A stretch of DNA of 64,000 bases, taken from the IMG/VR virus record IMGVR_UViG_3300044658_000141, positions 1 through 64,000 of that record. One strand, written 5' to 3'. How positions within the stretch are numbered: position 1 is the first letter of the stretch; each line of letters starts with the position of its first letter. Of the stretch, positions 1 to 64,000 are shown one piece after another. Under the pieces are notes generated by a model that worked only from the letters and a program-made list of their open reading frames with translations, was not told the DNA's origin and searched no databases. This DNA is from a virus. The translations under genes and the position numbers were made by a program.

Positions 1-200
1 TGCATTTCATCGGCGTCTTTCAGATCTCCCCAGGTGATTTCAGCACCACAGGTAGGACATCCTAGTCCATCGGGTTCAGGGTCAAGAGGCGTAAATTGCC
101 CGGTACATGGTTCGTCTGGACTGTGTCCCATGACTGCTGTGTGAATCAGTTCGTCACGTTGGAGTTCAGGCAGGGCTTGCCAGTTGATTGTCTCGGTCAT
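1..200 (-). CDS. Phage protein, possibly ABA-sandwich-like (3' truncated by window)
   Basis: Manual translation MTETINWQALPELQRDELIHTAVMGH...CPTCG; open to the window edge. Confidence 0.45.
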   Translation of the reverse strand, partial: MTETINWQALPELQRDELIHTAVMGHSPDEPCTGQFTPLDPEPDGLGCPTCGAEITWGDLKDADEM

Positions 201-294
201 GATTGCCCCCAGAATCCGCCTGCGCGGAAATTGTGAAGTATGCCGCACAAGCACACCACATCTGCCAAAAACGCAAGTAGCTCCATGAAAAGAA

Positions 295-588
295 TTAATA
301 TCTCCAGGTAATCATTTGTCTCATCCACTCCAGTTCTGGCTGGGGCGACAGAAACAATTTGTATTTGTCGAGAAACCTCAAGTAATCCACAAGTGTTTGT
401 TTGTAGTCTGCCAATGCTTCGCCTTTTGTTGCACCATAGCCGAAACACATTGTATGCCCATCACTAACCGCGTAGCGCATGGGTCGGAGACGAGGACAAC
501 TATCGTTACGGCGTTCGACAGTGACGGTCACCGGGTGCGCAAATCGGCGATGGCCTGGAAGCCTGCCAAAGAGACGATGCTTTCTCAT
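295..588 (-). CDS. HicB-like fold small protein
   Basis: GYGATKGEALADYKQTL resembles the HicB G-x-T-x-x-EA motif; stop/start overlap with upstream ORF. Confidence 0.45.
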   Translation of the reverse strand: MRKHRLFGRLPGHRRFAHPVTVTVERRNDSCPRLRPMRYAVSDGHTMCFGYGATKGEALADYKQTLVDYLRFLDKYKLFLSPQPELEWMRQMITWRY

Positions 589-818
589 GGTTGCGGCTCC
601 TGCGCAAAATAAATAACATTCTCATCTTCCATCATCTGTGCGAGTTGGTGGCTCTCAAAACCGAGGCACAGCAAGTTGTAGAGTGACATCTCGTATTTGT
701 GCTCTCCTCGTTTGTTAGACAAAATGACAGTGCAGCCATTTCTATGGAACTCGAAGCGGAGTAACTGCGGCTGTGAAAGATTGGCTATGATGCGGTTAAT
801 CTCACGGTGTATGTCCAT
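585..818 (-). CDS. Hypothetical protein
   Basis: ORF track; likely start MDIHREIN after a GGAG RBS. Confidence 0.5.
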   Translation of the reverse strand: MDIHREINRIIANLSQPQLLRFEFHRNGCTVILSNKRGEHKYEMSLYNLLCLGFESHQLAQMMEDENVIYFAQEPQP

Positions 819-1185
819 GCTATTGCTCTCCTGTAAGATCGAAATTGCCAATAAGAATATTGTGCTCTATGCGCCATTGGAGCGCTAGAGCCTTTGCATT
901 TCAGGTTGGAGATTCGGTTGAATCCGCTAGACTCGTTCATCTGTGCGATTGTGCGAGATGGGACGCTGTTGCTTCATTTGTTGTTCGCGTACTGATTGCG
1001 GCAAAATGCCACCGTCAATCTGCAATGGAATATTTATTTTCACCTCTTTCTGTCCAGCCATGGCTAATTCCTAGTATTTCCCCAATTTTCGCGAAATTTT
1101 GTGTTATAATATTTGAGAGTGAGAAATGAGCAACAGTGCCAGTGGGGAGATTGGCACCGTTGCTGTTTTTTTGTCACAGAACCTC

Positions 1186-1230
1186 TGCCTGCGGAAGCCC
1201 CTGTCTTTCAAGCAGGGGAGGAAACTGGCA
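1186..1230 (+). repeat. Orphan IS200/IS605-type end hairpin
   Basis: TGCC..GGAAGCCCCTGTCTTTCAAGCAGGGGAGGAAACTGGCA, same architecture as ends at 1720 and 61455. Confidence 0.6.
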
Positions 1231-1420
1231 TTCCTATGATTGCTGCCAGTCGCCAAGCTTCCACTACTTCGCTAAATGGCGTTTGATAGTCCTGAAGCGT
1301 GCGCATCATGTGAACGAGTGCACGGAAACCGACACGCTTTTTCAGCTTCAAATCAAGCTCTTCGATCTGCTCTACCGTAAATCCCACTTCTTTTAATTTT
1401 TGTATCTCTTGAATGGTCAT
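1208..1420 (-). CDS. Hypothetical protein, ends inside the IS-end hairpin
   Basis: ORF track; AAGGG RBS upstream. Confidence 0.5.
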   Translation of the reverse strand: MTIQEIQKLKEVGFTVEQIEELDLKLKKRVGFRALVHMMRTLQDYQTPFSEVVEAWRLAAIIGMPVSSPA

Positions 1421-1485
1421 TCCCTTCTACCTTTCTGTGATTATGATTTACTGTTTTCTTCTCTTCCTGTAGTCCCACTCCTACA

Positions 1486-1700
1486 CCGTTCTCTAAAACA
1501 TGGACATTTGGGACAAGCCACAAATATCGCCTTTAGTTCCTGCTTCAACGAGAGCAGTTTCACCTTGTCCGTTGACAAGGCCAGAGCTGCTCTCTCCACA
1601 GGCGTCACTTCCCGACGAACTGCCGGTAGTTCTTAATGCTTCCTTCACAATGTTGATCGCGGCATTGAGATCGCGATCGAGAATCAGCCCTTCGCAGATT
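1486..1700 (-). pseudogene. tnpB: tnpB 3' remnant with omegaRNA/right end (IS607-like)
   Basis: Encodes GLILDRDLNAAINI (RuvC-III); ACCGGCAGTTCGTCGGGAAGTGACGCCTGTGGAGA...GAAGCAGGAA; ends TTTTAGAGAACGG. Confidence 0.75.
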
Positions 1701-1718
1701 TGGAGCGCCATCACCAAA

Positions 1719-2957
1719 CCGGCCCAGGATGCCCCCGTCATTCATGCGGGGGAGGAATGGGCCTTCCTTGTTTGGGGCTTGGGCACCGGGGTACCTTCGC
1801 CCATTGACAATATTCTTCAATAGTGCTATACTTGGGCTATGAAACAAACGATGCTTTTGAAGCTTGCTCCAACTGAAGAACAGCACCAAGCCTTGATTGA
1901 GACCATGCACGCCTTTAACGAAGCGGCGAACTATGTGGCAGACGTTGCCTATGCAGAGAAGTCTGCTAACAAGTTCGCTTTGCAGAAATTGGTGTATGGT
2001 GAGTTGCGTACCACCTACAAGCTTCCTGCTCAATTGGCTATTCGCTGCATTAGTAAAGCGGCTGAAGCCTACAAGCGGGACAAGAGCATCAAACCCTCGT
2101 TTCGACCAGAGGGAGCCATCGTCTATGACCCTCGTGTGATGGCTTTCAAGGGATTGAGTACGGTTTCCCTGACGGCACTCTCTGGACGCGTCCTGGTTCC
2201 CTTCCTTGTTGGAGGATATCAGAAGGCACGTATGGATCGTATCAAGGGGCAAGCTGATTTGCTCTATCGCAACGGGATCTTCTACCTTGCGGTAACTCTT
2301 GAGACCCCTACACCAGAACCAGGGGAGTGCTCTGAGACCCTCGGTGTAGACTTGGGCATCGTGAACCTTGCCACTGACTCCGAAGGTGAGACCTTCAGTG
2401 GTGAGGCAGTCGAGAAAAACCGTCAACGCATGTCCTCTCTTCGTCAACGCCTTCAGAAACGCGGTACCAAGTCCGCAAAAAGGCATCTCAAGAAACTCTC
2501 TGGTCGTGAGTCCAGATTCAAACGTAACACCAACCACGTCATCAGCAAACGCATTGTGCAGAAGGCCAAAGCCAACGGGCAAGCTATAGCGATTGAAGAT
2601 CTTAGGCACATCCGTACTCGTACGGAACGCACGGTTAGAAGATCTCAGCGTAGTCGCCATAGTTCCTGGTCGTTCGGTCAATTGTGTTTGTTCCTTTCCT
2701 ACAAGGCCGCTCTAGCAGGCGTACCATTGCGCGTTGTTGACCCTCGGTACACGTCCCGTACGTGCTCTGCATGTGGGCATTGCGCAAAAGAGAACCGCAA
2801 GAGTCAAGCCTCCTTCTGTTGTGTGAACTGCGGATTGTCGATGAACGCTGACATCAACGCCGCGATCAATATCTCTAGGGCTGAAGTCAAGCAGCCTATT
2901 GTCTCAACCCTCGCGGGTTAGGGACAAGCCCCGCGCATTCATGCCGGGGTTCTTGGC
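1719..2957 (+). mobile_element. IS1341-type (tnpB-only) IS200/IS605 element
   Basis: Left hairpin GGCCCA..CCCCCGTCATTCATGCGGGGG..TGGGCC (~1720-1763); right hairpin AAGCCCCGCGCATTCATGCCGGGG (~2926-2949); promoter TTGACA-17-TATACT (1804-1832). Confidence 0.85.
1839..2921 (+). CDS. tnpB: RNA-guided endonuclease TnpB
   Basis: GVDLG / AIEDL / NADINAAINI RuvC triad; CSACG..CVNCG zinc ribbon. Confidence 0.95.
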   Translation: MKQTMLLKLAPTEEQHQALIETMHAFNEAANYVADVAYAEKSANKFALQKLVYGELRTTYKLPAQLAIRCISKAAEAYKRDKSIKPSFRPEGAIVYDPRVMAFKGLSTVSLTALSGRVLVPFLVGGYQKARMDRIKGQADLLYRNGIFYLAVTLETPTPEPGECSETLGVDLGIVNLATDSEGETFSGEAVEKNRQRMSSLRQRLQKRGTKSAKRHLKKLSGRESRFKRNTNHVISKRIVQKAKANGQAIAIEDLRHIRTRTERTVRRSQRSRHSSWSFGQLCLFLSYKAALAGVPLRVVDPRYTSRTCSACGHCAKENRKSQASFCCVNCGLSMNADINAAINISRAEVKQPIVSTLAG

Positions 2958-3055
2958 GCACACGCTCCAAATCATCAGTGCTATATAAAAGTGACTGCGT
3001 GATAGAAGATCGAATCCGCGCGCAAGCATAACGAGTCCCAGCGCAATCAGGACGA

Positions 3056-3289
3056 TCACCACGGCGACTCCTGCTCGGCTTGGCATTCCTGGCAATTGGC
3101 TGCAAATGGCATCTCTGGCCAATCCAACGGATTCGATGAAGTTTCTTCCGTCGGAAAGATCGATTGGACCTGTAGCATCTCATCGGCCTGCCGCCAAGTA
3201 TCGCGGCAGCCTTTCAGATATGCGCCCCAGACTGCAAGGAGCACGAACGAAAAAATCGTCAGGAGCGCAGTAACATCGTAATGGCTCAT
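3056..3289 (-). CDS. Small membrane protein
   Basis: N-terminal hydrophobic helix; 4-bp overlap with upstream ORF. Confidence 0.45.
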   Translation of the reverse strand: MSHYDVTALLTIFSFVLLAVWGAYLKGCRDTWRQADEMLQVQSIFPTEETSSNPLDWPEMPFAANCQECQAEQESPW

Positions 3290-3546
3290 GAGAGTTGTAC
3301 ACTCTCTTTCTGAGCATCCAGTACAGCCTGCTCAAATGCGCGTCGGTACTGTTGGCCTTTTTCAGTGACGATGTAGTGACCATCCTCCCATTTCAGAAGG
3401 CCCCTACTAACCAAAATGGCCAGGTCGTTGAGCGCGTCCTGCTCGGTCATAACAGGAAACAGGACAAGAAGCGGACATGGAGCGGTTGTGTCCGCTTCGC
3501 GAATTTTAGCGAACACATCAAATTCGCCATCATAATTGTAGTCCAT
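3286..3546 (-). CDS. Winged-helix-like small protein
   Basis: LVSRGLLKWEDGHYIVTEKG wing motif; AAGGA RBS. Confidence 0.55.
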   Translation of the reverse strand: MDYNYDGEFDVFAKIREADTTAPCPLLVLFPVMTEQDALNDLAILVSRGLLKWEDGHYIVTEKGQQYRRAFEQAVLDAQKESVQLS

Positions 3547-3620
3547 AACATATACATCCTTTTATGCGTCTTTTCTCTCCACAGGCTGATACAACTGCGA
3601 GTCCCGCAGCCAACACATTT

Positions 3621-3818
3621 TTAAAGGAACGCGCCTTCTATCCCCGTGTCTGAAGACAGGGGTTTGACGGCGCGGTTTGATAAGAGACGAAGCATCTCCC
3701 GCTCTGTAATTAAACCTTCCTCCAGATATTCCTCCAGTTCAGCCACCAGGAGAATATTCCTCAATATCCGTACAAGCCGTTGCATCGCCGTCATTGGTTG
3801 TGGCATGGTAGTGTTCAC
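3621..3818 (-). CDS. Hypothetical protein
   Basis: Coupled to the excisionase-like gene (GTGA overlap). Confidence 0.5.
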   Translation of the reverse strand: MNTTMPQPMTAMQRLVRILRNILLVAELEEYLEEGLITEREMLRLLSNRAVKPLSSDTGIEGAFL

Positions 3819-4015
3819 AGCACTGCCCCCAGTAAAGTATCAAGAGTAGATTTTCTCACACGATAAGATTGGCGTTTCTTCGCATGAGGTAGAGCAATCG
3901 CCTCTAGCGCGCCGCTCTTGATCCAACGGCGGACCGTGGTATCATCCACTCGTAAATGACGTGCGACTTCGCGGACGGTCAGAAGTTCATTGTTTTGCTG
4001 TTTTTTGTGTTTCAT
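3815..4015 (-). CDS. Excisionase/HTH_17-type DNA-binding protein
   Basis: LLTVREVARHLRVDDTTVRRWIKSG...YRV; AAGGA RBS before MKHKK. Confidence 0.85.
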   Translation of the reverse strand: MKHKKQQNNELLTVREVARHLRVDDTTVRRWIKSGALEAIALPHAKKRQSYRVRKSTLDTLLGAVL

Positions 4016-4220
4016 TGTGTGTTTTCCTTCGTTTTCATTTTTAATGTTGGCATCGGCTGAGTGCAATTCATTTGTAAAACGACTGCCTGATGTATCGTTG
4101 TCAGGAGTGATATATCCTCATCCTGGTTTGAGAACGAAGATGATGGTACGTCTAACCCAATCAGGCTATGAATGAGCCTGGAACAATCTAGCCCTGATCG
4201 TGGAATAAGATACCCCTGTT

Positions 4221-4685
4221 TTAAGCATCGCTGCATTCAACTTCATCTCCCATTCGCGAATCAAAATCCACGATAACATTTGTATCTTTTAGGTAGAAGA
4301 TTGTGGTGATTAGTCCCTCTTTTTCAAGAGAAATAATGTTATGTGGACTTATTCGTATTTTTCGCGGTAAATATTTTTTGTGTTGATAATAGCTTAATAG
4401 TTTTTTTTGTACCCTTTTTTTTATGGTATAGGCATCATCTTCCTCTTCTATCTGTCTGCTTGATTGGTTGGCTTCTTGTGTAATCATGTTCATGTCAAGG
4501 TCTCCTGTGTTTGGGTGTACCGTTGGAATGCGAAAGGTTGGCTGTAAATCTACTGGAATTGGAATAGATGGAGGCGTAATCACTCCAGGATGAGAGGTCA
4601 TAACTTCCAGACGATTGAGAGAAGCCTGAAATTGTCTCAAGAAAGCACGCTGACGAATTGAGGGCCACCAGACTGGATAAAACAT
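4221..4685 (-). CDS. Hypothetical protein
   Basis: 154-aa ORF with AAGGGG RBS. Confidence 0.55.
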   Translation of the reverse strand: MFYPVWWPSIRQRAFLRQFQASLNRLEVMTSHPGVITPPSIPIPVDLQPTFRIPTVHPNTGDLDMNMITQEANQSSRQIEEEDDAYTIKKRVQKKLLSYYQHKKYLPRKIRISPHNIISLEKEGLITTIFYLKDTNVIVDFDSRMGDEVECSDA

Positions 4686-4952
4686 GGATTTCCCCTTCTG
4701 CTACACATCTCCAGGCGTTCCTTCGTCTAGGGATCTGGCTCAACAACGATGTTTAAGAATAGAACACCCAGTACTTTTCTCGGCAGAGAAGCGAACAAGG
4801 AACCACGGCGTTATAACTAATGAATGAAGGCTCATCAATAGGAACACCGTCATGGTATACTATCGTTGTTACAACAACGTAGATAAGTAAGTATAGTTTA
4901 GTAATCCTAAAGATGTCAAGTAGCAGTTTAATCAAATTTTAAGAAAGGGTCA

Positions 4953-5348
4953 TTGATGATCAGTAGTGAAAAGCAGCTTTCTTTTTTTGAGGCATTTGCT
5001 CTGGTGGTGCGTAAATCGGGATTGTCTCACGCAGAAATCGCACGTAGAGCCAATGAACAGGTCAGAAAGATGATTGCTGCCATACCTGAGCCAACAGAGC
5101 GAATGCTAGCAGAAATCGCGATGCGGAAACTTCATCGTGCTACTATTAGCCGTGCGGTGAAAGGTGAGTCAAGTATTAGCGAGCAAACGCTTTTGCGTAT
5201 TTCGCTTGGATTGCAACTTGACGAAGATACTTATCGTTGGCTAGAGGACCTCCGCAAAGAGGAGCCATATGTAAATCATTCGTCTCAGACACCAGCGATT
5301 ATCAATCCTGATGGTGAGCAGTTGCCATCCTGGATGTTTAACAATTAA
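4953..5348 (+). CDS. XRE-type HTH regulator
   Basis: GLSHAEIARRA...LHRATISRAVKGE. Confidence 0.7.
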   Translation: MMISSEKQLSFFEAFALVVRKSGLSHAEIARRANEQVRKMIAAIPEPTERMLAEIAMRKLHRATISRAVKGESSISEQTLLRISLGLQLDEDTYRWLEDLRKEEPYVNHSSQTPAIINPDGEQLPSWMFNN

Positions 5349-5375
5349 TTGAAGAAAGGCAGGTGCGCTACAACA

Positions 5376-5849
5376 ATGTTTGATTCCCCATTAGCGGGGA
5401 AGACGCAACAAAAAAAAGGAAATCTCAATCGCTTTGGAAGATGGATGCAGACATTGAATATCCTTTTGCAGACGAATATGTCTGATATGGCCGAACGGGC
5501 TGGCGTCAGCGATGGTGCCATTTCGCTGGCCACGCATGGAAAAGGCGGGGCCAAACGCGAAACGGTCTTGTTGCTGGCTGAGAGTTATCGCAAATTGGCT
5601 GAAAAAAAAGGAGTTATCCTCCCTGTCGCCTGGGAATTGTTTTTTAGTGTTTCTTGGTTTGATGTAGGCGAGGTAATCGATGGCGCCGATCAATCACTAG
5701 AATCTTTAGAGCAAAGAGCAAATCTTATCCAAGAATGTAACTCATTGAGAAAAGAACTCTCAAAAGAAAAAGCCAGAAAGGAGGAATTAGTAAAAGAAAA
5801 TCGTATCTTAAGGCGCGAACTCAGGCGATTGCAGAACAGAGACGCGTAG
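5376..5849 (+). CDS. XRE-type HTH regulator with C-terminal coiled coil
   Basis: MSDMAERAGVSDGAISLATHG; C-terminal heptad repeats. Confidence 0.7.
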   Translation: MFDSPLAGKTQQKKGNLNRFGRWMQTLNILLQTNMSDMAERAGVSDGAISLATHGKGGAKRETVLLLAESYRKLAEKKGVILPVAWELFFSVSWFDVGEVIDGADQSLESLEQRANLIQECNSLRKELSKEKARKEELVKENRILRRELRRLQNRDA

Positions 5850-5933
5850 TCCAAATGAGCAAAGAGACTACGCTGTCTCCGAGAATATTGACCTACAAAA
5901 CAATAATAACGTCTTCCTCCGAAAATGTAAAGT

Positions 5934-5967
5934 AGGGCCGCTCCTCATGCGGGTTAGCGGCCTTTTT
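5934..5967 (+). terminator. Rho-independent terminator
   Basis: GGCCGCT..AGCGGCC followed by TTTTT. Confidence 0.6.
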
Positions 5968-6180
5968 ACATTTTGCAACCGAATAATTTGCACTACAATA
6001 TACGATACATGTATCAACATTGTGGAACTACAATGTTAGCATTTGAACGTCAGTTGATCGTGTCCGCATCTTTTGTCAGATCACATCGTATGGCTTCAGC
6101 AAAAGATGGTTGGCCTGTGTATCCCTCGAAGACGCCTTCTTTGTACCAGGAGAACAAGACCATCGGTATTTCATCTTGCC

Positions 6181-6228
6181 GTTGACTTACTCCCCATGCC
6201 TAAAGGGCAAGGGGTTTTACGGGCCGGG
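6181..6228 (-). repeat. Mini IS200/IS605 relic (fused left/right end)
   Basis: CCGGCCCGTAAAACCCCTTGCCCTTTAGGCATGGGGAGTAAGTCAAC. Confidence 0.7.
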
Positions 6229-6639
6229 TCAGATAAGCTGTCTTTCCAGTTCCAATGCCCTGATATCACTAAGATTTTCGTGTACCTTGGTGGCAATAAC
6301 TTTTTCACCGGCAGCCCAGATTTCACGGATGATATTGCACTTTTGAGATGGAACCCCTTTCTTAGCCTCTCTAGCGTGATCGCGCATGCGCTCGCCCATC
6401 CCCTTGCCTACATAGAAAATTCTCCCTCCCATCGACTCAGGATAAGCCAATGTATATACATAGGATGGGCCGGTAGAAGTACTATTCGTTTTGTGTTCTA
6501 TCGCGTCATTGACGGTTTTTTGAACAAAGGCTTCGATATTCTGTAATGTGGGGCTTGTCCCCTGTCGTACTAGTTCCTGAATGCACCAATCAAATTTTTT
6601 ATCTGAGAGCGTCACGCTAACAGTAATAGTTGTTGTCAC
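6229..6639 (-). pseudogene. GIY-YIG nuclease, probably C-terminally truncated
   Basis: YVYTL..IFYVGKG..RMRDH..ALELERQLI, then a stop at the IS relic before the expected conserved Asn. Confidence 0.65.
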
Positions 6640-6666
6640 TTACTTACTCCTCTTGCAAACCCATAT

Positions 6667-6688
6667 AATACCACTTCTTAATGGTATT
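6667..6688. promoter_or_regulatory. Palindromic operator AATACCA-N8-TGGTATT within the minus-strand promoter TTGTAA-17-TATTAT
   Basis: Exact half-sites, repeated at 7144-7165. Confidence 0.7.
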
Positions 6689-6710
6689 TACAAGAGGGAT
6701 AGCGGTGGAT

Positions 6711-7061
6711 TTAAGCTGACTTTTGGTAGGTTCGCTTATGGCGCTTGACAAACTCGACGCGCCAGCGGTAGTACAGATTTGCCGTACCGATAGCAGGAAC
6801 AGGGGCGGGTGTTAGCCATCCCTGTCTTACAAGATCTGGTAGCTTTCTCGTATCTACATTCAGTTCTGCTGCTACTTGCTTAGGTGATAACAAATCAAAG
6901 GAAGATTTGCCCAGACCTTCTATGATTTCAGATCTGTATCTATCTAAGAGCCCAGGCACTTTTTGTACTATGTGCTTGTCTCGTTCTTTCTGCATAGCGT
7001 TCTCCTTCACTTCTCGTTCTTTCTGCATAGCGTTCTCCTTCACTTCTCGTTCTTTCTGCAT
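6711..7061 (-). CDS. HTH (MerR/Xis-like) DNA-binding protein
   Basis: LLSPKQVAAELNVDTRKLPDLVRQGWL...LYYRWRV; three tandem RBS+ATG starts. Confidence 0.7.
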   Translation of the reverse strand: MQKEREVKENAMQKEREVKENAMQKERDKHIVQKVPGLLDRYRSEIIEGLGKSSFDLLSPKQVAAELNVDTRKLPDLVRQGWLTPAPVPAIGTANLYYRWRVEFVKRHKRTYQKSA

Positions 7062-7077
7062 AGCGTTCTCCTTCACT
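6979..7077 (-). repeat. 3 x 33-bp perfect tandem repeat containing RBS and start codon
   Basis: Unit AGTGAAGGAGAACGCTATGCAGAAAGAACGAGA. Confidence 0.95.
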
Positions 7078-7100
7078 GTCATTTTCGGGAACGAATTTAG

Positions 7101-7167
7101 AATACCACGAAGAAATGGAAAATTCAATAGGAAAACGCTTGACAATACCATCAAGCTATGGTATTAT
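7101..7167. promoter_or_regulatory. Divergent promoters, each overlapping an AATACCA-N8-TGG operator
   Basis: Plus strand TTGACA-17-TATTAT (7139-7167); minus strand TTGAAT-17-TATTCT (~7099-7127). Confidence 0.7.
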
Positions 7168-7251
7168 ACACACATCGAACGAAACAAAAAACGCGACTCA
7201 CCGGAACCGTCACAAGTGCAGGTGAATCGCCTACCAAATGGAGATGAAACC

Positions 7252-7758
7252 ATGGTAACTCAAAACAAAAAATCAAGCAAGACCAAAGAGCTAACGCTCG
7301 TAGCTATTTACAAGTTCAAGTGCAACAAGAAATTCAACGGTACTCGTTGTTATCTCCTGCGCAATGCAGACGGCAAAGAGTATCAGGTGTGGACGCACGA
7401 GAATGGCTGTGCTAGCCATTGCGATTGTGACGGTTTCACCAAGAGCCACGGCAAGCGCAGGTGCTACCACATCAAGAGTGTTGAGGCTCGTGAAGCCGCA
7501 GCAATGCTCTTACGCGACTTCCCAGCCATGAAGACGACTGACTCTGCCAACATGCCGCAGGTAGAGAATGGTGTGCGCAACGTCAACATGCCGCAGGTAG
7601 AGAATGGTGTGCGCAACGTCAACATGGACTGGCTACTTGGCGGATGTGGTCGTCGCGGAACGTTCGCCGGTCGGGGAACAGCCGTATCTCTTTGGAGCAG
7701 AAAAGAAGTGAGCGTGAGCAATGCCGTAACAGGCGGCCAAGTTGACCAGGCAAGCTGA
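7252..7758 (+). CDS. SWIM zinc-finger protein
   Basis: HCDCDGF...RRCYHIKSV (CxC-n-CxH); GGAG RBS. Confidence 0.75.
   Translation: MVTQNKKSSKTKELTLVAIYKFKCNKKFNGTRCYLLRNADGKEYQVWTHENGCASHCDCDGFTKSHGKRRCYHIKSVEAREAAAMLLRDFPAMKTTDSANMPQVENGVRNVNMPQVENGVRNVNMDWLLGGCGRRGTFAGRGTAVSLWSRKEVSVSNAVTGGQVDQAS
7548..7626 (+). repeat. 2.2 x 36-bp in-frame tandem repeat (NMPQVENGVRNV)
   Basis: CAACATGCCGCAGGTAGAGAATGGTGTGCGCAACGT x2 plus CAACATG. Confidence 0.95.
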
Positions 7759-7804
7759 GACGTTGGAGCAAGAGGCATACGGCTCAAACAAACTGGAGGA
7801 TGAG

Positions 7805-8050
7805 ATGTTTACCTACAAATCCGAAAAACTGATCTGGACCTGCAACACCATTTTTGAGTGTCCTGAGTCCCCAACCGGACACGCTCTGCGCGTTACAGCT
7901 TCACCTATAGATCAGCCTGCTACCCGCTACATCGCAGACGAGCCGGTCAATCCAGCAGACGGAGATGATCAAGCTCGCGCAACGTTCGCGGCGATGGACC
8001 GGATACGGAAGTATCATGCAGCAAAGAAGGAAACACATGAGACGAAGTGA
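7805..8050 (+). CDS. Hypothetical protein
   Basis: GGAGG RBS before MFTYKSEK. Confidence 0.55.
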   Translation: MFTYKSEKLIWTCNTIFECPESPTGHALRVTASPIDQPATRYIADEPVNPADGDDQARATFAAMDRIRKYHAAKKETHETK

Positions 8051-8291
8051 AGAGTTTGATCGCTGGAAGATAACGTCTGTCTATGCTGACTCTTATATTA
8101 GGCAGCGTGCAGACATCCAGCAACAAAGTTATGCTGTCGTGTGTTCACAGTGCAAGTGGTCCCAGACAGCAGAGACGCCAGATCAAGCCATTGAAGATGC
8201 TAAAGACTATGGTTGGAGGATTAAGAATGGTGTTCCTGTCTGTGACTCGTGTTTAGCAGGCAAAGAGCATGGCATGTATGAGACCGAGTAG
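8037..8291 (+). CDS. Zinc-ribbon protein
   Basis: CSQC...GW...CDSC; AAGGA RBS. Confidence 0.6.
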   Translation: MRRSEEFDRWKITSVYADSYIRQRADIQQQSYAVVCSQCKWSQTAETPDQAIEDAKDYGWRIKNGVPVCDSCLAGKEHGMYETE

Positions 8292-8359
8292 TTTAATCGT
8301 AGCGAGAAAGAATAGTAGCAGGACAGGTTATCATCCTGTCCTGCAGGAGAAGAAAAACG

Positions 8360-9274
8360 ATGGGATTCAAGAAAGCAACTAAATTCGAGAGCAAACTTCG
8401 TCTAGCCATTGCCGGGCCTGCCGGGTCAGGGAAAACATGGACAGCACTTACTTTAGCAACTGGTTTGTCCGATGGTAACGGAATAGCATTGATCGATACA
8501 GAGCATGGTAGCGCGTCCAAGTACGCAGACTCCTTCGATTTCGATACAATGGAGCTAACAAACTTTCATCCTCAGAAATATATTGATGCTATCCATGAAG
8601 CAGAGGCTGCAGGTTACGCAGTGCTGGTGATTGATAGTCTGTCCCACGCTTGGACCGGAACAGGCGGTGTGCTGGAAGAGAAAGACAAGATTGCTAAACA
8701 AAAGTACGGCGGCAATACATTTTCAGCCTGGAATGATGCCACGCAGTTGCAGAACAAGCTGGTTAATACCATCCTCGGCTCAAAGCTGCACATCATTTGT
8801 ACGGTACGCTCCAAGATGGATTATGTACTGGAGAAAGATGAGCGCACCGGCAAGCAGACACCTCGTAAGGTCGGCATGGCTCCTGTCCAGCGTGACGACC
8901 TAGCATATGAATTTGATCTCTTTGCCAACATGGAGATTGATAATACTTTCATCGTCGATAAAAGCCGCTGCCCTCAACTTTCCGGCGCTGTTATTCCCAA
9001 GCCTGATATATCGGTGGCTGAGATCCTGAAAGCGTGGTTGCAGGGTGCTCCAATGCCTCCACGAATTGTTTCATCTGAGAGACTGAATGCCCTCTACAGT
9101 CGTGGGCGGAAGTTGGGCAATCTCTATACCAACATCGAAGAGTTTGCCACCTTCATCCAGTTTGAGTTAGGGCTTGATGTCCCCATCTATCCAAAAGACA
9201 TGACTGAGGACCAGGCCAGTGATATAGAGGCTCGTATAGCAGATTGTGAGCGTCAGGCTCAAAAAGCGTCGTAG
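8360..9274 (+). CDS. AAA_24/Sak4-like phage ATPase (recombination)
   Basis: Walker A GPAGSGKT, IDTE, Walker B LVIDSLSH, YEFD. Confidence 0.85.
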   Translation: MGFKKATKFESKLRLAIAGPAGSGKTWTALTLATGLSDGNGIALIDTEHGSASKYADSFDFDTMELTNFHPQKYIDAIHEAEAAGYAVLVIDSLSHAWTGTGGVLEEKDKIAKQKYGGNTFSAWNDATQLQNKLVNTILGSKLHIICTVRSKMDYVLEKDERTGKQTPRKVGMAPVQRDDLAYEFDLFANMEIDNTFIVDKSRCPQLSGAVIPKPDISVAEILKAWLQGAPMPPRIVSSERLNALYSRGRKLGNLYTNIEEFATFIQFELGLDVPIYPKDMTEDQASDIEARIADCERQAQKAS

Positions 9275-9494
9275 TTGTAGAGCAGGGCTGGCCGGTTTGC
9301 TGGTCGGCTCTGCTGAAAGGATAGATTGTGGACAGAGTTCTAGAGCAGTATCTTCTCTTAATGTGTGATTGCCCCTGGCATTGCGCGTTGAGGAAGTATG
9401 TTTTCGTTAATTATTATTGGCATCACCTAACGTATCATAGACGGGACGCAGAGAAGAGGGCCACGTTAAAGGCGTGGAGTGGGAGATAGCAAGG

Positions 9495-9890
9495 ATGAGA
9501 CATATACAACCAATCTCAGGCAAAGATTCTCTAGCAACAGCTATCGTCCAAAAGAGAAGACAACCGGAATTAAGCTATGAATATCTCTACAATCCAACAG
9601 GAATGGACTTGCCAGAAGTTGACACATGGCTTTCTCTGGTCGAGTCTTACCTCGGCGCTCCAATTCATCGGGTGGGTGATGACCTGGAAGCCATCATGTA
9701 CGAGCAAAAGATACTACCAGCACACAAAGCCAGATACTGCACACGTCTCTCAAAGATTATCCCGATGGAAGAGTGGATCGGAACAGAGCCAGCAATGGTC
9801 TATTATGGCATTCGCGCTGATGAGAGACGTGTGGATGATGAGCCAGATTATCTGTCAGTGGTTCCCTGTGGACTATTCTGTGGAAAGTGA
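9495..9890 (+). pseudogene. PAPS-reductase-family protein, internally deleted
   Basis: SGKDS PP-loop, RYCT..K..P, YGIRADE joined almost directly to terminal CGLFCGK. Confidence 0.65.
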
Positions 9891-9977
9891 GCAAGGCGGC
9901 ATGATCTTCTTGTAGTTACCGCTTTTCACTGCCCTGGCAAGAATGTCCTGATGGATAATATCTTCTGGTAATGTTGG

Positions 9978-10014
9978 GCCCTACGTAGAAAGATCGACTA
10001 CGTAGGGCTATTTT
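9978..10014 (+). terminator. Terminator hairpin
   Basis: GCCCTACGTAG-loop-CTACGTAGGGC followed by TATTTT. Confidence 0.65.
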
Positions 10015-10253
10015 GTTACCTGAGACATTGCACTTATCCTGCCAAATCGATGCATACGAATTTTTAGAGAATATAACTACTAAACAGCAAATTGACGGTT
10101 AAAGAATTTTAGTGTATACTCTGTTACTTTTTGCAGGTAGGTTGTTCTTTTGACGTGTCGTATAGTTGTAATTACTAAGTTGTTGTGGTAAAATAGTGTG
10201 AAGAAAAGAGTAATTAAAGAGCAATTATCTTTCTCAAACAAAAGTTCTATAAG

Positions 10254-10721
10254 ATGGAGACACGAATGTTAGATGAAAGTCAGTTAACGGAAAAGCTGTG
10301 TACCAAGTGTGGAGATGTAAAGCCTATCAAGAAGTTCAGAAGGAAGTATGATGCCTACGGTATTACGAACTATTATGAGTCTCATTGTACTGATTGTCGT
10401 AATGCTTATGTTCGTGGTAGGTATGACTACGACAAGGAAAGAGATAAACAACTCCGGCAGAACTATGGCATTTCCCTGGATGAATACAATGAGCTATTCA
10501 AGGCTCAAAATGGAGTTTGTGCTGTGTGCGGTTGTCCTGAGACGCGCAGACCGGGCCGTCGTAAACGCACTGAAGATTACATCCCCATGTTACACGTCGA
10601 CCATGATCACAAAACAGGGAAAATTAGAGGGTTATTGTGTAGTGAGTGTAATACAGCGTTAGGATCGTTACATGATGACCCTAATCGAATAAAAGCACTA
10701 TTAAAGTACATTGAACATTAA
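10254..10721 (+). CDS. Endonuclease VII-family (His-Me finger) nuclease
   Basis: YGISLDEY..QNGVCAVC..HVDHDH..G.IRGLLC..CN..LG. Confidence 0.9.
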   Translation: METRMLDESQLTEKLCTKCGDVKPIKKFRRKYDAYGITNYYESHCTDCRNAYVRGRYDYDKERDKQLRQNYGISLDEYNELFKAQNGVCAVCGCPETRRPGRRKRTEDYIPMLHVDHDHKTGKIRGLLCSECNTALGSLHDDPNRIKALLKYIEH

Positions 10722-10730
10722 GGAGAGGAT

Positions 10731-11105
10731 TTGATGCCAAGGAAAGAGATTGTCATAGTTCGCAACTCAGAAGACCCAGACTTTTATATTGACTATAAAG
10801 ATGAAATTCTTCTCGCGGAAGGAGATAAGACAGAAGATTCAATACCACTCAAGCTACTGGCCGACTTTTGCGACCAATATGCAGAGTCTCGCAATAATCA
10901 TGATTTTTGTGGAACACATCGTTTATTGGCAGTCATCTTGCTTAAACATGTTGGAGAAGATAAGGCAACCTCTATCATGAGGGAGATTGCTGAATATGGT
11001 GGATTGGATGGGATAAGCGGCGTACAACATGCATCTGCATTCAAAGACTTTGGCATCAAGGGTTGTTGGAGTGATTGGGATTTGCCTGCAACTGTGGAGG
11101 AATAA
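10731..11105 (+). CDS. Hypothetical protein
   Basis: AAGGAG RBS; operonic position. Confidence 0.6.
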   Translation: MMPRKEIVIVRNSEDPDFYIDYKDEILLAEGDKTEDSIPLKLLADFCDQYAESRNNHDFCGTHRLLAVILLKHVGEDKATSIMREIAEYGGLDGISGVQHASAFKDFGIKGCWSDWDLPATVEE

Positions 11106-11108
11106 AAT

Positions 11109-12014
11109 ATGGAAGAATTAGTTCCTTTGTCATTAGGATTTGACACTGCTATCCTGACAGGCAGTATTGCTGAATCCTCGATGAAAATGTATCAACGAGA
11201 TTTTAAAGCATATCTTGATTATGCCGTTACTCCTGAGATAGCAATGCAGCCCTCTACTCTGGCCAGATGGCGAACGCATCTCTCAGCCAACACGGATTTT
11301 TCACCCAATACCATCAATCGCATGATGAGTGCTGTAAAGCGATTGATGGATGAAGCCGAGACACAAGGGTATGTGCCGAGAGGAACAAGTGAGGATTTTA
11401 AACGCGTTCACGGTGTAAAAGTAGAGGCCCTGAAGAGTCGCCAGAAAGAACATAGCCGTGTGCGTATCTCTCCAGATGAAATGCGTATGCTTACAAGCCT
11501 TCCCGATCCGCTTACGTTGGTAGGTATTCGTGATAGAGCCATGTTGCACACATTAGCTAGCTCTGGCCTGCGCATCCATGAATTGGCTACACTCAAAAGG
11601 TCTCAGGTGGTTTCTGTGGATGGAGGGCATCAGTTAAAAGTGATAGGCAAAAATGATAAGTCTTATCGTGATGCACCCCTATCAGATGAAGCCTATGAGG
11701 ATATTAAAGAGTGGCTGGCTCGACGGTCTATTGCTTCAGACTATCTCTTCACCAGCTTTCAAGGGAAAAGTGGGCAGATGAAAGCCGAGCCTCTGACATC
11801 GGTCTCCATCTGGCGTATTGTCAAGGCATACGCTGATCAATGTGGATTGGAGCATATTAAACCTCATGATTTCCGTAGATTTGTTGGCACACGGTTAGCA
11901 AAAACAAACCCTCGCGCTGCACAGAAAGCACTGGGACACAAGAAAATCGGTACAACAATGGATAACTATGTGCTTGATGATCTGGAAGTTGGTATCACGA
12001 ATAATTTGTACTAG
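11109..12014 (+). CDS. Tyrosine recombinase (XerC/D-like integrase or resolvase)
   Basis: RDRAML..SGLR, K, PHDFRR, LGH, NY catalytic set. Confidence 0.92.
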   Translation: MEELVPLSLGFDTAILTGSIAESSMKMYQRDFKAYLDYAVTPEIAMQPSTLARWRTHLSANTDFSPNTINRMMSAVKRLMDEAETQGYVPRGTSEDFKRVHGVKVEALKSRQKEHSRVRISPDEMRMLTSLPDPLTLVGIRDRAMLHTLASSGLRIHELATLKRSQVVSVDGGHQLKVIGKNDKSYRDAPLSDEAYEDIKEWLARRSIASDYLFTSFQGKSGQMKAEPLTSVSIWRIVKAYADQCGLEHIKPHDFRRFVGTRLAKTNPRAAQKALGHKKIGTTMDNYVLDDLEVGITNNLY

Positions 12015-12034
12015 TCTTATGAGAGGTAACCATC

Positions 12035-12448
12035 ATGTTTGTTACAACTGATACAGGGCAAGTATCTCCTATAGCGATATTGGAAAGATTCTATAGAAGT
12101 GTTTATGGTGACACGATATGGATTAGCGTATTAGATACTAACAAACAAGTTATCATTGAACCATTCATTCCTGCTACAGACGAAATAAAACAGGTGGATG
12201 CATTGGTGAAATCTCTAGATTTGCTAGACTTTGTTCATAGTATGGATGGTTTGCTTTTTCTGAAGTGGCAGGGGGCAACATTGTTTGTTGGTAAGGTGTC
12301 CGAAGTGAGCCAGATGTCTCTATCACGTTTTCGAGAGGTTATCTATGATCTGACTGGAGATATCCAGTTCTTGAAAGCAATAAAGGGACAGAACAAGAAA
12401 CCGAGGGATAAGGGCAATTTACAATTTACACAATTGCCAATGTTTTGA
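12035..12448 (+). CDS. Hypothetical protein
   Basis: GAGG RBS; 137 aa. Confidence 0.6.
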   Translation: MFVTTDTGQVSPIAILERFYRSVYGDTIWISVLDTNKQVIIEPFIPATDEIKQVDALVKSLDLLDFVHSMDGLLFLKWQGATLFVGKVSEVSQMSLSRFREVIYDLTGDIQFLKAIKGQNKKPRDKGNLQFTQLPMF

Positions 12449-12548
12449 TCAAGGTGTTACAAGATGCCGGTGGTTGGAATAGTATTGCTATGCCGATGCG
12501 CTATGCGGCGTCACAAGTTATAGCAAATCAAGGTGTTATCCTTGGGAA

Positions 12549-12992
12549 ATGATTGAAAGGGAACCTATGGATAGAGACACACTTCTCTCACTCCTCATGA
12601 CCAGTGCCCTCGAACTCTGGTCTCGCACCCTCGACGGTGGGCGCTCCGCATCGACTGAAGCCATGTACCTTGTGCTCAGTAACCCACGTCCCGGCGATCT
12701 GGTGCTTGAAATAACGACACGCCGCCACGATGGCTTTGGCAGATTACTTAGGATTGTTGAAGAGCCCTGGCAAGGCGAATGGAACGAGAAGCAGGACGGG
12801 CCACGCCCAAAATGTGAATATTGGTTTATTGAGACGGTAGACGGTTATGAGCAGCGCTGGTCCAACTGTCGATTCATTCGCGTTCTCGAGCGCCACATTG
12901 ATCCTGTTGATGAAGCTCGAGAACGTGGGCTCATCACGCCAGAACTGGATAGACGGTTACAGTTAACGGCCCAGAAAGCCCCGCGTCTTTAG
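12549..12992 (+). CDS. Hypothetical protein, ends in an IS-end hairpin
   Basis: ORF track. Confidence 0.55.
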   Translation: MIEREPMDRDTLLSLLMTSALELWSRTLDGGRSASTEAMYLVLSNPRPGDLVLEITTRRHDGFGRLLRIVEEPWQGEWNEKQDGPRPKCEYWFIETVDGYEQRWSNCRFIRVLERHIDPVDEARERGLITPELDRRLQLTAQKAPRL

Positions 12993-13018
12993 ACCGGGGA
13001 TGAATGGGCCGTTAACTG
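12960..13018. repeat. Orphan IS200/IS605 left-end-like palindrome between convergent genes
   Basis: CAGTTAACGGCCCA-GAAAGCCCCGCGTCTTTAGACCGGGGATGAA-TGGGCCGTTAACTG. Confidence 0.7.
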
Positions 13019-13041
13019 TAATGCGATATGCTGAGCGGGCT

Positions 13042-13713
13042 CTACAAGTCTCGCTCTTTTCTTTGTTCTTCTTTAACCTCTTCCATCCCCTGCAATGCAT
13101 GACGCGTAAATAGTGTGTATTTCAGCAAAATTGTCACTCCTGCACAACCAATAATTGCCAATTTGATGATGACCAACTGGACCTTGCGTGCCTCAGCATC
13201 AGCCTGCAACAACGAAATCACCTGGTACATCTCATTGATGTATAGCCTCTCGTGCTGTAGCACAATCTCAACTTGGACTATATCAGGCTTTGCGGCGTCA
13301 GGAGTAGCAAGCAGATGATTGACCGCAGTAACAATGGCCAGATAATCTGATTGTGAGGCTAGTAGCGCCACCTGCACACTATCCGGTGGATTGCCGGGCA
13401 AGTCTAATGCGACATTGCCTTTCAGGAGCCCGACCTGCACTGATTGAAATTGAGGTAGCACCGTTTGCAGTTCACTGACAGCCTGCGAATGATATGTCGC
13501 TGGGCGGTAGGCTAGGATCATTACATCTTTGGATATAAATTCGTCTCGTGCCAATTGAAAATTAGCCTGCTGCATAATCACAAGATCGTCGTTGCCAGAG
13601 ACGAGAGGCAGGATGTCAAATGCAGCAAGAGAGAGGAGGAGGAATATGGTGAGCACGAGAGCCCCAATCATGTACATTCGTAGTGTTCTTGCACGCACAA
13701 CATACCCTCTCAT
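13042..13713 (-). CDS. Two-TM membrane protein with helical extracytoplasmic domain
   Basis: Hydrophobic helices at both ends; adjacent to holin-like gene. Confidence 0.65.
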   Translation of the reverse strand: MRGYVVRARTLRMYMIGALVLTIFLLLSLAAFDILPLVSGNDDLVIMQQANFQLARDEFISKDVMILAYRPATYHSQAVSELQTVLPQFQSVQVGLLKGNVALDLPGNPPDSVQVALLASQSDYLAIVTAVNHLLATPDAAKPDIVQVEIVLQHERLYINEMYQVISLLQADAEARKVQLVIIKLAIIGCAGVTILLKYTLFTRHALQGMEEVKEEQRKERDL

Positions 13714-14079
13714 TCATTTAAACCAATGAGTTGCATAATTCACGAGAACTAAACTAACAATCGTAATAATAACCGAAATTGCACCCCAGAGGACCTTGAT
13801 CTGCAATTCGTCTTGGCGTTTGTTCTGAGCTGCGTCTCTTCTTTGTGCCTCTAGCTCGGAGTCAGATATTTTGTTGCTCAGACTGGTCAGTTCCGTCTTA
13901 GCCAGCGAGAGTTCACGCTCAATACGCGCTACCGTATCTGAGATATTGCGCAAATGTAACTCATTCTCTGATGACCTTACATATTGTTGCAGTTGTTGTT
14001 GCAAATCACGAAACAGCCTTTCTAACGTTTCTACACGGTAGATCAACGTTGCCTGATCTTGTGATGATGGTTGTTGCAT
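13714..14079 (-). CDS. Holin-like (XhlA-type coiled coil plus C-terminal TM)
   Basis: Coiled coil then VLWGAISVIITIVSLVLV; follows the tail spikes. Confidence 0.55.
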   Translation of the reverse strand: MQQPSSQDQATLIYRVETLERLFRDLQQQLQQYVRSSENELHLRNISDTVARIERELSLAKTELTSLSNKISDSELEAQRRDAAQNKRQDELQIKVLWGAISVIITIVSLVLVNYATHWFK

Positions 14080-14132
14080 AGTAACCCTATTCCAGACTTA
14101 TTTGTCGTTGTTGCTCGTTACTATACACAGAA

Positions 14133-16061
14133 TTAGTACGTAGCACCTGAGTACAGATTTTTCCATCCGTTTCCTGTTCCTCCAGTATGATAGATGCAAA
14201 TGCCTGTACCACAAGAAAGCGAACCGTTGTTGTTGCTCACCATATCCTGATCTGTTGGCGTGAGTGTGGAAAGGTCGGCCAGCATTTCGGGATGATTGAT
14301 TCTCACTGTTTGTGTTCCATCTCGGGAAAAGCACGTTTTATTGCCTGGGTTAATAAAGCCTTTACCGCGCACTGTTAAATTTGAGCCTGCTGTTGTACAG
14401 GCAATCAATACGCTCTGATTTGAACTGATCACATTGAGATTTGAAATGCTTATATCGGCTGCACAAGCGATAAGTTGTGCAAGTTGATACGCACTATCAA
14501 GCGTGACGTTATTCATGAGCGCCTGAATGCTTGACGGCGAATTTTTGTGGAGAAGGACAATACCGCCATTGTTCAGATAGATATTATTGAATGACACGAC
14601 CTTCAGAGATCCCTTATTGCTCAGAACAGGATTTTGCGCTGTTGTTGTGAAATATGCAATAACGTTTGATATTGCAATAGATTTTATAGAAGCAGATGTA
14701 TCACAGGAAACAACGGCATTTGTTAGTACGGATGTATTCGGACAAGAAACGTTCTGTACTATCAAGTTGTTAAGCGTTCCGTTTACGTATACAGCATTTA
14801 TTCCCGTGCCTGCCTCTATTTGTATGCCGTCTACTATCAGTGTGCCGAGCGTCGAACCAGAGGCAAAATAGATTGCCTGTGTTGGAGAACCTGTACCACG
14901 CCAAACAATATTTCTACAGGTAATGGTACCAGTGCTGTTGTTACAGTAAATGTAAACCAGGGGAATGCTATTTCCAGCGATTGTGCAATCAATATCATCA
15001 ATCAGGACATTGGACATGTTGCTGTCGCTATTCGGAGTCACATAGTCCTGAATATGCACTCCACCGCTAACAACCGTACCGTGCACACCGCGCACCGTCA
15101 GCGAGCGTACTGTTGTTCCTGAATCTGCATGTGATTTGTAAGCGGCCTGGCCAACCTGATTTGGAAAAAGATTTGTGACCGTAATATCGCTCTGATTGCC
15201 AGCTGCACTATCAATTGAAATCGTGTGAAACGAGCAAAAATCGTCTCCTGTGGTGCCATACACTCCGTCAACATTTATCCACTGTGCCGGTCCATCAATA
15301 CAAACGCCATCTGTATTGAGGACAGTGTTAGGTCCGTTGAGAGTAATATTCTTGATTGAGACATTTGTTACATCAACTAATGCAAGATTGTATGATTTAA
15401 GTGTCCCATAGACAAAAGTAGTGTCATGTACATATAGATTATCGGTATGACGAAGATTGGTAGTATTTGTGGCGACGGTTGCACTCGTAGCGTTGCCATT
15501 ATTTCCCCTATTCCACGTTCCACCGGCTATCTCGATATTTGTATCCCTTGTAAAAATTGAGCAGGCAGCTCCGCTCACTGTAGCAGTTGCTGCTGTGTTT
15601 AGAACTACAGTGGTGCTATTGGTCACGCTAGCAATAGTTGTGCAGAGATTGTTGCTGCTTTGCCACGCACCGGTAACGACGACCGTGCGCCCTACATCAG
15701 TGCTCGTAAAATTGGCGGTGTTTGATGTCAGAGTGGTCGAGGCATTTGTGATCGCGGCATCAGACACGCTGCGCTGTGGCGTTACTGCCGTATTTTGCAG
15801 CATATTGCAATTGGCATTAGCAGCCAGCGTTATGGTGGCATTTCTGCTCAAAATTAAGGATGTATAGCTCGATATGATCAGAGGCGCGCTGATGAGATAA
15901 GTTCCAGCAGGCACAAAGACATTGCCGCCTCCTGCATTTTTTGCCGCTGTGAGAGGCGCCTGGAGCGCAGTGGTATCGTCTGTTGTACCATTGCCTGTTG
16001 CGCCATAATCTTTGGCATTATAAGAAGTGAGATTTCTCTGTACAGTCAGTTGATATGGCAT
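14133..16061 (-). CDS. Tail spike, pectate-lyase-3/GH28-like beta-helix
   Basis: NAKDYGATGNGTTDDT..GGGNVFVPAGTY; NTDG and TGDD motifs. Confidence 0.85.
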   Translation of the reverse strand: MPYQLTVQRNLTSYNAKDYGATGNGTTDDTTALQAPLTAAKNAGGGNVFVPAGTYLISAPLIISSYTSLILSRNATITLAANANCNMLQNTAVTPQRSVSDAAITNASTTLTSNTANFTSTDVGRTVVVTGAWQSSNNLCTTIASVTNSTTVVLNTAATATVSGAACSIFTRDTNIEIAGGTWNRGNNGNATSATVATNTTNLRHTDNLYVHDTTFVYGTLKSYNLALVDVTNVSIKNITLNGPNTVLNTDGVCIDGPAQWINVDGVYGTTGDDFCSFHTISIDSAAGNQSDITVTNLFPNQVGQAAYKSHADSGTTVRSLTVRGVHGTVVSGGVHIQDYVTPNSDSNMSNVLIDDIDCTIAGNSIPLVYIYCNNSTGTITCRNIVWRGTGSPTQAIYFASGSTLGTLIVDGIQIEAGTGINAVYVNGTLNNLIVQNVSCPNTSVLTNAVVSCDTSASIKSIAISNVIAYFTTTAQNPVLSNKGSLKVVSFNNIYLNNGGIVLLHKNSPSSIQALMNNVTLDSAYQLAQLIACAADISISNLNVISSNQSVLIACTTAGSNLTVRGKGFINPGNKTCFSRDGTQTVRINHPEMLADLSTLTPTDQDMVSNNNGSLSCGTGICIYHTGGTGNGWKNLYSGATY

Positions 16062-17530
16062 TATAATGCTCCAAGAACTACGATATTTCCGCTTGAAGTC
16101 CCGTTAATGCTTTGTGCTGTACTTGTGTACAGATGCAACACTGTGCATTTCTTCGGGTAAACTAATGTTGCACCTGGCACAAGTAAAAATGAGCCAGCAG
16201 AGGCGGCGGTATCGAAGGCATAGTTTAGATTCACGCTGGTGTTGTTCTGAATGATCACTCGGTTGACCTGGCTGCTGAAGGTGTAGGACGTATCACTGCC
16301 CGCGTTGGTCTGAGCTGGCGGGGAGGATGCGGTAACATACCCCGATTGTTCAATGTCCTGGGATGGTACCGGGTTGGTGTTTGAGAGCGCCGTGCCATTT
16401 ACCTGCGTTAGATTTTGCGTCCAAGGTCCGCTAGCCTGTGTCACGGCTCCGATGGTATTTGTACCAGCAGGGATAGAGGAGAGGAGTCCGACCTCTGAAA
16501 CGCCAGCCCCACCGCGCAATGTTACCGCTATGGTTTCCGTGCTATTTAAGACGGAACAGCGGATGCGCACATGGGAAACGCCCGCCACGTTGCCGGTTAG
16601 TTCCAAAGGTCCAGGGCCGACAACGCTAGAGACAGTGGTGGTTCCACCTGCCACCTTGAATGAAGCGCTATACCACGTAGTCCCGCCATCCGGGCTTTTA
16701 TCTGCGACAATTGTGGTGCTACCAGTAAAGCCACCACCACCTGCGAGCAATTGGGCCTTCCAGGTACTTTGCCCCTGGGCGACTGCAAGCGTCACCGTGG
16801 CGTTGGATACAGGCGTATTGATTGAGGGTTGGGCAGCGCTAATGGTTCCAGTAGTAGTAAGGTCCGTTTGTTGTACACCAAGTGTTGCAGCAAGTTGAAT
16901 TGCTAGCTTTTTCAAGATGGCTATTTCCGTGCCGTTGCCAGAGCCTGACCAAGTTACATCTGTAGTTGCTCCTTGCGCTACGTTTGCTCCATCGGCAATC
17001 GTAACCGCTCCCCCTCCTCCTGCGCTGCTGCCAGTGCCACTTAACGGCACCGCGTGTGCCGTCACGGTCACATTACCAGATGTATACGATGTGATATGAG
17101 CACGCACTTGCTGTAGTCCAACGCATTCAGCAATAAAAATCCCGGTCGCTGTTGTTGTTGTTGCCGGTGTAGTAGATCCATAGGACGTAGCTAAAATCGG
17201 GAAGAAATTTAAGCCATCCTCCGAACCTTCCCAGGTGATAATTGCTGAGAACGTACCAGTCACAGTAAAGGCGACGGTTCCCATTCCAAGTGTGGAAAGC
17301 GTTGTTCCGGTACCTGTAGCTGTAGCTCCATTTTGTAATGTTGCAGAGGTTGATCCTGTCGCCTGTGTCGTCGTAAGCAAAACGCTCACAGGTACAGTGC
17401 TCCCAATTGGACGAGTGGCAACGACTGTCAACGTAGAAGTATCAATGTCTACTGCTGTGCCTGCGGCAAATGTACCTGGTACATTTGGAATACTCCCAGA
17501 TTGATAGAAATAATATGTTTGAATACTCAT
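16061..17530 (-). CDS. Virion structural/decoration protein
   Basis: Thr/Gly/Ser-rich beta domains; shares modules with 31770-34037 and 36449-37327. Confidence 0.7.
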   Translation of the reverse strand: MSIQTYYFYQSGSIPNVPGTFAAGTAVDIDTSTLTVVATRPIGSTVPVSVLLTTTQATGSTSATLQNGATATGTGTTLSTLGMGTVAFTVTGTFSAIITWEGSEDGLNFFPILATSYGSTTPATTTTATGIFIAECVGLQQVRAHITSYTSGNVTVTAHAVPLSGTGSSAGGGGAVTIADGANVAQGATTDVTWSGSGNGTEIAILKKLAIQLAATLGVQQTDLTTTGTISAAQPSINTPVSNATVTLAVAQGQSTWKAQLLAGGGGFTGSTTIVADKSPDGGTTWYSASFKVAGGTTTVSSVVGPGPLELTGNVAGVSHVRIRCSVLNSTETIAVTLRGGAGVSEVGLLSSIPAGTNTIGAVTQASGPWTQNLTQVNGTALSNTNPVPSQDIEQSGYVTASSPPAQTNAGSDTSYTFSSQVNRVIIQNNTSVNLNYAFDTAASAGSFLLVPGATLVYPKKCTVLHLYTSTAQSINGTSSGNIVVLGAL

Positions 17531-17603
17531 AAAAACCTCTCAGGCTGGTTAGGTTGGGTGGTTTCTTTCTCCGCTCACGGAAGCGGTCTGGTGACTGAGA
17601 ATC

Positions 17604-19991
17604 TCACCTTAACCCTATTCCAGTAGCTAATAATTTGGCCCAACTTGCTTGTCTTGGTAGTTCGCTTGCTGTCACCTTATACCACCATACTTGTTCATCT
17701 CCTACCGCTTTTTTAAGTGTTATTTCGATTTGCGTAATCAAGAATTGTCCATCCCATACCCCATGCTCAGGCAAGAATATGGACAATGTCATGCCGACAG
17801 CTAAGCCATCTCTACTTGTATCAAAGATGAATGTTCTTCCTGCAATGGCGTACCTATTGATCAGACCCTGCGCATAGGCAATAGCCTGATCCTCTTTCAT
17901 TCTCGGATTATCACTGCTATGATCTTCTACAGCCTCCACAATTCCAGAACCGCCTTCGATTAGAGCAAATGCAGATTGCTGAGAGATATCATCCACGGTG
18001 ATAGATTCATCAAACAAACCTGTATAAGAGACAAATAATTCATCTGTATCTTCAAGTGTATTCTGTGATGTATCCTGTTGAATCACCGCATCATCCAATG
18101 CATAATACCATTGTGCACCAGTTGCACCTTTGAGTCCGATAATTTGGGTTATACCATTCAGAATAATTATTGGCGCGGAGGCCAGAGGATAGCCCAATGT
18201 AAAGGAGGTAGTTGAACCATTACCCATAAATGTTGCCGTCTGTATTGTGGTTCCTTGCACACCTAAAATTGTCATCCGATTTCTATACAGATCATTTCCA
18301 ACATCTAATTCAAGGTTATTATCAACCTCCAGATCGACGTTTGCCACCAAGTTAGATGGCGCTGATTGAAGTATCCACGGGGCTGCTGTTGTTCCGTTGG
18401 CGCGGAAGTTAAATCGTTTATTCGAGTTGATAAACCAGGTATAGTCTCCAGATTTTGTCAGATCGTCAAAATTCTTGTTGAGGAAACTTGCATTGTAAGC
18501 GATCCTTGGTATGATATCGCCAACACCTATTTCAGGAGTAGTAGCCAGTGTCGTGATGTCTGAAATTTGCGGCGTCGCGATTGGGGTTGTCGTAGACAAT
18601 CTCTGCTGAGTATAGATAAATGTGCTGGTTACAAGATCCAATGCTGGCGTACCACTGACATAATCTCCAATTTGCACAATCCACAACTGATAGTAACGCG
18701 AGCCAATAATGCCTCCATTATTAAATAATCCCACCTTACCTGCACCCAATGGGGAACTGTCAGTGTAAGTCAGTAATTGTACTCCATCTACGTAACAGGT
18801 AATTACACTACCAAACATTGTTACGCGGAAGCGGCGAAATGTGCCTCTGGTAAACCTGACGGTGTAATAATTCGTAGTTGGGCCAACATTATATGTGAGT
18901 GCTGTTGTTCCAAGTTGTGTCCGAACGTTGTTTGCAACTTTATAAAGCGTGATCGTATTTGGTGAGCTTGTGGCCTGACCATCTGTGATGCTGAGATAGT
19001 AAAAATTGCTCTGATCAACAAATCGCCACACCAGGCCACCGGCATCTGATTGATCCAGGTCTGCGAAGAAATCTATATCAGATCGGATAATCGACGAGTT
19101 TACATAAACGCCATTGGCGCCACCTGTCAGACTAATCCTGCTATTAGCAGTATCGTAGGTGACCGTAGCCGCTGCCCCACCAGTGCGGAAGGTGTTGATA
19201 TAGTTGGCGAGCGTATTGGTGCCGAAACCATCTGAGGTTGGATCAGGCTGCGAGAAAATACCTGGCAGGTTACCGCCATTGCTGCTCGTTACGTCTATCC
19301 AGTTCACGCCATCAGTGGAAATATCTACACCAAGAGTTGTGTTAGATGGTACGTTTGCATTCCAGAGTACAGACGTGTTTCCAACACGTGGTGTGATAGC
19401 CGCTAAAGAAAGTGCTGGATCTGGATATTGTGTGACTCGAAAATGATCAAAACTTACAGTTCCGGTGCCGTTAGCACATAACGCAAATCCGCCTGAGCTA
19501 ATCTGCTGAAGATAATGTCGAAATATTTGCGAAGGAGTCAATACGTAGTTGTACAATGCGACTTCGTCGAGATTCCCAGATGCTGGTGAGCCTGCGTAGT
19601 AGATGTCCGTGTCAATCCCGATAAAATCGCCGGTGCCGCTGGTATAGACGCTACCATTCAGATAAAGCGTAGTCACACCTGTAGTGTTGGAGGCCGTGAC
19701 TACAACATATTGCCAGCCGCTTGACAGTTTAATCCAGTATTCCAGGCTGAGTGCCGTCCAAGTGGAAGGATTGAGCGTATAAGGCAAAGCGAGCTGTGCA
19801 GTTGATGAGAACAGCATGCTGGTATCGGTATCGCCTACAATGGCCCCTGCTTGGCTGTAGGTGACGCCCGAGCTGGACACGGTGCCATTGTAGCCATTAC
19901 CGCTACTGTCATTGGCTGTGGAGCCAGACAACTCGTCCAGGCGGTAATACGCTGTAGGCGAATCTGCTAGAATCGTTGACCTGTAACTCAT
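17604..19991 (-). CDS. LamG-like domain fused to C-terminal half of tail hub protein
   Basis: PTAYYRLDE..DSSGNG..LDEVALYNYVLT; C-terminus GLAVGMTLSIF..FLITQI. Confidence 0.75.
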   Translation of the reverse strand: MSYRSTILADSPTAYYRLDELSGSTANDSSGNGYNGTVSSSGVTYSQAGAIVGDTDTSMLFSSTAQLALPYTLNPSTWTALSLEYWIKLSSGWQYVVVTASNTTGVTTLYLNGSVYTSGTGDFIGIDTDIYYAGSPASGNLDEVALYNYVLTPSQIFRHYLQQISSGGFALCANGTGTVSFDHFRVTQYPDPALSLAAITPRVGNTSVLWNANVPSNTTLGVDISTDGVNWIDVTSSNGGNLPGIFSQPDPTSDGFGTNTLANYINTFRTGGAAATVTYDTANSRISLTGGANGVYVNSSIIRSDIDFFADLDQSDAGGLVWRFVDQSNFYYLSITDGQATSSPNTITLYKVANNVRTQLGTTALTYNVGPTTNYYTVRFTRGTFRRFRVTMFGSVITCYVDGVQLLTYTDSSPLGAGKVGLFNNGGIIGSRYYQLWIVQIGDYVSGTPALDLVTSTFIYTQQRLSTTTPIATPQISDITTLATTPEIGVGDIIPRIAYNASFLNKNFDDLTKSGDYTWFINSNKRFNFRANGTTAAPWILQSAPSNLVANVDLEVDNNLELDVGNDLYRNRMTILGVQGTTIQTATFMGNGSTTSFTLGYPLASAPIIILNGITQIIGLKGATGAQWYYALDDAVIQQDTSQNTLEDTDELFVSYTGLFDESITVDDISQQSAFALIEGGSGIVEAVEDHSSDNPRMKEDQAIAYAQGLINRYAIAGRTFIFDTSRDGLAVGMTLSIFLPEHGVWDGQFLITQIEITLKKAVGDEQVWWYKVTASELPRQASWAKLLATGIGLR

Positions 19992-20001
19992 GCATCACCA
20001 C

Positions 20002-21561
20002 CTAACATGGGTACCAAAGATTGTTTGAACCATTAAAGAAAAAGGTTTGCGCGGTATTCGCTGCTATTATGCAGCTAACACCGTTAGAGACGTGAGATGT
20101 TGATTGTGCTGCCATCGTAATCGAAAAAGAGCTAGCATTCACGACTACGCAAAATTGCCCCCCATAGCCAGGTTGCAAGATAACACCGGTCACGTTCGCA
20201 GTTGGGGCAACCACAATATCTGACAGCCCCTGAGCGTTAATGGTGCCGTTGGACGCCAGAGAATTGGCTGTTGTTGAAGCCGTAAAGTAAAAGCCTGCTG
20301 CGGTATTTATTCCTCCAGTCATGAAGAGATTGCCATGATTGTCCACCTGAAAAACATTGCCATTCACGTAGTCAGTTATGGTAAGAGCATAAGTTGACCC
20401 GTTGGTGCTGATATTCACACCGCCACTTTTCCCGAGTGTGTTATCTGTCGTAAGCCCTGAAACATTGAGTGTAAAGCTATCGGAACCTTTGTTAATTGTA
20501 TTGCTATATAACGCTGAATTTGATGTCTGATACACATTTGCATTGATGATATTATTGTTCTCGTTGCGGCAGTTGAGTGCATACGAGCAACTGTTGATGA
20601 CTGTGTTGATTATGCATCCCGATGCAATATTTGCTATTGCCGTTCCGCCTGATTGCAATATTTGCCCGGGGATGACAGTATCGCCTGACTGCTGGCCGAG
20701 TTGGACACCATACCCTGCATAGCCAGGATTGCCGTAAATTTCGCCCCCGATCACAGAATTGTTGTTGGCCAAAATCACCATTTGCGCGGTATCTGAGCCC
20801 TCGGCAATGCAGTTCGTGAAAGAATTACCTGTGGATTCGACAATGTAACCTACAGCAGAAACGCTCTGAGATAAATGATATGGATGGCATTTTTCGACAA
20901 GCATTCCTGTTGCATTAGGAGCAAAATGGAAGCCATGAGATGTATTATTATAGCTAAAAACGCTGGTCAAGTGGCTATCATGCGGTCCACCCATTTGCAA
21001 TCCAATGCCGTTATTATCATGAATTTTGACATGATTAATTCTGGCCTCCATCTGATCAGACACGCCAGATATCTGTGCGGTATAGTTCCAGTCGCAGAGC
21101 ATTCCGCCGCTATAGCCGTTCTGGATATCTACATATTCTAAGATAAAGTCACGTCCATAAAAACGGAGAGGGTACGATGGGCCTGCGGCCTGACCTGATT
21201 TGTTGCCATCCAGAGTTAAATACATAAAACCAAAGCAGGAAATATCCGTGGACGAACCTGAATTCATACTTGCGCTCAGATTGATCGAAGAGGTATATGC
21301 GCTAAAAAGGTCGGCATTAACCCCACTCTTGAGCTTAATAGTTGTCGCGCCTCTTCCGGCCCCCATAACCAAAACATTGCTAAGGATAGTCTGTGTCCCG
21401 GTAATATAGGTCCCAGGCGGAAGAAACAAAACACCTCCGGTACTGGAGAGCGATGAAAGTGCAGTTGCAATGGCTACTGTGTCATCAGTTGAGCCATCCC
21501 CTTTGGCTCCATATTGCTTGACATTCACAAAAATGGTTGGTATTAAATTGATGAACGGCAT
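20002..21561 (-). CDS. Tail spike, pectate-lyase-3 beta-helix
   Basis: VNVKQYGAKGDGSTDDT..GGVLFLPPGTY. Confidence 0.85.
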   Translation of the reverse strand: MPFINLIPTIFVNVKQYGAKGDGSTDDTVAIATALSSLSSTGGVLFLPPGTYITGTQTILSNVLVMGAGRGATTIKLKSGVNADLFSAYTSSINLSASMNSGSSTDISCFGFMYLTLDGNKSGQAAGPSYPLRFYGRDFILEYVDIQNGYSGGMLCDWNYTAQISGVSDQMEARINHVKIHDNNGIGLQMGGPHDSHLTSVFSYNNTSHGFHFAPNATGMLVEKCHPYHLSQSVSAVGYIVESTGNSFTNCIAEGSDTAQMVILANNNSVIGGEIYGNPGYAGYGVQLGQQSGDTVIPGQILQSGGTAIANIASGCIINTVINSCSYALNCRNENNNIINANVYQTSNSALYSNTINKGSDSFTLNVSGLTTDNTLGKSGGVNISTNGSTYALTITDYVNGNVFQVDNHGNLFMTGGINTAAGFYFTASTTANSLASNGTINAQGLSDIVVAPTANVTGVILQPGYGGQFCVVVNASSFSITMAAQSTSHVSNGVSCIIAANTAQTFFFNGSNNLWYPC

Positions 21562-21574
21562 CTTTTATGTACCT

Positions 21575-24520
21575 TTATACTATGATATTCCATGTTGAAG
21601 GTTCAAGTATTCCATCTTGCCACACACGTCCAAACAACGTTCCTGTCGATAATTCAGCAATGCGAAATCGCATGCGATACCATGTATTGATGGCAATTGT
21701 TGTGTTTGTGGTAGCCAGTGTGGTAGAAATCCCACCTGCACACTGAATAATAGAGAGGCTATTTTGTGAGGCAAGCAGACGATAGTAGTTGTTAGCATCG
21801 TTGTATCTCAATTCCATTCCTGCACTCATCGTTGACGCAGAAAGTTGAAAGCGCACCGTCCCGTCTTCATCGGTCCAGGTCCTGCTACCGAGATGCATGT
21901 GTACATCGCCAGATGTATTGGCAATAGTAGCCTCGCCATTTGCCACTGAAGTTGTACCTGTTCCTACTTGTGTATAAGACTGCCCATCAAAGGCATTTCC
22001 CCAGCCTGATGCTATCGTTCGCGTCATGCTCATATCGTTGCCAAGTGGAACGGTTGAGCGTGTGCCAGATGAGCCGGGATAATGCCCAAGGACACGCCAG
22101 GAGAGTTGTCGTATGATAGGAAGAGGAAGATTCCCCGGATTGTTTACCATCCAAATATAAATTTGCACGCTTTTCCCAGAGACATTTTCCCCGGAAGTCA
22201 AATTCGGGATCGGTCCACCATTGGTACATGCTTGGTAAGAATTACCTCCATCAACGCTCGTTTGAACATAAGTCGCAGCAATATTTGAGCCTGTGTTCAG
22301 TTCAGTCCAATAAATTACAGAATTATCTATTGTTCCCAGGCTACTGATCGATGTTTGCGGACCTAGCCAAGTACCATTTGTTGTTGTGTTTGGGGTAATG
22401 ACAGCATTGCTGAATTTGAAATTTGCCGTTTGACCACTACCAGAACTTTGAGAATAGGTGAAACCTCCAACGCCAATTTGTCCTTGCGTATATGTCGTGT
22501 CCGTTGCTGTTAATGTAGGTGTACTACTTCCGTTAAGATAGACATTATGTACTCCAGCATTTGAGACAGTAATTTTGATATGAGTAGGATTTGATCCTAC
22601 TGTTGTTTGTGCTAGTGTTGAAGTATTAGATGTTGTTGGCCCGTTCGCGCCTTTAGAGAGTGTGCAATTATTTGAAATACCGGATTGTTGGAATGCAAAT
22701 ACATATGCCGCTGCTTGGTAGTTGGGAAATTCTCCGTTACTATACCAGTATGTTTGTAGATAATAAATATGCATTTCTGACGAAAAATTATTTGTATTTG
22801 GAATAGAAACATCAAAATCAATAGAAATACCATTTGCTGTTCCTATTATTCCTGCCCAATCAAGACGAGCAGTCCCTACTTGGTTATTTGAGCTTGTCAC
22901 CTTAATATTAATACTGCATTGAGAGCTGGAAATTGATTGTGTTACTGTTGTTGTATTTGCTGGGCCATAAAATAATATTTGATTCGCTATGGAGTTATTC
23001 AACCATGGTGATGTGATAGTCCCCATTGTTAGGTCCCCGCCTGTAGATGCGGTTAATCCTGTATAAGTCCCTGCATTCCATTGAGCTTGTGTTGCAAATT
23101 GACCAATGACATCCGATTTTGTTGCGGATGGTGCCGAATTGATAATGACCTGAACATTTGAAAGAGTCGGGATAATTTCTGGATCTGCACCGCTAACAAA
23201 TGTTTCTTTCAGCGTCAGGGTACATCCTGCAACATTTGACCCTGCGGGTAAAGCGGGCAAAGTAGCGTTATTGGAACATTGCACATATGTAATACCACCA
23301 TCATAGGAAACATAAATTGTAGCACTAGAACCGCCTGAAACCCAGGTGACGCTTGAATTACTGATAAGTTTAACAGGATCAATATTGTAATTGGGGCTAA
23401 TTCTGAAGGAACTGGCTACATTGATAACTGGAATGACCGATAAGATCACGCTAGCTGGGGCATAACCCGTAATATAGGTAATTGGGGCTGGACTTAATTG
23501 TGTCGTTGTTGCGGTGGTACCAAAAAAAACTGTCCCTGAATCTAGATAGACATTTTGATAATATGCTGTATATGATCCATTTTTTAATCCTCTTAATGTA
23601 ATATAGACATTTTGAATTGTTTTGCCTGAATATGTAGCAAGAGAAAACCTCCTGACATACCATTTATCTTTGGCGACATTTGCAAGATCAGTTCCAGAAT
23701 AGTCTGAATAGCCATTTTGATCAGAAGCGCTGATAGTACTCGATCCATCTGTAAAGTTGAGTCCTAATGTGAATTTTATTTCTGGTGAGACGCTTGAAAT
23801 AAATATACTATAATTTAAAAAATCACTTGAGCCAAGTGTAAGAGAACCTGCCCAGATATTAAGTTGAATAACGGCAGTTGAAGAATCAAGAGGTAAATGT
23901 GCCTGAAACTTCAATCCGCTTACGGTTATTGGTTTCAAAGTATTATTGACAGCCTGGACATTGGTAAGTGTGCCAGTTGCAAATGTTGATGTTGTATTCT
24001 CCGTAATCGTTATATTTGACCCAGCCTGCGCTAATTCAAGCCAGTTATTGCCGTCAGCATCAACAATGCCTTGCGTATTGTTCAGAATGCCCTGATTAAA
24101 TTTCACCGCTGTATTATCCTCATGCTCAGCATAATTGGCTGCAAGACCTTCTTGGCTGAGCACGTTGCTTAATTGGTCTACAACGATTTTTCCGGCCTGT
24201 GCCGATGTGCTATAAGTACGCGTAAAGGTACGTTTGTCTGCAAACCACTCAGGTCCAATACAGTCGATGCTATGCAATATCCAGCCAGTAGGATATTGTG
24301 GCACTTCTTTGTCCGTATTGATAACGCCGAAGAAGACCGTGCCTACATTTGGATCGGTGACGGTAACTTGCTCGCCTTTCTGAAAATGCACGCCTACATA
24401 GTCGATCACGTCGCACTGAAAACGACCACGCTCCTGCAAATTGAGAGTGGCATCAAACTGATCCTCAATCATCGCTATGTCTGGATAGGTATATTGCCCG
24501 ATAGTTATAGTTGCTGCCAT
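21575..24520 (-). CDS. Tail hub/tip protein, N-terminal half with carbohydrate-binding modules
   Basis: Directly after TMP; hub-like N-terminus (VFFGVI..HSIDCIG); GGAGG RBS. Confidence 0.75.
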   Translation of the reverse strand: MAATITIGQYTYPDIAMIEDQFDATLNLQERGRFQCDVIDYVGVHFQKGEQVTVTDPNVGTVFFGVINTDKEVPQYPTGWILHSIDCIGPEWFADKRTFTRTYSTSAQAGKIVVDQLSNVLSQEGLAANYAEHEDNTAVKFNQGILNNTQGIVDADGNNWLELAQAGSNITITENTTSTFATGTLTNVQAVNNTLKPITVSGLKFQAHLPLDSSTAVIQLNIWAGSLTLGSSDFLNYSIFISSVSPEIKFTLGLNFTDGSSTISASDQNGYSDYSGTDLANVAKDKWYVRRFSLATYSGKTIQNVYITLRGLKNGSYTAYYQNVYLDSGTVFFGTTATTTQLSPAPITYITGYAPASVILSVIPVINVASSFRISPNYNIDPVKLISNSSVTWVSGGSSATIYVSYDGGITYVQCSNNATLPALPAGSNVAGCTLTLKETFVSGADPEIIPTLSNVQVIINSAPSATKSDVIGQFATQAQWNAGTYTGLTASTGGDLTMGTITSPWLNNSIANQILFYGPANTTTVTQSISSSQCSINIKVTSSNNQVGTARLDWAGIIGTANGISIDFDVSIPNTNNFSSEMHIYYLQTYWYSNGEFPNYQAAAYVFAFQQSGISNNCTLSKGANGPTTSNTSTLAQTTVGSNPTHIKITVSNAGVHNVYLNGSSTPTLTATDTTYTQGQIGVGGFTYSQSSGSGQTANFKFSNAVITPNTTTNGTWLGPQTSISSLGTIDNSVIYWTELNTGSNIAATYVQTSVDGGNSYQACTNGGPIPNLTSGENVSGKSVQIYIWMVNNPGNLPLPIIRQLSWRVLGHYPGSSGTRSTVPLGNDMSMTRTIASGWGNAFDGQSYTQVGTGTTSVANGEATIANTSGDVHMHLGSRTWTDEDGTVRFQLSASTMSAGMELRYNDANNYYRLLASQNSLSIIQCAGGISTTLATTNTTIAINTWYRMRFRIAELSTGTLFGRVWQDGILEPSTWNIIV

Positions 24521-24605
24521 ATAAACACCTCCCAACCAATTGGCTTCTGAGGCTGATTTGCGGCATAAGATGAGTATAGAACCTCAGAGGAGGGATACAA
24601 AATTT

Positions 24606-27600
24606 TCATACGTTTCGTATTCCTCCTTGAGCGCGAAGCTCGCCATGCTGATATTTCGTGACTATTTTACTAATACTCTTACCGTCCATGTCAATATGAA
24701 TTGTCATATTTTGCGCAGTTTGAGTGCCTGCTGTTCCTGGTATAGCAGGCGTGAGTTGATATACGATTGGAATATCGCCTCTAACGTTGGCTGTGGTAGT
24801 TGCGTAAGTCGCCGGTATGCCTGCTGTTCCGCCTGTACTTGTGATATGTCTGATCGTGGCGTAGATATCATCGCCGCTCTGTTTCAGCTTTATGATGGTG
24901 TCTCCAGCAGCCGCAGCGGCCTGCGCGAGCGCAGTTTTTACGTCGGTTGCCATAGCTTTTGTATTTGGGAGAAAATTTTCGATGATTTGCAAAGCAGCTT
25001 GCTGTGAGACGGTAGCTAGCGCAGGTATCTGGGATTGCATGCCGGAAACAAAATTTTGCAGAAAGTGGATGCCCCATTGGCTGTCACCGGCCAATGGACC
25101 GGCTGAAGGCTCACTATGACCAAAGAAACTTGCCGCAGAATTAGCAACCATTGTCATAGCTGAATACACCGCATTACTGATATTCAAAAGTGCTATTTTT
25201 GCTTGATCTTCTATTAATTGCAATTTATTGTTAGCCGCTTGAGCAGCAGAAAGGTCTTGTTGAATACTTTGTATATCTGATTTTGCTAATGCTGATTGGG
25301 AATTAGCAAAATCAGATATACTGGAAAATACTTGTGATATTTGTTGTGCACTACTATTCATCATTTGAACAGTAACATCCATTCCTTGTTGCACCTGGCC
25401 TTCTTGCTGTTGCGCATTTGATGACATTGCATTAATTTGAGCATTCGTTTGCTGTAATTGTGCAGACATTGCACTTGTTGCATTTTGCACACTTGATTCT
25501 GTAGAATTAATAGCAGATGAAACTGATTGTTGCATCTGGGAAATAGATTGACTAACACTAGCAATTTGCTGATTCATTTGGCTTACAGAAGAACTAACTG
25601 TCTGTTGCATGTTTGTAATTGCTAGATTTGCTTGTGAAACAGCTAAATTTACTTGCGCTGCCATTTGCTGTGTTGCTTGTGAAACTTGAGTTTGCATTTG
25701 ATTGACAGATTGTGATACCTGCGATTGCATTTGCCGAAGAGAAGTTCCTACATTACTTATTTTTTGCATCATGTTTTGTACATCTTGCTGAACCTTTATA
25801 CTCATTTGATTAACAGCATTTTGTACTTGTTGAGTCATATTATTTGTGGCATTTGTTACTTTTGGAGTATTCTGCGTAATTTGGCTGGAAAACATGCTCA
25901 TCAGATTAGGCATCCAGGTATCTGCCGTGGAAAGTGGGCCGGTTGCGGCTGGTGACTGGATACCAAGAAAGTTTTTGATGGTCTGAGCGACATTTGTTGC
26001 TGCTTTTTGCACTGTCGCAAGACCACTTGTGATGCCCTGAGCAAACATATTCATCATGTTTGGCATCCAAGTGTTCGATGTTGCCAGCGGGCCTGTGGGA
26101 GGAGGAGAGTGAAATCCAAGGATAGACGCGATTTGCTGTCCGACATTCGTTGCAGCTTTAATAACAGCCTGAGCGCCATTCGTGATGCCTTGTGCAAACA
26201 TATTCATCATGTTTGCAACCCAGGTCTGCACATTTTTGATGAGTCCGTTGAACCAATTCTGAATATTGGTCAACAGTGTAGCAAGAGGTTTTTGGATGTA
26301 GGTGGACCAGGCATTACCAAAAACAGTACTGACTTGTTTCCAGAGATTGGAGGCGGCTGTGCTCACCTGCGTTGTCGTAGTTGTCCACCATTTACTGATA
26401 TTATTCCAGAGTGCCGAGAGCGCGCTAGAGATCGCATTCCAGGCACGGCTAAAGGCTTGAGAGACAGCATTCCAAGCGGTTGTAGCGAGATTTGCCATGC
26501 TATTCCACTGATCGGTAAGCCATTGAATGGAGGTATTCCAGGCCGACTGGATGGCATTTGTTACGTCTGAAACAGACGTCTCAACAGCCGATTGAACTGC
26601 TTGCCATGCACTGGTAGCTGCGTCTTTTAAACTATTCCATTGGTCTGTTATCCAGGTGACAACATTCTCCCAGGTCTTTTTGAGCCAGGTAGTAACGTCA
26701 GTCATCACCTTTCGGATGAAATCAACGAGATCGGCAAAGTAGTAATTGTGTTGGTAGAGCCATTGAAAGTCATCGACAATGTTTTGAATGACTGATTTGA
26801 TAAATTTGACTAAATCATTCCATGCTGTTTGAGCAGTATTCTGTATTGCCGACCAGGCGTTTTTCGCGGAGGTAACAATTCCGTTCCAGGCCGATTGTAA
26901 GTTTTGCGAAATACCTGAACCAATATCAGAGAAAATTTTAGCAATATTTTTCCATGCTGTTTGAGCAGCATCTGATATCGTTGACCATGCTTGCTTGAGT
27001 GTGTTTCCTATGCTCTCTCCAATATTCTGAAAAAAGCTTCCTGCTGCTCTCCATCCCTCTTGTATCTTGCTCCATGCGGCGAGCGCTACTCCGCTAATAA
27101 TTTCCCATGCCCCTTGTAAATACGTTTTAATCCCATCCCATACACCCGAAAGCATGTCTTTAAAATCAGACCATGCCTGCTTCCAGTTGCCACCAAGAAT
27201 ATCAAGCCCGATGTTTATAATACCTGAAATGAGCGACCATGCCACTTTAACGATACCTACGATCTCATCCCAGACGCCTTTGAGGAGAGGTGCAAGAAAC
27301 GGCCAAACAGCATTCCAGACACGGAGGAATTCATCCAGATTAGTATTCCACTGCGAAATCATCTGAACAAGGATAGGAGCAATACGTTGTGTGATTTCTA
27401 CAACGAATTGACCAAGAGCAGCAACTGCCTGTGATACGTAGGGTGCCAGGAATTGAATAGCTTTTCCCAGCACATCTGAAATGACTCCAGCCAGCTTGAT
27501 GGCATATGGAATGATGGCTTCAAAAACTGGTAGCAGAGCTGAAAAAGCGCCTTGAAAAGCATTGTGTACGGTATTACCAACAGAAGAGAGTGTGCCCAAC

Positions 27601-29168
27601 AAACTCTGTCCTGCTTTTGCTAACTGGATAAATCCAGGCTCAGCCTGCTTAAACGCTGGTATCACTGAGCTTTGAAACCATTTACCCAAATCTTGTGCAT
27701 GAGACGAAAGAGCCTGGAGCAAATTTGCACCAGGACTCATATTGGCAAAAAACTTCATCACCTGTGTTGTAACCGGCCCAATCGTACTGTCTACAGCAAA
27801 GAGGATGCCATTAAAGCCAGCTATAATTGGATTAAGACCGTTTTTTACAAAATTGCTTGCTGTACTACCTATTGACTGAAACATTGGAGCAAGCGAAGAT
27901 GCAATAACACTTGCTACCTGGCTGACAATATCTTTAACATAGGCAAATCCTACTCCAAGTAATTTGAAGGTCTCCTGAAATTTAGAAAGAGGCCCGTTTG
28001 CTGAGTTTGTACCATTGATTAAATTGCTGAGCCCTCCAACAAAATCCCCAATTTTAGTAACAACGGGCGTTACAATTGGAAGCAGTTTTTCGCCAAGCGT
28101 GATCAGTAAAACATTAAGAGCAGCCTTAGCGCGATCTATTTGAAAATTAAAATCTTGCTGGACAAGAGCCCATCCCTGAACATCTCCCTTTCCATTCGCC
28201 ATCGCAGCACTAATACTTTTGATATTGTTTTCATAGGCTTGCATATTTTGACCACCAAGCATCAGCGCAACGTTGTAACCGGTCGCACCACCCATGATCG
28301 CTTTAAAAGCGGCGACGGCCTGGACACTGCCTGCCGGGAATTTTTTGTTGACGTGATCCTCAATAAGCTGAATAGCAGCAGCCAAGCCCTGATTACTTAG
28401 CGTGTCCTTTAGTTGCTGTGCAGACAACCCAACTTCTTGCATCGCTTTTTGAGCAGATGCTCCCGGCGCCGCAAGCGAACGAATGGCATTAGCGAGGTTC
28501 ATTGATGCACGCTGAGCGGTCATGCCTGCATTGGTCATAGTACTGATCGCACCAGCGACCTGTGGGAAAGAAATATGCAGTGAGGATGCCAGTGGAAGTA
28601 CATTGCCCATGGCCGAGGCCATATCCTGCATGTGTGTCTTTCCAGCAGCGACTGCTGCCACCAAGCCGTTCATGGCACTCGTGGCAGCAGTCGCTGGCAT
28701 GTGATAATCAGTCAGCGTGGTAGTCAAAGCCTTAGCTACTGTGTCAAGATCCGCATTTCCCACTCGTGCCCCCTCCGCAGCCGCTTTCAAAACTTGAAGT
28801 CCCGCTGCGCCGTGTTGCCCACTACTCTCTATCTCATACATTGCTGCCGATAAGTCTTTTGTTGACGTGCCCGTCGCTGTAGACAATTGCAATATTCCAG
28901 CACTGACTTGTTTTATATTGCTTTGTGCCTCCCCTGCACCAGTCACAAGTTGTGTCATCGATTGCTGAAAATCTCCGGCTGATTTGACTGCTGCAACACC
29001 AATCCCAACCACAGCAGCGGCAGCGGCAGCGCCCGCAGTAACAACACCTCCCAATGCACTACCACCTGTAAGGCCCTTGAGCGTTTGAGTAACGCCACTT
29101 ACTACAGATTGCACATTAGATGCATTTGCGCTTATAAGTATATTAAGTGCCAGGTCTCCTGCTGCCAA
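24606..29168 (-). CDS. Tail tape measure protein (TP901-type)
   Basis: 1520 aa Ala/Gly-rich helical protein; 11-residue Trp periodicity; follows chaperone. Confidence 0.93.
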   Translation of the reverse strand: MAAGDLALNILISANASNVQSVVSGVTQTLKGLTGGSALGGVVTAGAAAAAAVVGIGVAAVKSAGDFQQSMTQLVTGAGEAQSNIKQVSAGILQLSTATGTSTKDLSAAMYEIESSGQHGAAGLQVLKAAAEGARVGNADLDTVAKALTTTLTDYHMPATAATSAMNGLVAAVAAGKTHMQDMASAMGNVLPLASSLHISFPQVAGAISTMTNAGMTAQRASMNLANAIRSLAAPGASAQKAMQEVGLSAQQLKDTLSNQGLAAAIQLIEDHVNKKFPAGSVQAVAAFKAIMGGATGYNVALMLGGQNMQAYENNIKSISAAMANGKGDVQGWALVQQDFNFQIDRAKAALNVLLITLGEKLLPIVTPVVTKIGDFVGGLSNLINGTNSANGPLSKFQETFKLLGVGFAYVKDIVSQVASVIASSLAPMFQSIGSTASNFVKNGLNPIIAGFNGILFAVDSTIGPVTTQVMKFFANMSPGANLLQALSSHAQDLGKWFQSSVIPAFKQAEPGFIQLAKAGQSLLGTLSSVGNTVHNAFQGAFSALLPVFEAIIPYAIKLAGVISDVLGKAIQFLAPYVSQAVAALGQFVVEITQRIAPILVQMISQWNTNLDEFLRVWNAVWPFLAPLLKGVWDEIVGIVKVAWSLISGIINIGLDILGGNWKQAWSDFKDMLSGVWDGIKTYLQGAWEIISGVALAAWSKIQEGWRAAGSFFQNIGESIGNTLKQAWSTISDAAQTAWKNIAKIFSDIGSGISQNLQSAWNGIVTSAKNAWSAIQNTAQTAWNDLVKFIKSVIQNIVDDFQWLYQHNYYFADLVDFIRKVMTDVTTWLKKTWENVVTWITDQWNSLKDAATSAWQAVQSAVETSVSDVTNAIQSAWNTSIQWLTDQWNSMANLATTAWNAVSQAFSRAWNAISSALSALWNNISKWWTTTTTQVSTAASNLWKQVSTVFGNAWSTYIQKPLATLLTNIQNWFNGLIKNVQTWVANMMNMFAQGITNGAQAVIKAATNVGQQIASILGFHSPPPTGPLATSNTWMPNMMNMFAQGITSGLATVQKAATNVAQTIKNFLGIQSPAATGPLSTADTWMPNLMSMFSSQITQNTPKVTNATNNMTQQVQNAVNQMSIKVQQDVQNMMQKISNVGTSLRQMQSQVSQSVNQMQTQVSQATQQMAAQVNLAVSQANLAITNMQQTVSSSVSQMNQQIASVSQSISQMQQSVSSAINSTESSVQNATSAMSAQLQQTNAQINAMSSNAQQQEGQVQQGMDVTVQMMNSSAQQISQVFSSISDFANSQSALAKSDIQSIQQDLSAAQAANNKLQLIEDQAKIALLNISNAVYSAMTMVANSAASFFGHSEPSAGPLAGDSQWGIHFLQNFVSGMQSQIPALATVSQQAALQIIENFLPNTKAMATDVKTALAQAAAAAGDTIIKLKQSGDDIYATIRHITSTGGTAGIPATYATTTANVRGDIPIVYQLTPAIPGTAGTQTAQNMTIHIDMDGKSISKIVTKYQHGELRAQGGIRNV

Positions 29169-29179
29169 TTAGCACACCT

Positions 29180-29766
29180 TTACTTTGCTTCTTCTTTTGC
29201 TTCTCTTTGAACTGCCCATTTTGCCGCAATGCGCAACTTATGTTTGACTGCTTTCTCTTGTGGACTGGATAGATACCCCCAATATCCGCCGAAGAGTGGG
29301 TACAACTCTTCTTCAAAGATCTCTATAGGCGTACTTTCGCCATGTTTGAGCTTACCTCGATATGCTCGTTGACAGAGTCTAAAAAATCCTCCTGTTCCTC
29401 TTCTGACATCGCACTAGCTAACTGGTCGAGCCGTTCCAGGATCGGATTGCTATAATTAGCTGGCAATTGGCGAATATTTGCCGGTGTAACTGGCACTTTT
29501 TGTCCATGACGCAAAAAAGTCCAGTCGATAATCATGCGGTCAAGCAATGCATAGCGCCCAGTTCCGGCCTGCATCTGCATGTCGCCCTGTTTGCTGGACT
29601 TGACATAATGGTTGTTTACATATTCCTGGTCAGCGACGGTTACTATTCCCTTCAACAAAACTTGTTCGTGCTGTTCCCATCCCCATTTTCGGCGAAATGC
29701 GTCAGATGCTGTTGTATTATTGGGGTCTGGTAAGATAATCGGTTCTACATCGTCAAATGCGCCCAT
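29180..29766 (-). CDS. Tail assembly chaperone, G-T -1 frameshift product
   Basis: Slippery T TTT TTA at 29386-29380; -1 frame open to TAA at 29180, just before the TMP start. Confidence 0.8.
29323..29766 (-). CDS. Tail assembly chaperone (gpG-like)
   Basis: Between tube and TMP; IIDW..VT..NI..LP. Confidence 0.8.
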   Translation of the reverse strand: MGAFDDVEPIILPDPNNTTASDAFRRKWGWEQHEQVLLKGIVTVADQEYVNNHYVKSSKQGDMQMQAGTGRYALLDRMIIDWTFLRHGQKVPVTPANIRQLPANYSNPILERLDQLASAMSEEEQEDFLDSVNEHIEVSSNMAKVRL

Positions 29767-29793
29767 GATGTCCCTCTTTTCTGCTTGATTGAA

Positions 29794-31404
29794 TTATGCT
29801 GTATAGTTCGGTGGCATCTGCGAGATGACGGCTAGCTTGTATGCTCCGCCGATTCCGCTATCATACTCTGTTTGCCAGGTAGATGTTGCTACCACACTGC
29901 CTTTGCTTGGATCAGATGTGACATCAAACCCACCGTCAGAGCGAACTGGTAGTGTCCAGGTCCACGATTTGTAGTAAGCGGTGCCTGATGAGGTGCCTAT
30001 GTACTGCCCAAGAAACTGGACAGCTAGGTATTGCTTGAGGTTTTGGCGAAATTGCTCATATTGCAGGAGATCAATGAAGTCAAATACGACTGTTGCAGTA
30101 CAACTGCGTTTAACGGGGTAGGCACGGTTGTAACTCTGTGTGTTTACAAATGTAAAGTGATCTTCCTGCGGAACTTTCAAGTCAACTTTTAATTCTTCAA
30201 TGTTGACATTCTGAGTGGTTAATGGCGTGCCAGTAATAGCATCCAGATATACTTGTGTCTGCCAGCCAACAATCGGCAGGTCATTCAGGTTGACACCAAG
30301 AGCGGCGATGCGATTTGTACCAGAAAGTGGTGTTGTGGTTCTGTCTCCAATTGGTAAGCGATCCTGGGCCTTACCTTTTCCAGTTAAAGAGATTTCACTT
30401 TGCACTTTGGCATCAAATGTACCTTCCTCAAAAATGGAAAAAGGATGTGTCCATGAACCAGTACCGTCATACCACTCAACTACAGCAGAGTACTGCGCAG
30501 CGCCTGATAAAAACGTATATTGCCATCCAAAAACTCCTGTCACTGCAAGCGTAGCCACCGTACTGGCATTAGTAATACCTGATGCATTGATCGCAGAGTA
30601 CACATTACTGCTGTAATAGGTTCCATTTCCGGTGATGGAAATAGACTCAGATACATTTGTTACTCCATTTACTGTTCCAGTAAGTGTAAGTGTGCCAGGC
30701 GTTGTGAATGCAGTAATCGCTAAAATGATTTTCATCCCCGGCGCCGTAGGCTGCGTTGTTAAACTCATCGTCGAAGTGATGGATGTGGCAGATAATAAAG
30801 AGGCTGGTGTGGATGGGATGGTCGCCGTGGAGACTGGCGCGCCCATTATTACATAAGGCCACCATAAACTAATATCAGCGTAGACATCTTGTTTAATCTC
30901 ATCAATGGTTGTATTCTGGATAAGTTGCACAACCTTTTTGTCACGTTCAATAAGTGCATTGTGCTCGTTTGGTGAATAAATCTTTGGTGTACGTTTCGAT
31001 TTTACAGTTGACGGTAAAGCGTACTTTCCGGCTTGTATACCATAAATAGCAATAATGCCATTAGTCAAACCTGTTGCTGTGATATTAGTGAGAGCGGTAT
31101 AAGCGTTAACAGAAACGATTTCAAAATTTGCCATCTGCCCTGATTGCACTTGCTGTTGTGTTAATGCTGCCACAGTAAAGGTCTCCGAGTTGCCAGGAAC
31201 ACCGGTACCATTAATGGTAAAGCTTCCAGAGGCTGTAAAATTGGTAAGTTTAATATGAAGCCTCATCCCAGTGCTGCCAGACGGCGCTGTAATACCTGTT
31301 ATAGTAGCGGTGATAGCCGTGGGAATGAGTAATTGCTGTTCACCAGGATTGGCCTCAACAATGATATTGGCTACACCTTTTGCTGCTGTTGCGGTTATAG
31401 GCAT
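29794..31404 (-). CDS. Major tail tube protein with extra domains
   Basis: Position before chaperone; beta-rich 536 aa. Confidence 0.7.
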   Translation of the reverse strand: MPITATAAKGVANIIVEANPGEQQLLIPTAITATITGITAPSGSTGMRLHIKLTNFTASGSFTINGTGVPGNSETFTVAALTQQQVQSGQMANFEIVSVNAYTALTNITATGLTNGIIAIYGIQAGKYALPSTVKSKRTPKIYSPNEHNALIERDKKVVQLIQNTTIDEIKQDVYADISLWWPYVIMGAPVSTATIPSTPASLLSATSITSTMSLTTQPTAPGMKIILAITAFTTPGTLTLTGTVNGVTNVSESISITGNGTYYSSNVYSAINASGITNASTVATLAVTGVFGWQYTFLSGAAQYSAVVEWYDGTGSWTHPFSIFEEGTFDAKVQSEISLTGKGKAQDRLPIGDRTTTPLSGTNRIAALGVNLNDLPIVGWQTQVYLDAITGTPLTTQNVNIEELKVDLKVPQEDHFTFVNTQSYNRAYPVKRSCTATVVFDFIDLLQYEQFRQNLKQYLAVQFLGQYIGTSSGTAYYKSWTWTLPVRSDGGFDVTSDPSKGSVVATSTWQTEYDSGIGGAYKLAVISQMPPNYTA

Positions 31405-31689
31405 TTATTTGTCTACCTTTCTAGATTTATTGTCTGTTGCCCTTTTAACTGCAACAGGTGATGACTGTTGCTCCGCTCCAATAATGCTTGGCCTGGTTGA
31501 TTGAAGCAACGCTGTAAGCATGCGTGAGGTGATAATTTGATCCTCATCCGCAGGAGGCACTGCGAGAAGGCGCGTCGCTACGACTTTGTTTTCATCTGTG
31601 TCAATATCTATTTCTTGACCTGCATGGAATTCACCAGGAATGCCTGGAATAACCATACTTGATCCAATAATTTTATAGGTCTGTATCAA
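31405..31689 (-). CDS. Small virion-associated protein carrying the shared N-terminal module
   Basis: GGGAGG RBS with TTG start; IQTY..PGIPGEFHAGQEIDIDT. Confidence 0.6.
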   Translation of the reverse strand: MIQTYKIIGSSMVIPGIPGEFHAGQEIDIDTDENKVVATRLLAVPPADEDQIITSRMLTALLQSTRPSIIGAEQQSSPVAVKRATDNKSRKVDK

Positions 31690-31711
31690 AGGTGCCTCCC
31701 TTGCCAGAAAT

Positions 31712-31743
31712 AAAAAAACTTGAGTTGGTGGCTCAAGGCTCGA
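31712..31743 (-). promoter_or_regulatory. GAGCC-GAGCCAC hairpin/U-tract element, copy E
   Basis: TCGAGCCTTGAGCCACCAACTCAAGTTTTTTT. Confidence 0.75.
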
Positions 31744-31769
31744 AAAGGTTTTATGTAACAAAAAAAGAT

Positions 31770-34037
31770 TTATAAAACTTGCGCATACATAAAACTTGAA
31801 CTAGTTGAGAGCGACCCAGCGGTTACTGATGATGGCAAACTGCTTTGCCCCGTCCACACAGCCGTAAGCCGTGGATCGTTGGAGTTACTTGATCCGGTGC
31901 TGCAAATGACGCCCGTTACCGTTGGTGCCGTTGCAGCCGTCACGACAATAGCCCCGATGGCATATTGCTGTCCCTGCGCTAGTGTTACCGATGCTGCCAT
32001 GTTTCTTGTGTAATCTGTATTAGCTGATGCAAAAATAGATGTATCGTTGCTAATTGATGAAAGTAGCGTCAAATTACCGGAACTGTCCACACTGTATAAA
32101 CCAAATTGCACCAATGTAGGAGTGGCCCCTGCGGCAGTGGAACCGCTTTGCATTCTTATCTGTGTCACAGTCTCATTTTTGCGTGCGCGAAAATAGGCCA
32201 CTCGAAAAGTGCCACTGGACAAGGTGATGTTTGTGAGATTACTTGCTGCCCAGCGAGGCATCGTCTCCTCTCCAGCCGTTTGGATGCCAACCATCTCTGA
32301 AGTAATGATCGTTGGCAACTTCGGTCCAATTTGAAGTAGATTTTGCATATTATTGATCATCGTTACACCGGAAATTGGCGCGTAAGGGTACACAGCAGTA
32401 ATTCCGTATGGCGTTGCACGCTGATCAATGATCGTATTATTTTCGATGTAGATATCCGTGACGGTTGCTGCCTGGTCAATAAGGATGCCAACGTTTTGTG
32501 GATTAGTCATTCCGGTAAGATTCGTACCAATAACCGTTGATCCGTCAGCATAGTACTGTGTCCCAATGTCCATGATGAGGTTGTTGGCAATTTTTACGCC
32601 CTGACATCCGTTGAGATAGACACCCGACCGTGGCGCCCGACGAATCATATTATTTGTAATTAACAATTGTTTAGCGTAGAATGTTGGAGAAGATGGAGCA
32701 TTGGAAGGATATCCACGAACTGCAATACCATTACACTGAATATCTGTAATATTATCGGATGGGCCACGATTATAACCCTGATCTATCGTGTTCCCTGAAA
32801 CTATACCATAAAGCGGCGCATCCTCTAAACGAATCCCATTTTGCCCTACATTTTTAATTGTGTTACCTATGCATGAGAAATCTGTTGGGCCGTAATCAGT
32901 TGAGTTGCCAGCCGAAATAAAACCAGACAGCCAGATGCCATCAAAGCAAGATAATTCGGCAGTATTACCGGTGCAAGTTATCTTGCTATTGCCTCGCGAT
33001 ATGGAAAATCCATTATCAGCGCTCATGTAAGAGTGGCAATTTGCTAGGATGACCTCCTGATTAAAGCCAAATCCAACATCTTTTGTATTTGTAAATTCGC
33101 AATTGGTTACACTGGTTATGCCTGTTATACCAAACAAACGAATTGGTAATGATGAAATATTGCGAAAAGCGCAGTTACGAACTGTAATATTTGTAATAAC
33201 CGTTGTGCTATTAGCAGCATCAAGCGATCCGTCAAAGTAAAGCGCTGTTGTTGTACCAGCGCTAGATGTTGTGCGTGCCTGCGTTGGGACAGAAACAGTT
33301 TGGTTTACGGTGCCGATAAAAAGCATATCAGCAAACGAGATATTGCTGATAGCGGTACTGCTATGTGAGAAAACGAAGTCGTTTGCAGAACATTGAAAAA
33401 CAGTCGAGATACCTTGCCCTTGAAACAGAATATTAGAATTGACGATCGAGTAATGCGCTGAAAATGAATAAGTTCCTTCGGTAAAAAGTACACGTCCACC
33501 ACCAGCAGGCAGGGTACTCACCGCACTAGAAATAGTGTTTTGATCGGCTGAACCAGTACAGACAAAATCAGCACGCGCTTGAGAGCGTGGTGAAGCATTG
33601 GACGCTGCAACAACAACAGTAGCCGATTCTGATGGAAGCAGGCTTGAACCATACCAATAGGTCCCATTCCAAGTGTAGCTCTTTTGAGACAGTGGAGGGA
33701 TAGTATCACTTGTTCCGGCTGCGACATTGCTAGTTCCAACCGCCAGAAAAGTAGCAGGATAATTTGAGATATTAATAACTGTTTGTTTTTGACCAATTTG
33801 TGTTCCTGCCTGCAAAACGTAATTGGAGGTTGTGCTTACTGGATTAATACTGACAAGAGATCCTGTATTCGTAGGAATTGTGCTCGTTGTTACTGGAGTA
33901 ATCGGCGTTCCAATTGGCGCAACAGAAACAACGCTCATCGTACTCGTGTCAACCGTAACCTGTGAGCCCGCAGGCCAAGTTCCAACAACGCCATCAATTG
34001 TGCCTGGCTCGTTGAATATGTAAATCTGTTGTGCCAT
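31770..34037 (-). CDS. Right-handed beta-helix virion protein (depolymerase-like)
   Basis: ADFVCTG..GGGRVLFTEGTY; GN/NN beta-helix repeats. Confidence 0.8.
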   Translation of the reverse strand: MAQQIYIFNEPGTIDGVVGTWPAGSQVTVDTSTMSVVSVAPIGTPITPVTTSTIPTNTGSLVSINPVSTTSNYVLQAGTQIGQKQTVINISNYPATFLAVGTSNVAAGTSDTIPPLSQKSYTWNGTYWYGSSLLPSESATVVVAASNASPRSQARADFVCTGSADQNTISSAVSTLPAGGGRVLFTEGTYSFSAHYSIVNSNILFQGQGISTVFQCSANDFVFSHSSTAISNISFADMLFIGTVNQTVSVPTQARTTSSAGTTTALYFDGSLDAANSTTVITNITVRNCAFRNISSLPIRLFGITGITSVTNCEFTNTKDVGFGFNQEVILANCHSYMSADNGFSISRGNSKITCTGNTAELSCFDGIWLSGFISAGNSTDYGPTDFSCIGNTIKNVGQNGIRLEDAPLYGIVSGNTIDQGYNRGPSDNITDIQCNGIAVRGYPSNAPSSPTFYAKQLLITNNMIRRAPRSGVYLNGCQGVKIANNLIMDIGTQYYADGSTVIGTNLTGMTNPQNVGILIDQAATVTDIYIENNTIIDQRATPYGITAVYPYAPISGVTMINNMQNLLQIGPKLPTIITSEMVGIQTAGEETMPRWAASNLTNITLSSGTFRVAYFRARKNETVTQIRMQSGSTAAGATPTLVQFGLYSVDSSGNLTLLSSISNDTSIFASANTDYTRNMAASVTLAQGQQYAIGAIVVTAATAPTVTGVICSTGSSNSNDPRLTAVWTGQSSLPSSVTAGSLSTSSSFMYAQVL

Positions 34038-34056
34038 GTTGTTCCTTCATAAATGC

Positions 34057-34108
34057 AAAAAGCCTCAGAGTTTGTGGCTCCGAGGCTCGTTAAATTAGCT
34101 TGATTATA
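34057..34108 (-). promoter_or_regulatory. Extended -10 (TGcTATAAT) plus hairpin element, copy D
   Basis: ACGAGCCTCGGAGCCACAAACTCTGAGGCTTTTT at 34090-34057. Confidence 0.78.
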
Positions 34109-34162
34109 GCACGTCGCAATGGGATTGAGTAGAGGCGGCCTTCGGCCTGGTGCAGGAAATGA

Positions 34163-34666
34163 TCACGAAACCACACCAGGAGGCGTGATCACGAACCACT
34201 CCTGAAGTATGAGTATCTCGCAAACGTAAGCCCTCAACCATTGCTGATTGCGAAATACTCTAAAAAATCTGGATGAATTTGGCCGAAGTTGCGAATGATA
34301 CACGCTCCCAGCGCCACCAAGAGTTGCATGTGTTTGAAACGGGACCATCAGAGCATCACGCACATTACAGATCGTCTGTTCTGCTGTTTGTGCATTATCC
34401 AGGCTAACCAGAGAGAGCAAATACCAGGATTGCGTGTCTTTAATTTTGCCTCCAAACCCCTTGTGTTGACTATCATCCGTATTAGCATAGACCTCTAGTG
34501 AAACATTGCCTCCTGCCACGTTGTTGGTCACATCCTTTTGTTCGCCCAGAGTGACAGTCGTGTACACAAGAGTACTTGTACCTGGATAAACTAACGCTTG
34601 AGCAAAACTGACTATTGCATTCCCTACCGCAAGAGTATTTGGTGCATTTGAATATAAATTTGACAT
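34163..34666 (-). CDS. Putative tail terminator/completion protein
   Basis: Synteny and size. Confidence 0.55.
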   Translation of the reverse strand: MSNLYSNAPNTLAVGNAIVSFAQALVYPGTSTLVYTTVTLGEQKDVTNNVAGGNVSLEVYANTDDSQHKGFGGKIKDTQSWYLLSLVSLDNAQTAEQTICNVRDALMVPFQTHATLGGAGSVYHSQLRPNSSRFFRVFRNQQWLRAYVCEILILQEWFVITPPGVVS

Positions 34667-34682
34667 TTAAGCACTTTTCTTT

Positions 34683-35150
34683 TTAATATGTTGTAGAACT
34701 AATGATAGGTCCATTGATACTTGTCAAAGCCAGTTCTTTCCATGCGCTGTCAAGAGACCGTGAGAACGTCTTTCGTATCCAATCTGTTTCATTTTCTAGT
34801 GTATATTCCATGTAGTAGATGCCGGGGTCATTGGTAAAATGCCTGCCCAGACTATCTGTCATTCCTGAGAAGCCTTGCTCTCTCCTCCAAGCATAAGGTG
34901 AATCGTTTACAAGCGCTCCTGAGACAGGCATAGATGATGAGTAAATCTGCTGAATAAAATTGTGTTCCAATGTTCCAGTTGGATGCTTAAATTTGCTTGA
35001 CATATAATCTTGCGCTGAGGAGAAAAGGTGATCTAAGCTCAATCTCAGAGCTATAGTCATCCATTCATCAAGTGCTGGCCCCCAATTACTAAATTTTTGT
35101 AGATCCTCCAGCCCTTGTACTTCAACCTGAAGAAAACCAGTTCCTGCCAT
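34683..35150 (-). CDS. HK97 gp10-like neck/tail completion protein
   Basis: VQGLEDL..TGTL..SPYAWRREQG. Confidence 0.65.
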   Translation of the reverse strand: MAGTGFLQVEVQGLEDLQKFSNWGPALDEWMTIALRLSLDHLFSSAQDYMSSKFKHPTGTLEHNFIQQIYSSSMPVSGALVNDSPYAWRREQGFSGMTDSLGRHFTNDPGIYYMEYTLENETDWIRKTFSRSLDSAWKELALTSINGPIISSTTY

Positions 35151-35151
35151 A

Positions 35152-35481
35152 TTAACTCCCTCTCATGCGTGTTACCACCCACTGAAAATGTCCCGTAATA
35201 GTATCAATACTAGGCTCACTCACAATGCGATACTGACGTAGGCGACCTGTGACCGCATCAATAACAACCTGATCAACCATTAAATCACGGAAGAGCACAA
35301 ATTGAGGATTATTCAGGGGAAGCATTGTTGTATATACATTGTAGGTAAAATGCGGGTCTGCACCCTGGTATGTTGCCGCTTCCATTGCAGGTAACTTATC
35401 GAGTTGTACCATGATGTTTGTTGCATATGCCGCATTCCCTATACCTTCATGATACAGGTTGACACGTAAATCTTCAGAAAT
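35152..35481 (-). CDS. Putative head closure protein (start possibly ATT at 35481; first ATG at 35412)
   Basis: Synteny; GGAGG lies 6 nt before an in-frame ATT. Confidence 0.6.
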   Translation of the reverse strand: MSEDLRVNLYHEGIGNAAYATNIMVQLDKLPAMEAATYQGADPHFTYNVYTTMLPLNNPQFVLFRDLMVDQVVIDAVTGRLRQYRIVSEPSIDTITGHFQWVVTRMRGS

Positions 35482-35498
35482 AATACACCTCCAACCTG

Positions 35499-36389
35499 TC
35501 AGAAAGATTGCATCGTGTACGAATCCAAAATCTTTTGCGCGCGCTTACGAAGCAAACTTTCGCCTGAATTATCTCCTCTAAGCACAGCTGAAATATGCCT
35601 CTGTCCACTGGCTAAATCAGGTGCGCCGACTGGATTCAATCGCTTTGCCAGAATATCGCTCGTCAGCAGTACGGCAGCCTCAATTACGTCAGGCGGCATC
35701 ACACTAAAACCTGCGGTATAGGTGATCACAACCTGAGCTTGCCTATACCTACTCGGGACATTCCAGATCGGATAAGGTGATTGTCCAGAGCCTGCTAGTG
35801 GAAGTGGTTGCATATTCGGCATAGAGCAAATTTGCTTGTCTGAATCGATAATCACCTGTGTTGGGTCATACTGGATGGTGTTATTTGGTACTGTCGTGAT
35901 AGACAAGCTGGTAAGTGTCTGGACAGGCCAATGACGTGGCCGAAAATGCAACGCAAATTGATTATCGATAGCCGCGCGCATGGTCGGTAGAGCAAGCATC
36001 TCATTCGTATACGTACTTAGAAAGAGCGATTGTTTACAAATCGTCTCCAATTGCTGAGAAGCTTTAATGATCTGGTCAGCCAGCGAACCGAACACACCAT
36101 CTGTACAGTAACACGTACCTGCGGCATGGGCGTAAGTCGTGGCGGTTACAGAGATGCTTGTTGCACCAATAGAAGCTGTTGCCGTGGCCTGTACTATTTC
36201 TGAATTGGAACCATCAAAGATAGTTATCACATCCCAGGCATTGATTGCCACATTTAAAGCAGGGACAGAAAGTAGCGTAGCTCCAATGGAGACTGCGCTA
36301 CTTAGTCTGCTTGTGTTCCCCACTAAAGAGCCCCACTCAAGACCTGTAGTGGTCCTTTGCCAATCAAACCAGCTGATGTATGTATTCAC
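35499..36389 (-). CDS. Head-tail connector/adaptor
   Basis: IIKASQQLETIC..VITYTAGF..PPDVIEAA..ILDSY. Confidence 0.75.
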   Translation of the reverse strand: MNTYISWFDWQRTTTGLEWGSLVGNTSRLSSAVSIGATLLSVPALNVAINAWDVITIFDGSNSEIVQATATASIGATSISVTATTYAHAAGTCYCTDGVFGSLADQIIKASQQLETICKQSLFLSTYTNEMLALPTMRAAIDNQFALHFRPRHWPVQTLTSLSITTVPNNTIQYDPTQVIIDSDKQICSMPNMQPLPLAGSGQSPYPIWNVPSRYRQAQVVITYTAGFSVMPPDVIEAAVLLTSDILAKRLNPVGAPDLASGQRHISAVLRGDNSGESLLRKRAQKILDSYTMQSF

Positions 36390-36448
36390 AGAACCTCCGC
36401 CTGTGGGTGCCCCGCTCTTTTAAGGCAGGGAGGAAACAAGCAGCCTAA

Positions 36449-37327
36449 TCAGATGTAGGCAATGGTAGCAGCCATTGAACCAGATGCCTGCGAAACGGTT
36501 AAGCCGTTGGCAAATGGCATATCCAGAGTGATGATGGTACCAGCGGCAATGTTACTTGCTGTTGTATAGAGTATCGTTCCAGATGCTGCACTGGCATTGT
36601 CATAAAAAGAAAGAGCAGACGTTGCAGTCGTAGTCACCACAAAATTTTTGAGATACCCTGCACTGTTCTTGATAGTGACTGGTGTTGTACCTGTGCCAGC
36701 GGCAAGTGGATAGTTTGACTTGGCTTGCTGAACAATCAATGCACCGGTCGGAGCCACAATGAGCGCCGTATCACCCGCTGTAGTGTTTTTTCCGTACAAA
36801 TCAGTATTGAGCACGCGAGGGGCATCAGTAACGGGGACTGCGTGAGCAGTTACTGTAACAGTTCCAGCGCTAAATCCTGAGACGCGTGCACGAATATTCT
36901 GCAAGCCAGCAACTGATCCCTCATACAAATGAATGCTGGTAGTTGTTGAGCCAGTGACAGAGGTTACAATGGTATTGGTACCCTCTTGTGTAACCTGCAA
37001 CGGGTCATAGTTGGTACCGTCTTCAGAAACTTCAAAGTTAACAGTTCCTGTAAAGCTAGACATATTCACCGTCAGGATCACTGAGGAGTTACCAAGCAAG
37101 GCCAAAGGTGTGCCATTTCCATTGGCGCCTGCAGCGTTTTGCAGTGTTCCATTGACGGAAGCATACGCAAGTTGTTGGATAACCATAGGTGCATAAGGCG
37201 CACCATTGGAATCGGTTGCAACTGCTCCACCCTGCACACCTACCGTCCCAACACCCGGCACATAAACAGACCCGACAGGATAGCCTGTGGTATCTCTTGG
37301 AATTGAACCATCTGTAAAATAGGTCAT
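36449..37327 (-). CDS. Putative capsid decoration protein
   Basis: Beta-rich; downstream of MCP; shares a domain with 16061-17530. Confidence 0.6.
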   Translation of the reverse strand: MTYFTDGSIPRDTTGYPVGSVYVPGVGTVGVQGGAVATDSNGAPYAPMVIQQLAYASVNGTLQNAAGANGNGTPLALLGNSSVILTVNMSSFTGTVNFEVSEDGTNYDPLQVTQEGTNTIVTSVTGSTTTSIHLYEGSVAGLQNIRARVSGFSAGTVTVTAHAVPVTDAPRVLNTDLYGKNTTAGDTALIVAPTGALIVQQAKSNYPLAAGTGTTPVTIKNSAGYLKNFVVTTTATSALSFYDNASAASGTILYTTASNIAAGTIITLDMPFANGLTVSQASGSMAATIAYI

Positions 37328-37338
37328 ATATTCCTCCG

Positions 37339-37584
37339 CTACGATTTATAATTAGCGCCCATCGGGCCAGGATTGGTTGACATTGATTTCGGCGCTAGTT
37401 TCTCAAATGGAGGCTGGTTGCCTTGAGGTGCCATTGAGGGCTGACCCGCTACCACAGACTGCTGACCAAATGAGTAGCCCGTTCCTCGTACAGCATCAGC
37501 ATTCGAGAGTTTGTATGGGCCTCCAACCGTATCAAGCAGATTCGGCGTGGATGATGACCCAGGTGCAACATTTGGATCGTTCAT
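37339..37584 (-). CDS. Small Pro/Gly-rich protein
   Basis: GGAGG RBS; first gene after element C. Confidence 0.55.
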   Translation of the reverse strand: MNDPNVAPGSSSTPNLLDTVGGPYKLSNADAVRGTGYSFGQQSVVAGQPSMAPQGNQPPFEKLAPKSMSTNPGPMGANYKS

Positions 37585-37608
37585 AGGAGATTGACCTCCA
37601 TTGCAAAC

Positions 37609-37658
37609 AAAAAAGCCAACGGCTTGTGGCTCGTTGGCTCGTGATTGGTTTAAGTATA
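37609..37658 (-). promoter_or_regulatory. -10 (TATACT) plus hairpin element, copy C
   Basis: ACGAGCCAACGAGCCACAAGCCGTTGGCTTTTTT at 37642-37609. Confidence 0.78.
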
Positions 37659-37673
37659 TCTGATCAGTTCACT

Positions 37674-38111
37674 CTAATCAAATTGGTCAGACTTTTTTAG
37701 CCCTTGCATCTGGGAAAAGTATTCTAATCTTTCTTCTGTCATACCCTTCTTGCCACCATACTTGTCTAAGTATTCTTTCATTAGTATCGCCTGCTCTTTC
37801 TTTCCGATTAAGTAGGGTGTTATCGCATCAAGCAATATAACTAATGATTGATGGTTTTTTACCAAGATTCTTTTTATCGGTCTCGTATGTGAGTTTCTTG
37901 AATTATGGAAACCATATGTTGTTATTCCTAATTCTTCCAGAATACTTCGACATTCCATCATGAGTACGTAAGAAGAGTTTACAATTGTGATATATGGCGT
38001 TGGCGTAATTGTTATATTTCCTGAACGATGTTTAACCGTTTTACGGAATATTCCAATACATCCTTCACCGTCTATCACTCCAGCCAACCAAGCTAACTTT
38101 GTTTCTTGCAT
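37674..38111 (-). CDS. Free-standing LAGLIDADG homing endonuclease
   Basis: AWLAGVIDGEGCI..PYLIGKKEQA; own TATAAT upstream. Confidence 0.9.
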   Translation of the reverse strand: MQETKLAWLAGVIDGEGCIGIFRKTVKHRSGNITITPTPYITIVNSSYVLMMECRSILEELGITTYGFHNSRNSHTRPIKRILVKNHQSLVILLDAITPYLIGKKEQAILMKEYLDKYGGKKGMTEERLEYFSQMQGLKKSDQFD

Positions 38112-38210
38112 GTAGCACAATCAACCTTTCACAATAATTTGCGTGTAGGCTAATTATACTACATGCACACTAACCACTTCAATGTCGCGTGCACTTAATA
38201 CTAGTTTTGC

Positions 38211-39968
38211 TTATGCTGTCACAATTCCCGTTAATATACCCTGCCCGCCAAGGTACTGACATATGCACGTCTCACTCGAATAAACGCCATACATCCATTG
38301 AGTCGGATGTGACTGATCTGGTGGATATTCCAGTGCCCACATCTCCCTATTCGTTGATACCCGTAATGGAGGTTTATCTATTTCTGCAACCTGGAAGGGC
38401 AAAGTGAGAGATACGGCAATGATGGTTCCTTGCATCAGGTAAGGTACCATAATAATATCCATTAACCTTCCAGTCGTCTGATTGATCCACTTCGTCGCAC
38501 GACCACCGCCAACCAAATCAGACTGCGCAGGGCCTGTTGGCTGCACATTCACACGGTAGTTGGTTGATTGCGTGATGATGTTGCTGAGGGCTTTGTGATC
38601 TTTCACACTCACAAGCAAACATTCAGGATTGGCACGAGAGTTGAGATACATTGCCTCAAGCCAGGTATCGATATCAGTCTTGGCCAGTGCACCGCCTGTA
38701 TCAGCCACACGTTTAACTGCTGCCGTCTCACCACCAACACCTGCAGTACTCAGAGTACCAGTGTTGTTGTAGATGAGCGACTGGATGCCATCAAACATCA
38801 GAGGCTGATTCGCAGGAGTACCACCACCACCAGAGGTAAACGCAATCGCCGTGTTACCTGCCGTGACAACTGTGCTGTAGGCCGTACCAGAGCCTGTGCT
38901 GCTCGTCATGGTAACGGAGAAGTAACCCGATGCATAGCCGCCGGGATCATTCAAGGCTGAAGCACCACCAAAGTTTGAGGAGGCCGATTGCTTCCACATG
39001 GCCGTATTGGCAGGCTGTGTAGAGCCAGTGCCAACGTACACGTTGTAGCTCGTAGCGTTGGGCACGCGCATGATATTGAAGGAAATCGTGCTCGTGCTAC
39101 CAGTCGTAACTTGTGTAAGTGCAGTCGGAGTGGAACCGCCAAATGCCAACGTTTCGCCTTGCGCATTCACGGCTGTTACAATAATCCAGTACGTTGCAGC
39201 AGAAAGCGTGCCACCCGTGGTTGTAGTGGACGCGCCAACAGCAGGAGGAGGAGCCCAGAGATTCTGCGCACCATTTAGGTATGCCACTTCCTGACCGAGC
39301 ATCAATGATGGTGCCAACTTCGAGGCAACTTTTGCGCGAACATCAGGCTCAAACATACGCCCGTAGAGTTCGCTTTCCATTGTCACGACATCACTGAAAG
39401 CCAATTGCCGCAACACATTGGATTTATTGACCCAGGTGTAACTGGCCTTCTGCGGCGCGGTTTGCTGTGCCAGGATGAACGAGCCGAGAGTTGGACCACT
39501 TCCACCAAACACATCTGTAATAGCACGCCAGTTCTCAACATCGATGCCCACGCTTGGCGTACGTGGAAGCATGTTTCTGAACGGGGTATCGAACGGGACA
39601 ACAAACTTGGCAAGCGGCTCAAGGTAGTAGCCAGTCCAGTCCGCGTTATTGCCAATATACTGCTGATCGCGGTTCTGACTACCTTGCTGGATCGCGTTAA
39701 TTGTTTCTTCGTTGAGATGTTGATGAACGAACTGCTTGGGCATGTTCATTCGGCGCATCTCTTGCACAAAGCGATCTGAGAACTCGGCTCCGTCCTCATA
39801 GGCGATACCGTGACGAGCACGCGCCATAATGAGAGCCTGGTTTTTGAGGATGTCACCTTCGGTATACAGTCCTTCATCGATGACACCCACTGCTACGCGG
39901 GAATCGCCGATGCTTTTTTGTGCACTTTGGGGCAACTGTTCCTTGATGGATGTATCAGTTACTGCCAT
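38211..39968 (-). CDS. Major capsid protein with inserted FN3-like domain
   Basis: After protease; DTPFRNMLPR; insert YWIIVTAVNAQGET..ATSYNVYVG. Confidence 0.8.
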   Translation of the reverse strand: MAVTDTSIKEQLPQSAQKSIGDSRVAVGVIDEGLYTEGDILKNQALIMARARHGIAYEDGAEFSDRFVQEMRRMNMPKQFVHQHLNEETINAIQQGSQNRDQQYIGNNADWTGYYLEPLAKFVVPFDTPFRNMLPRTPSVGIDVENWRAITDVFGGSGPTLGSFILAQQTAPQKASYTWVNKSNVLRQLAFSDVVTMESELYGRMFEPDVRAKVASKLAPSLMLGQEVAYLNGAQNLWAPPPAVGASTTTTGGTLSAATYWIIVTAVNAQGETLAFGGSTPTALTQVTTGSTSTISFNIMRVPNATSYNVYVGTGSTQPANTAMWKQSASSNFGGASALNDPGGYASGYFSVTMTSSTGSGTAYSTVVTAGNTAIAFTSGGGGTPANQPLMFDGIQSLIYNNTGTLSTAGVGGETAAVKRVADTGGALAKTDIDTWLEAMYLNSRANPECLLVSVKDHKALSNIITQSTNYRVNVQPTGPAQSDLVGGGRATKWINQTTGRLMDIIMVPYLMQGTIIAVSLTLPFQVAEIDKPPLRVSTNREMWALEYPPDQSHPTQWMYGVYSSETCICQYLGGQGILTGIVTA

Positions 39969-39973
39969 TATTT

Positions 39974-41716
39974 TTATCTCCGGCGTTGCGCTGCAAGAGC
40001 TGCAGCCATCGCATCTACTTGTTTGTCAGGAGTATCCAACTGGCCACGCTTGGAAAGTTCAGCCATCGCCTGGTAAACAGCGCCATAAGTGAGGGCTTCA
40101 TCATTGCGTGGTAGTGGATCAGTAGCCAACTGCTTTTCAATTGGCGGACGAGGCATCACACTCGCATTCAAAACCGGGCCACCAGGCATCGGCTGTTCCG
40201 CAATTTTGTCAACTTGACCTTTTACCGCTGACAATTCAGCGCGTACTTCGTCTAAGCTTGATTTGGTTGGGATCTCAGCAATGCGAGCCTCAAATGTCTC
40301 GAACGCCCTGGTGATTGAAGATGTAATAAGTTGGTCGATATTGGTCGGAGCGGCGTTGACATTACTGCGTGCTAATGTGCCTGCAATGCTCTGTAGTCGT
40401 GAATAAACGGGCTGTAATGAGCGCTCAATAAGAGAAGTAACAACCCGCTCCATGTCCTTCTCTTGGCCGTTGTAGAGTGATTGCCAGTCGTTGTCTGGAT
40501 CGTCATAGCCACCAAGATCAACATCACCATCATTGTCAGGATCGATGATCTTCATGGCGGCTGCACACTGCGGGCAATCGTCTTTGCAGTTTTTCATCTG
40601 CGCCACAGCTGCGTGCAATGTATGTGCTATGGCTTTATGGTTCGCATCCTGTGTGCCTTTACCAACACGTGCTCCTGCTCTTTCCAAGGATCGGGAAGCT
40701 TCTGGCTCGTCTTCTGTCGTATCCAGCACATCGGTAGCAAATCCGTCAGCACGTACAATGGTGACATCGCAACCAGGACAGGCCGGGTTATCGACTAACG
40801 ACAACTCAGCAACGGTATATCTTGGCAGGTAAGGGTATTCTTTGCCCTGGTACTCTTTTTTTGGCCAGCGGCGTGGATCGTTGCCAAACTCAGGATCAGG
40901 GATAATCGATGCAGAGTAGCCAGTGAGTACGTTGTCCTCAACTTTGAGCCAGGTGTCCTGCGCACCACGCGAGACGCGAGATCCGACATAAATAGCGCGT
41001 TCTTCAGGATCGGGCGTGATGTCAACAGCCTTGCCAACAGCTTTCTTTGGATCGTGCTGCTCGCGGATATTGCCACGCCATTTGGTCCAGGCTTCAGGAT
41101 AATAGCCGAAGATCGTGCCGTATGAGTCTGGCACTTCAGCGGTAGCCTGCCCCCAAACTTCGCGCTTTGCGGCATCGATACGCACCAATGGCAGGCTCAT
41201 CACATGGCGATCTGTGGTCTGGATAGCAGCGACAGGTTCGTGCGTACGGCTATGGGAGTGGGCTCGTTCCTGCGCGGCTTCTTCGTGGCTGTGTTTGTGG
41301 TCTGCATCATTGTCGTGGCTGTGCTCGTGTTCGTGGTTCTCATCATCGCCTTGACCGCCAAAGGCCGGGTGGGCATGTGAGTGTTTGCCAGTAAATGCAT
41401 CGTGGCCACCATCGGCGCGAATGAGTACGCCAGTAGTTACGCGCTCTTTGGAAGTGTCATCTTCTTTTGCTGTATCTGGCAATGAGCCCTCCAGTCCAAG
41501 TCGTTTAGCTATGGATTTAATCTTGCGGCGTACTGCGTCAGGACTATCTGCATGACCTGCAAGCCCCCATGCATCTTCAACATCGCTACCATCCTCGATA
41601 GGATAGCTACCATCCGGCCCTGCAAAATTTTCAGGATGCTCTTTAAGATAAGCCTCCCGTTTTGCAGTTGTCCACTTGGCACGATGAAGTTCCAAGAGAT
41701 TATCTATCTCTACCAT
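39974..41716 (-). CDS. Prohead protease/scaffold fusion with His-rich insert
   Basis: IREQH..AVGK, GYS, ELSLVDNPACP; GGAGG RBS. Confidence 0.82.
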   Translation of the reverse strand: MVEIDNLLELHRAKWTTAKREAYLKEHPENFAGPDGSYPIEDGSDVEDAWGLAGHADSPDAVRRKIKSIAKRLGLEGSLPDTAKEDDTSKERVTTGVLIRADGGHDAFTGKHSHAHPAFGGQGDDENHEHEHSHDNDADHKHSHEEAAQERAHSHSRTHEPVAAIQTTDRHVMSLPLVRIDAAKREVWGQATAEVPDSYGTIFGYYPEAWTKWRGNIREQHDPKKAVGKAVDITPDPEERAIYVGSRVSRGAQDTWLKVEDNVLTGYSASIIPDPEFGNDPRRWPKKEYQGKEYPYLPRYTVAELSLVDNPACPGCDVTIVRADGFATDVLDTTEDEPEASRSLERAGARVGKGTQDANHKAIAHTLHAAVAQMKNCKDDCPQCAAAMKIIDPDNDGDVDLGGYDDPDNDWQSLYNGQEKDMERVVTSLIERSLQPVYSRLQSIAGTLARSNVNAAPTNIDQLITSSITRAFETFEARIAEIPTKSSLDEVRAELSAVKGQVDKIAEQPMPGGPVLNASVMPRPPIEKQLATDPLPRNDEALTYGAVYQAMAELSKRGQLDTPDKQVDAMAAALAAQRRR

Positions 41717-41792
41717 ATTGACCTCCAACTAATAACAGGGTATAATTAATGAGGATAGTATGACTTCTAGAGCGGATTGAAAGGATTTTCCT

Positions 41793-42662
41793 GTGCAGAC
41801 GACCACCTTCATTTATGCCTTGATTGACCCTATTACTGAAGAGGTTCGATACATCGGCAAGAGTAATAATCCTCGTAAGCGATACATCAACCATACAACG
41901 AGTCATCATTTTCAAGTGCACAAGAGTAACTGGATTAAGAAACTTCAAAGTCAGGGGATGCAACCCATACTTCTGATTCTGGAAGAGGTTCCTATATCGA
42001 ATTGGCAAGAGCGCGAACGCTACTGGATTAGTTATTATAGAGAGCATGGTTGCAACCTCATCAATCGTACCGACGGCGGCGATGGACTAACCAAACTCTC
42101 GCCTGAGCATCGTGCTAAAATAGGGCTTGCAGGTAAAGGCAAAAAACGTAGCCCTAAAACGAAAGAGCGATGCAAAACAGCAGCACAAAACAGATCTACC
42201 AGTCCTGAGTGGAGAGCAAAATTGTCTGAATCCGCGAAGAAACGTCCTCCAATGAGTCCTGAGACGAGAGCAAAAATAGCCGCGACTAAGAAAGCCCAAG
42301 CTGCTACGCCTGAGGGAAGGGCAAACATAGCAAAAATGCAGAAAGCTAGACCCTCCAAGCAATCACCAGAAATCTTAGCAAAAAAGTCTGAAACGATGAA
42401 AGCAAAATATGAAGCTGGATGGGACATAGGCGAAGAGGGAAGAACAAAGATATCAGTTGCAAAAAAAGGTGTCCCTAGATCTCCTGAAGTTATTGCAAAA
42501 ATGTCAGCAGGGCGCAAAGGCAAGGGAACAGGCCCACATTCTCCTGAACATCTTGCAAAAATATCAGCAGCAAGAAAAGGCAAACCCCAACCACGACAGA
42601 GGTGTGAGAAATGCCATCGATTTAGCAAATCGCCTTTATGTGATAAATGTCGATCTTTGTAA
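41793..42662 (+). CDS. GIY-YIG homing endonuclease with NUMOD3-like repeats (antisense to late operon)
   Basis: FIYALIDP..VRYIGKS..R..H, ERYWI, LINRTDGGDG; repeated SPE.RAK(I/M)S. Confidence 0.9.
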   Translation: MQTTTFIYALIDPITEEVRYIGKSNNPRKRYINHTTSHHFQVHKSNWIKKLQSQGMQPILLILEEVPISNWQERERYWISYYREHGCNLINRTDGGDGLTKLSPEHRAKIGLAGKGKKRSPKTKERCKTAAQNRSTSPEWRAKLSESAKKRPPMSPETRAKIAATKKAQAATPEGRANIAKMQKARPSKQSPEILAKKSETMKAKYEAGWDIGEEGRTKISVAKKGVPRSPEVIAKMSAGRKGKGTGPHSPEHLAKISAARKGKPQPRQRCEKCHRFSKSPLCDKCRSL

Positions 42663-42707
42663 AACAGTTTTCTACCCCTACACCCCACGGTGTTCATAAA
42701 TTGCAAT

Positions 42708-42741
42708 AAAAAACCCCTGAGCGAGTGGCTCAGGGGCTCGA
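42708..42741 (-). promoter_or_regulatory. GAGCC-GAGCCAC hairpin/U-tract element, copy B
   Basis: TCGAGCCCCTGAGCCACTCGCTCAGGGGTTTTTT. Confidence 0.78.
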
Positions 42742-42769
42742 TTCTCTTGCGAGAGAAATATTTCTTTGG

Positions 42770-42845
42770 TGGATTGCCTGGTAGGACTCGAACCTACAGC
42801 GCCTGCAGTATTCCGGCAGTGCTCTACCATTGGAGCTACAGGCAA
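42770..42845 (-). tRNA. tRNA-like gene with atypical anticodon arm (nominal anticodon AAT; identity undetermined)
   Basis: Acceptor TTGCCTG/CAGGCAA; D arm GCTC-CAATGGTA-GAGC; T arm GTAGG-TTCGAGT-CCTAC; encoded CCA; upstream TGcTATACT at 42865-42857. Confidence 0.8.
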
Positions 42846-42882
42846 TCTTTAGTCGAAGTATAGCACAGCATGCAAAGTTGTG

Positions 42883-44058
42883 CTAGTAATGTGCAGACAA
42901 GGGACTTCCTTGCAACAAATCCAGTAGCCGTTGAACTGCACTGCTATCTTCCGACAACAACAACGAGTGATACGGTTCCTCGTTTGCATTGACCAGTCGT
43001 ACACCTGCTGACTCTGCCCACTCTCGCTCCTCTGGACTAAAACCATCCTGCAACCACACTGCCGATTGTACATCGTTCATATGCATACAATATTGTATAG
43101 CTAGTGGCTTCTTGTCCAAATTAGGATAGAGCCGTTCCGCTTCAATCTCATCCTCCTCTAGCGTGAGAGGGTACCAGACAGCCCAAGCGTGTAATCCGGC
43201 ACGTACACACCAACCATTGGCTAACTGTCCCCAGTGCGTCATCCAGATAGGTCTAATATTCTTGTCTTGATCAATCGTTTGCAAGATTGCGTTTGCCTGC
43301 GGGATCGGCCACCCTTCTTTGCCATAAATTGTTTCTTGTGGCAGACCAGCACTGGCAACCGAAAACACACCATCTACATCGAGGAAGAGATAAGTAATGT
43401 CCTGATTTGCTCGCACGCTACGTCTAATAGGTTGATCGTTCACGACGATGGTTTTGTAATGGATGCAGTTTATGTGCATTGGAAAATTTGGTACATCATC
43501 AGACAAATTATAAGTATTTCCGGCATAAGCGGCGCACGTGTCAGAACTGCTATGCCCAGGCTCAATCAATATCTGCAATCTGAGTAACCCATCATCTTCT
43601 AACTCTTCGGCATTGTCCTCGTCCTGCACGTCATCCACAAACTGATCAGTGCCAGCATTCTCACCAGTGCTCCACGTATTATCAGCAATCTGCTGCGTTT
43701 TCCACGGCAAGAAACCGCTAATCCAGTCACCAACAGCAGAGACAACATTCTTGATACCGCTAATAATATCGCCAAGGGCTCGCTCTTGTGGCATCTCTTC
43801 AAGAGCATGACGGAGCAAGGTCTCATACGTCTCTGCGATACTCTCAACCTGCTGAGAGGCCCATTGTTGCGATTTCTCAACCTCGGACTCGGTGACTTGC
43901 CAGGGCTTACGCATGCGAACCACGTGAGCGGTCTTTGATCGGGCACGTTGATAAGCTTGAGCTTTTGCGAGGAGATAGCCTTTGGCAAGTATATTGATAA
44001 GTTGCTGTCTGTCTTCGTCAGTAAATCTATAAGCAGCAATAATGGAGTCCTTGTTCAA
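42883..44058 (-). CDS. MuF/gp7-like head protein fused to a HAD phosphatase domain
   Basis: C..Y.G..FPMHINCIH followed by YLFLDVDGVF..WMTHW..K..VWLQD. Confidence 0.7.
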   Translation of the reverse strand: MNKDSIIAAYRFTDEDRQQLINILAKGYLLAKAQAYQRARSKTAHVVRMRKPWQVTESEVEKSQQWASQQVESIAETYETLLRHALEEMPQERALGDIISGIKNVVSAVGDWISGFLPWKTQQIADNTWSTGENAGTDQFVDDVQDEDNAEELEDDGLLRLQILIEPGHSSSDTCAAYAGNTYNLSDDVPNFPMHINCIHYKTIVVNDQPIRRSVRANQDITYLFLDVDGVFSVASAGLPQETIYGKEGWPIPQANAILQTIDQDKNIRPIWMTHWGQLANGWCVRAGLHAWAVWYPLTLEEDEIEAERLYPNLDKKPLAIQYCMHMNDVQSAVWLQDGFSPEEREWAESAGVRLVNANEEPYHSLLLSEDSSAVQRLLDLLQGSPLSAHY

Positions 44059-44061
44059 CTT

Positions 44062-47000
44062 TTAATCCTCCATCGTTGCTGCCTGCCTATGTCCGCGTTG
44101 TGCTACACGCTCAAAGACAGCATTAACACTCTTCGCCAAATCATCCTTGTTGGCAATGGCTGGCTCTGCCTCTTTGCCACGTGCGCGATTGAACACATTA
44201 CGGACCTGATCAGGCGTTGTACACTCCACAAGTTCGTCACTTATCCATTTATGAATATCTGGAGATATGAGTGTGGTGGTAAAGCCTCTCTGTGTACGCC
44301 CAGCCTTCACATCATCTATTGCCCTGGTCCGCCAGCGTTTGTACTCCTGTGAGATCGCCCGTTCATCATTGCCACCACTTTGGGATGAGGCATCGGGCGT
44401 AGGATCGATTTGATGTGTTGCTCCCTCTGTTCTTGCAACCATTGTATTTTGCGTGGATCGCTCAAAATGCGCTCCATCTTCCTGGCTTGCCTTTTCCTCT
44501 TGCATCTGTTGCGTGAGTAATTGAAGGAGTTCGCTAATCGTGTAGCGCTTCTCTTCAAGTCCCTTTTGCTCGTTGGTAGCATCTTCTTCTTCCTCCTCAT
44601 CTTCGTAATAGTCATACTCACTCTCATCTGCCAACATGGCACGAAGCATCTCTGACTGTGCTTTCTGTACAAGCTTTTCCAGTACGCTCGCCCTGGCTTG
44701 TGTCATGCCACGCTGGCCTTGCAACTTACCAATTGCCGATGTCAGATTCTCCACGAGGCTAGCGGCATCTTCTTCATTCTGATGAGAGTTGATAGCCTGC
44801 ATTAAATCATGGAGATCTTGCGCGATATTCGCCGCTTCTTGCGACTCCTGAGTCGTCCACGTCTTTGATGGTTTGCGTCCTGACAGTGCATTGTAGAGTT
44901 GCGCTTTAGAACCGATCGTGTTCACCAGCGATTGCAATTGTTTGGCCGCAGCCTGTTGTGCTTTTGCCGATTTCATAGCAACGTGGGACTGGGTATTAGC
45001 TGATTTTGCAGCAGTCTTAGCAGCCTTAACCGCAGCGGTCTGCGCCTTCTGTTGTGCCTTCGCTGCCATCCTCTCAGCTTTTGCCTTGGCTGCTGCTGCT
45101 TGTTTCTGCAATCGTGCTTTCTGAGCCTGGGCCCTGGCTTTTGCCTCCGCTGCTCTCTTCTTCGCTGCCGCTTTTGCTTTCTCAGCCTTCAATTTAGCGG
45201 CTTGCTCTCGTCTTGCCGCTGCTTCCTTTTGCTTCTGCTCGCGTTCCGCCGCTTTCTCAGCGCGAATCTTTGCCATCTCCTGTTGCCGTTGTTCGCGTTC
45301 CTGTTGGCGCAATGCACGCATCTGTTGTACGGCCTGATGCAAGTTTGCCTGAGCTTGATGGAGCGCTGCTCTTGCCGCCGCCTTCTCCCCCGGCGCAGCA
45401 TTGTGCAGGTTCTGCTGTGCCTGGTGAAGTGCGTCACGGGCTGATTGCAATTTGGTTTCAGCGGCTTGTAACTTTGGTTGAAGTTGTGCCGTTGCCTGCG
45501 AGGCTTGTTTGGCTGCTGGTGACGTATCGTGTTTAGCTCCATAGGCCGGGTGTGCAAAATCGCCATGTGTTTTCTGATCATGGTCATGACCACCGGGTTC
45601 ATGGCGCGCAAAAAGAATGAGATCAGCAAAAGGATTGTAGCCATACTCATCAATACCATACACACGCTCTAGTTCACTAAATGGCTCATCCTGGTCCGAT
45701 TTGAGGAGTTGTAAGATCTCATCCTCGTATGCCAGATCTTCTGGCGTTGGAAGTTCACTCTCTTCTTCGTCTAGCTCGTCGGCTTCATCACCACTATCTG
45801 CATCAGCATCTGCTGAAGTATCCATCTGACCAGCAGTAGCGCGGCTCAACTCTTCCTCGTCGCTCTGATCAGATTTGCTCTGGCTACTCTTCTTCTGTGG
45901 TGGTATCTCTTCTTCTTCGCTATCATCCTGTTGTGGCTTCTGTTGCTGCGTAGATTGTTGCGGTTGCTGTAAGCCTTGCAATTTCGCTTGCAGGGCAGCA
46001 TTGCGCATTTTATCGGAGGCCATGTCATCAAGAAAGATGGGACCATCTTTTGTTACCAGGATACGACCAATGTACGGAGCATTAGGATCGTCTGGAAGTT
46101 TCAACAATTTGCCAGCGTTAGTCACGCCTAAAATGCCTGATGTTACTAGTTCACTGTATGCACCTGCTAACTCTGATACATCCTCCTCCTCTTCATATCC
46201 TCCAAAACTCGCCTCAAACATTTCACCATGTAAATCAGGGTCAAAGTCATTGTTCATACATTGCGTGAGGAAGCCCGCATACACCACTGCAAGCGGGTCA
46301 ATAGTACGCCTGTATGTCACATTCTGCTGAGAGTCACCGCTACTCTTGTGGATATCCTCAGTAAATGCAACATCCTGCATACTTAGCCCATATGCCGCTA
46401 CGCAGATGTTGATGAGGAACTTATCAAAGGTAGGATCAAGTTGGTACTGCTCAAATGCCTGATATTCCATGCCGGGTTGTGTAAAACGCATACGGACCTG
46501 CTGACTTTGATTGCCTGCAAGTAAAGCGTTCCACGCCTGTTCAAATGCATCGATCTGGTCAGGAGTCCACGTAGCATCGGCTGGCACCTTCATCATGCCT
46601 TGTGGAATATTGCCCTCTGTGAAATGGCTCAAGTCTTTCTTCTGCTTGCGCAATGCTTGATTAACAAGCATGATGATACGCTCGACTCTGGATTGTCCAT
46701 AAGGATTGTCGGCGGCTGGTGACTCTTGGTAGTGGATCATCTCATCAGATCTGAACCACGCACCTGGCAGACCCCATGGGTACTGCTGATAGGCATAGGA
46801 TGGTGGCTGTGGTATCTTTCCCCAATCGTCCAATAGTGGTTTCATCTGATCGCCCGAAATTATCTCTAATGCATATAGCCCACCACCACGCTTTTTACGC
46901 TTGTAAACATATAACTCATCAATTTGGGTTTGTTCCCGGAGGGCAATGCGTATCCAACTATGCAGGTCATGCATTTTATCTGGAGAGTCAAACCAACTGC

Positions 47001-47460
47001 GGAAGTACGCTATTTCGGTTTGATAGTCCTTGTCGTTTGCACCTGCGGCCACGTATTCGGGTTTGAGTGATATTTTGAGTTGCATACGTGGGACGAGATC
47101 GAACCAAGCCCTCTCGCAGAGAGTCACGCCAGAATATAATTTCGCCAAATTACGTAATTGCTGAAAACTAGGTATGTCGGGATTTTGATTAGTGCGATCA
47201 ACGGGGAAGGTATTGTAGGCTGGAACGAATTTCCACTGGACGGGATAACCTAATGGATTTGCGGATGGTTGGGGTGCGAGCGGAATCCCAGGGCTGAACA
47301 GGGCCGCCTGTCCGGTGGGTATATTTGCTTGCGTGCCGTAAAAAACTTGACCTAGAGTGCCCTGCTTTTGGCCACCAGGCACGTACATTAAACCGTTCCC
47401 AATCGGATAGACAGCAGATCGATTTAGTGCTTCTCTTTTTTTACGGCTTCGCTTATTCAT
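44062..47460 (-). CDS. Portal protein with a long C-terminal insertion
   Basis: After TerL; YGQSRVE..FTEGNIPQG..ICVAAYGL; 1132 aa. Confidence 0.85.
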   Translation of the reverse strand: MNKRSRKKREALNRSAVYPIGNGLMYVPGGQKQGTLGQVFYGTQANIPTGQAALFSPGIPLAPQPSANPLGYPVQWKFVPAYNTFPVDRTNQNPDIPSFQQLRNLAKLYSGVTLCERAWFDLVPRMQLKISLKPEYVAAGANDKDYQTEIAYFRSWFDSPDKMHDLHSWIRIALREQTQIDELYVYKRKKRGGGLYALEIISGDQMKPLLDDWGKIPQPPSYAYQQYPWGLPGAWFRSDEMIHYQESPAADNPYGQSRVERIIMLVNQALRKQKKDLSHFTEGNIPQGMMKVPADATWTPDQIDAFEQAWNALLAGNQSQQVRMRFTQPGMEYQAFEQYQLDPTFDKFLINICVAAYGLSMQDVAFTEDIHKSSGDSQQNVTYRRTIDPLAVVYAGFLTQCMNNDFDPDLHGEMFEASFGGYEEEEDVSELAGAYSELVTSGILGVTNAGKLLKLPDDPNAPYIGRILVTKDGPIFLDDMASDKMRNAALQAKLQGLQQPQQSTQQQKPQQDDSEEEEIPPQKKSSQSKSDQSDEEELSRATAGQMDTSADADADSGDEADELDEEESELPTPEDLAYEDEILQLLKSDQDEPFSELERVYGIDEYGYNPFADLILFARHEPGGHDHDQKTHGDFAHPAYGAKHDTSPAAKQASQATAQLQPKLQAAETKLQSARDALHQAQQNLHNAAPGEKAAARAALHQAQANLHQAVQQMRALRQQEREQRQQEMAKIRAEKAAEREQKQKEAAARREQAAKLKAEKAKAAAKKRAAEAKARAQAQKARLQKQAAAAKAKAERMAAKAQQKAQTAAVKAAKTAAKSANTQSHVAMKSAKAQQAAAKQLQSLVNTIGSKAQLYNALSGRKPSKTWTTQESQEAANIAQDLHDLMQAINSHQNEEDAASLVENLTSAIGKLQGQRGMTQARASVLEKLVQKAQSEMLRAMLADESEYDYYEDEEEEEDATNEQKGLEEKRYTISELLQLLTQQMQEEKASQEDGAHFERSTQNTMVARTEGATHQIDPTPDASSQSGGNDERAISQEYKRWRTRAIDDVKAGRTQRGFTTTLISPDIHKWISDELVECTTPDQVRNVFNRARGKEAEPAIANKDDLAKSVNAVFERVAQRGHRQAATMED

Positions 47461-47503
47461 GCATCTTCACCTAAAAATAGCGGAATCGGCAACTTATTAT
47501 CAC

Positions 47504-48868
47504 TCATCTCGCACCTCCAGGCCACGCAGGTGCTGCGGTTCGCGTGCGGGACAACTCGACACGGCGCTTCATGGCTGCCACTTGTTCAGCTGCTGACAAT
47601 TCGCCTCCACCCATTAACTCAGTAAGTGCCCATACAAGCGCATCCAGCCTATCTGGTGACTTCTGCCCTGTTAATGGCTCCCATTGACACATCTGATCTT
47701 CGAGTAAGGGAAACATACCTACATGATGTACTTTGCCCTGCTCATAGAATGAGGCTATAGGCTCAGCTCGTGTATACTTTCCTCGACTTGCATAGACCTG
47801 CTTGTAAGAAACCTGCTTATCTACAGTACGAACATTCGACTCAACCAACTGCCCACCGTTATTCTGTTCGCCTATGATGCGATCACATCGATATTTATGA
47901 TAGGCTGTCACTGCTTCAGATGCCCAGGTGAGAGGTGAGGCATGTAAGCTCTTATCATCCAAGACATAACCATGCCCATTTCCATCAATACCAGCAACCA
48001 CAATACCGGTCTCTGCACTCTCTTCCTGATCAGTAACAGCAGGATCAATAGCTACGACTACACGCAATAACTCAGGATGTGAGGTTACACGGTATACCTC
48101 AATCATCTCCTCGCGTTTCCATAACGCACCCTCAACATCATCAAGAAGTTCAGCGTATAATTCTTGCCTTCCTAGCCTTGTCCCGGCATAACGCTGCTTA
48201 AGTGTCTCCAACGCAACGGAGGAGAGATTTGCGGCATTATCAAAAGTATTCCCTCTGGTAACATGTATATCTTTACGTGCCAGCAGTTCTTTGAGCCACT
48301 TGATTGGCTTAGGAGTAGTAGTAACAACTGCTTGAGGTGATTGCCCTCGTGGACCTTTTAGACGCAACCCAAACAGTAACTGATCCCAGGTTTCAGATGG
48401 ATATTTAGCGGCACATGGCTCATCGAACCAGGCCCGATGATGTTGTGGACCCCTTAATCGGTCGGGATCTTCAGCACTAAATAGCTTGTACTTTGTTCCA
48501 TTGGTAAGATATAGCTCACCTATTGAGCGGTTCCAAGTAGCAATCTTGTCTTTGGGAAGAATATTGAGCAGACCTGATTCACCCTCGATACAGGTATCCC
48601 TGGCATCGGCAAACGTTGGAGCAACGATAGCGATACGGCTTTTCTTGTATTTGAGCCCGTATGCTTTCACATCTTCTGCTGCTGTCCGAGTTTTCCCGTA
48701 CCCGCGACCCGCGAGTATCAACCACACATTCCAGTTACCTGCAGGAGTCATCTGTTCAGGTCGCGCCCATACAGACCAATCATAGAGCAGTTCAGCCGCT
48801 TGCTCATCAGTAAGCTTTTCAAGCTCAGCACGGGGCAATCTGGCAAGTTGAGCAGCAAGAGTGGTCAT
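47504..48868 (-). CDS. terL: Terminase large subunit
   Basis: AGRGYGKT, LRGPQ..WFDE, TTTPK, AIDPA, SPDRLDALVW. Confidence 0.95.
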   Translation of the reverse strand: MTTLAAQLARLPRAELEKLTDEQAAELLYDWSVWARPEQMTPAGNWNVWLILAGRGYGKTRTAAEDVKAYGLKYKKSRIAIVAPTFADARDTCIEGESGLLNILPKDKIATWNRSIGELYLTNGTKYKLFSAEDPDRLRGPQHHRAWFDEPCAAKYPSETWDQLLFGLRLKGPRGQSPQAVVTTTPKPIKWLKELLARKDIHVTRGNTFDNAANLSSVALETLKQRYAGTRLGRQELYAELLDDVEGALWKREEMIEVYRVTSHPELLRVVVAIDPAVTDQEESAETGIVVAGIDGNGHGYVLDDKSLHASPLTWASEAVTAYHKYRCDRIIGEQNNGGQLVESNVRTVDKQVSYKQVYASRGKYTRAEPIASFYEQGKVHHVGMFPLLEDQMCQWEPLTGQKSPDRLDALVWALTELMGGGELSAAEQVAAMKRRVELSRTRTAAPAWPGGAR

Positions 48869-49392
48869 ATTTCATCGGACTCTTTCAACTGTTCTAGTTT
48901 CTGGAGTAATAACTCTTTTGCGCCGCCAACATCGATAGAACCAGAGTGTTCCACTTGTTGCTTGTCTCGAAATTCAGGAAGTCTCGCCTTTAATAACAAA
49001 CTGAGCAAGGAATCGCTGTATACCCGCTCCATCAATGGCTTCTCAACCTCTTTGCCGTTTTCCCTGACTGTCACAAAAACTTGACGACCCATTGAGACTA
49101 CCGGGCGTTCTGTCCCTTTTACACCACGCTCCCACGCAGCGGCGAAAAGCAGATCATTCGCTTCCTGGTTGGCAATGTTAAAGCGCATCGAGAACGAGTC
49201 GTCATGCTCCTGCCAATACCAAACGGTGCTTCTGTCAACCCCTGCTGCCATACACGCCGCTCGTATATTGGCAGTCATAGACAACGTTTTAAGGAACTTC
49301 TCTTGTATGGCTTCCCGCTCGGCTTTTGTAAGATGTTGCCCTGGTCTACGCATTGCACGTGGTGGTATAGGATTGTTGGATTGTTTAGGCAT
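48865..49392 (-). CDS. terS: Terminase small subunit
   Basis: HTH AACMAAGVDRSTVWYW..YSDSLLSLLLKA; overlaps terL start. Confidence 0.8.
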   Translation of the reverse strand: MPKQSNNPIPPRAMRRPGQHLTKAEREAIQEKFLKTLSMTANIRAACMAAGVDRSTVWYWQEHDDSFSMRFNIANQEANDLLFAAAWERGVKGTERPVVSMGRQVFVTVRENGKEVEKPLMERVYSDSLLSLLLKARLPEFRDKQQVEHSGSIDVGGAKELLLQKLEQLKESDEI

Positions 49393-50446
49393 GTGCCGCC
49401 TCCTCAACCCGTTCGAGTAGTGTGGCTTTACTGAGGATGTGAGTATAGATGTGTTCTGCTATAGCTTGCATAAAACGTGGAGGAACACAGTTACCCATAC
49501 GCTCTACAGCATTTTTTCTTTCACCAGGAAATTGAAATGCATCGGGGAAAGAGGCAATTCGTTTTATTTCACCAACACTCAAGTACCGTTCTCGATCAGG
49601 ATGAATGAGTCCAGTTGTTGCAATTTCACTTTTCACCAGAGTGCAAGCACATTTATCCCAAGAGAGTAATTTTGTGTTTCTGGCGCCGCCAGTTCCACCT
49701 TTGTATTTTTGGAAAGCTTTCTCTGCATAGGCAGTATTATAGTTACCTGCTCTCATTTCTCTGCATGCTTTCCTCAACCAATCCGGTAATGTAGGTGCAA
49801 CCGTATCTTCAATACCCTCAAACGCAAGACGCACCGAAATAGGTCGCGTTTGTGGATCAGGGTAGGTAGGTTCTATATGCAAGTCATTATGCACACCAAT
49901 AAAGATAACTCTCTCTCTCGCCTGCGGTACTCCAAAATAACTCATGTCAATTAAGCGACATTTGACCCAATAACCGCTTTCTTTCAACTCCCTCATGATC
50001 ACAGCAAAGATATGCTTCTTATCTCCTTTAACCATACCGCTAACATTTTCCATTACAAATGTTTTAGGTTTAAGCCCACGTAACAATCGAACATATTCAC
50101 GAAAAAGGTTATTACGAGGATCATCTATTTGTCTCTTACCTGCATCTGAGAAGCCCTGACAGGGTGGCGAGCCATCAAAGATATCTAATTGTCCCGGTTT
50201 CAATCCTGTAAGTTCTAACAACTCTTCAGCAGTAACCGTCTTGATATCTCTATGAAGTACAAGAGTTCCATCATGATTAAGTCTATAAGTTGATACAGCA
50301 TTATCATCCCACTCCACAGCCGCTAGTACTTTACCTCCAGCCCACTTATAGCCGAGTGATGAGCCACCACAACCTGCAAAAGTCGTTATCACGTTGAACT
50401 TATATGGCCCCGGTGGATTGATTGGCTTGTTCACAAAGTCAAGCAT
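49385..50446 (-). CDS. DNA (cytosine-5)-methyltransferase
   Basis: FAGCGG, GSPPCQGFS, MENV, QARERV, GNCV motifs. Confidence 0.93.
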   Translation of the reverse strand: MLDFVNKPINPPGPYKFNVITTFAGCGGSSLGYKWAGGKVLAAVEWDDNAVSTYRLNHDGTLVLHRDIKTVTAEELLELTGLKPGQLDIFDGSPPCQGFSDAGKRQIDDPRNNLFREYVRLLRGLKPKTFVMENVSGMVKGDKKHIFAVIMRELKESGYWVKCRLIDMSYFGVPQARERVIFIGVHNDLHIEPTYPDPQTRPISVRLAFEGIEDTVAPTLPDWLRKACREMRAGNYNTAYAEKAFQKYKGGTGGARNTKLLSWDKCACTLVKSEIATTGLIHPDRERYLSVGEIKRIASFPDAFQFPGERKNAVERMGNCVPPRFMQAIAEHIYTHILSKATLLERVEEAAHA

Positions 50447-51057
50447 TACTTCTTGCCCTTCCCTGACTTCAAGCACAACTTTCCGCACTGATCACACATC
50501 TCTGTATCCAGATCATCAGCAATAGACTCATCATACTCTTTGAAAGTGACTGATTTATCCTCTTTGTTCTCATCACTTCCCAGATACTCATCACCCAACG
50601 CCTCCAACATCTGCCGCAGCGTCTCATCATCAGTACCGAGACTTGCCAGATCGTACCCGGCGTCTTGTTGCTCTTGCAAAAGCTGTGCGAGCAAAGTCTC
50701 ATCATCGCTCGCGTGTTGAGCATGGTTGTTATCTGCAATGAGGTATGCCTCACATTCGATCATGGGCCAGGAGGAAGGAATCAGGTCACATCTCAGACTG
50801 CCTAGCTTTTCATAGTAGGAGGCATGAGCATTTACGAGTTCCTGAGCGGCAAGAACAATACCATGACCGGCGATAATAGTATAAGAGCCATCACCATTCT
50901 CTTTTGCTACAATCGAACGTACTTGACCAAAACGTTCTAGTGAGGCTTTAAGCATCTTTAATTGCTCAGGAGGATGGCTTCGGTAGTTTCTTGCATGAGG
51001 ATAGAGAGAAACTAGCGGTAACATAATATTCTTTTGTACGGGCTCAAGTTCACTCAT
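50446..51057 (-). CDS. ParB/Srx-like N-terminal domain protein
   Basis: NYRSH..SLERFGQ..IIAGHG..YLIADN. Confidence 0.8.
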   Translation of the reverse strand: MSELEPVQKNIMLPLVSLYPHARNYRSHPPEQLKMLKASLERFGQVRSIVAKENGDGSYTIIAGHGIVLAAQELVNAHASYYEKLGSLRCDLIPSSWPMIECEAYLIADNNHAQHASDDETLLAQLLQEQQDAGYDLASLGTDDETLRQMLEALGDEYLGSDENKEDKSVTFKEYDESIADDLDTEMCDQCGKLCLKSGKGKK

Positions 51058-51273
51058 CTCACTTCTCATCCTCACGTCTCGGCATCATAGCCATCGCACC
51101 CGGCATCTGCACGCCATGCACCAACGCATACTGTATCGTTACCAACATCACATCGAAGCACACACACGTCCTCACAATCCTTGGAGGCAACAATCGACGC
51201 CAGATACCACACCTCGGCTCGCCCACATGTATCGGCGCATGGCAGATTGAACATCGTCCAATTAGCTTGCTAT

Positions 51274-51495
51274 TCAATCATCACCTCTGAGGATGTCAAT
51301 TTGCCTGCACGTATGCGCAGGATGGTAAGAGAGAACACGAACAACTAGACCTGCAAGGCAAATCACGCCAGCAACTGTTAAGAGTATAAGCGACAAAATA
51401 GAAAAATGGTTGAATAACATGACCACAATGGTAGTTAAGGTAAATACAAGCAGAGAAAATTTAGGATCGGATACAAAACTACTTATCGTCGGCAT
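51274..51495 (-). CDS. Small two-TM membrane protein
   Basis: AGGAG RBS before MPTISS; two hydrophobic helices. Confidence 0.5.
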   Translation of the reverse strand: MPTISSFVSDPKFSLLVFTLTTIVVMLFNHFSILSLILLTVAGVICLAGLVVRVLSYHPAHTCRQIDILRGDD

Positions 51496-51610
51496 AATAA
51501 ATTCTCCTACTGTTTGTGTTGGCGCGTGGTTGCAGTGTTTGTCTGAGATGTGTGTTGGAAGGCACCTCAACATAACTGATACTTCGCGGCTACCCGTGCC
51601 ACGCGCAAAC

Positions 51611-51657
51611 AAAAAAAGCCATGAGTGTGGCTCAAGGCTCGTAATCAAAATATAGCA
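51611..51657 (-). promoter_or_regulatory. Extended -10 (TGcTATATT) plus hairpin element, copy A, heading the late operon
   Basis: ACGAGCCTTGAGCCACACTCATGGCTTTTTTT at 51642-51611. Confidence 0.78.
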
Positions 51658-51674
51658 TACTTTGGCCGCTAGCG

Positions 51675-51965
51675 CTATCCTACTCGTTTTGACCGCTGAA
51701 GGTCTGCCAGGTCCGTCTCCAGATCCAACGCCGCCTTTCTCAATCTCGTCAACTGTGTCTGCAGTGCCTGCTCATCACCGCACGCCAGCTCGCGCCACGC
51801 TTGGAGCAATGTCATCATGCTGCACGAGCTGATCGTATCATGGCGGCGACAGAGCACGGTGAGCACTGGCTTGCCAGATTTATCATAGCCGATTTCGCCG
51901 ATTTTGTGTGGATGATCTCTATCAAGGACGCAGTTGACTGGCAACATCTTTGACTTGTTATTCAC
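51675..51965 (-). CDS. Zinc-ribbon protein, Mu Com-like (putative late regulator)
   Basis: C-x5-H-xx-KIG...LTVLCRRH resembles Com CxxC-KLL...IEIRCPRC; sits just upstream of element A. Confidence 0.45.
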   Translation of the reverse strand: MNNKSKMLPVNCVLDRDHPHKIGEIGYDKSGKPVLTVLCRRHDTISSCSMMTLLQAWRELACGDEQALQTQLTRLRKAALDLETDLADLQRSKRVG

Positions 51966-52309
51966 AGCGCTTGCTCCACATTCTGCATCTCTTCCCTGCT
52001 AGCCATCTCCTCCAGCATCAGCCGAACATCATCCACAGATCGACACGAGCCCAGACCAACAAACACATTGGCCAACGTCTGTTGTACAGGATCTGGCATG
52101 CTCCTCTCTACAAAGCGTACATAAGACCGATGACAACGACAAAGAGGTGTCATTTCCAGCGAATCGACCCCGCCAGAGGAGAGCAAATGAAACATTTTTA
52201 CCCCTCCGCAGAGAAGATGATAGAGATAGACAGCAGAACAATCAGCAATGAGTAGGTTTTCGTCGTCGGCCCAGATGCGCGTTATTCCCTCGTTGAAAAG
52301 GTGCTTCAT
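51962..52309 (-). CDS. Hypothetical protein with Cys/His pairs
   Basis: HLLC..CRCH; coupled to its neighbours. Confidence 0.55.
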   Translation of the reverse strand: MKHLFNEGITRIWADDENLLIADCSAVYLYHLLCGGVKMFHLLSSGGVDSLEMTPLCRCHRSYVRFVERSMPDPVQQTLANVFVGLGSCRSVDDVRLMLEEMASREEMQNVEQAL

Positions 52310-52854
52310 GGCATCTGCTCCTGTTCCTGCGTACGTACCCGCCGTCGAGATGGAGGAGTGAGAAGCTGAGTAAGCATCTCAGTCTGCTTGCAAAGTTCCT
52401 GATAGTGCACTTCGAGCATTTTACTCTGTCGGAGCAGTTCTTTGTCCTGTGCTTGAAGATGCTTAACAATATGCTCTATATCATGAAATGACCTTTGAGT
52501 TGTCTTGAACATTTCATCAGCTTGTATTTCTGCTTTTCTACCCAATACATTCTGACCAACAGCAAGAACTGGTAGCATGGTTAGCTGGATGAACGTTTGT
52601 GATACCCATATTACATATATTGCAACAAGAGGGCCAAGCCATTGTGCAAACGCAGGAAAGCCAAGGATCGCGAGACAGGCAAATGCATAAGCAGTCCACA
52701 TCGTCCCGGTCATCCTAGTTATAATCACGGCAATCTTCTGATTAAATCCGGCTTGCTGACATTCTTCGTTATGAATTATGTTAGGATTTTTTGGCACATG
52801 TGGATGATGAGGATGCCAGTAAATGACATTTTGTTCAAGCTCTTCTTTTGGCAC
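52306..52854 (-). CDS. DUF1003-like membrane protein
   Basis: FNQKIAV.IT..GTMW..W.SQTFIQL..LP.L.VGQN. Confidence 0.7.
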   Translation of the reverse strand: MPKEELEQNVIYWHPHHPHVPKNPNIIHNEECQQAGFNQKIAVIITRMTGTMWTAYAFACLAILGFPAFAQWLGPLVAIYVIWVSQTFIQLTMLPVLAVGQNVLGRKAEIQADEMFKTTQRSFHDIEHIVKHLQAQDKELLRQSKMLEVHYQELCKQTEMLTQLLTPPSRRRVRTQEQEQMP

Positions 52855-52862
52855 GGCTCACC

Positions 52863-53162
52863 TCATTTCTGCTCGTGCGACTCTCTTAAAATAGCTTCAG
52901 CTTCGTCCAACACGTCACGCTCATTGAGCGATGTTTCCTTAAGATGACCATACCCCCACCATCTCACAAATTGCTGACATTCCCACTGACTATGATAGAA
53001 CGGATTCACATAGTATCCACAGCCTGTGCACTCTATGCGTACGCATTCGCCTTGCGTCTGACAGAACAGTTCAAGTGCTCTCTGGCTCTGGACCATAATG
53101 ATCATGCCTGGCGGCAATATATATTTTCCACAAGATGGACAAGTGGATAATATTCTCCTCAT
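52863..53162 (-). CDS. Zinc-ribbon protein
   Basis: CPSCG..CTGCG; GGAG RBS. Confidence 0.55.
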   Translation of the reverse strand: MRRILSTCPSCGKYILPPGMIIMVQSQRALELFCQTQGECVRIECTGCGYYVNPFYHSQWECQQFVRWWGYGHLKETSLNERDVLDEAEAILRESHEQK

Positions 53163-53175
53163 ATCGCATTCTCCG

Positions 53176-54255
53176 CTATTTCCCGACCATCGCTGCATAT
53201 TTGGCCAACGTGCTTTGATTTGCCGCATTTTGCAGATCGCTTGTAAACACCAGAATAGCAACAGCGCCATTGTTAATCGCTGTAGACAAATCCGCATCAA
53301 GTTTATCCCCGCTAGTTCCTGTATCATTTCTCTGCTCCGCCAATATTGGCCAGCCCTTTGGCAAAACTGAAAAACTGCTTGGTAGTCCCTGCCCAGCAAT
53401 AAGCCCGTTATCCTGAATCCAAATGTTTCTATTGTTGAGTTTAGCAATATAATTGATGACATCTTGCTCCTTCAGCGATCCGCCAAGAAAAGAAGCGTCA
53501 GGCATCAGTGCAAGAGGAGTTTTTGTGAAATTCGCTGCGTACATGGTCACAATCTGCTGAATGGTGTTGAACCAGACCTGATCAGAATAGCCGATCGCCT
53601 GCCAGAGCTTAAGCATATTCGGATTCTTCATCGTGTCCACTTTCGTTTCGCCACCATCTCCTACGCCAATTTCTATGCAAGTAATATTCGGATTGTCATC
53701 ATAGCGGACGGCAAAAGCATGGATAAAATCAGCGAGTGAGGCCAGGAAGTGTGGGTTCCAGTACTGCGGTTTGATCGCTCCGTCTGTTTCCGTGACGTGC
53801 TGGACGCCCTGATCAAATACCCATTGCGGGGTGCCCTGCTTGCTGTTTTGCTCAGGCTGCCATTTGGCCCACCCAGCGGTAGAAATGCGAAGGATAACGG
53901 ATTTACCGGCTTTTATCCACGGCTGCATATCATTATCGATCAGTGACCAGTTGAATTGTCCGCCTTGTGGCTCCAACTGTGACCAATAATATGTGAGTGC
54001 TGTCCCGGCGACATTTGGATTATCTACAAAAAGCGAGGTCTTTGCCATGTTGTTAAAAGCAAAGATGCCACGGAAACCAGTAGTTGCAGGCGGTGTAACT
54101 GGAGGTGGTGTGACAGGTGGAGTAGGGATCACGCCAGCATCTTGTTGAAGTTGTGTCAGGTTCGATTGAATTTTGTTATAGAGATCTAGCACATTAGCAG
54201 CGGTATCAACGTGGATAATTTCCCAGGTACCATCAGGCATACGTGTAAGGTCCAT
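53176..54255 (-). CDS. Glycoside hydrolase (GH42/GH-A-like TIM barrel) with Pro-Thr linker
   Basis: WSQLEPQGGQFNW..GTPQWV..PQYWN..RYD..GGE. Confidence 0.75.
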   Translation of the reverse strand: MDLTRMPDGTWEIIHVDTAANVLDLYNKIQSNLTQLQQDAGVIPTPPVTPPPVTPPATTGFRGIFAFNNMAKTSLFVDNPNVAGTALTYYWSQLEPQGGQFNWSLIDNDMQPWIKAGKSVILRISTAGWAKWQPEQNSKQGTPQWVFDQGVQHVTETDGAIKPQYWNPHFLASLADFIHAFAVRYDDNPNITCIEIGVGDGGETKVDTMKNPNMLKLWQAIGYSDQVWFNTIQQIVTMYAANFTKTPLALMPDASFLGGSLKEQDVINYIAKLNNRNIWIQDNGLIAGQGLPSSFSVLPKGWPILAEQRNDTGTSGDKLDADLSTAINNGAVAILVFTSDLQNAANQSTLAKYAAMVGK

Positions 54256-54259
54256 CCTT

Positions 54260-54571
54260 CTATTCTCCCCGAAGCCAAGAAATATGGCAATCGCCAAACT
54301 CTTCCAGAAAATCAATCATCTGCCGCAAGCTACGATAAATTTGCACTTGCAAATGGTTTGTATCGATATGCACATGACCGCTCGGAAACAAAACGCCATA
54401 GGCTTCATGGCGCGCAAAACCTCGCAGTTGCTTTTTGCGATTGTCGAAGACCACATGGAACAGTCCATATGCTGGTACCTCCTCCTCTGACACATCCACC
54501 ACGACACGATCGAGAAACATGTCACGGTTAATTGGCAAAATCGTGATTTTCGGGTCTGCTTCTCTGGTCAT
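54260..54571 (-). CDS. Hypothetical protein
   Basis: GGGGAG RBS; AYGVLFPSG. Confidence 0.6.
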   Translation of the reverse strand: MTREADPKITILPINRDMFLDRVVVDVSEEEVPAYGLFHVVFDNRKKQLRGFARHEAYGVLFPSGHVHIDTNHLQVQIYRSLRQMIDFLEEFGDCHISWLRGE

Positions 54572-54693
54572 AGTCTCCCCTCACAGATTAATTAAAACAG
54601 GCATAGCATGCAAATACAATATCGCTAATCCAGTAACACACAAAACAAACACGGCGATCGCTATAATGCCCAGCCAGAACTCCTCTTTTGAAC

Positions 54694-54939
54694 TCATCGC
54701 CGCACAGCCAGAATGCTTACCAGAATGACAAGAGCTGCCGTGATGCCAATCGCGAACCGCCAAGCAGCCTCTCCAATCACCGCTCCACGCGCGAGCAGGA
54801 CAAACCAAAAATCGAGAATCATGAGCAACTGCACCGCACAGGCCAATGATTTCCATCCGGGTTTCATCCATCGCGGCTCCGTGCAGACATGCCGTTTCTG
54901 TTGTCGTCCTTGTGGACCTGGATAGCCCCATACTGTCAT
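54694..54939 (-). CDS. Small two-TM membrane protein
   Basis: Two hydrophobic helices. Confidence 0.45.
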   Translation of the reverse strand: MTVWGYPGPQGRQQKRHVCTEPRWMKPGWKSLACAVQLLMILDFWFVLLARGAVIGEAAWRFAIGITAALVILVSILAVRR

Positions 54940-54967
54940 ATCACTTCTCGCTGCTATTGCACAAAAA

Positions 54968-55071
54968 TTGACATGCTCCCCATGTCTAAAGACAGGGGCT
55001 TCTCACAATCACGCACCGGGTCTTATGCTCTCTCCACAGGCAGCCACCGCTTGTCCAGCGGCCAGAATGTT
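54968..55071 (-). ncRNA. Orphan tnpB tail/omegaRNA plus IS605 right end
   Basis: Encodes NILAAGQAVAACGE (TnpB C-terminal tail), then GAAGCCCCTGTCTTTAGACATGGGGAGCATGTCAA. Confidence 0.65.
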
Positions 55072-55481
55072 GTTTAATCGAGGAAAAGCGCTTAGGCGTC
55101 GTCTGTCTTTGTGGCAACACGCCGCTCAACTCCTTGCTCGCAGCAGCAAAACCACTAGTACAAGGACTTCCAGCGACAGAACGAGCCCAATCAGCCAGCA
55201 GCTATATCCTATTCCTGGCACCATCGTCATAAATTGGCAAATCAGGACCAATGCAAACAGACCAAGGATCAACCACTCCAATACCCGATTTCGTGGTGCA
55301 TCCCAGCAAGGCGTTGTCGCTGCATAACGATAGCGCGCCATGTCACGACTCCTACTATCAAAACAAAAAGGCACCGATCTCCCATAAAAAGAGATCGATG
55401 CCCGATGATTGGCCGCAGCCCTCTAGTTCAGCATCTATGCAGGAGTTTCGTCCCTGCTCGAACGGATAGATAGCACTATCA

Positions 55482-55904
55482 TTATTTCTTTGCTGGTCTC
55501 TTCCGATGTTTCTTGAGCCTCGGCAAGATCGCCTCGATGAAACCGTTCACCAGAAGCAGACATGCCTCACCAGTTCCATGATCATAACTGCGCACAAGAG
55601 CCACCGCCTCACCTATATCTTTTGCTTCCGAGACCGATAGTTGCACGCGCGTCATTTTACTGGTATCAATAGCAGGAAGAGCAGCGTCCGTATCGCAACA
55701 AAACATACTACAAGCCCACCTTCTCGTATGCTTTGTATAAGCATAGCAGATAAGCGGGCCATTTTCAATTGTGCCAGCGTGTACCATATTTTGATGTTCA
55801 TTCACAACCCATCGCTCCACTTCTGCCGCCAACTCATCATACCGTTGCTGATCCGCACTCTTTTCCTGATTGCCGCTAAACAGATTACCTAAGAAACTCA
55901 TCAT
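55482..55904 (-). CDS. Hypothetical protein
   Basis: AAGGA RBS. Confidence 0.6.
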   Translation of the reverse strand: MMSFLGNLFSGNQEKSADQQRYDELAAEVERWVVNEHQNMVHAGTIENGPLICYAYTKHTRRWACSMFCCDTDAALPAIDTSKMTRVQLSVSEAKDIGEAVALVRSYDHGTGEACLLLVNGFIEAILPRLKKHRKRPAKK

Positions 55905-55932
55905 CTTATCCTTTCACTTTGCTGTTCAACTC

Positions 55933-56229
55933 TCAGCCCATCGGCCTGCACTTACTTACCAGTTGCCCGAATAGCCGAAATCAAATTCCTCATCTCCCCA
56001 AATGTCGTTTTCAACCTGCTGCCTGGCTTCCCGCTCGGCAGACACCCTGTGCCAGATCGCGCCAAAGTCTATACGCGGTATAGGTTTTCCTTCTGCATGA
56101 GCCTGTAGCTGCATCTGCGTAAATGGAGAGATCTCTCCATTTAGTGCCATCTCCTGATCAGCCTGCTCTACTAACAAATCGAATTCGTCCATGTCTTTGT
56201 CCTTTCATCAGCCCATCGGCTTGCACTTG
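55933..56229. repeat. 21-bp direct repeat pair in consecutive intergenic spacers
   Basis: TCAGCCCATCGGCYTGCACTT at ~55933 (exact) and a near-identical copy at ~56209. Confidence 0.75.
55956..56192 (-). CDS. Small acidic protein
   Basis: AAGGA RBS. Confidence 0.6.
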   Translation of the reverse strand: MDEFDLLVEQADQEMALNGEISPFTQMQLQAHAEGKPIPRIDFGAIWHRVSAEREARQQVENDIWGDEEFDFGYSGNW

Positions 56230-56270
56230 CCACGCATCACACTGACGAGTGGCAAAGACCAACCGACAAA

Positions 56271-56489
56271 CTACTCTTCGTCAGAACTAGAACCGCCCAA
56301 TACACTGCGCACACCACGATTGAAAGCCACCCAGTTGCCTTCATAGCCATTGTTGATATGCCACCTGCGTAACGCCTCATCGTTGATGTCTTCCCCGCCT
56401 TGTTCCTTCCACGCATCTCCAAATTCCTGGCCTTCGCTATAGGCCACAGCAGCATCAATGTTATCCTTAATCCAATCAAACAATTTCAT
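56271..56489 (-). CDS. Small acidic protein
   Basis: AAGGAG RBS; ATGA overlap. Confidence 0.55.
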   Translation of the reverse strand: MKLFDWIKDNIDAAVAYSEGQEFGDAWKEQGGEDINDEALRRWHINNGYEGNWVAFNRGVRSVLGGSSSDEE

Positions 56490-56728
56490 CGCTTTGCTCT
56501 CCTTTTCTTTGTTAACTTCTTTGGCGCTTTCCCAGTGAAGAACGCCTTTAACTTTGCCCCAAGAGGCTGTTCGTAAATCGTCGCTTCCCGTTCACGTTTG
56601 GTGCGTGGTTTGCGTGGTTTCGCCTGCACACTCTTTGCTGGTAGGTCTGGCATCGCAGTAGCAGGTTTTCGCGTTGGTTGCGCAGGCTGCGTGGTACCAA
56701 CACGTTTGAAAGTATAGTCAGAGTGCAT
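56486..56728 (-). CDS. Small basic protein
   Basis: GGGAG RBS; K/R-rich. Confidence 0.55.
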   Translation of the reverse strand: MHSDYTFKRVGTTQPAQPTRKPATAMPDLPAKSVQAKPRKPRTKREREATIYEQPLGAKLKAFFTGKAPKKLTKKRRAKR

Positions 56729-56742
56729 CGTGCTGCTCCCAT

Positions 56743-57039
56743 TCAGTCAGGCCAGGCATCATCAGCATCGGCAGCATTAGACATCGCATCAGAGAACTCT
56801 TCTCCAACCGTATCATTCTCCAATACCGGATCTTGAGCATCAGCCTTTTGTGATGAGACACTCATATTTAACAGGCCATTCCGCTTTAGCTGGTAATACT
56901 CACTCAGCCGTATTCCAGCGATAGTAGGAAGTTGCTTAGTATTGTGCTCTTCGGCATCTGCAAGTAACGCTTTGTGCGTCTCAGAATTGCGAAGTATGCC
57001 TATCGTGAGATAGACATACTTCTTGTTGTCCCTTGCCAT
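56743..57039 (-). CDS. Putative ParR-like adaptor
   Basis: Directly downstream of parM; N-terminal strand-helix-helix, acidic tail. Confidence 0.55.
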   Translation of the reverse strand: MARDNKKYVYLTIGILRNSETHKALLADAEEHNTKQLPTIAGIRLSEYYQLKRNGLLNMSVSSQKADAQDPVLENDTVGEEFSDAMSNAADADDAWPD

Positions 57040-57051
57040 ATCGCACCTCTC

Positions 57052-58101
57052 CTATGCAATGCGCAGACGCTGTAATTGCTGCTCTGCAAACACAGCATAC
57101 CCATAAGCATTGGCTTCTTCAGGATGTGCAATAAATTGCAGGTTGGGAATCCGACTATGAAGTTGATCATAAAAGTAGTAGGCCCCGCCGCCGATGCACA
57201 AGACCGAGGAGAAACTACTGGCAACTTCACTACCCGTCTCAGACTCGCTCCAGGTCGAAGAGACAAATGAGGCAATCTCATTGCCGATTTGACGCAGTGC
57301 GTCTTTTGTCAAACTCTCTAAATCAGTAACTTCTTCACCACGTGCTTTGATGACAGGGTACTCTGTTTGATGAGCATACGCCCGCAAGATTCTGCGTATC
57401 TCCTGACCTTTCAGAGGACGATTGTATTTCTTCTGAAAATTAGAACTGAGCAAATCACCGGCAATTTCAACACCCAAAGGCCTGCCTGCGCACATATGCC
57501 GCTGAGGGGTCTGGCCTTCAGCAACAAACAGATCTGTCGTGCGCCCTCCAATATCAATAACCCCTTGCACCGTTTTATCACGAGAGCCAAAAGCAATAGC
57601 GGCCCCGGCCCCTTCCATGATGACACGCTCCACTTTCACATGGATCGTACGAATCGTTCCATTGACGGCAAACACATGAACGCCTTCAAGAGCGTTCTTA
57701 ATTTTCTTGCGGCTGTCAGGGTCACCCAGGTAGGTTTGCACCGGTAATCCGGTGACGACATTCAGACCAAACTCAGCGTCAGGGACCAGAGAAGAAGCCA
57801 CAGTGAGAAGCAAAATCAAAGATTTCTCACTCCAGTACCGGCTAATATCTCCTCGCCCACTAAATGACATGTTCGATTGAGTCAGCGCCAAGTTCCCAAC
57901 GTACAGCTCAGTATCGCTATGCCTACTCTTGAAGACATAATCATTCGGCTTGAGAACGATCCCCAGCTTGGCTAAGTCCTCAAGGCTTCCTCCCTGTGCG
58001 GTGACGCTGGGAACGGTTTTAGAAATCTTTTGATTGCGAACAATCATCGTTCCACAGGTCTCCGCGTTGCCAAAGTCGTGTCCGTACGCATACGTTTGCA
58101 T
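57052..58101 (-). CDS. parM: ParM/StbA actin-like segregation ATPase
   Basis: HDFGNAET, VVTGLP, MEGAGA, VIDIGGRTTD, CIGGGA, ANAYGY. Confidence 0.9.
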   Translation of the reverse strand: MQTYAYGHDFGNAETCGTMIVRNQKISKTVPSVTAQGGSLEDLAKLGIVLKPNDYVFKSRHSDTELYVGNLALTQSNMSFSGRGDISRYWSEKSLILLLTVASSLVPDAEFGLNVVTGLPVQTYLGDPDSRKKIKNALEGVHVFAVNGTIRTIHVKVERVIMEGAGAAIAFGSRDKTVQGVIDIGGRTTDLFVAEGQTPQRHMCAGRPLGVEIAGDLLSSNFQKKYNRPLKGQEIRRILRAYAHQTEYPVIKARGEEVTDLESLTKDALRQIGNEIASFVSSTWSESETGSEVASSFSSVLCIGGGAYYFYDQLHSRIPNLQFIAHPEEANAYGYAVFAEQQLQRLRIA

Positions 58102-58117
58102 GTGTTCTCTTCCTTTA

Positions 58118-58284
58118 CTAACAAGTGCTGTATTTTTACTGCCTATTTACAGCGCTCGTCAAACTGAGAATAAGTATACCTGATAAATCCGTAAAAGTAC
58201 AGCTTTTTCAGAGTAAATTTGCAGCATTTTTAGCAGCACCAACAAATCTGCTAACAAGTGCTGTATTTTTGCTGCCTATTTACA
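58118..58284. repeat. parC-like centromere: two 34-bp direct repeats flanking the parM promoter
   Basis: CTAACAAGTGCTGTATTTTTRCTGCCTATTTACA at 58118-58151 and 58251-58284 (33/34 identical); minus-strand TATACT between them. Confidence 0.7.
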
Positions 58285-58371
58285 AAACCTCGCACGCTCA
58301 AGCGCTTCTTTTTGACTGGCTGAGCTTGTGCTTGCTGTTCCATCAATGTTGCCATGACTACAAATCCTTTC

Positions 58372-60021
58372 CTACTGTACAGCTTGCCGCTGCCGATCAT
58401 ACTCATCACACACTTCACGAACCATCCAATACTGGTCACCATTTATCTGTAAATCATCTCGAATGGCGGTGCGTTTCATACCATCAGCGTAGCGTTGCAG
58501 AATTTCGGTTCGGAGCATTTCCGGCACCTCTCTTTCAGGGCTTTTTTGTACCGAAATTTCGGTTCTGTGAAATTTCGAGATATTATCAATTGGCTCTATA
58601 GGCTGTCCGAAAGAATTTAAGCCGCCTGTCTGCTTTTCGGTGTTTTCGTCGAAAATTCCCCAGATTTCCGGCTCGCCTTTCGTGGCATTTCGGGCAATCT
58701 GGTGATGCCGTAATTGCTCCAAACCAGGAGTATTTGCTCCATGTGGAGAATGACGACGGCGAACCTGGATACGCTTCTTGCTCACACGACCGGTAAAAAG
58801 AAATGCCTCGCCGTTCTGCAATGAGAGAGACTCTTCTCTGGTAATCCCCATCTTGCGATAGCGCTCCAGATCAGCCTCTTCAGTTTGCCGATGAAGCAGT
58901 CGGCCATCCGACTGCATGGCCCGATTGTCCAACTCCGCTATCTTCTGGCAGACCAGTGTAATGCCAAGACCGCGCTTACGGCCCTTACGCACCATGTCAT
59001 TAAAGAAAGTATTCTGTAGCGCAGCCAGCGTCTGCGGGTCCTGCGATTTCAAAGGACTCTCATTAACATATTGAGGAAGCCAGGTAACAGCCTCCTCCAA
59101 TATGAAATCAGAAGGAATCCGCTTCTCATTGGGCAATTCTTCCTGCCATTCGCGCATGCCCTTGATAATCCCGATCATCACCTGCGCAGCTTCAACCATC
59201 TCGTAAGACTGCAGATTGAGAATAACCTGCAGCAAATTATCAAGGACATAATGACCAAACTGTTCAGCGTTATCTACAGAAACCGAATACATACCAGTAG
59301 CGCCTGCAAGGATGCCATTGCGCAACCAACGAGGATCACAGAGCGGTCGATACTCATCTTCAGTATCGGCAAGTACAAAAGGAACCTCCAACCGCCCTAA
59401 CTCTTCTCCATAGGTGCCGATGCTATTTGATTTGCCAGAACCTGAAACGCCAACAATCAACTTTCGTCCAGAGAGAAAGTCATCTGCTGGTACTAGATAG
59501 TCCTGAGAGAGGTTGATACTTTGCTCAAGATTTGAAGATGGAAGCATTTTGCGATCTTCAGTAGGACTAGGCTGTACATCAACAGTGCCATACTTTTGCA
59601 TCATGGCCAGCATGCGTTGATCAGTCGTCGCTGTCGTGCTGGCAATCTTCATGATCTTCTCTAGCAAAGCAATTTGTTCCATCGGGTCCATCTGCATCTG
59701 TCCAACGTTCAATTGTTCCACTCGCTGCTCAACCTGGAAAAATCCCTTACGCTCCTGAACAATGAGCGCCTGCGCCGGTCCATGTTTGCTCGGGCCAATC
59801 ACTCGAACCTTTGATTTTTGCCTGATGATCACCAATCCATAAATGACGCCCAGACCCAGGGCAGTAAAGAACAGCAGTTTTACACCCACCCAGATCTCAG
59901 CAACCGCCTCACTCATACCAGACTCAAACCCCTTGAGATTGGCAAAGATCGCCACGAGCAGAATAGTGAGTGGAATGGCAATGGCTCCCAGGATGAGCCC
60001 ATCTTTTACTCGCAAGTTCAT
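58372..60021 (-). CDS. Membrane-anchored HerA/FtsK-superfamily (DUF87-like) ATPase
   Basis: Two N-terminal TMs; GVSGSGKS; FILEEA; RKGRKRG; CQ; C-terminal HTH-like segment. Confidence 0.8.
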   Translation of the reverse strand: MNLRVKDGLILGAIAIPLTILLVAIFANLKGFESGMSEAVAEIWVGVKLLFFTALGLGVIYGLVIIRQKSKVRVIGPSKHGPAQALIVQERKGFFQVEQRVEQLNVGQMQMDPMEQIALLEKIMKIASTTATTDQRMLAMMQKYGTVDVQPSPTEDRKMLPSSNLEQSINLSQDYLVPADDFLSGRKLIVGVSGSGKSNSIGTYGEELGRLEVPFVLADTEDEYRPLCDPRWLRNGILAGATGMYSVSVDNAEQFGHYVLDNLLQVILNLQSYEMVEAAQVMIGIIKGMREWQEELPNEKRIPSDFILEEAVTWLPQYVNESPLKSQDPQTLAALQNTFFNDMVRKGRKRGLGITLVCQKIAELDNRAMQSDGRLLHRQTEEADLERYRKMGITREESLSLQNGEAFLFTGRVSKKRIQVRRRHSPHGANTPGLEQLRHHQIARNATKGEPEIWGIFDENTEKQTGGLNSFGQPIEPIDNISKFHRTEISVQKSPEREVPEMLRTEILQRYADGMKRTAIRDDLQINGDQYWMVREVCDEYDRQRQAVQ

Positions 60022-60338
60022 GCAACACCCGCGCTTTTCTTCTGGACGCCAAGAATGCGTAAACTCTGCGCTACAAGGACCACACCCAGGAATGCCGCCA
60101 ATAAAAGCGAAAGTGAAAAAGAGAAGAGAGAGCTATATATTGCCGCCGACAATGCGTGTACTGCCAACATCGCTAGCGTTACGACTAAATACGCGGCTCC
60201 TCCAACTAGAGCCAGCGCAGCCAACCCAACACACACCACTCCCAAAGTAAAAATTGCAGCGATGGCAACTAGTACTTTCATGCTCGGTTGCACCATCACG
60301 GCTTTCTCGCCGCCATTCCAGGCGATTGTTATTGACAT
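60018..60338 (-). CDS. Hydrophobic membrane protein
   Basis: Almost entirely hydrophobic; ATGA overlap with the ATPase. Confidence 0.65.
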   Translation of the reverse strand: MSITIAWNGGEKAVMVQPSMKVLVAIAAIFTLGVVCVGLAALALVGGAAYLVVTLAMLAVHALSAAIYSSLFSFSLSLLLAAFLGVVLVAQSLRILGVQKKSAGVA

Positions 60339-60479
60339 CGCTTTAGAACTTCCTTTCCTCTAGTCCAGCCCCACAAGCGATGTTACAATACCTGCGGTCA
60401 CTGGACGGCATTGGTTTGAGACACTACCCGTCCGTTCGATCTTCCCGGCGTTGCTGTAACTTCGCCGGGTTTTACCTAC

Positions 60480-60680
60480 TTAATCTTCGTCTTCTCTAAT
60501 TCGATTAATATCTTCAATCAATCGTTCAACGTCAGAGCGTTTGTACATCACTCGCAAGCCTTTTCTATATCGTTTAATCCGACCTTCGGAAGTGTATCTT
60601 TCCAATGTTCGTCTTGAGCGACCCATCAAAGCGCTTGCCTCCTCAATGGTCAAGAACTCTTCCCCATCTTGTTGTGTCAT
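60480..60680 (-). CDS. Excisionase/HTH_17-type DNA-binding protein
   Basis: FLTIEEASALMGRSRRTLERY..G..YKRSDVE. Confidence 0.85.
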   Translation of the reverse strand: MTQQDGEEFLTIEEASALMGRSRRTLERYTSEGRIKRYRKGLRVMYKRSDVERLIEDINRIREDED

Positions 60681-60744
60681 AGTTACCTCACTGTCATAAT
60701 TGATATTGAAATCTTACATGATTATGTCGCAGTTTGTCAACCCC

Positions 60745-60773
60745 TTGACTTACACAAAATTGGAAGGTATACT
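60745..60773 (+). promoter_or_regulatory. Sigma70-type promoter (divergent from a minus-strand TTGACA promoter)
   Basis: TTGACT-17-TATACT. Confidence 0.65.
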
Positions 60774-60897
60774 TTGAATACCTGATAACGTTTCAGGCAA
60801 AAAGAAAAGCCCTAGCTCGGGAAAGCTAAGGCTCTAATTGAACCGATACGTCTTAAGTTCTTCAGGCTATGGGGCGTATCTAAGGAGAGTTTATATC

Positions 60898-61269
60898 ATG
60901 TATACCCCTATGCGCAAGCCCTCATTACGCAGCGGCAAAGCCTGCACGTTTGTTCCTCGCAGTCAACACGTTTTGGTAGTTGAGCACGACAGCCCAGAGC
61001 GGACCACCGAGCTAACCACCCAATCCTTCCGCGCCCATTACCTCAACGTATTTAGTGGCGAGATTGAACATTCAAAAACCTTCAACCTCAAAGCACCTGT
61101 TCATCTGTACCTCACACAAGCTCGCAATTTCCCAGGATTTGCCTATCTCTGCCACTGGACCGGCGAGCGTTTCGCTTGTTCGTGTAAAGAGGGCAAGCAG
61201 AACGCATCGTGCCCACATATTGAAGAGTTAACCAACCTCCATACACCTGAAGTATTGGAGGTGTGTTAA
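60898..61269 (+). CDS. SWIM zinc-finger protein
   Basis: FACSC..CPHI; AAGGAG RBS. Confidence 0.7.
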   Translation: MYTPMRKPSLRSGKACTFVPRSQHVLVVEHDSPERTTELTTQSFRAHYLNVFSGEIEHSKTFNLKAPVHLYLTQARNFPGFAYLCHWTGERFACSCKEGKQNASCPHIEELTNLHTPEVLEVC

Positions 61270-61427
61270 TGGACGAACAAGCCAAGACCGTCGCGGAAAT
61301 CGAGACACTCATCTTCACCGACTCAGAAGAACTCACTGAGGAAGATTTGGAACGCTATCTGGCATTCTCTGAAGTGCAAGAAAAGCTGGATTGTGAAAAT
61401 ATGCTGGCCGCAATCTCTTTGATGTAG
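61269..61427 (+). CDS. Small acidic protein (not in ORF track)
   Basis: GGAGG RBS, TAATG coupling; MDEQAKTVAEIE..AISLM. Confidence 0.55.
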   Translation: MDEQAKTVAEIETLIFTDSEELTEEDLERYLAFSEVQEKLDCENMLAAISLM

Positions 61428-61498
61428 CGAGGTAGAAAGGAGCGGGAGGATATCTAGCCCCTGCCTTTAGGCATGGGGCGACCCTCCCAGGGGAAAGC

Positions 61499-61915
61499 AT
61501 GAAGAGGGAAAAGCGCCGGATCGATCGCTACTACCGCTCCAACAATAATGTGTATTTCGCTTGCTTCTATCATATCGTCTGGTGTCCTAAGTACCGAAAA
61601 AGAGTGCTCATAAACGGAATAGAACAGCGAGCGGAACAGATCATTAGGGGAGTATGTCAGGAGAGGCAAGCCTATATCGTGGCACTTAAGGTCATGCCTG
61701 ATCATATCCATATGCTTGTAAGTGTTGATCCTCAGTTCGGAGCCCACCAACTGATTAAGCTCATGAAAGGACGATCTTCATTTCTACTGAGAAAGGAGTA
61801 TCCACACTTGAAGAAACTGCACTCGCTCTGGACGAACAGTTACTTTATTTCAACGGTAGGCAAACCAACTATGGATGTTGTTAAGCGTTATATCGAGAAC
61901 CAAAGAGATGTCTAA
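61499..61915 (+). CDS. tnpA: Y1 HUH transposase TnpA
   Basis: HIVWCPKYR, DHIH, LWTNSYF, YIENQ. Confidence 0.95.
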   Translation: MKREKRRIDRYYRSNNNVYFACFYHIVWCPKYRKRVLINGIEQRAEQIIRGVCQERQAYIVALKVMPDHIHMLVSVDPQFGAHQLIKLMKGRSSFLLRKEYPHLKKLHSLWTNSYFISTVGKPTMDVVKRYIENQRDV

Positions 61916-63179
61916 CAAAGCATACAAATTCAGGTTATACCCGACGAGGAAGCAGATCGCTTCCCTGCAATGGACTTTGAACCGTTGCAGGGAGCTTTAT
62001 AACGCTGCTTTGCAAGAACGCAAGGAGGCATATAAGTATGCCAAGAAGTCCATCAGCAAGTTTGAGCAGATGCGCGATCTAACCATTATCCGCAACGAAA
62101 TCAGGACAGAGTATCAGGAGATTGGTAGTCATGTCCTGCAAGATGTCATTAAGCGAGTGGACAAAGCCTATCAAGCTTTCTTTCGTCGGGTCAAGAACGG
62201 AGAGAAGCCAGGCTATCCCCGATTTCAAAATGAGGGTCGCTATTGCAGTTTTACCTATCCTGACCTTCAAATGTGGGACTTAGAAGGCAACAAAATCCAT
62301 CTCCACAAAATCGGTAGTATCAAAATCAAGCTCCATCGAGAAATTGCAGGCAAAGTGAAAACAGTAACCATCAAACGAGAGGGAAAGCACTGGTACGCGG
62401 TTTTTAGTTGCGATCTGGAAGGGGTTAATGAACAGCGAACCCCGTACACCGATGACGCCATAGGGGTAGACCTCGGGTTGCACCACTTTGCAGCATTGTC
62501 CTCTGGGGACATCATTGATAATCCCCGCTACTATCGGACCTCTGAGGCAAAGTTGATCAAAGCTCAAAAAGTCTTGGCCCGCAAACAAAAGAAAAATCAG
62601 AAAACCGGATGCAAGGGCAATCGGCGCAAGAAGGCTATTCAACGGGTCGCCAAACACCACCGCAAGATCAGGAACCAGCGTCAGGACTTCTTACACCAGT
62701 GGTCCCGCAGGTTGGTAGACACCTATGAAACGATAGTCTTTGAAGATCTGGCTCCATCAAAGATGAGTAAAGCTCCCCGACCCAAACAGGACGAAGAAAC
62801 CGGGCAATACTTACCTAACGGAGCCAGTATCAAAGCTGGACTGAACAAAAGCATACTCGACGCGGGTTGGTCCACTTTTATCTCCATGTGTGAACACAAG
62901 GCAGCATGCGCCGGTGTCGTGCAGGTGGTGAAAGTGGACCCGTATAAAACCAGTCAAGTATGTAGCGGATGTCTCCACGAAGGACCGCATAAGGACTTGA
63001 GTGAGCGGGTTCATACCTGTCAAGAATGCGGCCTTGTAATCGACAGAGATGTCAACGCAGCGGTAAATATCCTGGCTGTGTCACAAGGTTTGAACTTGCG
63101 TCCTGAGAAGAAAACGAAAAGAGCCCGGGCTCGGACGGAGCCTGCAGAGGACGCGCCTCTGCGAAGCCCCCGGCTTTAG
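61908..63179 (+). CDS. tnpB: RNA-guided endonuclease TnpB
   Basis: KAYKFRLYP, GVDLG, VFEDL, CSGC..CQEC, DRDVNAAVNI. Confidence 0.95.
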   Translation: MSNKAYKFRLYPTRKQIASLQWTLNRCRELYNAALQERKEAYKYAKKSISKFEQMRDLTIIRNEIRTEYQEIGSHVLQDVIKRVDKAYQAFFRRVKNGEKPGYPRFQNEGRYCSFTYPDLQMWDLEGNKIHLHKIGSIKIKLHREIAGKVKTVTIKREGKHWYAVFSCDLEGVNEQRTPYTDDAIGVDLGLHHFAALSSGDIIDNPRYYRTSEAKLIKAQKVLARKQKKNQKTGCKGNRRKKAIQRVAKHHRKIRNQRQDFLHQWSRRLVDTYETIVFEDLAPSKMSKAPRPKQDEETGQYLPNGASIKAGLNKSILDAGWSTFISMCEHKAACAGVVQVVKVDPYKTSQVCSGCLHEGPHKDLSERVHTCQECGLVIDRDVNAAVNILAVSQGLNLRPEKKTKRARARTEPAEDAPLRSPRL

Positions 63180-63330
63180 CCGTGGTGGAGTCGTCACTTC
63201 GCGGCAAATCCACACAAAGATCCAAAGTATCTGGCCAGTTTGCAAGAAGCGCTCAAACTGTTGCTCGGACCAGAGGATATCATGAAGAGAGGGCGGGATC
63301 GTGAATCGCCTGCGCAGGAGAAGTAATACC

Positions 63331-63750
63331 ATGCGGCACTACAATCAGAATTTACAGGACTGGGAGGGAACCTGGTCCTATCATCTCATTCCTGCCGGAC
63401 AGTGGCTCAAATCGTTTCTTGAGGCCGAATGTTCGCTAGAGTTTCTGGACAAGTATCATACGTGGTTCTCTGCCAGGGATGTGACGCTCAGGGATTCGTA
63501 TATCATCATCAATTTCATCAGTTATGGGAAAGATGCTGATGGAGAGATCTACCACCACTACTGGGAACTACAAAACATTGGCCACTCGGAGCGTCCACGT
63601 TGGCGACTCTCGACACGTGACTGCCGGGATCGCTGGATATCGTTGATATTGCCAGAGGGCAGGCCGTTACAGGCGATGTTGGAGAAGTGTTTCACGTTGC
63701 ACAGGTGGCTGATCGATAGAGAGACATTGCAGCGGATTGTGGAGGGATGA
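63331..63750 (+). CDS. Hypothetical protein
   Basis: AGGAG RBS before MRHYNQ. Confidence 0.55.
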   Translation: MRHYNQNLQDWEGTWSYHLIPAGQWLKSFLEAECSLEFLDKYHTWFSARDVTLRDSYIIINFISYGKDADGEIYHHYWELQNIGHSERPRWRLSTRDCRDRWISLILPEGRPLQAMLEKCFTLHRWLIDRETLQRIVEG

Positions 63751-64000
63751 TGGACACCATTCATACAGTTACGATTGCCATATTCGCCAATGGATGCGTG
63801 CTCCTCCTGCAGCGCAACCCTGATGAATACCCTGGTCATGGTGACAAGTGGGAGTTAATCGGTGGACACATCCATATGGGAGAAGCTCCAATACTAGCAG
63901 CCATACGCGAAGCAGCCGAAGAGACAGGTATCATTGAGTTGCCATCGATGCAACTGGTAGACATTTGGCCCTGGCCTGTTGGCGATGAAACAGCTGAGAA
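63747..64000 (+). CDS. NUDIX hydrolase (3' truncated by window)
   Basis: Manual translation ..WELIGGHIHMGEAPILAAIREAAEETGI matches the Nudix box. Confidence 0.85.
   Translation, partial: MMDTIHTVTIAIFANGCVLLLQRNPDEYPGHGDKWELIGGHIHMGEAPILAAIREAAEETGIIELPSMQLVDIWPWPVGDETAE

Follow-up and report, generated by a model that had tools for sequence, protein, structure and literature searches.

The late genes of a 103-kb phage record from soil are preceded by a repeated 15-base RNA motif, which in every copy forms part of a hairpin followed by a T-run. These elements are, on balance, probably conditional terminators, which a factor specific for the motif would open by acting on the nascent RNA. The most likely arrangement is that the late genes are kept off until this phage factor permits read-through. 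The window analyzed here is a stretch of 64,000 nucleotides (positions 1 to 64,000 of the record), and the positions of the features are summarized in Table 1.

Table 1. Positions of the motif-bearing elements, their promoters and leaders, and the candidate gene (window positions unless marked as genome positions)
Feature	Position	Strand	GAGCC-N2-3-GAGCCAC site	Remarks
Different leader, 42-nt box then terminator hairpin	55366..55447	-		heads the operon ending in the 96-aa gene
Second copy of this leader	genome 89520-89600	+
96-aa protein P0001, candidate trans factor (model and synteny)	51675..51965	-		closes the operon that precedes A
Extended -10 promoter TGcTATATT, no -35	51649..51657	-		7 nt upstream of CGAGCC of A; about 20 nt past the stop codon of the 96-aa gene
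Element A, CGAGCC-TT-GAGCCAC, hairpin, T7	51611..51641	-	51627-51640	dG -11.4
Leader of B, promoter TGcTATACT (42857-42865) and tRNA-Ile(AAT) (42770-42845)	42770..42865	-
Element B, CGAGCC-CCT-GAGCCAC, 12-bp hairpin, T6	42708..42740	-	42725-42739	dG -21.9
Promoter TTGATT-17-TATACT	37653..37681	-		11 nt upstream of CGAGCC of C
Element C, CGAGCC-AAC-GAGCCAC, hairpin, T6	37609..37641	-	37626-37640	dG -16.0; 25 nt 5' of the ATG of the 81-aa gene
Extended -10 promoter TGcTATAAT, no -35	34103..34111	-		13 nt upstream of CGAGCC of D
Element D, CGAGCC-TCG-GAGCCAC, 11-bp hairpin, T5	34057..34089	-	34074-34088	dG -17.8; 19 nt 5' of the spike ATG
Element E, CGAGCC-TT-GAGCCAC, weak 6-bp hairpin, T7	31712..31742	-	31728-31741	dG -5.7; 27 nt past the spike stop codon
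Element F (outside the window)		+	genome 81972-81986	ahead of a holin-like gene and an endolysin gene

Five copies of CGAGCC-N2-3-GAGCCAC (elements A to E) are present in the window, where 0.01 is expected from dinucleotide shuffles, and all of them lie on the coding strand. A preliminary description of this DNA had located all five with coordinates that are right within 1 nt. For GAGCC-N3-GAGCCAC (B, C and D) and for GAGCC-N2-GAGCCAC (A and E) alike, 0.01 is expected per dinucleotide shuffle, and each of the five sites is immediately preceded by C. No copy other than these and element F is found in the 103-kb record, and all six are co-oriented with their downstream genes. At least 11 further copies are present in related uncultured phages, and the motif module is kept in G001 (four copies), G006, G009 (two), L056, L093 (two), L080, L076 and L097. 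The relatives that share this module have proteins 40-65% identical. All 13 positions of the motif are intact in most copies; the exceptions lie in the second repeat (GCGCCAC in two relatives and GAGCCAT in one), and, spacer aside, the motif is constant from lineage to lineage. Rfam covariance models detect no family at the gathering score anywhere in the window.

The sequence analysis agrees with the proposal that the elements are located at the 5' ends of the late units and not at their 3' ends. The promoters of A and D and the tRNA promoter before B share the sequence TGcTATAnT, which is an extended -10 box without a -35 box, and C is preceded by a promoter with both boxes. The -10 boxes that had been claimed for A, C and D are real and stronger than described; the tRNA in front of B is likewise confirmed. 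The genome contains 24 TGnTATAnT sites; three of them are found 7-13 nt ahead of a copy, against about 0.014 expected, and another is the promoter of the tRNA leader of B. Other promoters in the genome have TTGACA -35 boxes, which the element promoters lack. An extended -10 promoter of this kind precedes most copies. When all copies are considered, the distance between the -10 box and the motif is 7, 8, 11, 13, 22, 24 or 26 nt, and B is located past an entire tRNA. This variation fits a signal in the nascent RNA, and not a DNA site anchored to the promoter. No convincing promoter precedes element E, and none is present at G001_2 and G001_4; all three look like inter-operon terminators. The T-run is separated from the start codon by at most about 10-40 nt (19-40 nt at C, D and F), so that transcription must cross each terminator; at C, D and F no promoter fits into this gap. 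A small hairpin, TTCTCT-CGCA-AGAGAA, is present between the tRNA and motif B, and also in the relative G009.

The genes downstream of the elements are those of a classic late set (packaging, head, connector, spike, tail, and holin-like protein with endolysin), and their assignment in the preliminary description stands. Element A heads an operon that encodes a small membrane protein, a 72-aa Cys-rich protein, a ParB-like protein, a methyltransferase, TerS, TerL and the portal. Element B heads the unit of the head protease and probable capsid protein, C heads the connector unit (head-tail adaptor), the first gene of which encodes 81 aa, D precedes the gene of a 755-aa tail spike, and E precedes the tail and tape-measure unit, an operon of 18 kb.

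Every copy, in the genome (six) and in the relatives, consists of a hairpin and a U-tract (T5-7), with dG ranging from -5.7 to -21.9. A consensus terminator scan detects B, D, C and E, with B and D at the top by stem length. The elements thus have the sequence features of an intrinsic (Rho-independent) terminator, at which the polymerase would stop. The spacers CCT, AAC, GTT, GAT, ACT, TGC and CGT are located opposite AGG, GTT, AAC, ATC, AGT, GCA and ACG respectively. This covariation of the spacer with the 3' arm indicates that the hairpin is under selection, and the G-U pairs in the hairpins are viable only on the sense strand. The complementarity is as had been claimed, with small corrections. 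In A, TT opposite AT forms a single pair and leaves a T-T mismatch; in D, TCG opposite TGA includes one G-U pair; and in E, pairing is limited to CTTGAG/CTCAAG, with the first GAGCC essentially unpaired. The claim that CCAC is kept in the loop is valid for the copies in the window, but in G001_2, G001_4 and several metagenome copies CCAC is the 5' arm. The second repeat alone contributes to the hairpin in G001_2, G001_4, G007 and the types L081 and L088, where the first GAGCC is unpaired. The motif is nevertheless unchanged in these copies and in E, which suggests that it is read for its sequence. Its overlap with the 5' arm of the terminator is constant: it is found in all copies (more than 15), in three different structural registers. 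The turnover of the spacer and 3' arm with compensation, while the motif is kept at 40-65% protein identity, argues for purifying selection on the sequence rather than recent duplication. Covariation and register-independent conservation of the motif together support the earlier suggestion that both RNA structure and RNA sequence are selected.

These features, and the failure to find in the record a sigma-70 region 2, a Q family, a T7-type RNA polymerase or an RNA antisense to the motif, are consistent with the following mechanism. Host RNA polymerase would start at the extended -10 promoters lacking -35 boxes, for which no activator would be needed, or arrive from the upstream operon. It would transcribe 5'-CGAGCC-N2-3-G(A/C)GCCAC-3' and by default stop about 30-45 nt further on, where the hairpin and U-tract lie. 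The motif on the nascent RNA would be recognized by a sequence-specific factor produced ahead of the late phase. The bound motif would be unable to pair with the 3' arm, and the hairpin would fail to form, because this motif is, or overlaps, the 5' half of the terminator; the polymerase would then read through into the late genes. A single factor could in this way switch on at least six transcription units jointly, those for packaging, head, connector, spike, tail and lysis. The candidate for this factor is the 96-aa protein, whose gene immediately precedes the first late promoter.

The 96-aa protein is the best candidate by synteny and co-occurrence, and its assignment as the motif-reading factor is tentative. 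Its gene is located directly upstream of the promoter, the element and the packaging operon in G000, G001 and G009, and each of the four sizeable contigs with the motif carries a member of its family. Co-occurrence of the gene with the motif, which had been proposed as a check, is thus seen in other phages: the gene keeps its position in the motif-bearing relatives, and 17 other loci of TerL relatives have neither the protein nor the motif (six of these loci have 6-10 kb upstream of TerL, and some have a TerL closer than that of G009). This co-occurrence is confounded, because the phages share ancestry, and other conserved neighbours, namely the 72-aa Cys-rich protein and proteins of 103 aa and 379 aa, co-occur with the motif as well. 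In the G006/L069 lineage the next gene directly follows the 96-aa homologue with no clean element between them, which counts against the assignment.

In the AlphaFold model, the 96-aa protein has a four-stranded beta meander and two helices. The predicted four-stranded beta domain (residues 7-49) is basic, and is followed by a helical hairpin; across the family the N-terminal domain is basic (pI 8.4-10.3), and the C-terminal helices of the 96-aa protein are acidic. The protein is predicted to form a homodimer. The model of this dimer scores 0.66, against 0.01 for the best of three controls; this mark is reached by 20 of 30 proteins solved as same-chain pairs, compared with 1 of 23 whose solved structures are single chains. 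At least 93% of the contacts agree between runs, with a partner pLDDT of at least 75. The predicted dimer is two-fold symmetric with antiparallel helices. Such a dimer suits palindromic DNA better than direct RNA repeats 7-8 nt apart, and this counts against binding of the motif RNA by the 96-aa protein. The protein belongs to no Pfam or PHROG family and matches no known RNA-binding fold or family; its best fold matches are generic (Z up to 4.2 for the beta domain and up to 5.8 for the helices). It is possible, but somewhat doubtful, that the 96-aa protein founds an undescribed dimeric family that binds a single-stranded RNA motif, that it occludes at least six terminators with no processive modification of the polymerase, and that it forms a two-step cascade with the box at 55366-55447. 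The leader containing this box, which is also conserved in the relative G006, could be the upstream step of the cascade. If so, the phage would possess a regulon-wide late switch that works by direct occlusion, within an antitermination cascade made of new parts.

An explanation that we consider not very likely is that the motif is a loading site for a processive antiterminator, either as RNA, like nut/boxB for N, or as non-template DNA in a paused complex, like ops for RfaH. The factor would travel with the polymerase past this terminator and later ones, and the overlap with the 5' arm would be compaction only. The free promoter distance, the strand specificity and the presence of one motif per unit fit this explanation equally well; long units, such as the tail operon after E, would gain from it; and the acidic C-terminal helices of the 96-aa protein could contact the polymerase. 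However, it leaves the overlap of the motif with the 5' half of the terminator, which holds in every copy and every register, unexplained. Processivity is also not required, because the next terminators downstream have their own motif, and no N- or Q-like gene is recognized; for Q, the profiles PF06530 and PF03589 give no match at E ≤ 1 in the record, which is about 80% complete. Alternatively, the elements may act constitutively between the late units, as leaky terminators, insulators or stabilizers of RNA ends, with a 5' sequence that serves, for example, as a processing or RNase site, binds a host termination factor, or was spread by duplication together with the promoter. This is unlikely, even though the elements are canonical intrinsic terminators by scan, E, G001_2 and G001_4 resemble promoterless inter-operon terminators, and a 5' hairpin can stabilize mRNA. 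If a terminator 7-26 nt past a strong promoter were not bypassed, essential genes that have no second promoter after the terminator would be silenced. Constitutive action also does not account for the conservation of the motif in diverged phages while the spacer and 3' arm change with compensation, or for the terminators outside the late genes, which lack the motif.

It is quite improbable that the motif acts as a double-stranded DNA site, either as the operator of a phage repressor, activator or roadblock or as a promoter element recognized by a phage-modified polymerase, with the terminators being separate. The predicted symmetry of the candidate dimer, like that of most DNA-binding regulators, and the fact that in A, C, D and F the motif lies near the start of transcription would fit such a site. 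Against it, the distance from the -10 box ranges from 7 to 26 nt, B is beyond a tRNA and some copies are promoterless. Direct repeats with a period of 7-8 bp and variable spacing fit a symmetric binder poorly, and the alternative, an inverted repeat GAGCC...GGCTC, is not seen in B, in E or in the type II copies, and its spacing ranges from 15 to 19 nt. The constant overlap with the 5' arm would be left without a reason, and neither a sigma factor (sigma-70 region 2) nor a T7-type RNA polymerase is found in the record.

Conditional termination relieved by a motif-binding factor can be compared with several known systems. The preliminary description had proposed that the gene upstream of A encodes a protein like Com of phage Mu. 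This proposal is not supported: Zn_ribbon_Com (PF10122) gives no match at E ≤ 10 in a six-frame search of the 103-kb record, and neither the 96-aa nor the 72-aa protein has a Com match in Pfam at E ≤ 1. Conserved cysteines occur singly in the 96-aa family (C12, C39 and C48) and not as two CxxC knuckles. In the Cys/His pattern described earlier, C39 is invariant and C12 nearly so, but H, C or D occurs at position 42, and C48, although usual, gives way to another residue in 2 of the 14 sequences. The fold comparison gives a beta meander with helices, with no zinc-ribbon chain among the fold matches listed. By these comparisons the 96-aa protein is not a Com homologue, and no zinc ribbon is detected in it. 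The RNA site of Com had been given correctly: the protein binds 5'-CC(N)2-3GAG-3', and SELEX yields the bipartite motif GAG(N)2CC (PMC6483171). Every copy here includes CC-N2-3-GAG, so the Com site lies within GAGCC-N2-3-GAGCC, with its 2- or 3-nt spacer, as a resemblance in sequence only. A further likeness is that a small phage protein acts, or would act, on a short RNA motif at or in a hairpin, and that refolding of the RNA switches the gene on. However, Com is a 62-aa CCCC zinc ribbon, whereas the candidate here is a 96-aa protein predicted to be a dimer with a beta meander and a helical hairpin. Com activates translation of a single gene and is no antiterminator, whereas the target here is a multi-copy transcription terminator, and the repeats here are GAGCC, not GAGNNCC.

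In the Q/PR'/tR' system of lambda (6S RNA), as in the present one, an intrinsic terminator lies a short way past a constitutive late promoter, and the late genes need, or here would need, read-through. The regulator gene of lambda is also located directly upstream of the late promoter, like the 96-aa gene. Lambda, however, has one promoter-terminator unit, whereas at least six are present here. The DNA site of Q is fixed within the promoter, and Q uses a sigma-dependent pause, whereas the motif is located at a free distance from the -10 box (7-26 nt) and overlaps the terminator, and the record has no Q-family domain. In the HutP, BglG/SacY/LicT (RAT) and ANTAR systems, as would be the case here if a protein binds, the RNA site overlaps the 5' part of a leader terminator and binding blocks termination; HutP reads short repeats a few nucleotides apart. 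These are host metabolic regulators with known domains that usually stabilize an alternative hairpin. The present system is viral and regulon-wide, the candidate proteins have no CAT, ANTAR or HutP domain in a Pfam scan, and, with only 0-20 nt of RNA ahead of the motif, an alternative structure has no space to form. The N-nut (boxA/boxB) system of lambda and put of HK022 would, under the proposed mechanism, share with the present elements a nascent-RNA signal just past the promoter, the bypass of terminators and several copies per genome. They differ in that boxB and put are not terminators themselves, act processively on distant terminators and serve early genes, not late ones.

The motif occurs five times in the window, three times as GAGCC-N3-GAGCCAC and twice as GAGCC-N2-GAGCCAC, always on the minus strand, against 0.01 copies expected by chance for each of these two spacer patterns according to dinucleotide shuffles. 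When the sequence is read, all five copies (elements A-E) are preceded by C and followed by a complementary 3' arm and then by T5-7. These counts and readings confirm the five minus-strand motif copies with 3' arm and T-run reported in the preliminary description, and the observation is now broadened by a sixth copy in the record and by further copies in relatives. A consensus terminator scan detects B, C, D and E, of which B and D rank at the top by stem length; no Rfam family is matched in the window. When the whole record is searched, one additional exact copy (genome 81972-81986, plus strand) and no further copies are detected. This copy lies in element F, downstream of which are a gene for a 60-aa membrane-like protein and a gene for a 509-aa endolysin. 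Because element F heads the lysis genes, the motif set covers the complete late programme of packaging, head, connector, spike, tail and lysis. The coordinates and the hairpin energies calculated with RNAfold are summarized in the table.

Positions of the elements and of other features (window positions unless otherwise stated)
Feature	Position	Strand	Remark
Element A	51611-51641	minus	-11.4 kcal/mol
Element B	42708-42740	minus	-21.9 kcal/mol
Element C	37609-37641	minus	-16.0 kcal/mol
Element D	34057-34089	minus	-17.8 kcal/mol
Element E	31712-31742	minus	-5.7 kcal/mol; starts 27 nt after the stop codon of the spike gene
Element F	genome 81954-82006 (L006:1483-1535), outside the window	plus	motif 8 nt after TGtTATACT
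Tandem elements in a related locus	L093:3725-3900	plus	
Small terminase, large terminase, portal fusion	within ~13-52 kb	minus	virion and packaging genes
Head protease, probable capsid protein, HNH protein, head-tail adaptor	within ~13-52 kb	minus	virion and packaging genes
Tail spike, tape measure	within ~13-52 kb	minus	virion and packaging genes
96-aa protein gene	51675-51965	minus	3' end 20 nt upstream of the promoter of A
72-aa Cys-rich protein gene	51059-51277	minus	second gene of the packaging operon behind A
tRNA-Ile (anticodon AAT)	42770-42845	minus	in the head-operon leader
Small hairpin TTCTCT-CGCA-AGAGAA	42742-42760	minus	between tRNA-Ile and element B
Second leader	~55366-55447	minus	heads the operon ending in the 96-aa gene
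Second leader, other copy	genome 89520-89600	plus	
Second leader, G006 counterpart	L064:12252	plus	upstream of the operon of the homologue
Degenerate element relative	genome 65054-65097, outside the window	plus	~35 nt after TGgTAAAAT
IS200/IS605-type pair	61499-63179	plus	138-aa and 434-aa transposase-family proteins
Direct repeat	584-704 and genome 102956-103076		identical

The window covers the first 64 kb of the 103,076-bp record, the completeness of which is estimated to be 80%. The public runs that carry the phage DNA are exclusively soil and rhizosphere metagenomes, with no RNA run among them, and no similarity to deposited phages is detected at the DNA level. The host search with the large terminase (TerL) against species genomes gives one short MAG contig labelled Pseudomonadota as the sole match, and the search of a protein atlas gives one weak lead under the trust threshold. 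An IS200/IS605-type pair is located inside the phage genome. The direct repeat formed by the final 121 bases of the record may be either an assembly wrap-around point or a terminal repeat.

The search with the large terminase gives 17 related viral loci. The 80-kb contig G001, the TerL of which is 68% identical, contains four motif copies on its late-gene strand, and pattern scans of viral and metagenome collections give additional copies in the contigs and loci G006, G009 (two), L056, L093 (two), L080, L076 and L097, together with several copies of a second structural type (type II). The two copies of L093 are motif-bearing terminators arranged in tandem ~95 nt apart behind a single TGcTATAAT promoter, with a tail-region gene downstream. 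The proteins common to these motif-bearing phages are typically 35-65% identical. In contrast, the 13 specified motif positions are essentially invariant, the exceptions being the second repeat GCGCCAC in two G001 copies and GAGCCAT in one G009 copy. Because the copies differ in pairing register, the pairing was tabulated copy by copy. In 11 copies, the 5' arm runs from the first GAGCC through the spacer into the second repeat, and each spacer covaries with the bases that it faces (CCT:AGG, AAC:GTT, GTT:AAC, GAT:ATC, ACT:AGT, TGC:GCA and CGT:ACG), with occasional G-U pairs that are functional on the sense strand only. In the type II copies (G001_2 and G001_4, which are individual copies in G001, as well as G007 and the metagenome types L081, L098 and L088), only the second repeat forms the hairpin, in which G(A/C)GCCAC pairs with GTGG(C/T), leaving the first GAGCC and the spacer without partners; the first GAGCC is unpaired in element E as well. 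As far as these pairings indicate, selection acts on the hairpin structure and, separately, on the motif sequence, as had been proposed, since the spacers covary and the motif is kept even where it is unpaired. The motif is conserved whatever its structural role, and therefore something reads the motif sequence.

A degenerate relative of the element forms a strong bidirectional hairpin, GCGCCATCG-TGCCACAAGC-CGATGGCGC, with the loop GCCACAAGC as in C and F, upstream of a gene for a ParB-methyltransferase fusion. The tRNA-Ile in front of element B has an unusual anticodon and its own extended -10 promoter, and the small hairpin that follows it is also present in G009 (L058) before the corresponding element. 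Pattern matches in human-gut bacterial contigs were set aside, because they are degenerate tandem heptads and probably coincidental. These heptads (CGAGCCA, CGAACCA and CGAACAA) are repeated in 3-6 units ending with GGCTTTTT and are located upstream of 16S rRNA in L083, L089, L091 and L092 and ~230 nt upstream of RNase P RNA in L078; in L101 they start 13 nt past a -10 box (TGgTATAAT). Their layout of promoter, repeats, weak hairpin, U-run and rRNA is nonetheless odd.

An extended -10 sequence, TGnTATAnT, with no recognisable -35 box precedes elements A, D and F and the tRNA leader of B, and the promoter of C is TTGATT-17-TATACT. Of the 24 TGnTATAnT sites on both strands of the genome, three are located 7-13 nt upstream of a motif copy, against ~0.014 expected. 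The late promoters look like a distinct class from their sequences, because the promoter-like sites outside the late regions (1824, 72582, 77590, 88894 and 94212) have an extended -10 plus a TTGACA -35 box. Element E is without a convincing promoter of its own. The possibility that a promoter starts inside the hairpin, so that its own transcripts escape termination, was rejected, because the -10 box is located 7-26 nt upstream of the entire hairpin.

The sequence comparisons identify the cis element as a genuine RNA-level feature under strong selection, which probably gates the whole late programme. Constitutive promoters would each be blocked by a terminator carrying a 15-nt address label, and a factor that holds the motif would occlude the 5' arm of the terminator and thereby allow read-through into the late genes. 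The motif overlaps the 5' half of the terminator in every register, so that holding it in a single-stranded form blocks terminator formation. Factor-dependent read-through by this occlusion is the most likely mechanism and is favoured, if cautiously. The distance from the T-run to the start codon is 19-25 nt at C and D and ~20 nt at F; no promoter fits into this gap, and therefore the transcripts of the genes behind C, D and F must cross the hairpin and the U-tract. That the elements are simply constitutive terminators is unlikely, and that the motif serves as a processive loading site is only slightly less so.

The motif may also be a DNA operator, but this is the least probable of the explanations considered, because the distance from the -10 box to the motif is free (7-26 nt), a complete tRNA intervenes at B and three copies are promoterless. 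This free position fits a signal in the nascent RNA and counts against a DNA site anchored to the promoter, for instance one bound by Q or by an activator. An operator in the specific form of an inverted repeat, GAGCC...GGCTC, was rejected, because B, E and the type II copies lack its second half and its spacing is variable.

A second leader family, in which a 42-nt box is followed by a terminator, is represented by two copies in the genome and a counterpart in G006. The box is nearly identical across the copies (AGATGCTG..CTAGAGGGCTGCGGCCAATCATC), and the terminator stem differs with its pairing kept. GATGC in the box could pair with its complement GCATC in the 5' arm of the terminator, which makes an alternative antiterminator pairing possible. 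A two-step cascade is conceivable by analogy with lambda N followed by Q.

The 96-aa protein encoded upstream of element A belongs to no Pfam or PHROG family, and its own family is small: a search of 1.8 billion proteins gives 17 representatives at E <= 0.001. Within the family alignment, C39 never varies and C12 hardly does; position 42 holds H, C or D, and C48 is the usual residue but is replaced in two of 14 sequences. The AlphaFold2 model built with this alignment is confident (pLDDT 90.7): residues 7-49 form a four-stranded beta domain, which is followed by a short helix and then by a long one. All family members have a basic beta domain (pI 8.4-10.3); the helices are acidic. When the complete model is used in fold searches, only the helical hairpin finds matches (Z <= 5.8). 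When the beta domain is folded alone (pLDDT 73), its matches are generic beta meanders only (Z <= 4.2); a weak, tied match to 3nm7 (Z 3.6), the single-strand-binding repeat of Pur-alpha, is a lead only. A PDB sequence search gives coiled-coil noise only, and a related-locus metagenome scan and single-protein scans with P0007 and P0010 give nothing. A complex predictor scores the homodimer at 0.66, against 0.01 for the best of three controls; among proteins of solved structure, 20 of 30 that are pairs of one chain and one of 23 that are single chains reach this score. The runs share at least 93% of their contacts, with a partner pLDDT of at least 75, and the contacts indicate an antiparallel, two-fold symmetric packing, so that a homodimer is supported by prediction. 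In the 3562-aa library protein P0011, 13 separate stretches match residues 31-74 of the 96-aa protein (E 5e-10); P0011 could be a repeat protein built from this unit or a coiled-coil artefact.

Homologues of the 96-aa protein with 38-42% identity are encoded in G001 and G009 at the same place, directly upstream of the promoter, the element and the packaging operon. All four motif-bearing contigs of appreciable size (the record itself, G001, G006 and G009) encode a member of the family. Neither family nor motif occurs in 17 other TerL-relative loci (L008-L023 and L068) or in the complete relative G002; in six of the 17 loci the sequence upstream of TerL extends over 6-10 kb, and in some the TerL is nearer to that of the record than the G009 TerL is. 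This distribution is, however, only suggestive, because it is confounded by common descent. Proteins of 72 (Cys-rich), 103 and 379 aa are conserved in the same block, and in the G006/L069 lineage either the next gene or a degenerate remnant lacking a terminator comes directly after the homologue. For these reasons, the 96-aa protein is the best candidate for the factor that reads the motif but is not established as such, and the assignment is a tentative one. The 72-aa protein (CxxC...C...CxC), which is 63-65% identical in G001 and G009 and thus more conserved than the 96-aa protein, matches no family and nothing in the PDB; it is another candidate for a nucleic-acid binder. Across the genome, a search for trans-acting antisense RNA against the motif found none.

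Textbook late-gene control depends on Q, on N, on a late sigma factor or on an activator of the kind of Ogr, C or p4. Six-frame profile searches of the ~80%-complete record detect no sigma-70 region 2, neither Q family and no Com-type zinc ribbon. A T7-type RNA polymerase is not matched in the six-frame search either, which is a weak blank, as the control genomes are also silent. The locus offers a compact, testable alternative to textbook late control, with a small, highly conserved cis element and natural compensatory variants; if the factor acts by RNA binding, it would represent a new small RNA-binding fold and provide a portable terminator-plus-protein switch.

The literature found describes single-unit Q-type systems (lambda Q, AlpA and BrrG) and the work on Com, the activator of the phage Mu mom mRNA; a multi-copy regulon of motif-marked terminators was not found described. 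Com is a 62-aa CCCC zinc-finger protein that binds a hairpin adjoining the translation-inhibition structure of mom mRNA; its SELEX motif is bipartite, GAG(N)2CC, and 5'-CC(N)2-3GAG-3' is required for binding (PMC6483171), in agreement with the zinc finger and the GAG-N2-CC-type site in the mom leader that the preliminary description names. Every motif copy contains CC-N2-3-GAG, the spacer of two or three nucleotides included, and the resemblance of the RNA sites is therefore real. In contrast, the 96-aa protein, which the preliminary description likened to Com, lies outside the Com family by profile search, with no zinc ribbon among its fold matches, and Com works on translation. By analogy, the present system may work like Com, the hairpin being opened by binding of its 5' side. 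The Com label fails for the 96-aa protein, but holds reasonably well as a functional analogy for the RNA site.
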